Source: Candidatus Saccharimonadota bacterium (GTDB taxonomy: Bacteria > Patescibacteriota > Gracilibacteria > BD1-5 > UBA2023). From it: a stretch of 32,000 nt of DNA. The first letter of the stretch is position 1, and every line of letters begins with the position of its first letter. The position numbers were made by a program, and so were the translations under genes. The notes beneath the pieces are model-generated. The model was not told where the DNA came from. It was given only the letters and a program-made list of their open reading frames with translations, and searched no databases. The DNA is taken from assembly GCA_963706795.1 (NCBI GenBank), contig OY970170.1:1080001-1112000 (forward strand), written 5' to 3'. This document shows, piece after piece, positions 1 to 32,000 of this stretch.

Positions 1-428
1 ATGCCGATGGCCAGCATGCGATTACTGACATGCCAAAATTCCTCAAAGCCTTCGAAGTCGATCCACAGCTCGATATTGTCTTTGGCTCACGTTTTGTTAT
101 CAAAACCGACTCCAATGTCCCATTCTTCCGCCGCATCATCCTCTGGGGAGGGAAGTGGTTTACATGGGCTATTTCGGGGATTAAACTCACCGATGCACAT
201 AATGGGTACCGCATGCATACCATCGGTGCCATCCGCAAAATAATGCTCACCATGGACGGCATGGAATACGCATCCGAACTTATCGAACAAGTGCGTATCA
301 ATGAGCTAAAATTTACTGAGGTTCCAGTGAATATCTTGTATGACGAATATACCATGAAGAAGGGGCAAAGGTACGGTGGAGCAATGAGAATCGCAGCGAG
401 AATTATTTGGAAGAAATTTTTTGGATAG
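1..428 (+). CDS. Glycosyltransferase family 2, C-terminal part (5' end lies outside the window)
   Basis: Frame 3 is open from base 3. The translation ADGQHAITDMPKFLKAF...KLTDAHNGYRMH...GMEYASELIEQV resembles GT2 enzymes of the polyprenyl-phosphate sugar transferase type. It ends at TAG 426-428. Confidence 0.75.
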   Translation, partial: ADGQHAITDMPKFLKAFEVDPQLDIVFGSRFVIKTDSNVPFFRRIILWGGKWFTWAISGIKLTDAHNGYRMHTIGAIRKIMLTMDGMEYASELIEQVRINELKFTEVPVNILYDEYTMKKGQRYGGAMRIAARIIWKKFFG

Positions 429-429
429 C

Positions 430-2592
430 ATGAATCATTCTGCGATTCTTGTCACTGGTTGACTAGGATACATAGGCTCACACGCAGTCGTTGCACTTGA
501 AGAAGCTGGATTTAAAACGATTATCATAGATAGTCTCGTAAATTCATCTATCGCATCACTGAATGGCATAGAGGATATCTTGGGATATCGTCCCGTTTTT
601 TTTCGTGGTGACTTTGGCGATAAAGAACTCTTAACCAAGATATTCCACGACTACGATATTGAGCTCGTAGCACATTTTGCTGCACTAAAAATCCCAAAAG
701 AAAGCTGTTACGAACCCTTTCGTTATTACGAAAATAATGTCGTAAGCACTATTGAGCTTGTGCGCGTAATGGAACAGTTCTGAGTCAAAAAGATTTTGTT
801 TTCTAGTTCAGCAGCAGTATATCACCCAAATAACATCAGCCCCATCACTGAGGACTGAAGGACTGGCGCTGAGCATCCATATGCGGGAACTAAACTTGTT
901 TGCGAGCGGATACTCGAGGACTTAGCTCGTCATGCAGATTTTTCGGTGGTCGCACTGCGATACTTCAACCCTGTCTGATCTCATATTTCTGGTAAAATTT
1001 GAGAAACGCCATCAGGTACTCCGGCGAATCTTTTCCCATATGTGCTTGATGTGGCAGCAGGGCTACGAGACACTGTTTTTATTTATGGGGAAGACTACGA
1101 TACGAGAGATGGTACAGGAGTACGAGACTATATTGACGTCAATGATCTGGTTGATGCACATGTACTTGCCGCGAAGCGACTATGTACTGATTGGGGAAAT
1201 CCTGGATTTCAAACATTCAATCTTTGAACCGAAAAAGGCACATCTGTCCGTGAGCTTATCCATGCGGTCGAAAAAGAATCGGGCAAAACTATTCATACAA
1301 CCTCTGCGCCACGAAGACTAGGTGATCTAGGTGAAGTCTATGCGTCCTTTGATAAGGCAAAAAAGATGCTTGGCTGGTATCCCAAGCGAAGCTTGATTGA
1401 ATCAGTTGCAACTGGTTGGAACTTCCGGAAATTTCGCGAAACCAATTCACTTCTCCTCTCTGTGTCACAATCATATAAACTCCTTCATGTACTCCCGTAT
1501 TTTCCTCCACATAAAGGGGGGTTGGAGGCGGTGGCAGAAGAAATCTCGCGTAATCTTGTTGCGTATAGATTTGCTGAGGTCTGTAATCTAACTTTTGATG
1601 TAGGGCAGACTTCAGAAGATTATATGATTGATGGATATCGAGTAATTTCGATTCCTGCATTTGAAATGGTTCACAATTTCCCATTCCCTAAATTCTGGAC
1701 TCCTCGTTTTTGGAAAGCCCTAAAAAAGGCGAAGGATTTTAATCCTGATGTCATTCAGACACACACTCGTTTCTTTCTCTCGACTTTTTTGGGTGGAGTT
1801 CTCTCAAAGCTTTGGAAAAAACCTTGGGTCCACATTGAGCATGGAAGTGGATTTGTTGTACATTCCAGTGGATTTATTGCAAAGGCTGCATATTTCTATG
1901 ACCAAATTCTGGGGAAGTGGAGTATTAAAAATGCAGATCGCGTTGTTGCTATTAGTGATGCTTGTGCAAAATTTGTTCAAGAAAAACTTAAAGGTCGTGA
2001 GACCGATGTTATATACCGATGATTTGATCTTCAGGTATGAGAATGGTCACCATCTACTGGGGTAGTTCGCATTGCCTTTGTTGGCCGTCTCGTTTCACTC
2101 AAGGCTGTAGATAATTTATTGCGAGTTCTCGCAAAGATTGCAAAAACTCAGCAATTTCAGTGTATGATCGTGGGCGATGGTGACGAAAAATCAAAACTTG
2201 AAGCACTTACAAAAGAATTAAATCTCACTGATCGAGTTCAGTTCCTCGGCTCAAAACCACGTGAGTGGATTGCTACGGAACTTCTCCCAAACACGGATAT
2301 CTTTGTAAATCCAAGTCTTCAAGAAGGGCTCCCTACAACGGTTATTGAAGGCCTTGTTGCTGGATGTGTAGTAGTGGCAACAGATGTTGGTGGTACCACT
2401 GAAATTTCTTCTGAGGATGATCTCATAATTGCTCAACCAGGCGATGAAATGTCGCTCTTCGAGAAGCTCTCATTTGCTATACAATACCATGAAAAACTCC
2501 ATTGAATCTCCCGTAAGTCAGTCACTCAAAAATTTGATGCCCGAGAGAGTATGCGAAAGTTTCTGACAGTTTATAAATCAGTAGTGAAGTAG
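430..2592 (+). CDS. galE: UDP-glucose 4-epimerase (GalE) fused in frame to a GT4 glycosyltransferase domain (about 720 aa under table 25)
   Basis: Starts at ATG 430. GalE motifs are ILVTG[TGA]LGYIGSH (Rossmann GxxGxxG, TGA 460-462), PYAGTK (YxxxK) and RYFNPV[TGA]SHISGKI[TGA]ETPSG (TGA 976-978 and 1000-1002). There is no TAA or TAG before 2590-2592. From about 1462 the sequence is GT4-like (KLLHVLPYFPPHKGGLEAV ... NPSLQEGLPTTVIEGLVAGCVVVATDVGG). It carries nine in-frame TGAs. Confidence 0.8.
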
Positions 2593-2620
2593 ATATTGCT
2601 ACACGCAAATTTCTTTAGAA

Positions 2621-3709
2621 ATGAAAAAAATTCTTGTTTTTAATTTGACTCCTCGGCTTTGAATGCTGCACTACAGTAGTCAATTTTCAAACGAGCTTGC
2701 GAAGGGATCATTAGTTTGAGTAGTCATTGCTGATTACTACGACTGATTTTTATATGACAAAAGTATTCAGCTTTTTAAAATCAAGACAGATCCAAGTCCA
2801 ATTGCATTCATATTTAATACGTTAGCATTCTGGCGGCATTTTGTGCTCTTATGGCAAATTATTCGATTTAAACCGAATATAGTGCACTTTATAGATAATC
2901 ATCCTTGGTATGTAGTGTATTCAAGCGTACTAAAAGTACTTGGATTGAAGATTTTTGTTACACAACATGATCCCATTCCTCATTCTTGAGAGTCCTCAGG
3001 TCTTCATGCAAAAATTGCAATCTCTGTTAATGTTCATCTTGCAAAAATAGCAGATAGACTTGTACTTCATTCTCAAGAGTTTTGCCTTGCAGTATCAAAA
3101 AAATATCAAATTGCTACGGAAAAGATCGTTGTAGTTCCTCATGGTACATATGATTTTTTTACTCGATGGGAAGAAGGTTTACCAACCAAAAGAAATGCTA
3201 TTCTCTTCTTCTGAAGAATAGTTGAATATAAATGACTCGATGTACTACTTGAGTCTCTCGCCATTGTGACGGCAAGTATTCCGGATGTACAACTTTTTAT
3301 TGTTGGCTCTGGTGATATTTCAAAATATACTGCACTAATTGAGCGTTATAAACAAAATATCACTCTCGTACATAGGGAAATTTTGGACAATGAAGTGCAT
3401 ACATATTTTGAGACTTGCGAGCTCGTGGTCTTGCCGTATCTCGATGCAACAGCGTCAGGCATTATACCTATTGCATATGCTTTTGGTAAGCCAGTACTTG
3501 CTACAAATGTCTGAGCATTGAAACAGTTTGTTTTGCAAGATATAACTGGATGTCTTGTCGAACCATGAGATGCACAAAAACTCTGAAATCAAATTCAGAT
3601 GATGCTCAATCAGCCACAAAAGCTTCAAGCTCTTGGTATGAATGCTAGAAAATGGAGCGAGGAAAATTTAGGCTGGTGAGATATCGTTGCTAAGATATAC
3701 CCTAAATAA
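2621..3709 (+). CDS. Glycosyltransferase family 4 (group 1)
   Basis: Runs from ATG 2621 to TAA 3707-3709 with ten in-frame TGAs. Starts MKKILVFNLTPRLG. The C-terminal GT4 core is FFGRIVEYKGLDVLL...LVVLPYLDATASGIIPIAYAFGKPVLATNVGALKQFV. Confidence 0.8.
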
Positions 3710-3743
3710 TGAGGCTTAATGAGATAGATTTTTTAATATAAAG

Positions 3744-4394
3744 ATGATGTACATTACTTATACCACGATGCTCATCAATCTCGTAAAGACTGAGGATGAG
3801 CTTTGGCAGCAAATAGGAAACTTGCGGACTGATGTACGCAAGGCATTAAAAAATGGCGTTGAAGTTTACTATACACCCTCCTCCGAAGACAGGCAACAGG
3901 CTTTGAATTTGTATCTAGAAATGATGAAAAAAAAATATTTACCTGTTGAAAAAAGCTTTAGCCTTGAAGGACAAAGAATGATTATTGCAAAGAGTTGAGA
4001 TACTGTTATTTCATATATTGCTTTTTCAGAGTCTTCATGAGTTGATCAATTAGGGAAGGCAAAAATTGCCGCATTTCAAACAATTGCAACAGATGATGCA
4101 TATAAAGGACTTTCACCGAACACACTTCTCTACTGGGAAGCAATTAAGTATCTTAAGGCTGAATGATTTGAATACCTAAATTTCAACGGTGTATCATATC
4201 AATATTGAAATGAATATTTGAATCATCTCGCCTTCTTTAAGAGAAAATGGAATGGATTAGAGATAGAATGTATTTCTCATAAGTCCTTCTTTAGCTACGT
4301 GTACTGGCGATTTTTTCGTAGGTATGCGTTTGTAAGAAAACTCATGTTCAAACTGCTTTTGCTTTTACTGCCAGGTAGATATCTCAATTATTAA
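3744..4394 (+). CDS. FemAB-like / BioF2-like GNAT acyltransferase-domain protein (tentative)
   Basis: Runs from ATG 3744 to TAA 4392-4394 with four in-frame TGAs. It has the pattern LRTDVRKALKNGVEV...YLNFNGVSYQYGNEYLNHLAFFKRKWNG, which is typical of FemAB-family or PF13480-type proteins. It is short (216 aa), so the call rests on family resemblance only. Confidence 0.45.
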
Positions 4395-4397
4395 ATA

Positions 4398-5456
4398 TTG
4401 ATACATATGGCACCGGCACAAAAATTTGTCTCAATTATCTGGGGGTATCACAAGCAGATATTTACCTTTACCAGAGAACAAAACTACCATCTTCTCCCCG
4501 TAGAAGTAATGAGCAAGAAGGGATATGTATGTGAAATTTTTGCAATTGATTCTCAGGTGGAGATCGAGAAAGATCCTAATTTCCCAAAGAATACAAAGGT
4601 TATTTATTATTCAGGGTTCACTAAATATATAGGGTATCTTTGGCAAAATAGACAGTCGCTTGTTTATGTCAATTCACTCACTCTCAAGACATTATTTTCA
4701 TCGCTCATTCTGAGGCGCTCTATATTTATGGCGCATGATCAAGTCCTTCCTCTTGCGAGTAAAAGATTCAAAAGAATTGTTACACTTTTTTTCTATCGTT
4801 TTTTTTCAAAAATTAGGGTTATTAATAGCGCTGAATGAAGCTTGTTACAGGGTTATGGCATACCTTACTTCATTCTACCAATTCCTATCGCACAAGATTT
4901 TTATGAACCCCGCTTAGAAGAACGTAAAGATCTCGCATTCGTAGGGAATCTTACCTACGATAAAAATCCAGAATTCCTCATCCAGGCAATGGATATACTT
5001 AAAAAAGTATATCCTGAAGTGGTGTTGCATGTGTTTTGAGAAGATAGATATTTGAGCTCTACAGGTAAAAATTTTAAGCAACTTGTAAATGATTCTCAGC
5101 TATGAATGAATATCATTCTCCATGGTTTTCAGGCACAAACTGTAGTTCGAGATTTTTTGAAGCATACACTTATCTATGTTAACTCTTCACTTTCAGAAGG
5201 TCAGTGCTTGGCAGTTTTTGAAGCTGCACTTGCTGGTTGTGCTTTGTGTATACCTCCGATCCTATCTTTCCCAACTGTCTTTAGAGATCATGCGCTCTAT
5301 CATCAGGACGCTGCCCAACTGGCAGAAAATATATCTTTTTATTTAGAAAATAATCAACAGATGCGTTTTCATATCTGAGAGAACCAGAAAATGATTTTGG
5401 AAAGTTATAGTTTCGCTTACCTTGTATGAAAAATGGATAGTCTATTTGAGGTATAA
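4398..5456 (+). CDS. GT4-like glycosyltransferase
   Basis: The frame is open from TTG 4398 (first ATG at 4407) to TAA 5454-5456, joining three track ORFs across TGAs at 4836, 5037, 5103, 5376 and 5427. Motifs: DLAFVGNLTYDKNPEFLIQAM and YVNSSLSEGQCLAVFEAALAGCALCIP. Confidence 0.65.
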
Positions 5457-5473
5457 TCAGAGAGTTTCTCACC

Positions 5474-6586
5474 ATGAAAATCGCCGTTTTCGCTCAGAAT
5501 ATGTTTCCCCCTTGGATAGAGGGAATTAAAAATAACTCTCTTTTTTTGTGCTCTGAGCTTACAAAATACTTGGATCTTGTGGTTATAAGTCACCAAAAGC
5601 CAGGAGCACCAATAACTTCTCAACTCAATTGATTTCCTGTAATACATCTTTTAAAGGTCTATGAGAATAGATTATTGCAGTGTATCGAGTTTTTTCTTTG
5701 AGGTCTAAGATGTTTGTTTTTTCTCATACAAGAAAAAATCTCCATCGTATCTTTTCAGTACCTTGAAATCTCGTTCATACTTCCAATGTTCTTTGTTGCG
5801 ATTTTTAGACCAAAAACTTCTTTTATTCTCACACTGTATTCATCTGATGAGCTCAGACATTGGTATAAAAGATGGACACTTTTCTTATTGAAATCAAAAT
5901 TCAAAAAGATTATCATTATTTCTGAATATCTCAGAGATGAGGTTCGAAATTTTGGTTTTTTAGACGAAGATATTGTCTATATTCCGCTTTCTTTTGATAA
6001 AGAAAGATACCTCAGAGCATCTGACTTTGAAAAGAGAGACAAAAATCTCTTACTTTTTTCCGCTGGACCAATAGAAGAGGCTGGATCATTTTTGTTGGTG
6101 GATGTTGCAAAGAAAATGCCAGAATTTCGCTTCATTTTTGCTATGCGTCAATTTAACAAACGCAGCGAGATGGAAATGGCTCTCCTTGAAGAATATATTG
6201 ATGCTCACTGAGTTAAAAATATCGAGATCCTTCGGAATATTGATAACATGGAAGAGTTGCTTTCAAAGGTTTGAGCGCTAGTATTACCACTTCAGACAAT
6301 CGACATAAAAATGCTTATCCCAGTGGCTCTCCTTGAAGCCATGGCACGCGGAACAATTTGTTTTGTATCTAATCTCCCTAATTTACAGGCACTAGTTACA
6401 GATTGACAGGATGCTGTAATCTTTGATCGTACAAATGCCGATGATCTGGTGAGTAAAATTCGTAAATATTCAAATAAGCTTTCAATTTCGGTATGAGCGT
6501 ATGAATTTGCACAACAATTTCCCTCATACAAAGAAATTGCCGAAGAGTATGTTCATCTCATTCAAAAAACAGCATGATCTATCTAA
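5474..6586 (+). CDS. GT4-like glycosyltransferase
   Basis: Runs from ATG 5474 to TAA 6584-6586 with seven in-frame TGAs. Starts MKIAVFAQNMFPPWIEGIKNNS. The C-terminal part, LLLFSAGPIEEAG...LVLPLQTIDIKMLIPVALLEAMARGTICFVSNLPNLQALV, fits the GT-B fold. Confidence 0.65.
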
Positions 6587-7587
6587 ATGTCCATGGACTA
6601 CGCGTCCTCGTTCGAGTTAACTGCATGTCATTATCTAATGCAATTAGCTCTTACTATAGAATTTTTTTAGTGGATCCATTTTCAACATTTGACATGGAAG
6701 TGGATATGCGGCGCTATTGATATTTTTGATCGCCTGCTTCACTTTCATCCGATGACGATGACGTTGTTATATGAGATTATATAAAGATAAATCCGAAAAA
6801 GCATACGTATGCTTTTTCGAATATTGAGATCAGTGGAGTGATTGAATTTCAAGATAATTTACCTATTCGAGTTACTGGTAATCTTAAGCCACACAAAGTT
6901 CGTCACTGGGTTAATATTCTTCTTCAGGGGTTTTCGCGCATAGATAAATACTATAATCGCTTTGCAATTAAAACTCTTCTCCATGATCCTATTTTTATAG
7001 AGTTAGAGAAACGCTTCCAGATGGTGATTCTTCATTCAACAGCAGTGACTGATGGACAGAGCACTTATCTTTTTACAGGACTCGGCGGCAGTGGAAAGTC
7101 TACTATGGCTGCGACTTTTCAAAAGGCAGGGTATATTATACTTTCTGACAATTACGCTCTCGTAAAAGGTAATACCTTATATCCATTCCCCGAACTTCCT
7201 CGAATTACTAAGGAAACTTCAGATTTGCTTGGTATAAAGAAAGGAGAGAAGGCAGATGGTATAAAGACATATCTGGTGAATAATCTGGATAATATTAAAA
7301 AGGAATACCCAATCACTGCAATCTTCCAATGTTCCTATGGTGCTCACTTTAAAATAGAAGAGTTTAAAGATAGTGCTTTAGTTTTTGAAATTCTCTTTTC
7401 TATCAATAATTACACGAAGGAATTTCCAGAGTATTGAAATCTTGGAATGCTCAGCCTTCTTGGAAAGTATAATACTTGAGCGAAACGCATTGAATCCCTG
7501 CTTGCCGTAGCATCACTTAATAGAACATTTTTGCTTGAGAACACAGCCGATTTATCTAGAGTTGTCGAGATAATAAAAAATGTATAA
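6574..7587 (+). CDS. HPr kinase-like (HprK-related) P-loop protein
   Basis: Starts at ATG 6574, overlapping the upstream gene by 13 nt, and ends at TAA 7585-7587. The core LHSTAVTDGQSTYLFTGLGGSGKSTMAATFQKAGYIILSDNYALV matches the HprK C-terminal domain pattern (H-x-x-A-V, then G-x-S-G-x-GKS-T, then G-x-x-L-x-S-D). It carries five in-frame TGAs. Confidence 0.55.
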
Positions 7588-8566
7588 ATTTTCTCATTTT
7601 CCTACGCCAGTGCCTCTGGACGAATACATGCACCAGCAGGCTGCGTGTATCTGTATGCTCAAGGAACTTTTTGGGTCTAAATTGGTCTCTATCTATATGA
7701 TTGGAGAAATGGGGCTTGAGGGGGTGTCAGATATTGATTTACTTGTAGTATACCGTGGTGAAGATCATAAAAAAGTAATCAGTCAAAACATTGGCTCATT
7801 GCCTCTAATTGATATGCCATTGCTTATATTGGAAACTGATGTGCATAATCTAGCACTCTATACTCATCACGTAGACTTTGAGTATCTGTATGGCAAAAAA
7901 CTAGATACTATGGAGCAAGAGCTCCCTAGGGAATATCTGCTCATCTATACATGGAAAATACTTTTCATGTCATTACTTCGGAATTTTTATCCTGTTATTT
8001 TTTCAAAAAGCATCCCCGTTAAACAGTTGCTGTCTCATATTTATGACATACGTTATCCTATATTATTTTTAGGGAGAATTTCATCATCGAATATGAGCAA
8101 ATACATGGATTTTCTTGATCGCTATAGTGTATTTCGAAAGAATTGGTACTCTAATCCGGATACTTCAGTTCTAGTGGCATTTTTACAGGAAGCAATAGAT
8201 CTTTCGTGGGAATTGATCTATCTTTTTACTGACAGTATGCCCTCAGTGTGAGTTTCTATAAGTCATGTGCTGTGAGGTAGGTATCCAACTATTTTTCTTG
8301 AACTACCAAAAGAAAAATATCGTGCACTTACCGAAAGGTACTATGCTACTATTTCTAAGAGAGATAGATTCTTGGTTATGCCTCGACAGTTTGACAGTGA
8401 ACATTGGCCAATAGAATATCAGGCTATACTGCATAATCTTCTTAAGGTAAATCCAGGTTTTCTGAGAACAAGCTTCAGTAGTATTACTCTGAGACTTGCC
8501 TTAAAGATAAAAAAAGTAGTGGATTTTATTAAAATTAGCTGGTTTATGCTGTATGAAAAAAATTAA
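7580..8566 (+). CDS. Nucleotidyltransferase-fold (Pol-beta superfamily) protein
   Basis: Starts at ATG 7580, overlapping the upstream gene by 8 nt, and ends at TAA 8564-8566. The NTase signature is LVSIYMIGEMGLEGVSDIDLLVVY (G-x-x-G then SD-I-D-L-L-V), followed by a helical C-terminal region. Two in-frame TGAs, at 8249 and 8273. Confidence 0.5.
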
Positions 8567-9605
8567 GTACCTGATGAATGGTTTTCAGTTTCAGTATCTG
8601 TTATTTTCAAAATATTTATCAGACCGATTTGATTTTGCATTTAAAGTGCCGGAATCAGGAAAGTTTACTCCAGGTTACTCTTATATCCCACGCAATCTCC
8701 TGTTATTAAAAAATCTCTATCGTAGGCGAGAAGTGCAGCAGTACGATATAATACAGATTAATAACACAGAAAATTTTCTTAACTTTAAGCCAAATCCACA
8801 CCAGGTATCCATTGCTGAATCGCACGGATTTGATTTTGGAGTGAACTATTCCAGATATTTGGAAGATGAAAAAAGTCCTATCAAATACGCTCTTGGCTGG
8901 ATTATTGATAAGCTTTTGGGATCATGGATTCGAAAAAAAATTCAGCAATTTGATCTCTATTACTGCTCAACTCCAGATATGCAGGAGCCTCTTTCTCGCC
9001 TTGTTCGAGAGGATGTGAAATGGCTTCCAAATCCAGTGGACACTGCTACGTTTACTCCCGAATGAGAAGTTATAAAACTCATGGGTGAGCCTGCATTTTT
9101 TTTCCCAACGCGATTACACGGTGATAAAAAACCGGAAATTGCCATTGATATATTTAAAAATCAAATCAAGCCACTCTATCCAAATGCTACTCTCCATTTA
9201 CTAGAGTGGTGATATGAAGTTCCTAAATATAAAAAACTTTTAAATGATCCAAATACCTATTTTTGGCATGGATTTATGGATAAGAGTACCTTGGCTTCAA
9301 AAATTAGATGAAGTGATTTTTGTTTCGGAGACTTTAGTATTGGCGGGTTAAGTCTCATGCCAATGCAAATTATGGCTTGTAAAAAACCAATTATCACGTA
9401 TGACATACACGAAATTATTCATGTACCACTTACTGGAATATCTGAATATACTATGAGTATCCTATGAGATGAAAAACTTCGTAATGCTCATGTGTCTCGA
9501 AATTATGAGTATGTACAATCAGTGCATTCAGAAGAAGCAGTCATAAAACAACATCTATCCTATCTTGAGCCTTTTGTATTTAAAAAGCTCGGTATAAAAT
9601 TATAA
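8553..9605 (+). CDS. Putative glycosyltransferase (GT-B-like C-terminal half)
   Basis: Starts at ATG 8553, overlapping the upstream gene by 14 nt, and ends at TAA 9603-9605. The stretch FFFPTRLHGDKKPEIAIDIF...GDFSIGGLSLMPMQIMACKKPIITYD resembles the nucleotide-sugar-binding half of GT1/GT4 enzymes. Four in-frame TGAs. Confidence 0.5.
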
Positions 9606-9627
9606 GTTTGTATACTCTTTGTATTCT

Positions 9628-10236
9628 ATGAAAAAAGTTTTAGCAATTGGGCCACATCCAGATGATATTGAATTAGGGTGTTTCGGAACTATGTGTAAAT
9701 ATGCAGAAAAGGGCTATGAAGTACACTTTCTTGTTCTTTGTAGGGGTGAAGCGTGAACTGCAAATGGCGATCGCACGCAGGAAGCTAAAAATGCCGCCTC
9801 GCTTCTTAAATGTAAGCTCTATGTAGAAAATCTCAAAGATCGCTATATTTCTGAATGACCAGAAACAATAGCCACTATTGAAAAATATATTAAGGAGATC
9901 AATCCTGATACTGTTTTTATTCCGTCAGGAAATGATACGCATCAGGATCACCGAGCAGTCCATTTTGCAGCACTTGTAGCTACGCGTCTAACGAAGGAAA
10001 TCTTTGTGTACCAGTCTCCAAGTACGACAATTAATTTTAAGCCAAATTATTACGTCGATATTACGCCATACATGGACACTAAAATGGAGGCAGTGAAGAT
10101 TCATTCTACACAAGGCTGAAAGGTGTATATGGCTGATCGAGCTATTCAAGGGCTTGCCGAGTATCGTGCATTTGATATCTTTTTGAATGATCGATATGCT
10201 GAGGCATTCGAGCTTCTTAAGTTTGTAGAACTGTAA
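9628..10236 (+). CDS. PIG-L / LmbE family N-acetylglucosaminyl deacetylase
   Basis: Runs from ATG 9628 to TAA 10234-10236. Starts MKKVLAIGPHPDDIELGCFGTM (the PHPDD-E-x-G motif) and has a downstream HQDH metal-binding motif. Three in-frame TGAs. Confidence 0.85.
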
Positions 10237-10237
10237 T

Positions 10238-10909
10238 ATGATTTGTTCTATACATCAGCCGAATTACATACCCTACTTAGGACTATTCAATAAGATTGCA
10301 CAGTCTGATGTTTTTGTGTTTTACGATATTGCACAGTATACCAAAGAGGACTATCATCAACGCAATACAATCAAAGGTTCTAGTGGGCCTATACGCCTCT
10401 CCTTGCCAGTATCTGTGCATCTTGGTATGACGATTAAAGAGGTTACCTTTGACCAAAGAGTACTCGAGAAACACTGGAAAACCTTTGAAATGAATTATAA
10501 AAAAGCTCCATTTTTCGAAGTGTATAAAGACATTCTCAGAGGTATATATTCATATGAATGAAATAATCTCTCAGAATTTAATTGTAAGACTATAGAAACT
10601 ATTTGTGGCCTTTTAAACATAAACACAAAACTTGTACTTTTGTCTGATATTTTGCCATCACTGCAAACAAAGAGCACCGATGCGCTTATAGAAATATGCC
10701 AGGCAGTAGGAGCTGATAAGTATATTTCTTGAGCTGGATGAAGAGGATACGTGAATGAAAATACATTTACGAATGCACGTATTGCTTTAACATTTCAAGA
10801 TTTTAAGCATCCCGTATACTCTCAGCTTTGGTGAGACTTTTTGCCGTATATGAGCATCCTTGATCTACTTTTAAACGAAGGTGAAAAAAGTAGTGTCTTC
10901 GTCTACTAA
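10238..10909 (+). CDS. WbqC-family protein (glycan modification, function unknown)
   Basis: Runs from ATG 10238 to TAA 10907-10909. The sequence MICSIHQPNYIPYLGLFNKIAQSDVFVFYDIAQYTKEDYHQRNTIK...KHWKTFEMNYKKAPFF is a close match to the WbqC-like family pattern. Four in-frame TGAs. Confidence 0.8.
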
Positions 10910-12180
10910 GTGCTTATTTTTATCTGCCTTAGTACGTAGATTAATACACAGAGTTCACTCAAAATAGTTACCCCAACTGAGGCAATCAATCAGAATTGCG
11001 GTACGAAATAATAATTACCGATTATATTGAAAATGACTACTCCAAATAAGAGAAGGGTCATTTTTTTTATTGCCGCAATGCTGTAAGTATAAAAAAGTGC
11101 ATTCCAAAGATAGAGTTTATTGCTTACTGCAGTGAGCAGTGTAAAGGCAATTATGAGTGGCCAGTGAATTGGGTAGTGGAATCCGAACTTGATAATAAAA
11201 TATATTAAAATAGGCACAAGAAATATATCTCATACGAGTACAATATTTGCGATTTTTTTCAATTTTTCTATGACAGGTTTTTTGTCATCTATCATGAAGA
11301 GTTTTGTAGAAAGCACATTTAAAAGAAGGCTAATTATAGTGGCGGTAATGATTATTGAGCTATCATAGTATGCCTGAAAAATACCTAGTTGTTCAGTGGG
11401 GAGAAACTTATATAGAAAGACCTTATCAATATATGAGAGGATTGATTGAAATAGAAATATTAAAAATATCCATGTTCCATAACTATAAATCTTCTTGATA
11501 TGGCCCCAGGAAAAGCTGAAATGAATCTTTGGGGATAGATATAAAAGGGCGGCCACTATTTTTGTGCTATAGAGAACTATATACGGAATCAAAAAGAGAC
11601 GTATATCTGCATAGTAAAAAGACATACTCAGAAAAACGATGAACATAGTGATATGTGCACTGCTGGTCATAATACTCTCTTTATCAAACAGATTATATGC
11701 CCTCAAAATGCCCTCAAAAAAACTATTTCCATAGAGTAAAACGAGTAATAGAAGTACATAGTGATACTTTATGGAGGTTAATCCTGTAAAATCCATAAAC
11801 ACTCCTCAAAACCAATAGTACAGAGTAATTGCTCATGGCAGCAAAATGAGTATGAGCCAAAAGACAGATGAAAAATAAATATTTTTTTGCGCTACGTCTT
11901 TTGTTTCGGCAATATATTTAGTGCTTCATTGTAAAAAAAGTTGAAGAGGCAGCATGAAAAGCGATGCAGCAGCCAGCATAAAAGAAAAATCTCCAAAAAT
12001 GTTGGATCCTACAATATTGCCTCCATACACGCGTAGTCAAAAGAGCAATATTTTTGATATCACTGCTGCTCACACTACAAATCAAAGATCTCTTAAAAAG
12101 ACCAACATATCATCTGATGGTCCGTGCCCAAATATTCGTAGATGTAGAAAATCTATGAATCGAAGAATATTTTTTTTCAT
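10906..12180 (-). CDS. Wzx-like polysaccharide / O-unit flippase (MOP superfamily membrane protein)
   Basis: The minus-strand frame is open from ATG 12180 (alternative ATG at 12207) to TAG 10906-10908. The product is about 424 aa and hydrophobic throughout, with many TM helices (LGFVVGAAVISKILLFGL, IYFSSVFWLILILLPGAITLYYWF, GTWIFLIFLFQSIL). The track splits it at TGA codons 10990, 11230, 11806 and others; there are eight in-frame TGAs. Confidence 0.7.
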
Positions 12181-12213
12181 AAATCTCGAAAGCAACTGCG
12201 GCAACATAGTTTT

Positions 12214-13584
12214 TTATTGCCGTCCAAACTCATCCTCAAATCTCACAATATCATCTTCGCCTAAATAATCACCAATCTGACTCTCAATCAAATGTAGAAT
12301 CTCATTTGAACTATTTCCAAGTCTATGTTTTGTTTCAATGGGTATAAAACAGCTTTCGCCGCGTTGTAAAATTTGTGAAGATTCCCCTATGATCACATCA
12401 GCTACTCCAGAGACAACCACCCAGTGTTCGCTTCGTTTATGATGCAGTTGCAGTGATAGTCTTTTTCAGGGGAGCACTGTGAGGCGTTTGGTCTTATACC
12501 CGTTACCTTCGTCTATGACGGTATAACTTCCCCATGGACGATAAACTGTTTTGTGGATTTCCGTTGCCTCTTTGTGGCTGGATTCTAGGATTTTTACTGC
12601 TTCTTTAACATATTGTGATGAGCCTTTTTTTGTGATCAGTAGTGCATCATGTGCATCTATAACCAGTGTATTGTCTAGTCCGATAAGCACGATCGGTTTA
12701 TGAGTATTTTCGGAAATACGAAAATTATTCGCTCAGTCTATCTCAATAAGTGCCTCCTGTTTGTTTGTGATTTTTGCGTATTCTTCGAGTGCATCAAAGC
12801 TTCAGAGATCGCTCCAATATCAGGGGAAGGGGATTGTGGAAACCTTTGTGGATTTTTCGAGGATACCGTAGTCGACTGAGATATCTGGGAGTTTTTGGAA
12901 TCGTTCTACAATGCTGGATTCAGTCTCGAATATGTTTAAGTATGCTGGATTAATCGCACGAAGCTCTTTTATAAAAAGCTCTACATTAAAAAGAAATATG
13001 CCAGAATTCCAGAGATAGCCTTTGGCTAAGTATTCTTTTGCAGTTACTGCGTCGGGCTTTTCTTTAAATTCGATTACACGAGAACATGTTGTGGGATTTT
13101 GGGCGAGAATATAACCATACCCCGTATGTGGTGAAGATGGTTGAACTCCAAAAGTAATGATGGTTTTTGAGGCTTCTTTTGACCATTGTTTTACTGTGTC
13201 GGCGAAGAGTTGTTCATCACCGATGACATGGTCTGATGAGAGTACGAGCACATCAGAATTACCAGAGAGTCGTTGAATTCCGAGCAAAATTGCAGCAAGC
13301 GTATTGCGTGCCTGCGGCTCAAGAATGAGATTTGAGTCTCATAATTCTATTCCGAGTTCTTCCGCCTGAGTCATGCAATGAAATCTGTAGGTTTCATTGG
13401 TAACGATTCGAATATCTTTTGTTTCGGATAACAGTAGCGCCCGTTCAAGAGTTTTTTGAAAAAGAGATTTACCTTCAAAAAGGTCGAGTTGAATAAACTG
13501 CTTTGGATATTGCTTGCGTGAAAGTGGCCAAAGACGTGTCCCTGAGCCTCCGGCAAGTATGATTGTATGAATTTTTGAGGACAT
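12214..13584 (-). CDS. manC: Mannose-1-phosphate guanylyltransferase / mannose-6-phosphate isomerase (bifunctional type II)
   Basis: Four track ORFs share one frame (12214, 12466, 12820, 13339). The N-terminus is IILAGGSGTRLWPLSRKQYPKQF...LEPQARNTLAAI. The C-terminal cupin is LSLQLHHKRSEHWVVVSG...ETKHRLGN...YLGEDDIVRFEDEFGR. It starts at ATG 13584 and stops at TAA 12214-12216. Confidence 0.9.
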
Positions 13585-13585
13585 A

Positions 13586-15406
13586 TTATTTCACCGTTAC
13601 GCTCTTCGCTAAATTTCTCGGCCTATCAATCTCTCGTCCCAGTAAATCAGCTGTATGGTACGCAAATAACTGTCCTGCAATCGATGCGAGGAAGGCGAAG
13701 GAATACCCATTACACTCAGGAACTGTGATATTCCAGTCCGCATGTTCAATGACACGCTCTGAGATGGCGAGGACTTTTCAGCCACGGGCGCGGATTTCTT
13801 CAATGGAGGAGCAATTTTTGAGGAAGTGTTCGTCATTGGGAATGAACACCACCGAAGGACACTCAGGGTCAATGAGTGCGAGTGAGCCATGCTTGAGCTC
13901 TCAGAGTGGGAGTGCCTGTGCGTGACGATAGGTGATTTCTTTGAATTTAAGTGCTGCCTCCATAGCAACAGGGATTCCGGCACCTCGCGAGAGGAAGAAA
14001 CAGTGCTCGAACTTTGTAAAATCCTTTGCGATTTTTCGGATGCTCGAGGAGAGATCGAGAACTTCGAAGGCGTCTTCGGGGAGTTTTTCGAGGCATCAGA
14101 GGACTTTGCGATATTCGCGGTAATCACCACCGCATTGGATTGAGAAAAAAAGTGTGAGAAGTAGTACCGCTCAGAGCTGTCCGATAAATGCTTTTGTGGA
14201 GGCAACACCGACTTCGGTTCCGGAGTGGGTGAAGAGTCACATGTCGGTCATGCGAGCTATGCTTGAGCCTACAACATTCACGATACCAAAGGTTTTTGCG
14301 CCCTTCTCTTTGAGGTATTTGAGCGGCTCAAGTGCATCGGCGGTTTCTCCGGACTGAGAGACAAACACGTAGAGTGTATCCTTGCGAACATTGACCGGTC
14401 GCGAAAAAAACTCACTCGCGATCGTAGCCCGAGAAGTGATACCAGCAAGTTCCTCGATCCAGTATGACCCCAGAAGTCCTGCATGGAAAGATGTTCCGCA
14501 GGCGATGAATTCTACGTTATCAAAGTTGGTATCACGTAAATCCTGGAACGAATTTGCCATGAGTGTCAGATCGTCAAAATTGACGCGTCAGCGGAATACT
14601 TCGGCAATACTCATCGGAGTTTCGTCGATCTCTTTGAGCATGAAATGTTTGTAATTCCCTTTGCTGATATGTAGTTTTTCTACATCGATACGTTCAAGAG
14701 AGCGCGACACGAGTGATCATTCTTGGCGGACAGAGTATTGCCCATTTTGAATATGGACGAGATCACCGTCTTCCAAAAAAATAACATCCTGTGTTTCTTC
14801 GACAAGTGCGTTGGAGTCGGAAGAAAAAAAGAAGGTATCATTTGCACCTTTTCCTAAAATCAAGGGGCTTCCGTATTTTACACCGATCATTTCAGTGGGA
14901 TTTTCTACGCTGACAACGAGGAGTGCATAGGCTCATTCAAGCTTCGGGAGCACCTTTTCGACACGTTCGAGAAGGGTAGATCCTGGCGTGTCTTCGATCA
15001 ATTTTACGATGACTTCTGAGTCGGTCTGACCATAAAATGTATAGCCTTTTGCAATGAGTTCAGCCTGAAGTGCTCGGAAATTCTCGACAATTCCATTATG
15101 AACGAGATAGAATTGTCGCTTGGTATCGCAGTGTGGATGAGTATTTTCTGGGGTAACTCCGCCGTGTGTTGCCCAGCGGGTATGACCAATACCCATGGAA
15201 TATTGTTTTGCAGGATTGCGGCAGTTTTCGACAGTATTCGTGAGCTCCGAGACTTTGCCAACGGCTCTGAAAAGATCGATGGTTTTACCATCATGTACCG
15301 CGATTCCGGCTGAGTCATAGCCTCTGTATTCGAGCTTTTCGAGTCCATGAAGCAGGATACTATCAGCATCTTTGCGATCTCAGACGTAGCCAAATATTCC
15401 GCACAT
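13586..15406 (-). CDS. glmS: Glutamine--fructose-6-phosphate aminotransferase (isomerizing)
   Basis: The start is MCGIFGYV[TGA][28 protein letters not shown], from ATG at 15406. It includes [11 protein letters not shown], the SIS domain CGTSFHAGL...[13 protein letters not shown], and the C-terminus [11 protein letters not shown] followed by TAA 13586-13588. It carries many in-frame TGAs. Confidence 0.95.
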
Positions 15407-15409
15407 AGA

Positions 15410-16519
15410 TTACAAGAGAGAAGTAATATGGTCTACAATCCTGTTCTGGAAGATACTTCGATCGAATTTCATAGCGTATTTACGAATATCGTAGGCGCTC
15501 CAATTTTGTCATTCAAATCGCTCCACAGCGTCCAAGACTGCGGGTACGGTTTGTTCCTGGAAAAACACTCCACTTTCGCCATCTCGTACCGTCTCTAGGG
15601 CTCATCCCTTCCCAAAAGCAATGACTGGAGTACCACAGAGCATGGACTCGATGGGAACCATTCCAAAGTCTTCGTCGGCTGCAAAGAGAAACGCTCGTGC
15701 CTTTTGGTAGAGCTTAATCTTTTCGGAATGTGTCACGCCGAATTTCCAAGTAATATTTGATTTTGAGCGCTTCATGAGCTCTTTTTGGAGCTTGTTTTCG
15801 GTGTTCGTGACTATGACGAGCTCTTTGCCATTTTCGTTGAATGCATCAACCAAAAGGTCGTATCGCTTGTAGGGGATTATGCGCCCAACAGCGAGATAAA
15901 AATTAGATTTGTCTGTCTCGAGAGTAAATCTGCTGCTATCTATACCAGGAGTGATGACGGTGGATTCGCGGCGATAGTATTTTGCAATACGATTGGCCGT
16001 ATTTCGCGAATTTGCAATAAAAGCATCAACTCGTGCCGAAGCTGCAATATCCCAGAGGCGAAGTCTATGAAAAAAATACGGCATCACGAGTCGCGCAAGT
16101 GGATTGAGCCAGCCGAATTCTGGATTTTGCATGTATTCATGCGCGTGACTCCAGTAGTAGCGAGTTGGCGAATGGCAATAACAAATATGAAGGGTCTCTG
16201 GCTGCGTAATAATCCCCTTCGCTTCGGCGCTCGAAGCCGAAATTACAATATCATAGCCTCTGAGGTCGAGGCTCTCAAAAGCATATGGTCTGAGGAATGG
16301 TACAAGTTTTGGGCGCGTTCGAATAAAAGGAATTTTATTCAAAAAAGTCGTTCGTACCTCTCTGAACGCCAGATCTGGAAAATTCTTTTCGATAAATACG
16401 GATGTATAGAGATCGGCATGAGGAAAAATCTCCAAGAGATCATACAAAACCTGCTCTGCACCTCCCCAGTCTTTGAGCCAGTCGCAGACGATTGCGATAC
16501 GTTTGTCTTCGAATGCCAT
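15410..16519 (-). CDS. Glycosyltransferase family 4
   Basis: Starts at ATG 16519 with MAFEDKRIAIVCDWLKDWGGAEQVLYDL. The sequence EDFGMVPIESMLCGTPVIAFGKG[TGA]ALETVRDGESG continues through TGA 15602 and TGA 15509 to TAA 15410-15412. Confidence 0.85.
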
Positions 16520-16534
16520 TTTACTTGTTGAACT

Positions 16535-16562
16535 TTGTACTTAAAATCGGGCGAAGTATACT
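16535..16562 (+). promoter_or_regulatory. Candidate sigma-70-type promoter for the 16577 GT4 gene (TTGTAC, 16-nt spacer, TATACT)
   Basis: TTGTAC lies at 16535-16540 and TATACT at 16557-16562, 14 nt upstream of the TTG start. The -10 box sits in the palindrome AGTATACT, which also reads TATACT on the minus strand. Confidence 0.35.
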
Positions 16563-16576
16563 AAACACTCTTTCAA

Positions 16577-17677
16577 TTGAAAGGAAAAATCGCGATCGTA
16601 CACGATAGTTTTTTTGTGAAGGGCTGAGCTGAGCGAATGAATATCCAAATCGCTAAAATGCTCGGAGCTGATATTGTGGCAGCTCTGTTTTCGGAGGCGA
16701 GCTACGACCTCGAGTCGATGGGTTTTACATGAAAAAAAATCAGCGTCTATTCAGGATTTAGACGTGGAATGTATGGATTCCTCATAATGAAGCTTGCATT
16801 CTTTTTTCGCACTTCTTGTCTGAGTGAGTATGAGACCGTTATTTTTTCAAATGAAGGAATCAGCGCGCAGCGTTCTGTAAAAAACGCAAAAAAAATCTAT
16901 TATGCGCACTCTATCTCTAGACATCTCTTCGACCAAAAAGCGGATTATATGCGCAAAGCGCCAGCTTGGTTTCGTCCGATCTTTTCGATTGCACTGACAA
17001 TTTTTAGAGTGTGGTATGTAGCTGATCTCAGGGCAATGGATCTCATATTTGCCAATTCGCAGAAAAATGCGGAATTCCTACGAAAACTTGCCCCAAAGGT
17101 CCGCGTAGAGGTGCTCTATCCGCCAGTTGATACCACAGAATTCTTCCCTTGAATAGATGATGAAAGAGGGGATTACTATCTCTCATATGCACGTCTTGCT
17201 CACTCAAAGCGTGTCGATGCGGTGATCCGTGCTTTTAAGCTCATTTCAACAAAGAAACTGCTGGTTATTTATGGTAAAAATGATCCACAGCGCGCAGAAT
17301 TTATATGACTTGCAGATGATGCGCCAAATATCGAATTTCGTACGCTTGAGGACAACAATGAGCTTCCGTCGATTGTACGGAAGGCTATCGCGCTCATTTA
17401 TGTAGCTCACAACGAAGATTTTGGTATGAATACAACCGAGGCTTTCGCATCGGGGATTCCAGTGATTTCGGTTGCTGAGGGTGGATTTTTGGAGACGATG
17501 ATCGATGGGGAGACAGGTGTCCTTTTACAGCCAGATTTCTCTGATCAGGACCTTGCAAATGCGGTGGTGGGAATGTCACATGAAAGAGCGCTTACCTTTA
17601 GAGATGCGTGTATTGCGAGAGCTGAACATTTCTCTCTCGTATCTTTTGAGAAGCGACTTAGGGGATTTTTAAAATAA
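16577..17677 (+). CDS. Glycosyltransferase family 4
   Basis: A TTG start at 16577 is required to include the conserved N-terminus KIAIVHDSFFVKG[TGA]AERM. The C-terminal part is NEDFGMNTTEAFASGIPVISVAEGGFLETMIDGETG. It ends at TAA 17675-17677, with four in-frame TGAs. Confidence 0.8.
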
Positions 17678-17684
17678 AACTCCA

Positions 17685-17719
17685 ATAAAAAAACACCGCC
17701 TCGAGGCGGTGTTTTTTCT
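17685..17719. terminator. Bidirectional rho-independent terminator between convergent genes
   Basis: AAAAAAACACCGCC-TCGA-GGCGGTGTTTTTT forms a perfect 7-bp GC-rich stem (17694-17700 with 17705-17711). An A-run flanks it on the left and a T-run on the right. Confidence 0.85.
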
Positions 17720-17728
17720 TTGTAAAAA

Positions 17729-18571
17729 TTATTTTCGAGTTCCTTCGTATGTTGCAATTCCCTTGAGTGAGACTCGGACTGATTGCTCGCCGTCAACATG
17801 TGTACCGATGATATATTCTGGGAAGAATATGATCGCCTCGTCGCCGTCGATGACAACATTTTGGTAGTTTTTCCACTTTGAATCCGTTGCGTCGATTACA
17901 GCCTTCTTACCAAGATTTGGGTATTTTGCGAGAAGTGCGGTCTGTGCTCGGAATGCGAATTCATTGAGTGTATCCTGCTTCCCAAGGAGATAACGTCTAA
18001 ATGTGAGGTGTCGTCCTGTGTCGCTGTAGATATATGTCTGATTGATATTGATCCCGTGAGCTCCACCTGTAAATTCGTAGGCGTGGATAACGGTTGAGAT
18101 CGTCTTTGCTGACTTATATGATGCAAATGAAGAATCATAGCTGAGTTTCGCACTCGAGATACCTGCAATATCCTTGGCATTGTCCTCTACTTCTGTAATG
18201 CCAGTTTTAATAAAGTGCTCGATTCGCTTATTTGCGGGAGTGAGATTTTTGCTCTGGTATGATGGATATTTTGCATCCACTTCTGCGATTGCATTTTTGC
18301 TGATCGTCTTGATCTCAAATCCGGATTCACGGAAGAGCTTCCATTCCTCAACACTTCGTCCGTCTGGTAAATTGCAGAGCGCGTATTCTCCACCCTTTGC
18401 ATCTTTTTTAGTGATGGATTCTCCACCAAGATCTTTACAAAATACAGATGCAGGATTAGCCATACCTGCAATAGGTGTGACAGGAGTTGCGGTAGTAGTC
18501 ACCATAACATCAGCAAATCCAATGGCTGGTACGACCATGGCAATGACGAGTGAACCTAAAAATCGAAACAT
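17729..18571 (-). CDS. Secreted protein with an N-terminal DUF333 domain and a C-terminal DUF3298/DUF4163-like domain
   Basis: Starts at ATG 18571 (the track starts it at TTG 18577). The signal peptide is MFRFLGSLVIAMVVPAIGFA. GMANPASVFCKDLGGE...ALCNLPDGRSVEEWKLFR matches DUF333. YEFTGGAHG...LTFRRYL is typical of DUF3298. No in-frame TGA. Stops at TAA 17729-17731. Confidence 0.7.
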   Translation of the reverse strand: MFRFLGSLVIAMVVPAIGFADVMVTTTATPVTPIAGMANPASVFCKDLGGESITKKDAKGGEYALCNLPDGRSVEEWKLFRESGFEIKTISKNAIAEVDAKYPSYQSKNLTPANKRIEHFIKTGITEVEDNAKDIAGISSAKLSYDSSFASYKSAKTISTVIHAYEFTGGAHGININQTYIYSDTGRHLTFRRYLLGKQDTLNEFAFRAQTALLAKYPNLGKKAVIDATDSKWKNYQNVVIDGDEAIIFFPEYIIGTHVDGEQSVRVSLKGIATYEGTRK

Positions 18572-18763
18572 ATACAAAAATTATTCAAATAGATTGCAGC
18601 GAATACTGCTCATATGCTACAACGAATTTTAAAAAATAATGTGACAAAAATCCTAAATTTTATTTTCCCAACGTTTTCGATATACTTCACGCCATCAAAA
18701 GCAGAAAACTGAGATAGCTAAGGCTTTCTCTTTTTTGAATATTTTTCACCTTTTACACAGAGT

Positions 18764-20218
18764 ATGGCTAACGAAACAATTGTTCGATTTGATAATGTCA
18801 CTTTCCAATTCGACAATGGTCGCATAATTTTGGACGAGGTAGACTTTTCGGTTCGTCGAGGTTCCAAAATTACGATCATGGGGCAGAACGGAGCAGGGAA
18901 GACCACGCTCTTTAAAATGATGACTGAAGGTATTAAGCCAAAATACGGGCGAATTCTCACAGATGCTGGCGTGCATATTGCCACAGCATTCCAGGTTATG
19001 CCTCAAGAGGATCGTGATCTTACAATTCAAGCATTTTTCCGTAAGTATTATCGCGGTGATGCCTTTAATATCGATCGCCAGATTGGTGAAATCCTCGCGG
19101 TTGTTAATCTCAAAGCTCCGCTCGATCGCATTGTCCGATCATTTTCTGGTGGTCAGCAGGCTCGACTTCTTTTAGCGGCAGCACTTATTCAGGATCCAGA
19201 CCTTTTGTTATTGGACGAGCCAACAAATAATCTCGATGTGGATGGGATTGCGCACCTCACGGACTTCCTCATCGCTTATAAAAAGTCAGTGATTGTTATT
19301 TCGCATGATGCGGACTTCCTCAATGCCTTTACGGGCGGTGTCTTGTATCTTGATGTAAATACGCATAAAGTTGAGCAATATGTCGGCGACTACCACGATG
19401 TAGTTGATCAGATTGCAGCCCGTATTGAGAAGGAAAACATGAAGAATGCACAAATGGCTAAAATCGCCCAGGCTAACAAGGATCAAGCCAATGTCTTTGC
19501 ACACAAAGGAGGTAAACTCCGTCTCGTTGCCAAAAAAATGCGCGAAAAAGCCGAAGAAATGGAAGAAAACATGGTCGATGTTCGCAGAGAAGACAAGACT
19601 ATTCGAGCCTTTGAAATCCCAATGCAAGATGACATCGGAGGCGAGCTTATTGGTATCAAGAGTGTTAATGTTATCATTGACCACGAACCTACCGAAAAAG
19701 ATGTCGAAGTCTCTATTCGTAAGGGTCGTCACCTCCTTCTCTCTGGACCGAATGGTATCGGGAAGACAACACTTCTTGAGTCTATTGCCAAAGGTACTGC
19801 CAAGGGTGCAAAGATCGCTCCTGGTGTAAAAATTGGATACTATCGTCAAGACTTCTCGACACTTGATTTCAATCAGACCGTCCTCGAATGTCTCGAACAA
19901 GCCTCTGAAGGTAAGCTCAACGAAAAAGAAATCCGCTCTATGGCTGCAGGATTTCTCATCACTGGAGAAGTTATGAAGACGAAGATTGGTCACCTCTCGG
20001 AAGGGCAAAAAGCACTTGTTTCGTTTGCGAGTCTTGTCCTCATGAGACCAGGTGTACTCATCCTCGATGAACCAACAAACCATGTAAATTTCCGACATAT
20101 TCCCGTAATTGCCGAAGCACTCGATGCCTACGAAGGTGGGATGATCCTCGTATCACACGTAAATGAATTTGTTTGGCAGATCCGAATTGACGACTACCTC
20201 GAGCTTGGTGAGATATAA
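18764..20218 (+). CDS. ABC-F family ATPase (two ABC domains, no transmembrane domain)
   Basis: Walker A GQNGAGKTT, signature FSGGQQARL and Walker B LLLLDEPTNNLD are followed by a charged linker. A second set follows: GPNGIGKTT, LSEGQKAL and VLILDEPTNHVN. The product is 484 aa with no in-frame TGA. Confidence 0.9.
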   Translation: MANETIVRFDNVTFQFDNGRIILDEVDFSVRRGSKITIMGQNGAGKTTLFKMMTEGIKPKYGRILTDAGVHIATAFQVMPQEDRDLTIQAFFRKYYRGDAFNIDRQIGEILAVVNLKAPLDRIVRSFSGGQQARLLLAAALIQDPDLLLLDEPTNNLDVDGIAHLTDFLIAYKKSVIVISHDADFLNAFTGGVLYLDVNTHKVEQYVGDYHDVVDQIAARIEKENMKNAQMAKIAQANKDQANVFAHKGGKLRLVAKKMREKAEEMEENMVDVRREDKTIRAFEIPMQDDIGGELIGIKSVNVIIDHEPTEKDVEVSIRKGRHLLLSGPNGIGKTTLLESIAKGTAKGAKIAPGVKIGYYRQDFSTLDFNQTVLECLEQASEGKLNEKEIRSMAAGFLITGEVMKTKIGHLSEGQKALVSFASLVLMRPGVLILDEPTNHVNFRHIPVIAEALDAYEGGMILVSHVNEFVWQIRIDDYLELGEI

Positions 20219-20221
20219 AAT

Positions 20222-20497
20222 ATGCAAGCGCCCGCGGTCTACATCCTCGAATGCTCTGATGGCTCGCTCTATACTGGCTCGACAAATGATCTCGTAAAGC
20301 GTCTTCATGAGCATAATCATCTCAAGTCCGGTGCCCACTATACCAAGATTCGTAGACCTGTAACTTTGGTCTATTCTGAGGCACTTCCAACCCTCAGTGA
20401 TGCCCGAAAACGGGAGTGTGTCATCAAGACATATTCACGTAAGCAAAAGCAAGAACTCATCGACCACCACACAAAGCCTGATAATTCCCCACTTTAA
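20222..20497 (+). CDS. GIY-YIG nuclease-domain protein (UPF0213-like, 91 aa)
   Basis: VYILECSDGSLYTGSTNDLVKRLHEHN matches the GIY-(x)-YTG motif of small stand-alone GIY-YIG proteins. The start lies 3 nt after the ABC-F stop. Confidence 0.8.
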   Translation: MQAPAVYILECSDGSLYTGSTNDLVKRLHEHNHLKSGAHYTKIRRPVTLVYSEALPTLSDARKRECVIKTYSRKQKQELIDHHTKPDNSPL

Positions 20498-20516
20498 AAT
20501 TGAATTGGGGAATTAT
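20481..20516 (+). terminator. Perfect 11-bp inverted repeat spanning the GIY-YIG stop codon (candidate terminator or RNA hairpin)
   Basis: ATAATTCCCCA (20481-20491) pairs with TGGGGAATTAT (20506-20516) around a 14-nt loop containing TAA 20495-20497. The downstream T-run is poor, so terminator function is uncertain. Confidence 0.35.
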
Positions 20517-20578
20517 TTAGTATAGAATGAATCTTGTTTGTACACATGCCCCCATTTATTACCCGCTAAATCTGATCT

Positions 20579-21415
20579 ATGTATCCAAAGATTCTCCGTA
20601 AAAAAACGGTACAGGTACTTCTTTGAGTTACCCTTTTTGCAAGTCTCTCTGTCGGCTCTGCTTTTGCTTCTTGGCAGTCGTTTTCGACTACGATGGGAGT
20701 TGGTATCGGTCAGTCAGGCGGACCATGTAGCAATGACGGCGCACTCATCGCTCAAAATGGCGATGTCGTGACTACCAACAAATGGAATCAACTCGCATGT
20801 CAGGTTCGTGATGTTTGGTACGAGCTCTCTGATGGAATGCGCGGTGCGACATATTTTATCCGAGGTCACAACGATCCATCAGGTGTAGGTGGTAAGCCAG
20901 GATATATTGTTGATGAGATTAATCTCCCAACAGTGAGCGGTATTGCTCCAGGATATGGAGGAGCGATCAATTTTAAGAATTCTACAAAGTCATATAACGA
21001 TGCATCAGGATTTGGTGGTGGGATCCTCTACGGACTCACTAACTCTACTGCCCTCGATTTCCTTGGGTTTGCAAATGGAGTGCGCATTACGACCGGTAAT
21101 ACTGGTAGCTACAAGGCGTACACTGTCGGTTGGGAAAAGGTAAATGCACTCGATACCGCAGATTTTGATACAAGCTGTCAGTATCGTGCAACGACAGATG
21201 GTGGTTGGAAGCTTAATTTTTCGGGAGTTTCCACTCGTAAGCTTATTGCGCAGTTCAATACTTCTGACACGAATATGGATACTACTTCAACATTCTATAC
21301 GGTAGTGCTTGCGAGCAATGCTAAGAACGTGATTTCGTCTGCAGCAAACGGCAGCAGTGTGGTGACACTTCTTGAGAAGTTTTGTCTCCCGTCATATAAT
21401 TCAAACAACTACTAG
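20579..21415 (+). CDS. Secreted hypothetical protein (278 aa)
   Basis: ATG 20579 gives the signal peptide MYPKILRKKTVQVLL[TGA]VTLFASLSVGSAFA-SWQ, which the track misses because of TGA 20624. The mature part is rich in Gly, Asn, Ser and Thr. I recognise no family. Stops at TAG 21413-21415. Confidence 0.6.
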
Positions 21416-21440
21416 TCTCGTATCCTTATAATTTTTTTGT

Positions 21441-21971
21441 ATGAAGTTCATTACGAAAATTCTCCCTGTTTTGCTCTTGCCTGTGGTTCTGACTTCTTGT
21501 TTTTGGAATAGTGATACGAACAAGAACCAAAATACCAATAACGGTAACACGACGGTTCAGCCGGATGCGAGTAATACTCCAGAGGCAATCAAAGAACGCG
21601 ATCGTATTAATAGTCTCAATACACTCTCCAAAGACAATCTTGCAACACAGATCGAAGAAAAAGACGGCAAGAAAACTCTCAAAGATCGCCGTCTGTTCGT
21701 TAATTACATGCGAGCACAAAAGGTAAATAGCTCTAAAGACCTCATCGCAAAACTCACGGATATCGAATGATTTGCAAAAGACAACGGAGTAGAGCTCACA
21801 GATGCTGATATCTACGTAATGATTGCAGGATCTCAAATCGAAAATAATTCATGGAATGTCTGTGGTAACTTCGCCACTACCAAGCAGACGCTCGATAGCA
21901 AAAATAAATACTACGGATACATCTCGAAACTCTGTGTTCCACCAGAAGCCCCAAAACCAGCCAAAAAATAA
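21441..21971 (+). CDS. Putative lipoprotein (176 aa)
   Basis: MKFITKILPVLLLPVVLTSC carries the lipobox L-T-S-C, followed by a low-complexity N/T/Q linker. The frame continues through TGA 21768 to TAA 21969-21971. Confidence 0.65.
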
Positions 21972-21995
21972 TCTCACTACTAACCCTAGGGTAGT

Positions 21996-24900
21996 ATGAA
22001 AACAAATATAAAAAAACTCCTCATCGCCATCATCCTCTGAGCATTAAGTTCGCTCTTTGGATGATTTGTCGTTTCTGCTACTGCGGTTATCCCGATGTCT
22101 TCGGGCGTACGATATCAGACATATACAGTCGAATGGTGTTCGCCACATGCAAACGATGCCTCAATGGCTGGATGAGTATGGAGTGCGCCATGTAAGACTG
22201 GTTACTTCACCAATATCGGCGGCGTTGCCAAGATTGTCTACAACGGTCAGGATTTTGTAAGTGGGAATATACGAGCTCAGAACGCTCTTGCTGCATCGCT
22301 TACGCGAACGGCTAATCTCTCGAACGCATCGCCTCCAATTATTGATTTTTTTGCGTCGGTCACAAACGGTGCCTTTTCGATGGAATGAGAGGGTGTGCTC
22401 AAAATTAAGGTCTATATGACAGACTACGCAGAAAATGCGAGCTTTTATACGCTGACATACAAAATCGACAAGACTGCACCGCAACTCACCTTTGCAGGTA
22501 TTACCGAAAATACTGACTACACATTTTATGGAGGTCGTGTAAATACGAGTTTTACGGTTGATAAAAATGACTCTTCTGCCGCTCTCTCGAGTGGTGATGG
22601 ATATAGCAATCCTTCTATTGGAAGCTATGCTGGCAATACTGCCACGCCTCGCACGGGTCATCTTCGCAATAATCTCCATGCGTTTTATTTCCAGAATAAT
22701 CTCTCTGGTGATGGGGCGAATAGTCCATTTGCGGCAAATCTCAATTATAGTGACAATTATAATGGGTTCCTTACTCAGACGGCGACGATGAGCGATGGAA
22801 CGAATACGTCTCTGGTTGCAGGTGAAAAGAAATTCCAATTACTTACAGCGGATTCGCTCCCGACAGGCCTTGGTGATGTTCCAGCTGGTCCCTCTATGGC
22901 GGCTTCGACAGCCAATCTCATTGATAACAATGTAAATGGTCAGAAGGACTACCGTATTCGTCTCTATGATGATACATTTGATCAGAATGGAAATTCTGGT
23001 AATTACGCTGAAACTGCGTTTTATGCAGTGCGTGATAATACTCCACCAAATATGGGTGGAAACGGTCTTGCTCCTGATGTACAGACAGCGATTGATACTA
23101 CGCTCAAATTTCCTGATGCCGAAACAGTCTTTGATAAGACGATTGGTTCTGGATTTTCGAGATTCTTCGCTGCGAATAATGCAGCGTCGATTCTCTATTC
23201 AGTGAGTGACAAAGGAATTACTGGCAATGGAAGTATAGCGGGTACGGGATGTTCGGATTATGGACTCTGTAATGCGGGTGTAGATCCTGCAACTATGAAG
23301 ATTAATATCGAAAGTGCAGCAACTCCTGGAACTCAAGAGACATTTTATCAGCCGACTGACCGGTTTGAAAATATCGGCCAGAAGACTAAGGACTTCTCAC
23401 GTTCTGATAATGGAGCACTCGCTTCAAATGGCGGATATCGCTATTACCCAGCACAGTTTTTGAGTAATAATCTCACTGAGCTCTGCGATACAGTAGGGAA
23501 TTGTATCGCTCCGGATCTCAAATTTAGAGTTGTAGCCAATGCACTCGATGGAACTGCTTCACACCTCAGTATTGCTGCTAATAATGGTGAGACCAAGATT
23601 ATGGCGAATGGAAGCGACGCATATCGTCTCACATATGGACTTCGAGATAAATATGGAAATAAGGTTGTCCCAGTGCAGTCCGTCGAAAATGCGAGCGCTG
23701 TAATCAAAAATGTGACGACCAATGCGGTTTTTGCCAACGGTCTCAGTGCTGATCAGCGAACCAATACTCCTACTGGCGCAAAGCTTGTGAGCGTAGCTGA
23801 CAAAGAAACCGACAATACGGTATTCCAGGGGTCAAATATCAATACGACCGGCAATATCACGATGCAAGAAAAATTCACCAATCCAAATGGAAACTTTGGA
23901 ATTTCTCTTGCTTCGAAGGTTCCGTCGAATGACTTCTATCCATATCTTTCGGACGATTCGACACTCAAGGTAGCTTTGATTTGAGGAACTGCAGATGGAA
24001 ATGCTCCAGCTGGTATTACCTATCCACGTTCGAGTGCTGATCGCGTAGGGTACTTCACAAATCTCAGCTATACAGGTGGTAATACCAATCCACTCGTTGT
24101 AGCAAATAAAGGTGGACTGGGTGAGACTGGTGGATTTAGCAATATCACGGTAGATACTTCGCTTTATGGGCAATTTACCCTCAGCAATGCGTCAAATGTG
24201 TCATTCCTCGATATGGCGAATCGAAAGATAAATTTTGAATACGCTTCACCGCTCCTCTACGGTCTCGTTGGATTTAAGACGCTGATTGATGGACAATACA
24301 TGCAGCATTTCAAAAAGCTCTATACGATTGGTTCATCCGCAACGAATTACAATGTCTATGAGCGAAATCTTGTTGCGTACAATACCGACAAAGATGAGCA
24401 GCCAGGAGTTCTCAATTTTGATGTACGTGCTGCGGGATCGACAGATAACGCCCTCATTAATGAAGGTGCTGCCTATACGAACAACAATGTTATTGCATTC
24501 TTCCCAGGAGTTCAGACGGTGAAGCCGTTTGATATTGCGGGTGCATATGGCAGTGGATTCTCTGCAGAAGTACAAATGTCGGCCATCCCAGGTCATCCTG
24601 CATATGATAACTCAAAGCTTCGTACAGCCTTTGTAGCGGGACTTACTTATAACATCGGATCGGATCTCATTCTCTTGCCATCTATTGCACGTAATATCCA
24701 GGATGGATCAGGAAATGCACTCGATCAATTTGCGATGTCACGTAATTACTACTCAAACTCATATCGTATCGGAAGCACGCCAACAACCCTTAAGGCAAGT
24801 CTTATCACGGATATTGCAGTTACGGGTCTTACAAATCGATATAACTCGCTCACGACAGATGTTGGTGGTTCGAAGGCAAATTCAAATGTTTCGACCGAAC

Positions 24901-25847
24901 TCTCTCGTCCAGAACTCACTGCGAATATCAAAAAGAATGTCGCGATCCAAAGTGCAGGATTTGAGTCAGTAAATTCTCCGCTTACAGGTGTGAAAAAATG
25001 GTGTGCAGGATCTGAGATTGGGCAATCATTCATTGATGCTCCACCAAGTGAATGTACTCAGGTAATTAATGGCGAAACCATCTCATTTATTGATGGAAAT
25101 ACTTCACTCTTCTGTCCTTCTGGTGAATGTCACGTGAGTTCAAAGCGCAGTATCATCGTCCAGAACGGATATCTCCAGCTCAAATCTAATATCACTTCGC
25201 TCGACTTTGCTGGCGCTCAGACTAACGGTCAGCTCTTCCTTGCAGTTATGAATATTGGCGGACTCGCGAATCTCGCAATTGACGGTAATACTCCAGATAT
25301 TACGAATGCCGACAAGAAGGGATGGATGCTCATTGATCCAAGTATCACCAATCTTGACGCATTCCTTGTATCTCAGGGGCCAGCCGTGTCGTTTGATGGT
25401 ACAAAATTCTTTACGAAGTCGCTCACAACTGAGAATCAACTCCGCAACCAGCTCCATATCATGGGAAGTCTTCTGACGCTCAATAATATTGGAGGATCAC
25501 GCCAGGTAACTCCGGAATGTCCATATATCGTCAGCAACTGTAATGCTGAAACTGCTCAGATGTTTGACCTCGTCTATATGCGTCGTTTCGCACTGCAATC
25601 TAAAACAGTGTTTACGGGAGATCCGCTCGATATGAGCACGATGGTTCCGTATCATCCAGCAGGATTCGATGTAGCTAAGAAATCAGGTGGAACCGTTGGT
25701 GCTGAGCCAGCATCTGCAGCAAGTTGTACTTCAAATCCTACTGATCTGCGATGTATTAAGGATAACGACTACCGAGCTTATCCAATGCTCATCGAACGCG
25801 ATACACGATGGAATCAAACACCAAGTATATTTTTCCTTGTGAATTAG
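21996..25847 (+). CDS. Giant exported surface protein (about 1283 aa), adhesin-like, with an Ig-like (Big_1-type) segment
   Basis: ATG 21996 gives the N-terminal hydrophobic segment MKTNIKKLLIAIIL[TGA]ALSSLFG[TGA]FVVSATA. One frame joins track ORFs 22395-23984 and 24198-25847 through TGA 23982. The protein is Asn/Thr/Ser/Gly-rich. The segment IMANGSDAYRLTYGLRDKYGNKVVP (about 23562-23760) resembles invasin/intimin Big_1 domains. Stops at TAG 25845-25847. Confidence 0.7.
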
Positions 25848-25895
25848 TTTCTCTAAAGTCCCAGCCTCGATACACTTATTCCAAACTTGGAACCT

Positions 25896-28505
25896 ATGAA
25901 AAATCTCATACGACTCTCGATCTCATTTCTCGCTTTAGGGATGTTTGTTTCGTCAGTAAATGCTGGACTGATTCCAGGTACGATCTGAAAGGGGTCTTTT
26001 ACAGATGCTGCCTCTTGTACTGCGTCGAGCACATCGTATTCACCAGCAAATGGGAAATACTGGTGTACTAAAAATAACAGCTGTCGTGCTGCTGCCTGTG
26101 GACCTGGAATACCTGATCCTGAAGACAAGACCTATGTCGATTTCTCCGCTCAGGGGTATGGTGATATAAGTGCTCTTGCGCAGTGTAATCAACTCATTTT
26201 TGATCACTTTACGTATCAGGCGTATGCTTGTAGTAATGGTGGAGGATGTTCACTTGATGGTTTCCCGCCAGATGCAGAACATCCATCTGCTAATCCAGCA
26301 CGAGTTGGAGCTTGTGTGCCACATAATGCTTGGGTTGCAGCAAAGGGCTGAGTATGTGAAGATCCTTCATGTGGATGTGCTGAAAATACTTCTGGTACGA
26401 CAGGAACATTTAATCTGACTGACTACTCAGATGCTACCAAAAACCCTGCATTTTCGAGTGCTGGAGTAACTCGTAAGCTCACGGTGGATCTCTCACGAAC
26501 ATGTTCGACAAGCGCACGAAAAACTCAATCGATCACAGAGCCGAGCTATTCAACTTGGACATGTCCTGGGAATAATTGTTCTCCGCTCACTCAGATTATC
26601 CGTACGGGTGGTCAGGATGCGGTATGTAACGGGTATTCTGGAACTGACAACCTCATTGCGAGTTTTGACCAGATTGGAAATATGACCTCTTCCAGCCCAA
26701 CGCATAATGATGGAAACTGTACAGTAGAAGGTCGATATGCAACACCCGATGATAATGGACCAGATATTACGGTAGCGAATGATACGGTGTTTTCATCTGA
26801 CGCTGATAAGTGGTGTAGTCTCACTAAATGGTATACCGGATCAGGAAGTATTCCTTCTGGCTGCGCTTGGTACGCAGCTCGTAATAGTCATGCAGTTGCC
26901 ACTAATCCTGTAGATCTCATCGAAAATCTCGCGATTACTATTGGGGCAGATCCTTCGAGTATTGGAGCGGTGAAGGTCGAACTTGGAAAATGTGAGTATA
27001 CATACACCCTCCCACGTGATAATTCCATTCTCAAGAGCACGACAAATGCTCAGGGAACAAAGGACAGCGGAGGATTTACGATTGGATATAATGCAGGATT
27101 TACATACGGAGGAGCGTCATATCCAAGCCTTCGAACTGCTCTTGGGGCGACTGGTGCAAATGGGCTCAATATCTGTCTCGACGAATGAAAAAACTTCCTC
27201 CGCGTAACCGCTGAAGATAATGCTCGCTCGGATAATGACGGTGTTACACTCGCAGCCAACAAGACTGTCTATATCTCTGGACTCTGAAACTTTAATAATA
27301 CCACACCGAACGTCACAAACGCTGCGACGATCAATATTGATAACTCAGCTCCTGGGCTCTCGATTACGGGTGATGCGAGCAAAGTATTTGAGTCAAACAC
27401 AAGTGTTATCAGTTTCATTGGATGATCTGCTACCATTGATCAGCATTGGAAGAATTACACTGTGAATGGAGGACTCTTTTCAGGAGATCCATACCGTGGA
27501 CTCGGAGCACCAACGTGTGGTAATTTTAATGGTGCGTGATTCCAATGTGATAGTGGGCCGGTAGTGTCACTCGATACGACTTCGACTGGAGCATCTACGC
27601 CGACCGCTTCCGCAAGTCTTACTGGTAGCTTGTTCGTACTCTTTGATGAAGGCACACCTCAAGCCTCAGGCTCCTCGGCGGCAAGACTCTGGGATACGAG
27701 TGGAGATTCGCATGGACTCCTCACATATGAGGCGAGCTGTAGTGATCCGTCGACATATAAAACATTTGCATACGCAGCGGGTGCAGCCTATGGCCCGATT
27801 ACAGGTCTACCAAGTACATATAGTAATACTAAATTTCCGATCACAGCATCCGAATCAAGCTGTTCAGCGCCACCTAGTAGTGGCGCTTGTTGATCTGACA
27901 ATAATGGGACATTGTCATCTACACCTACAAATCTCTGTAGTACTGGTACTGCGAGCAATATCAGTGGCTCTTGACCCTGGAACTGGTCATGTCTAGGAAG
28001 TAACGGCTGACCAAATGCTTCCTGCTACGCAAATAAAACTCCACCTACTCCTTCATCTTCGACACCTGATCCTACCCCAATACCAACTCCCACTCCTACC
28101 CCTTCTGATCCAACTCCCACTCCGATGCCAGTTGTCGTAAATGGCGCGTGTGGTTCTGATGATGGCAAGACACTCGCAAGCACGCCTACAAATCTTTGTA
28201 ATACTGGAACATCCAATTATCTCAGTGGACTCGGTCCATGGAGCTGGCAGTGTACTGGTCAAAATGGCGGTACAAATGCGAGTTGTTATGCAAGTTCGAC
28301 AACACAGTCATCTTCGGGTGGTGGCGAATGTATTCGTTATGTTCAAACGGCCTGCTGGGTTGATGGGCGCTATTTTGATTCTGACCCAACAGGAAATCAT
28401 AACGGATATGTTATTCAGTGTGGCTTTCCAACTGGCTGAGCTGCACCATATCCAGGATGGGTCTATGAGGGCAATGGTACAATCTGTGCTGAATACACAC
28501 CTTAG
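25896..28505 (+). CDS. Cysteine-rich secreted protein (about 869 aa) with two C-terminal 50-aa Cys modules and a Pro/Thr linker
   Basis: ATG 25896 gives the signal peptide MKNLIRLSISFLALGMFVSSVNA. One frame links 25896, 26484, 27564 and 28125 through ten TGAs. Cysteines occur throughout. Stops at TAG 28503-28505. Confidence 0.7.
27882..28031 (+). repeat. Cys-module repeat copy 1 (50 codons) inside the 25896-28505 gene
   Basis: GAC[TGA]SDNNGTLSSTPTNLCSTGTASNISGS[TGA]PWNWSCLGSNG[TGA]PNASCYA aligns without gaps to copy 2, which lies 261 nt downstream. Confidence 0.85.
28032..28142 (+). repeat. Low-complexity Pro/Thr/Ser linker coding region (CCN/ACN-rich)
   Basis: It translates as NKTPPTPSSSTPDPTPIPTPTPTPSDPTPTPMPVVVN. 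It also produces the spurious antisense GVGVG ORF at 28025-28216. Confidence 0.8.
28143..28292 (+). repeat. Cys-module repeat copy 2 (50 codons)
   Basis: The sequence is GACGSDDGKTLASTPTNLCNTGTSNYLSGLGPWSWQCTGQNGGTNASCYA. GGT codons at 28152, 28233 and 28269 correspond to TGA at 27891, 27972 and 28008 in copy 1. Confidence 0.85.
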
Positions 28506-28512
28506 TTTCTCT

Positions 28513-28546
28513 AAAAAAATACGAGCAGAAATGCACGTATTTTTTA
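28513..28546 (+). terminator. Candidate intrinsic terminator after the exported-protein operon
   Basis: AAAAAAATACG-A-GCA [GAAA] TGC-A-CGTATTTTTTAT forms a stem with one A/A mismatch and a GAAA tetraloop, followed by a T-run. It begins 8 nt after TAG 28505. Confidence 0.5.
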
Positions 28547-28596
28547 TTCTTCGCAAACGATTTTTACTTTCGGACTCCTTCGCTAGAATACGCTCC

Positions 28597-29769
28597 ATGA
28601 TTTCATCACTTGCTAGCTTTCTCCTCCGTGGTCTCTCTATTTATCGATGGAGTAATTTCCCACGAGTAGAAAAACCAACCGCACTCGACCATGGAGCTTT
28701 CTCACTTCATGTATCTTTTTTAGTGGCTGATATGGTGGAAGAGAAGAGGGGAGTGAAGGATGTATTTAATCGTCTCGATCTCTTTAAGCGATCGCTCTTC
28801 TCGGTATTTTTTAGCTGTGCGTATTCGGATGTGAGTTCGGATGTAAAACAGAGTATCAAAAAAATGCGACCCGATCTCTATGCGACCCTCTGCAAAAAAA
28901 TGCATAGCTCGGTTCTCTCCTGGAATCTCCCAAAAAATGTCCATGAAGAATTCACTGAATTTGCCAATTATCTCGAATCCAAACACGAGAGAAGCCAAGA
29001 GGCAGATCTCTATTCCTACGGTAAACTCGTCTCAGCCTATTACGAAGCGCTCTTTAATGCGCGTGTCTATCCTGAGGTCTATGGAGGTCCGCTCGAGGCT
29101 ATTCTTCTCAGGCTCGCTGAGCCGAGATTTGCAGAGTTTCGTACAGTGCTCGATGTCACAAAAGATACGCCATCTGTCCGATTTTTGCTCTCTGTTCGCA
29201 GGCTTGAGTCAGCATTTCGCTGGAATCGACTCCGTCGCTCCTATCCTATATCGGTGATGTCGCATCTTTTCATCGTTGCGACGCTCTCATATCTCCTTTT
29301 CCGTATCGAAGGCAAATCTGATGCTGATGTAACGGAGGCCATCCTGAGGTCACTCTATCATGACGTACCAGAGGCTATCACCGGTGATATTGTAACGCCT
29401 ACCAAAAAGGCAGCTCCATGACTCGATGAGCTCATTGCTGAAATCGAAGCTGACTTCGTCCTCGAAAGCATGCTCATCCATCTTGAAGGACACAGTTTTG
29501 AGCCAGAGTATGCTCGTAGACTTCTCTCACCATGGGGCGATGAACTCGGTAAACTGGTTAAGCAGGCCGATCTTCTCTGTGCTTTCCTCGAGGCGCGCAT
29601 CGAAGAAATCGACAACCCTACTGGCGAACAATTTAAACGCAGTCGAGAATATGTCTCTGCCAAGATCAAGCAAGATGGCTATCGAAGCGCAAATCTTCTC
29701 CTCGCTGACTTTGATAACGGACTTCGAATATATCTCCCAGACTCGATGATGGGTCTCGGACCTGCATAA
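28597..29769 (+). CDS. HD-domain phosphohydrolase (YfbR-like 5'-nucleotidase family) with an extended N-terminus
   Basis: RWNRLRRSYPISVMSHLFIVA...LYHDVPEAITGDIVTPTKK gives the H...HD...D pattern. The frame continues through TGA 29419-29421 to TAA 29767-29769. ATG 28597 is preferred over ATG 28531, which sits in the terminator loop. Confidence 0.75.
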
Positions 29770-29771
29770 AA

Positions 29772-29809
29772 CCCTCCTTCGCTCTTACGAGTTTCGGAGG
29801 GCTTTTTTT
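29772..29809. terminator. Candidate bidirectional terminator between convergent genes
   Basis: CCCTCC (29772-29777) pairs with GGAGGG (29796-29801), with an inner CTC/GAG pairing, followed by T7 (29803-29809). On the minus strand the same hairpin is followed by TTTTAT. Confidence 0.6.
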
Positions 29810-30260
29810 AAAGTGAGAGTCTCTCAGCAAGTCGATCAGCAAAGGTGAGTTCTTTGTTTTCGGTTTCTGGTAGATAGTTTAGGAGAAATGTTCGCACTTC
29901 GCTCGAATTTACATCAGGTGTGAATGGGATTTGCACCAACTTGAGCCCCTTCTTACGTAGACTGATCTGGAGAAATTTTGGAATTTGTCCGTCGAATATG
30001 AGTCAAAAATTCTCAATCTGACCGTAGTCATAAAACATATCACCAATACCAATTCCATTCTCATTGACGATAGCTTCTGCGGTATCTGGTGCGTTGTTTT
30101 CGATCAGCAAATATACTCCTGCAAGTATAACAACTACGACCGAGAGTGCGTAGATTTGTGTCAAAAATCCCCAAATGGCGAGTGAGACAGTAGCGATACC
30201 TGCGACGAGATACCAGCCTGCTCAGTGGTCGTGTTTTGTGGCGATGATCCAGTTGAACAT
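29808..30260 (-). CDS. Small membrane protein (150 aa; two TM helices and a soluble C-terminal domain)
   Basis: ATG at 30260 overlaps the upstream stop as TAATG. The sequence is MFNWIIATKHDH[TGA]AGWYLVAGIATVSLAIWGFLTQIYALSVVVVILAGVYLLI, followed by a soluble tail. Stops at TAA 29808-29810. Two in-frame TGAs. I recognise no family. Confidence 0.55.
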
Positions 30261-30601
30261 TAGAGATTGTCGATTACAAAACGGATAATAAACCATCCAG
30301 AAACCGAGAGCACAAAGCCGGTGATACCTGCAGTGATGATCTTTTTACCGGTTTCTTTGTCATTAGAGAGTGAGCCAAGACCCATGCGGACTGCGCCGTA
30401 AATGATCATGACCACTGCTACTGTACCAGAGAGGCCGAGTATATAGTTGGTAATATTGATGATGATATTGGGAATATCATTAAATCAGACCTCTCCATTG
30501 CGGAGCTTGTCATCAGAGACACCAATCCAATTGCTTGCGGCGAAGGCCTGAGATACCCCAAGGTTCGTGATCGCAAAGAGTGAGAAAAGAAAACGCTTCA
30601 T
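30260..30601 (-). CDS. TrbC/VirB2-like type IV secretion pilin-like protein (113 aa)
   Basis: The signal peptide is MKRFLFSLFAITNLGVSQAFA. Two hydrophobic helices (IINITNYILGLSGTVAVVMIIYGAV and IITAGITGFVLSVSGWFIIRFVI) are separated by a short polar loop (RMGLGSLSNDKETGKK). This architecture matches VirB2/TrbC and the T4SS-pilin family common in CPR genomes. Confidence 0.5.
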
Positions 30602-30607
30602 GGAGGC

Positions 30608-30635
30608 ATTATAGAGACATTACGTACTTTCCCAA
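30608..30635 (-). promoter_or_regulatory. Candidate promoter (TTGGGA, 16-nt spacer, TATAAT) predicting a leaderless pilin mRNA
   Basis: On the minus strand TTGGGA is at 30635-30630 and TATAAT at 30613-30608. Only 6 nt (GCCTCC) separate the -10 box from ATG 30601. Confidence 0.45.
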
Positions 30636-30641
30636 GTCTTC

Positions 30642-30669
30642 TTGGAAAAAGTTGTGAGTTGTCTATAAT
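30642..30669 (+). promoter_or_regulatory. Candidate promoter for pheT (TTGGAA, 16-nt spacer, TATAAT)
   Basis: TTGGAA is at 30642-30647 and TATAAT at 30664-30669, 23 nt upstream of ATG 30693. The leader has no Shine-Dalgarno-like motif. Confidence 0.45.
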
Positions 30670-30692
30670 ACGCCAAAACTTCACTACATTTT

Positions 30693-32000
30693 ATGAAACT
30701 TCCGCTTTCATGGATCGGCGTTTTTGCGTCGGTTGAAAATCCTCTTGCCACGCATGGCGCTAAAGAACTCGCGCATATCTACTCGACCCATACTTCCGAA
30801 ATCGAAGGCTATGAAGCATTTGGCGACTACGATAAAGTGGTTGTTGGTCGCGTTATTTCGACTGAGCGACATCCCGAATCCACCAAACTCTGGATCACAA
30901 AAGTGGATCTTGGAAAGCATGGTGAAGAGACGATTTTGACCGGAGCTCAAAATATTCCTGATGCAAAATACGTGCCAGTTGCAATGGTGGGCGCAGCACT
31001 TTCACCAGATTTTGTTATTACAGAGCGCAAAATGGCTGGCATGATCAGCCGTGGAATGATCTGTGGTGCCGACGAAATCGGACTCTCAAAGCAGGTGTCT
31101 ACAGGTATCATGATCCTCGAAGAATTCTTTGAAGAATCTATTCTTGCCAAGCAGCTTGGTGAAAATCTCTTTGATCTCGAAGTTGCGATCCCTGATATCG
31201 CAGGTGGGTCAAAGATGATCAAAATCAGCGGTACCGGATTTGAAATCGACAACAAGAGCGTGACTAACCGCCCCGATCTCTTTGGAATCCTGGGTCATGC
31301 ACGCGAATTTGCAACTCTCTTTGATCTCGAATTCACGGCACCAAAATACCCACTTGAAGCCCTTCCTGCTGGTAATCTGCCAACCGAAGTACTCTCTAAA
31401 AATGTGCTCTCGTACCATCTTATGAAGATTGAAGGGGTTACGCCGAAGCCTTCACCGCTTGGAATTTCTCTCATGCTTGAGCAGAGTGGACATCAGACTC
31501 GACTTGATCTTGTGGATATCACGAACTACCTCATGACCGAGCTTGGTCAGCCAATGCACGTATTTGATGCGGATAAGGTCGATGGTCACATCATTGTTCG
31601 TCAGGCCCAAAAAGGCGAGACACTCGTAGCACTCGACGGTAAAACCTATACATTCGAATCATCTGATCTTGTGATCGCAGATCAAAAAAAGGTTCTTGCG
31701 ATTGCCGGTGTTATGGGCGGGATGGATTCTGGAGTTACAGAATCTACACAAAATATCTATTTTGAATCCGCAGTCTTCGATCCTACTGCGATTCGTCTCA
31801 CAGCACAGAGACTCGCTATTCGTACGGATGCCTCAACTCGCTACGAAAAATCGCTCGATCCAATGATGAGCAAACAGGCACTCGCTCGAGCAATTCAGTT
31901 GATGACATTTTTGGGTCAAAAAAGTACGATTTCTGGCACTTCCTACTATCTCGACGAAACCCGAGTAAAAAAGATTGAGCTTACAGTAGCCGTAGAGTTC
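30693..32000 (+). CDS. pheT: Phenylalanine--tRNA ligase beta subunit (3' end outside the window)
   Basis: Starts MKLPLSWIGVFASV. It has a tRNA-binding domain (VVVGRVISTERHPESTKLWITKVDLG...ISRGMICGADEIG) and a B3_4 domain (NRPDLFGILGHAREFA...LVDITNYLMTELGQPMHVFDADK). The frame stays open to base 32000 (436 codons). It is absent from the ORF track because it has no stop in the window. No in-frame TGA. Confidence 0.95.
   Translation, partial: MKLPLSWIGVFASVENPLATHGAKELAHIYSTHTSEIEGYEAFGDYDKVVVGRVISTERHPESTKLWITKVDLGKHGEETILTGAQNIPDAKYVPVAMVGAALSPDFVITERKMAGMISRGMICGADEIGLSKQVSTGIMILEEFFEESILAKQLGENLFDLEVAIPDIAGGSKMIKISGTGFEIDNKSVTNRPDLFGILGHAREFATLFDLEFTAPKYPLEALPAGNLPTEVLSKNVLSYHLMKIEGVTPKPSPLGISLMLEQSGHQTRLDLVDITNYLMTELGQPMHVFDADKVDGHIIVRQAQKGETLVALDGKTYTFESSDLVIADQKKVLAIAGVMGGMDSGVTESTQNIYFESAVFDPTAIRLTAQRLAIRTDASTRYEKSLDPMMSKQALARAIQLMTFLGQKSTISGTSYYLDETRVKKIELTVAVEF

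Follow-up and report, generated by a model that had tools for sequence, protein, structure and literature searches.

The 32,000-nucleotide stretch of DNA analysed here (the window) almost certainly uses translation table 25, which assigns UGA to glycine and UGG to tryptophan and leaves UAA and UAG as the sole stops. It probably belongs to the chromosome of an uncultured Gracilibacteria/Absconditabacteria-group member of the Patescibacteria. Four independent tests, based on outgroup alignment columns, codon pairs with a close relative, an internal repeat and the columns occupied by TGG, indicate that UGA is read as glycine and reject tryptophan, cysteine or selenocysteine, and nonsense mutation. 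They bear out an earlier note on this DNA that had proposed table 25. Reading UGA as glycine has been known since 2013, when table 25 was first described (Campbell et al., 2013; Rinke et al., 2013; both as cited in PMC8629427), and the window is one more instance of it. The finding is of interest chiefly for annotation, since the standard code breaks the genes into fragments.

When translation is allowed to stop only at TAA and TAG, the window resolves into 26 genes that together occupy 96.6% of its length. A total of 101 in-frame TGA codons are spread over 21 of these genes; TAA, TAG or a frameshift interrupts none of the 26. The earlier note had correctly described interruption by TGA alone, but its count of roughly 90 TGAs in about 30 genes differs from this recount. 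Of the 25 genes that end within the window, 19 stop at TAA, 6 at TAG and none at TGA, also as the note had described. When TGA was dropped from the stop set, open frames of 100 aa or longer contained 27,129 residues instead of 11,120; dropping TAA or TAG instead gave only 17,088 and 15,289 residues, respectively. Homology runs unbroken across the TGAs in Pfam and PDB alignments, including those of GlmS, GalE, ManC, WbqC, PIG-L and seven GT4 domains. The C-termini also agree with those of homologues: GlmS residue 605 of 606 reaches position 608 of 609, and ManC extends to profile position 116 of 116. The window is 100% identical in two independent assemblies. The predicted genes are as follows.

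3..428, plus strand: gene truncated at the start of the window, C-terminal part only, 78% identical to an ORF of the close relative; no TGA; stop TAG
430..2592, plus strand: GalE (UDP-glucose 4-epimerase)-GT4 fusion, 720 aa, in a single frame (Pfam Epimerase/GDP_Man_Dehyd and Glyco_transf_4/Glycos_transf_1); 9 TGA; stop TAG
2621..3709, plus strand: GT4 glycosyltransferase (Pfam); 10 TGA (45% of Gly codons); stop TAA
3744..4394, plus strand: FemAB/GNAT-like acyltransferase (weak Pfam Acetyltransf_6 and FemAB matches); 4 TGA; stop TAA
4407..5456, plus strand: GT4 glycosyltransferase (Pfam); 5 TGA; stop TAA
5474..6586, plus strand: GT4 glycosyltransferase (Pfam); 7 TGA (50% of Gly codons); stop TAA
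6574..7587, plus strand: hypothetical protein with a P-loop-like GLGGSGKST motif, no Pfam match; 5 TGA; stop TAA
7580..8566, plus strand: hypothetical protein, no Pfam match; 2 TGA; stop TAA
8553..9605, plus strand: weak GT4-like glycosyltransferase (Pfam); 4 TGA; stop TAA
9628..10236, plus strand: PIG-L family de-N-acetylase (Pfam PF02585, 3e-26); 3 TGA; stop TAA
10238..10909, plus strand: WbqC-like protein (Pfam PF08889, 4.6e-69); 4 TGA; stop TAA
10906..12207, minus strand: polysaccharide biosynthesis (Wzx-type flippase) membrane protein (Pfam Polysacc_synt); 8 TGA; stop TAG
12214..13584, minus strand: ManC, mannose-1-phosphate guanylyltransferase / mannose-6-phosphate isomerase (Pfam, PDB 2x5s); 5 TGA; stop TAA
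13586..15406, minus strand: GlmS, glutamine-fructose-6-phosphate aminotransferase, 606 aa; 9 TGA; stop TAA
15410..16519, minus strand: GT4 glycosyltransferase (Pfam); 2 TGA; stop TAA
16577..17677, plus strand: GT4 glycosyltransferase (Pfam); 4 TGA; stop TAA
17729..18571, minus strand: secreted DUF333/PdaC/DUF3298 protein (Pfam); no TGA among 22 Gly codons
18764..20218, plus strand: ABC-F type ATPase (Pfam); no TGA among 38 Gly codons
20222..20497, plus strand: GIY-YIG domain protein; no TGA
20579..21415, plus strand: secreted protein, no family assigned; 1 TGA; stop TAG
21441..21971, plus strand: putative lipoprotein; 1 TGA; stop TAA
21996..25847, plus strand: large secreted protein of 1283 aa, no known family; 5 TGA; stop TAG
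25896..28505, plus strand: large secreted Cys-rich protein of 869 aa, no Pfam match; 10 TGA; stop TAG
28597..29769, plus strand: YfbR-like HD-domain 5'-deoxynucleotidase (Pfam PF12917), start codon uncertain; 1 TGA; stop TAA
29808..30296, minus strand: small membrane protein; 2 TGA; stop TAA
30693..32000, plus strand: PheT (phenylalanyl-tRNA synthetase beta subunit), N-terminal 436 aa (Pfam tRNA_bind, B3_4); no TGA in the window

Five genes or gene parts are thus free of TGA: the DUF333, ABC-F and GIY-YIG genes, the PheT part, and the C-terminal part at 3..428, which has no Pfam match and for which the label 'GT2-like' is unsupported. In PheT, a TGA follows six codons beyond the window end in an identical Logan contig (L083). 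The five example sites given in the earlier note are all in-frame TGAs in the contexts it quoted. Three of them are on the plus strand in the GalE-GT4 gene, at 460-462 in the Rossmann GxGxxG motif and at 976-978 and 1000-1002 in the NPVGxHxSGxxGE motif; 15380-15382 in GlmS and 15602-15604 in the FGKG-x-ALE motif of a GT4 gene are on the minus strand. The GalE-GT4 architecture is common to 18 homologues of about 715 aa, with homologue lengths of 702-724 aa against 720 aa here, and the GalE part matches profile positions 1-329 of 332 through its TGAs. The WbqC-like protein likewise covers profile positions 1-215 of 218 (PF08889), and GlmS residues 1-605 align with residues 1-608 of E. coli GlmS (PDB 4amv, 2e-129).

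The residue at TGA was assessed with outgroup column profiles for GlmS, GalE and ManC, in which 20 TGA sites were testable. Glycine is the majority residue in 13 of the 20 TGA columns, 67 of 92 GGN columns and 20 of 1275 columns at non-glycine codons. TGA differs from the non-glycine codons (P = 9e-18) and is indistinguishable from GGN (Fisher P = 0.59). The log-odds at TGA columns are +24.0 for Gly, -22.2 for Ala (the next best), -44.2 for Cys and -45.7 for Trp; the alignment of the three proteins suggested in the earlier note returns glycine. The GalE columns contain Gly in 90/91, 91/92, 92/92 and 87/89 sequences, with 53/87 (counted among the five commonest residues) at another site and one further column variable. 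In GlmS, six of nine TGAs fall in columns that are 75–98% Gly among 80 homologues. The ManC columns are Gly in 92/100 and 88/100, Ser 64/Gly 27 in a third, and non-Gly in two; at one ManC site Pro predominates (80 of 91 counted sequences, mostly from Thermococcales). The statement that TGAs sit on invariant glycines is thus too strong: beyond the 13 sites in glycine-majority columns, the remainder lie in variable columns, and GlmS position 9 is commonly, not invariantly, Gly (68/80). The seven of 20 testable TGAs in non-Gly columns are in a proportion resembling that of GGN codons, and they behave like GGN, yet leave room for slight ambiguity. In an Absconditabacteria GlmS (locus L002), nine of 11 TGAs are in Gly columns.

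Glycine is also indicated by a close relative, GCA_049315825.1 (L084), which was compared with the window codon by codon at the DNA level. The ABC-F proteins of the two share 96% identity and the GlmS proteins 81%. The codon pairs comprise 25 exchanges between TGA and GGN, three conserved TGAs and no exchange between TGA and TGG. TGA and GGN thus turn over synonymously while the proteins remain 72–96% identical. Of the nine GlmS TGAs, for example, the relative has GGN at eight and TGA at one, and an ABC-F codon that is GGG here is TGA there. The FGKGx TGA of the GT4 gene at 15410..16519, the first of two in gene order, is GGT in the relative and aligns with the GG motif of paralogues within the window; the sole TGA of the gene at 20579..21415, within its signal peptide, is TGA in both genomes. 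Within the gene at 25896-28505, a 50-aa repeat (27882-28031 and 28143-28292; 32/50 identical) has TGAs at 27891, 27972 and 28008, which are matched by GGT in the other copy.

TGA use is uneven among the genes. Its share of Gly codons is 27% in the low-GC glycan gene cluster and 16.5% in genes neighbouring ABC-F, PheT and DUF333 with equal GC content, compared with 0/95 in these three genes combined (P = 3.5e-8 against the neighbouring genes). Across genes, the share anticorrelates with GC content (rho = -0.80), and mutational bias accounts for much of the unevenness. UGA is the most AT-rich glycine codon, and its usage follows both local composition and gene class.

It is rather unlikely that UGA carries a dual meaning, being mostly glycine but read inefficiently or ambiguously through near-cognate tRNA-Trp or residual release, so that essential, highly expressed genes avoid it. 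The lack of TGA in ABC-F, PheT and DUF333 relative to same-GC neighbours and to the glycan cluster speaks for this reading, as does the possibility that U34 wobble gives an ambiguous UGA/UGG reading in the Absconditabacteria/Gracilibacteria clades (PMC8629427). The correlation with gene GC explains much of the same pattern, however, and GlmS has nine TGAs at catalytically conserved glycines, while the ABC-F gene of the relative has gained a TGA. A further possibility, less likely than not, is that the window represents a divergent, comparatively GC-rich code-25 lineage, with PheT and GlmS only about 50% identical to those of named relatives and with CGA and CGG as Arg, in which the share of UGA differs sharply between gene classes (0/95 in three genes outside the glycan cluster versus 27–50% in a low-GC, strain-variable glycan island). 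If so, UGA decoding would be costly, with a cost visible to selection, the variable surface-glycan island would be exchanged among code-25 genomes only, and the altered code would be a barrier shaping horizontal transfer.

A translation table 4 reading, in which UGA encodes tryptophan as it does in Mycoplasmatales and some insect endosymbionts, is very improbable. Table 4 restores the ORFs equally well, public pipelines place Trp at TGA in relatives and in the GlmS of the window itself, and the first, few UGA-to-Trp cases have been reported in Patescibacteriota (gTranslate preprint 10.64898/2026.05.24.727570). The column test already refutes this reading, with Gly favoured and Trp strongly disfavoured at TGA. 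TGG occupies Trp columns (n = 12; Trp log-odds +34.7; Gly-majority 0/12), in agreement with the earlier view that TGG still encodes Trp and that the code is not of the Mycoplasma type. The relative shows no exchange between TGA and TGG, and tryptophan inside the GxGxxG and NPVG motifs would be structurally implausible. Homologues of the lineage translated publicly with code 4 carry Trp at the Rossmann glycines, for example 'ITGWLGYIWSH'.

UGA is the selenocysteine codon and the leakiest bacterial stop, which speaks for local recoding by selenocysteine insertion or programmed readthrough in place of genome-wide reassignment. This explanation is equally hard to credit, with 101 sites in 21 unrelated genes that match Gly and not Cys/Sec, no SECIS-like or other Rfam element, and no gene ending in TGA. 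Least credible of all is the view that the genome is decaying and its genes are pseudogenes, or that the assembly is faulty, with TGAs as true premature stops: the standard code does interrupt 21 of 26 genes and public records hold only fragments, but just one stop codon of the three interrupts, frameshifts are absent, the TGAs lie on glycine columns, TGA and GGN exchange synonymously in proteins that stay conserved, and the two independent assemblies match the window exactly.

For the decoding of UGA as glycine, no tRNA gene was found in the window, in the identical contigs L001, L082 and L083, or in the relative; the window gave no Rfam match, and no prfB lies within its 32 kb. The glycine identity elements sought in a tRNA with anticodon UCA are G1:C72, C2:G71, G3:C70 and U73. 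By analogy with published data for the clade, a dedicated tRNA-Gly with this anticodon would read UGA, release factor 2 would have been lost, and RF1 alone would terminate at UAA and UAG. In Absconditabacteria and Gracilibacteria, UGA is reassigned to Gly, tRNA-Gly(UCA) is expected and RF2 is absent (PMC8629427; gTranslate preprint 10.64898/2026.05.24.727570). The best named homologues of PheT (48–51% identity) and ManC (50–53%) are from Candidatus Gracilibacteria and that of GlmS (52%) from Candidatus Absconditabacteria, while the next-best named group is Peregrinibacteria (39%). These best hits, at about 50% identity, fit a probable source in the Absconditabacteria/Gracilibacteria (GTDB JAEDAM01) clade.

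The earlier expectation that standard-code annotation truncates the genes is realized in public records, where calls on identical DNA either terminate at TGA or have Trp where glycine belongs. Table 11 breaks 21 of the 26 genes into pieces averaging 80 codons, compared with 396 for whole genes. For example, code-11 calls yield two pieces, of 522 and 544 aa, for the gene at 21996..25847 and two, of 337 and 99 aa, for that at 28597..29769; PheT ends at 441 aa, at the TGA past the window end, and the NCBI ABC-F protein of the relative is merely 413 aa. Table 4, a common fallback, gives full-length proteins in which 101 glycines are replaced by Trp, some of them in catalytic and cofactor-binding motifs, so heuristics that weigh only tables 11 and 4 by coding density yield complete proteins with Trp for Gly at each UGA. 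Both errors are present in public protein collections for the window sequence and its close relative. Re-annotation with table 25 would recover the complete surface-glycan gene cluster, GlmS, ManC, PheT and RelA/SpoT.

Among known codes, translation table 4 (Mycoplasma/Spiroplasma, endosymbionts) shares with the window a UGA that is not a stop and an identical recovery of ORF lengths, but inserts Trp where the window has Gly. The extended code of Absconditabacteria, which also reads CGA and CGG as Trp instead of Arg (Shulgina and Eddy, 2021; PMC8629427), shares the background of UGA as Gly. In those genomes CGA occurs at <37 per 10,000 codons (PMC8629427), whereas it makes up 101 of 9591 codons here (about 105 per 10,000) and aligns with Arg (n = 16; Arg +24.1, Trp -43.1). 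The columns of CGG (13 codons) likewise give Arg +4.4 and Trp -11.4, and both CGG codons in ManC fall in columns where 98 aligned sequences carry Arg. CGA and CGG are therefore Arg here, and the lineage is shown to lack the additional Arg-to-Trp changes of some Absconditabacteria. Table 25 itself is identical to the code of the window: sense UGA aligns to Gly, UAA and UAG alone act as stops and UGG is Trp, in a small Patescibacteria genome (1.27 Mb contig) whose best named homologues bear the names of the clade. The published GC range is 0.21-0.53, and the window, at 42% overall and 44–46% outside the glycan island, lies toward its upper part.

The 32,000 bases of the window have a G+C content of 41.7%. 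Open frames of 100 aa or longer contain 11,120 residues with the standard set of stop codons and 27,129 once TGA is taken out of it, compared to 17,088 or 15,289 when TAA or TAG was removed instead. When frames are delimited by TAA and TAG alone, the result is a gene map with almost no gaps, in which 26 genes cover 96.6% of the window and contain 101 in-frame TGAs; TGA is absent from five genes or gene parts. Genes end only in TAA (n = 19) or TAG (n = 6), as had been claimed from the sequence alone, and each of the five sites quoted in the earlier note is an in-frame TGA in the context it described. Its claim that frameshifts are absent also holds, with profile and PDB alignments running across the TGAs in frame. 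GlmS residues 1–605 matched E. coli GlmS 1–608 across the TGAs, and the matches covered profile positions 1–329 of 332 for GalE and 1–215 of 218 for WbqC.

Gene products confirmed by Pfam
GalE-GT4 fusion
GT4 or GT4-like glycosyltransferases, six beyond the fusion
FemAB/GNAT-like protein
PIG-L deacetylase
WbqC
Wzx-type flippase
ManC and GlmS
DUF333/PdaC protein
ABC-F ATPase
GIY-YIG protein
YfbR-like HD phosphohydrolase
PheT, N-terminal 436 aa

The start position of the HD protein is uncertain. Its frame is open for about 450 bases upstream of the chosen start (28141–28597), overlapping the 3' end of gene 25896–28505, and the public code-11 call begins at position 28408.

The amino acid inserted at TGA was read from column profiles, in which TGA was masked as X and homologues came from outside the lineage. 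The GlmS profile contained 79 sequences translated from loci across diverse phyla, the GalE-domain profile 102 non-fusion matches of the GalE-GT4 search, and the ManC profile 100 sequences, mostly archaeal. In these three genes, 13 of 20 TGA sites fall in Gly-majority columns, similar to the GGN codons of the same genes (67/92; Fisher P = 0.59) and far above all other codons (20/1275; P = 9e-18). The Codetta-style log-odds sum at TGA is +24.0 for Gly, −22.2 for Ala, −44.2 for Cys and −45.7 for Trp. TGG retains its assignment to Trp (log-odds +34.7), as the earlier note had stated. The remaining seven TGAs lie in non-Gly columns at variable positions, as ordinary glycine codons do, and the description of the TGA positions as invariant glycines is thus true of motif glycines but not everywhere. 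It stands for the GalE and ManC motifs and fails at GlmS position 9, which is Gly in 68/80 homologues. Alignment of the seven GT4 paralogues in the window was weakly informative because of their high divergence. When every protein of the window was compared by tblastn with the sequence flanking 80 GlmS loci, only GalE, PIG-L and ManC gave matches, one to four each, which was not enough to be informative.

Three further lines of evidence are independent of database translations. The close relative GCA_049315825.1 (contig JBMOJK010000004.1) shares 96%, 81% and 72% protein identity with the window in ABC-F, GlmS and ManC, respectively. Compared codon by codon at sites with TGA in either genome, the partner codon is GGN at 25 sites, TGA at 3, another codon or a gap at 11 and TGG at none. 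In GlmS, this relative has GGN at eight of the nine TGA positions, including the three in variable outgroup columns. Within the window, gene 25896–28505 carries a Cys-rich 50-aa repeat (32/50 identical), and the three TGAs of copy 1 each stand opposite a GGT of copy 2. In an Absconditabacteria GlmS locus, which represents another code-25 genome, 9 of its own 11 TGAs are in Gly columns.

Collectively, these results show that UGA is translated as Gly, that UAA and UAG terminate and that UGG is Trp. The observation behind the assignment to table 25 is confirmed and its interpretation supported. Among other explanations, partly inefficient or ambiguous decoding of UGA is the one that keeps some weight, and we consider it unlikely. 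Translation with table 4, reading UGA as Trp, is excluded because the column test opposes it and TGA and TGG never exchange. Pseudogenes or assembly errors are excluded because TGA alone of the three stop codons breaks genes, the interruptions lie on Gly columns with synonymous turnover between relatives, and two assemblies are in perfect agreement. Selenocysteine insertion and readthrough are excluded on three grounds: the sites are too numerous, the residue aligned to them is the wrong one, and no gene ends in TGA.

No tRNA-Gly(UCA) was identified in the window, in three Logan contigs identical to it (L001, L082 and L083), in the close relative or in the Absconditabacteria GlmS locus. The window and the readable related contigs contain no tRNA genes, and an Rfam scan of the window and L083 gave no matches at the gathering threshold. 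By the literature on this clade, a tRNA-Gly(UCA) would read UGA, RF2 would be missing and RF1 alone would carry out termination (PMC8629427; 10.64898/2026.05.24.727570).

The prediction that standard-code annotation would fragment the genes is borne out by public calls, split or cut at TGA, on the window DNA and on the close relative. L001 corresponds to window 17688–30003 and L083 to 30005–32000, both at 100% identity.

Public calls on proteins encoded in L001 and L083
1283-aa protein: split into 522 + 544 aa
HD protein: split into 337 + 99 aa
PheT: split into 441 + 365 aa
RelA/SpoT: four pieces

On the 1,267,896-bp NCBI/ENA contig, which encodes these proteins, GlmS is represented by fragments of 107 and 87 aa; one Logan call reproduces GlmS exactly, with each of the nine TGAs translated as Trp. 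In the close relative, the NCBI proteins are cut at TGA (ManC 319 aa, ABC-F 413 aa). The 18 GalE-GT4 homologues of the lineage carry Rossmann motifs of the type ITGWLGYIWSH, indicating code-4 translation. These Trp artefacts match a coding-density heuristic whose choice is limited to tables 11 and 4 (gTranslate preprint 10.64898/2026.05.24.727570).

The Logan assembly of run ERR12037365 contains the strain at 100% identity and breaks exactly at window position 30004, within a small membrane-protein gene (29808–30296). Over the ten kb past the window, L083 holds the remainder of PheT, RelA/SpoT with four TGAs and more genes broken by code-11 calls.

The use of UGA is uneven along the window.

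TGA share of Gly codons and G+C content by region
430–12207, glycan genes: TGA 27%, G+C 36%
12214–17677: TGA 16.5%, G+C 44%
17729–32000: TGA 5%, G+C 45%

The share reaches 45–50% in two GT4 genes, and ABC-F, PheT and DUF333 together have TGA at 0 of 95 Gly codons (P = 3.5e-8 if the 16.5% rate applied). Gene by gene, TGA share is negatively correlated with G+C content (Spearman rho = −0.80). As no other Gly codon is as AT-rich as UGA, mutational bias accounts for much of this unevenness; the contrast in TGA use at equal G+C hints at selection or different histories. The close relative is syntenic with the window in the flanks, over a stretch that runs from the gene for the large secreted protein to ManC and includes ABC-F, GT4 and GlmS, and differs in the gene content of the glycan island. 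Beyond ManC it has another glycan gene set (GT9, methyltransferase, GT2 and DUF2304), indicating that the Wzx, WbqC, PIG-L and GT4 island of the window is strain-variable. From its saturation with UGA, we infer that the island has a long history within code-25 genomes.

GalE and GT4 form a continuous 720-aa ORF (430–2592), with no stops of any kind between the domains. The fusion is common to the 18 homologues (702–724 aa), and the code-4 Trp artefacts in most of them suggest that it is lineage-specific. Four adjoining secreted or lipoprotein genes (20579–21415, 21441–21971, 21996–25847 and 25896–28505) match no Pfam family, and two encode very large products (1283 and 869 aa). In the 869-aa Cys-rich protein, the module of about 50 aa is duplicated (27882–28031 and 28143–28292) with a Pro/Thr-rich linker between the copies. 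These four genes may encode cell-surface proteins of an episymbiont.

The best named matches for PheT (48–51%) and ManC (50–53%) are from Candidatus Gracilibacteria. GlmS is closest to Candidatus Absconditabacteria (52%), with all other phyla at about 40%; the next named match is from Peregrinibacteria (39%). The contig that contains the window measures 1.27 Mb, as is typical of Gracilibacteria/Absconditabacteria, and best matches place the window putatively in this group. A phage or plasmid origin was rejected on the cellular genes (GlmS, PheT, RelA/SpoT and ABC-F) and the 1.27 Mb contig. The nearest ManC homologues outside the lineage of the window are enzymes of Thermococcales and Methanococcus, at identities (about 46–50%) nearly equal to those with named Gracilibacteria, which hints at an old inter-domain transfer.

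The genetic code was correctly recognized; it was described in 2013 and is expected in this lineage, so the result has practical value for annotation and will be of little surprise to specialists. In Absconditabacteria, CGA and CGG are reported to be reassigned to Trp as well (Shulgina and Eddy, PMC8629427), and CGG to be reassigned in some Gracilibacteria (PMC8629427). Here, CGA is common (101 in 9591 codons) and lies in Arg columns (log-odds +24.1, n = 16), and CGG (n = 13) matches Arg, including two ManC columns with Arg in 98 of the aligned sequences. Therefore, unlike Absconditabacteria and some Gracilibacteria, for which an extra reassignment of Arg codons to Trp is reported, the lineage of the window retains CGA and CGG as Arg.

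Follow-up and report, generated by a model that had tools for sequence, protein, structure and literature searches.

Several described systems come close to the locus studied here. Among them are Ig-like surface adhesins (invasin and intimin with Big_1 domains, giant adhesins with Big_3 or Big_13 repeats, and MSCRAMMs such as SdrD), thrombospondin type 1 repeat (TSP1) adhesins, which include the apicomplexan TRAP-family proteins, beta-solenoid surface proteins and S-layer proteins. Many S-layer proteins are rich in N, T, S, G and A and poor in charged residues. The relatives of the organism live as epibionts or predators, and their large surface proteins are believed to serve in attachment to the host (PMC8080830, PMC13059738). 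Vampirococcus has a fibrous surface (PMC8080830). Metaproteomics exists for the related WB Gracilibacteria (PMC11452946). We analysed a stretch of 32,000 nucleotides (the window) from Candidatus Saccharimonadota bacterium (GCA_963706795.1 OY970170.1:1080001-1112000), in which the initial annotation had proposed a four-gene operon encoding only exported proteins as a candidate cell-surface or host-interaction locus.

Read with the genetic codes 25 or 4, the window was contiguously tiled by long ORFs; with table 11, it contained 23 ORFs with 150 or more codons. In the orthologue alignments, Gly was the commonest residue opposite the TGA codons (1012 of 3341) and conserved sites had all-Gly columns, and Trp was outside the eight commonest residues. 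Since Gly is most often found opposite TGA, TGA is read as Gly and not as Trp, which bears out the earlier assignment of code 25. The locus extends from 20579 to 28505 on the plus strand and covers 7927 nt or 24.8% of the window, where about 25% had been stated. It consists of g1 (20579-21415, 278 residues, ATG to TAG, one in-frame TGA), g2 (21441-21971, 176 residues, one in-frame TGA), g3 (21996-25847, 1283 residues, five in-frame TGA) and g4 (25896-28505, 869 residues, ten in-frame TGA), all on the plus strand and separated by 25, 24 and 48 nt, exactly as the initial annotation had placed them. An 18-kb glycan-synthesis region precedes the four genes in the window.

A hairpin between an A-run and a T-run, a candidate intrinsic terminator, was found at 28514-28545 on the plus strand, 9 nt past the stop codon of g4. 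Its folding energy was -12.2 kcal/mol (z = -3.26) and none of 200 shuffles folded equally well, so the hairpin that had been proposed after g4 is real, even though it was missing from the list of a simple consensus terminator scanner. It is the sole hairpin of the locus, and together with the short gaps, the shared strand and the order kept in relatives it indirectly suggests that the four genes may be co-transcribed, as the proposed operon implies. Two promoter-like sites, both of them consensus matches only, were observed on the plus strand. The weak one (TTGAAT-17-TAGAAT, 9/12) is at 20500-20528, 50 nt upstream of g1, in a region where such matches were no more numerous than in shuffles. 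The strong one (TTGAGA-17-TATAAT, 11/12) is at 21372-21400, in the 3'-terminal part of g1 ahead of g2, and could be a separate start for g2 to g4.

All four N-termini had the predicted features of Sec export. The n-region was positively charged (+2 to +4) and followed by a hydrophobic core with a 12-residue Kyte-Doolittle mean of 2.1-2.7, whereas none of six cytoplasmic proteins from the window exceeded 1.04. Cleavage sites of the AxA type were present in g1 (AFA-SW), g3 (ATA-VIP) and g4 (VNA-GLIPGTI), whereas g2 had a lipobox of the type [LVI][ASTVI][GAS]C (LTS-C). These signals were present again in every orthologue. The initial annotation had stated that they appear only after TGA read-through or re-starting. 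The signals themselves, including that of the one lipoprotein, were found in all four proteins, but the restriction was wrong for g2, since its only TGA (codon 110) comes after the signal, which is visible without read-through. A class III signal of type IV pilins or pseudopilins (G-F/M-T-L-x-E with a hydrophobic N-terminal helix) was absent from the N-termini of g1 to g4. Likewise, an LPXTG motif with a hydrophobic segment and basic tail was absent, the C-termini reading ...TPSIFFLVN in g3 and ...GTICAEYTP in g4.

We then compared the gene order in relatives. The order g1-g2-g3-g4 was kept in about seven related assemblies labelled Gracilibacteria or Peribacteria, with the full set in L001, L003/L005, L006, L007, L015 and L017, supporting the expectation that the genes are conserved together. 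Partial sets were g2-g3-g4 in L009 and g1-g2-g3, followed by the contig end, in L004. The genes g3 and g4 were adjacent in L014, where two pairs occur, and separated by one gene in L016. Because the two L014 pairs share 48% identity in g3 and 43% in g4, the pair was duplicated there as a unit. L020 has a true g4 member (E 2e-74) beside a diverged protein of the g3 type, with the order of the two genes swapped. No g4 was found in the 10 kb upstream and the 10 kb downstream of g3 in L012, nor in the 10 kb downstream of g3 in L011, where the upstream side covers 638 bp. The genes flanking the four vary between loci. Close relatives also share some flanking genes, such as the IleRS gene upstream in L003 and L017.

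The small proteins g1 and g2 are confined to the clade of the window and are missing at the distant g3 loci. In g1, which has its signal at residues 1-30 (..SAFA-SWQ), W32, a GDxVTxxKWN motif (residues 61-70) and four cysteines (50, 74, 200, 269) were invariant, and orthologues were located upstream of g2-g3 in L001, L003, L004, L006, L007, L015 and L017. The g2 protein has the lipobox L-T-S-C20, an N/T-rich low-complexity linker (residues 21 to about 50) and a conserved domain of about 120 residues with two invariant cysteines (141, 165). S19 and C20 of the lipobox were invariant in 10 of 10 homologues. The features thus agree with the earlier prediction of a 278-residue secreted protein with an AFA-SWQ site and a 176-residue lipoprotein with an LTSC lipobox. 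For g2, the NCBIfam search returned weak lipoprotein-signal matches and nothing else, and the PDB profile search nothing credible.

The g4 protein has its signal at residues 1-23 (..VNA-GLIPGTI) and contains 36 cysteines (4.1%), in line with its description as cysteine-rich; 12 of them were invariant and 7 near-invariant across 11 orthologues. The invariant cysteines of g1, g2 and g4 would be compatible with extracellular disulfides. Orthologue matches by tblastn and blastp centred on a core at 26607-27791 on the plus strand (residues about 238-632) with the motifs CTVEGRYAT.DD.GP, WCN.TKY and EGKN..(R/K)VTA.DNARSD.DG... Conservation was 0.33-0.46 at residues 251-450, 0.26 at 451-500 and 0.35 at 501-550, and 0.11-0.22 and 0.07-0.19 towards the ends (residues 51-250 and 601-869). 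Two modules of about 50 residues with the pattern CGS..LC..G..GPW.W.C.G.NGG.NASC (27861-28286, plus strand; residues 656-710 and 752-797) are joined by a Pro/Thr-rich linker. Of the two L014 orthologues, one has three copies of this module and the other has one; it had no match in PDB or NCBIfam. TSP1_ADAMTS domains were detected in 3 of the 11 g4 orthologues (E 5e-18), and the L017 orthologue has pretoxin-type Hint domains at its end. The g4 of the window had neither a TSP1 match nor a Hint domain. A polymorphic toxin of the PT-HINT type was rejected, since Hint is absent from this g4 and no toxin domain follows the Hint domains of L017.

The g3 protein starts with a signal at residues 1-30 (..SATA-VIPMSSG) and a conserved N-terminal motif, SSG(I/V)K..Y..WCSPH, which is followed by a beta-rich, Ig-like middle and a conserved C-terminal domain. 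It was conserved at 35-60% along most of its length and retains conserved cysteines. The term fast-evolving used in the initial annotation suits g1 and the ends of g4, but not g3. Residues 128 to about 185 matched Ig repeats of giant proteins, which are of the Big_13/Big_3 (Big_3_3) type by Pfam. This transitive link suggests that g3 has at least one Ig-like module related to these repeats. Neither g3 nor g4 matched the Pfam Ig-like families Big_1, Big_2, Big_3 or Big_13, even at E values up to 1. An AF2 model of the g3 homologue P0006 had a mean pLDDT of 40 and was moderately confident only at residues 270 to about 560; with this low-confidence model, Foldseek listed generic Ig, MG and FN3 arrays including the adhesin SdrD, at TM scores below 0.12. 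Since the middle of g3 was modelled poorly, an Ig-like array is suggested by one transitive match and low-confidence structural hits.

The C-terminal domain comprises residues 970 to 1283 approximately (24903-25844, plus strand), with family conservation from about residue 885. It contains the motifs KRSIIVxNGxL.LKSNI, IDPSITNLDAFL, LRNQLHIMGSLLTLNNIGGS, ECPYIVSNC, FDLVYMRRF and YPMLIERDTRWN. The AF2 model from a 54-sequence alignment had a mean pLDDT of 81.5 and a pTM of 0.80, with model residues 85 to about 399 confident, and is predicted to be beta-rich and solenoid-like, with stacked short strands and flanking helices. This domain of about 315-400 residues is common to more than 100 cluster representatives and defines the g3 family, an uncharacterised group of 485 clusters (50% identity), a large number of which come from lineages with TGA as Gly. 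No g1, g2 or g4 neighbour was found at any of 72 loci of the wider family. Since g1 and g2 are limited to one clade and the wider family lacks all three as neighbours, g3 and g4 alone form a deep unit.

None of the four proteins had a family match in Pfam, NCBIfam, PHROGs, PADLOC or the PDB sequences. The initial annotation had recognised no catalytic motif and could not assign the gene set to a known system; our searches agree on both points, as no catalytic or other known family was recognised and the sequence, PDB profile and Foldseek searches were without a credible match. Phage structural or defence proteins were rejected because there was neither a PHROGs or PADLOC match nor an occurrence on viral contigs.

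Taken together, we infer that the four exported proteins of this small-genome bacterium of the Gracilibacteria type form a surface structure for contact with another cell, with a probability of about 0.45. The conserved export signals, the linkage of the genes, the adhesin-like anatomy of g3 and g4 and the lack of enzyme families speak for this reading; the clade restriction of g1 and g2, the g3 loci without g4, the missing TSP1 match in the g4 of the window and the lack of a known anchor speak against it. In such a structure, g2 would be lipid-anchored in the membrane and tether the assembly with its small helical domain. The large scaffold would be g3, attached to the envelope or to partners by its N-terminal motif and the C-terminal domain of about 315 residues, while its Ig-like middle would point outward. 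A disulfide-stabilised g4 might bind g3 via its conserved core and expose its quickly changing, Cys-rich modular ends as a recognition surface, where the orthologues have TSP1 repeats. The g1 protein would be a small secreted accessory with disulfide bonds. Only tentatively do we propose that g3 and g4 make up a new two-component apparatus for host recognition which arose in the code-25 lineages, with a new-fold solenoid-like anchor and with modular g4 ends, among them bacterial TSP1-type repeats, choosing the host. If this is true, the duplicated and diverged g3-g4 pairs in one genome would encode alternative host specificities and the anchor domain would define a family of several hundred clusters.

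An envelope-structural role of g3 and the wider family, as an S-layer or fibrous coat, seems rather unlikely. Here, the C-terminal domain would anchor to the wall, the variable N-terminal part would form the lattice, and g1, g2 and g4 would be clade-specific accessories. Members of the wider family are single exported proteins, 650-1500 residues long, whose termini are conserved while the middle varies; they are encoded without g4 at housekeeping positions (next to rpoD-like, dnaG, der or tmk genes). Such a setting would suit a core envelope component no less than an adhesin. In addition, g3 has few charged residues and, as the initial annotation had noted, is rich in N (9.1%), T (9.0%), S (8.9%) and G (9.3%), and also in A (9.6%). 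The fibrous surface of Vampirococcus (PMC8080830) and the position after the glycan-synthesis region point in the same direction, but proximity to the glycan cluster is not conserved at the other loci. Moreover, no SLH or other known wall or S-layer anchor domain was found in the four products (Pfam, NCBIfam), g3 retains its conserved cysteines, and several diverged paralogues together with the duplicated g3-g4 pair suggest diversification and not a single lattice protein.

It is improbable that the four genes are mere neighbours through clade synteny, without a shared function, or that they serve substrate capture or uptake. The clade restriction of g1 and g2, the internal promoter-like site ahead of g2 and the synteny of other flanking genes in close relatives (IleRS upstream, L003 and L017) would be compatible with this, but the flanks beyond the four vary, and the g3-g4 adjacency outlasts a divergence to about 30% identity, a change of order and a pair duplication. 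Signal peptides occur in 66 of the 1,243 proteins of a closed Gracilibacteria genome (PMC6851277, Table 1), which gives a rough estimate of about 0.01 per genome for four consecutive signal-bearing genes arising by chance.

Least probable is a secreted enzyme or toxin acting on the prey envelope, such as a beta-helix depolymerase targeted to prey by g4, since the beta-helix proteins at the top of the weak structural neighbours of the g3 C-terminal domain (pectate lyases, the P22 and an Acinetobacter phage tailspike, PL6 alginate lyase), the terminal Hint domain of one g4 orthologue and the predatory relatives (PMC8080830) are outweighed by insignificant matches (best E 1.3 in PDB and 0.11 in BFVD, TM up to 0.15 and probability up to 0.06), which also give no ground for placing the domain among the right-handed beta-helix depolymerases and tailspikes, by the lack of a catalytic family in Pfam and NCBIfam or of a downstream toxin domain in L017, and by invariant residues (Q, L, N, P, R, C) that look structural and give no recognisable acid/base set.

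Compared to the known systems, the locus proteins share with S-layer proteins the conserved termini, the variable middle, a similar composition and, in the wider family, single-copy core genes, but they lack a known anchor, and within the g3 subfamily there is a link to g4. Beta-solenoid surface proteins (DUF3494 ice-binding-like proteins, the ComZ pilin solenoid, the TPS domain of TpsA/hemolysin and tailspikes) are the nearest neighbours of the C-terminal model, at insignificant scores (E no lower than 0.1, TM no higher than 0.15); they have no sequence relation to it, no locus protein has a pilin signal, and the TpsB partner family of TpsA/hemolysin systems is absent from the four products. 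With eukaryotic TSP1/ADAMTS adhesins, g4 shares its Cys-rich extracellular character and, in the three orthologues, the TSP1_ADAMTS domain itself. However, the g4 of the window has its own CG..LC..W.W.C..GG..C module in place of TSP1, and its core shows no relation to known families. Like the Ig-like surface adhesins, g3 is Sec-exported by prediction, long and beta-rich, has domain boundaries of the D-K-T-A-P type and is linked to them by the transitive Big_13/Big_3 match of one segment and the low-confidence hits to SdrD and Ig/MG arrays; one member of the wider family also showed weak Big_1/Invasin_D3 matches. It differs from these adhesins since neither g3 nor g4 has a Pfam Ig family above threshold, an LPXTG or an outer-membrane anchor, whereas g3 has a C-terminal domain without counterpart among them and a dedicated cysteine-rich partner.

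Under the standard bacterial code (table 11), the region consisted of scattered short ORFs and the genes appeared in fragments. When TGA was read through, the entire 32-kb window became a contiguous run of long ORFs. Four neighbouring genes on the plus strand were then obtained with the coordinates, lengths and gaps proposed in the initial annotation: g1 (20579-21415, 278 aa), g2 (21441-21971, 176 aa), g3 (21996-25847, 1283 aa) and g4 (25896-28505, 869 aa), separated by 25, 24 and 48 nt. The g3 product, described there as rich in N, T, S and G, contains 9-10% of each of these residues and of A, and the cysteine-rich g4 product has 36 cysteines. The meaning of TGA was analysed with orthologues of g3 and g4 taken from DNA. 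Opposite the TGA codons of the two aligned genes, glycine was the commonest residue (1012 of 3341), the fully conserved columns read GGGGGG and tryptophan was outside the eight commonest residues. TGA is reassigned to glycine.

A hairpin after g4, already noted in the initial annotation, was recovered at 28514-28545 with -12.2 kcal/mol and z = -3.3; it was not among the calls of a simple terminator scan. Judged from the short gaps and the single hairpin at the end, co-transcription of g1-g4 is plausible. A strong sigma-70-type promoter-like match near the consensus (TTGAGA-17-TATAAT, 21372-21400, plus strand) lies within the last 45 nt of g1 and just upstream of g2. An antisense ORF of 1032 codons (22839-25934, minus strand) was rejected as a gene, being a codon-aligned shadow of g3. 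It stays open because g3 has TTA twice and CTA never, and its translation is not protein-like. Comparable shadow ORFs were also seen opposite g1 and g4.

All four products have a basic n-region and a core of strong hydrophobicity at the N-terminus. Kyte-Doolittle means over 12 residues were 2.1-2.7 for g1-g4, whereas six control proteins of the same window (GlmS, ManC, ABC-F, WbqC, PIG-L and one GT4 enzyme) reached at most 1.04. Cleavage-type sites were found in g1 (AFA-SWQ), g2 (LTS-C, a lipobox), g3 (ATA-VIPMSSG) and g4 (VNA-GLIPGTI). These features are present in every orthologue, in line with the export signal that had been read in each product, and all 10 g2 homologues have the Ser-Cys of the lipobox. 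Directly after the predicted cleavage site, g3 has the conserved motif SSG(I/V)K..Y..WCSPH and g4 the conserved motif A/G-x-V/I-P-G-T-I. Four cysteines are invariant in g1, two in g2 and 12 in g4, where 7 more are nearly invariant; such a pattern would be compatible with extracellular disulfides. In a closed Gracilibacteria genome, 66 of 1,243 proteins carry a signal peptide (PMC6851277), and by a rough estimate from these counts four signal-bearing genes in a row are unlikely to occur by chance.

The exported proteins have no known relatives. Up to E = 1, Pfam and NCBIfam gave no match for g1-g4 except weak ones to the lipoprotein signal of g2. There was also no match in PHROGs or PADLOC, the latter searched with the homologues P0001 and P0010 in place of g3 and g4. 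When family profiles of g1, g2, g3 and g4 were compared with the PDB sequences, nothing credible was found, including for the two large proteins, and the same was true for the cysteine repeat of g4 alone. The composition of the locus is thus as unassignable to a known system as the initial annotation had stated. A kinship between g3 and g4 was rejected, since the hhalign comparison showed the two proteins to be unrelated. No relative of the locus was found in viral contigs. Since PHROGs and PADLOC gave no matches and viral contigs no relatives, the locus lies outside a prophage. The genes around it are of the housekeeping type.

Downstream of g4 are genes for an HD/YfbR-like protein and PheT. 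Upstream, at a distance of 2 kb, a fifth exported protein with DUF333, PdaC and DUF3298 domains is encoded on the minus strand (17729-18580), and an ABC-F ATPase gene lies between it and the locus. The first 17.7 kb of the window are a polysaccharide-synthesis region with an epimerase-GT4 fusion, at least six GT4 genes, WbqC, PIG-L, a flippase, ManC and GlmS. The fusion is a single 750-aa ORF (310-2592, plus strand) with NAD-dependent epimerase/dehydratase and GT4 glycosyltransferase domains. The glycosyltransferase block at 2600-12200 has a GC content of 33-39% compared to 43-48% elsewhere in the window, which points to a glycan cluster that is variable or was acquired laterally. A functional tie between this cluster and the locus was rejected because the cluster is not a conserved neighbour in other loci. 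Scans of the window for tRNAs and Rfam families gave no match.

A word-indexed homologue search with g3 yielded about a dozen relatives with 43-53% identity, two of which, P0012 and P0034 (522 and 544 aa), are 100% identical code-11 fragments of the window's own g3. The same search with g4 gave one match only and was probably swamped by low-complexity candidates. Synteny was analysed, with code-25 translation, in 13 genome loci whose MAGs carry the label Candidatus Peribacteria, Gracilibacteria or Patescibacteria group. The order g1-g2-g3-g4 and the strand were kept in loci L001, L003/L005, L006, L007, L015 and L017. L009 has g2-g3-g4, and L004 has g1-g2-g3 followed by the contig end. The flanking genes outside g1-g4 vary from locus to locus, so a wider synteny does not by itself account for the block. 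In L003, an extra g2 paralogue of 182 aa with the lipobox ITSC lies upstream of g1 (7774-8322).

Neither g1 nor g2 was found at the g3 loci of the more distant genomes, which are AT-rich. L014 contains two tandem g3-g4 pairs (2834-16960) in one genome, each pair adjacent. Since the pairs are 48% (g3) and 43% (g4) identical, g3 and g4 were duplicated as a unit. In L016, one gene separates g3 from g4. No g4 was found within 10 kb on either side of g3 in L012, nor within 10 kb downstream of g3 in L011, where the upstream sequence amounts to only 638 bp. The adjacency also survives a changed gene order: L020 has a clear member of the g4 family (E 2e-74) immediately before a divergent g3-type protein. 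The four genes are therefore kept together within the window's clade, but some distant genomes keep g3-g4 without g1 and g2. From these gene arrangements we take g3-g4 to be the deep unit, to which g1 and g2 were added in one clade.

Small proteins were also seen at some of these loci. A cysteine-rich protein of 218 aa follows the tandem pairs of L014, and a similar one of 255 aa follows g3 in L012. Two small proteins with an N-terminal anchor are encoded downstream of the g3-type gene in L020 (8256-9861); their GDxVT...WN-like motif recalls g1, and one of them has a Pfam H_lectin domain. Kinship of g1 with these proteins was rejected as unsupported, since they share the motif only and the g1 profile misses them.

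The g4 protein has a conserved core and variable ends. Identity to the window sequence is highest at residues ~250-550 (0.26-0.46) and falls to 0.11-0.22 in the cysteine-rich N-terminal part (51-250) and to 0.07-0.19 in the C-terminal third. The orthologues are 783-1604 aa long and differ in their ends, where short cysteine-containing tandem repeats occur close to the N-terminus. A module of ~50 aa, CG..LC..G..W.W.C.G..GG..C, is present in 1-3 copies among the orthologues and had no match in PDB or NCBIfam; the window's g4 has two copies, one on each side of a Pro/Thr linker. TSP1_ADAMTS domains were found in 3 of 11 orthologues and a PT-HINT/Hint domain in one. The longest orthologue (L017, 13927-18741, 1604 aa) combines thrombospondin type 1 repeats with a C-terminal pretoxin-type Hint domain and has only ~20 residues beyond it. 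On the g3 side, residues ~128-185, ending in YKIDKTAP, gave many matches to giant-protein repeats that Pfam assigns to the Ig-like domains Big_13/Big_3_3.

From the Ig-like and TSP1 modules, which resemble those of adhesins, from the variable ends around a conserved core and from the paired duplication, we infer that the g1-g4 products assemble at the surface and serve contact with another cell. The related lineages are reported to be epibiotic or predatory, which also points to cell contact, and their large surface proteins are suspected to be adhesins (PMC8080830, PMC13059738, PMC11452946). In such an assembly, g2 would be the tether to the membrane, g3 would serve as scaffold and g4, stabilised by disulfides, as the variable recognition component.

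A g3 profile of 1163 positions was searched exhaustively with HMMER against 1.84 billion representatives; 485 proteins matched at E <= 1e-3, and 80 did so at E <= 1e-30. Full-length relatives form about 25-30 clusters, and many more proteins of 650-1500 aa have only the last ~400 residues (885-1283) in common with g3. This C-terminal domain defines a large uncharacterised family with the motifs K(R/T)xIIVxNGxLYIKSNI, IDPxVTNIDA, LxNQLxIYGSxxSxNTIGGS, CPYxxxxC, AQKYDLNYLRRY and YPxIIE(R/Y)(D/N)...PPxLF. Signal peptides were present in all members examined. When ten members were tested against Pfam, one gave weak Big_1/Invasin_D3 matches and the others none. Many of the stored proteins (among P0036-P0175) contain 6-9% Trp and 1-2% Gly, indicating that they are code-4 translations from lineages that truly read TGA as glycine. 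The window's g3 is present in public protein collections only as code-11 fragments. Fragmentation under code 11 and mistranslation under code 4 (Trp for Gly) hide the family in public databases and distort its alignments.

A metagenome scan with the C-terminal sub-alignment gave 72 loci of this wider family, and in none of them were g1, g2 or g4 neighbours. Recurrent neighbours were a sigma-factor-like gene, primase, Der and thymidylate kinase. The main rival to a cell-contact assembly is a structural, S-layer-like role in the envelope, which a standalone family embedded among housekeeping genes suits equally well. A prepilin-peptidase-like membrane protein with a GAGDAKY motif was encoded in six of the loci (L030, L031, L039, L042, L044 and L060); in L044 its gene lies immediately upstream of the family gene and is read from the other strand. 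L012 encodes, 2.4 kb upstream of g3, a 745-aa protein whose N-terminus resembles that of a type IV pilin.

The structure of g3 was modelled with P0006, a homologue of near full length, and a 16-sequence alignment. The mean pLDDT was 40 and only ~290 residues, forming beta-sandwiches, were moderately confident; the Foldseek matches (TM < 0.12) were generic Ig/MG/FN3 arrays such as complement C3, SdrD and GH2 accessory domains. When the window's own fragment 885-1283 was used with a 54-sequence alignment, the mean pLDDT was 81.5 and the pTM 0.80, with model residues ~85-399 mostly above 90. The model has stacked short strands preceded by a long helix and ends in helices. Neither PDB (best E 1.3) nor BFVD (best E 0.11) contained a significant Foldseek neighbour of the model, and the domain is provisionally regarded as a new fold relative to these two libraries. 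The weak top matches are beta-helix or solenoid proteins (pectate lyases, an ice-binding protein, the P22 tailspike, ComZ and a TPS domain). They hint weakly at an enzymatic beta-helix role, but these fold neighbours are statistically unsupported. The invariant residues Q, L, N, P and R and the two near-invariant cysteines look structural rather than catalytic.

Taken together, our results show that the gene order g1-g4 is conserved in one clade and that the pairing of g3 and g4 is deep. Gracilibacteria and Absconditabacteria attach to or prey on other bacteria, and how the host is recognised and held is an open question. The cell-contact reading offers a concrete candidate: the conserved g3-g4 pair, with a C-terminal domain that has no PDB or BFVD match and with variable adhesion-type modules on the g4 side. 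These lend themselves to experiments on localisation, binding and host range in cultured relatives. We found no description of the four-gene block, the g3-g4 pair or the C-terminal domain family in the literature, and none of them equals a curated family or a solved structure. The general idea of host-attachment surface proteins in CPR bacteria is already current, and papers on host recognition mention no more than type IV pili and 'giant surface proteins' without names (PMC8080830, PMC13059738, PMC11452946). Beside these, the locus is a well-delimited and testable candidate for the central question of host attachment in these organisms.
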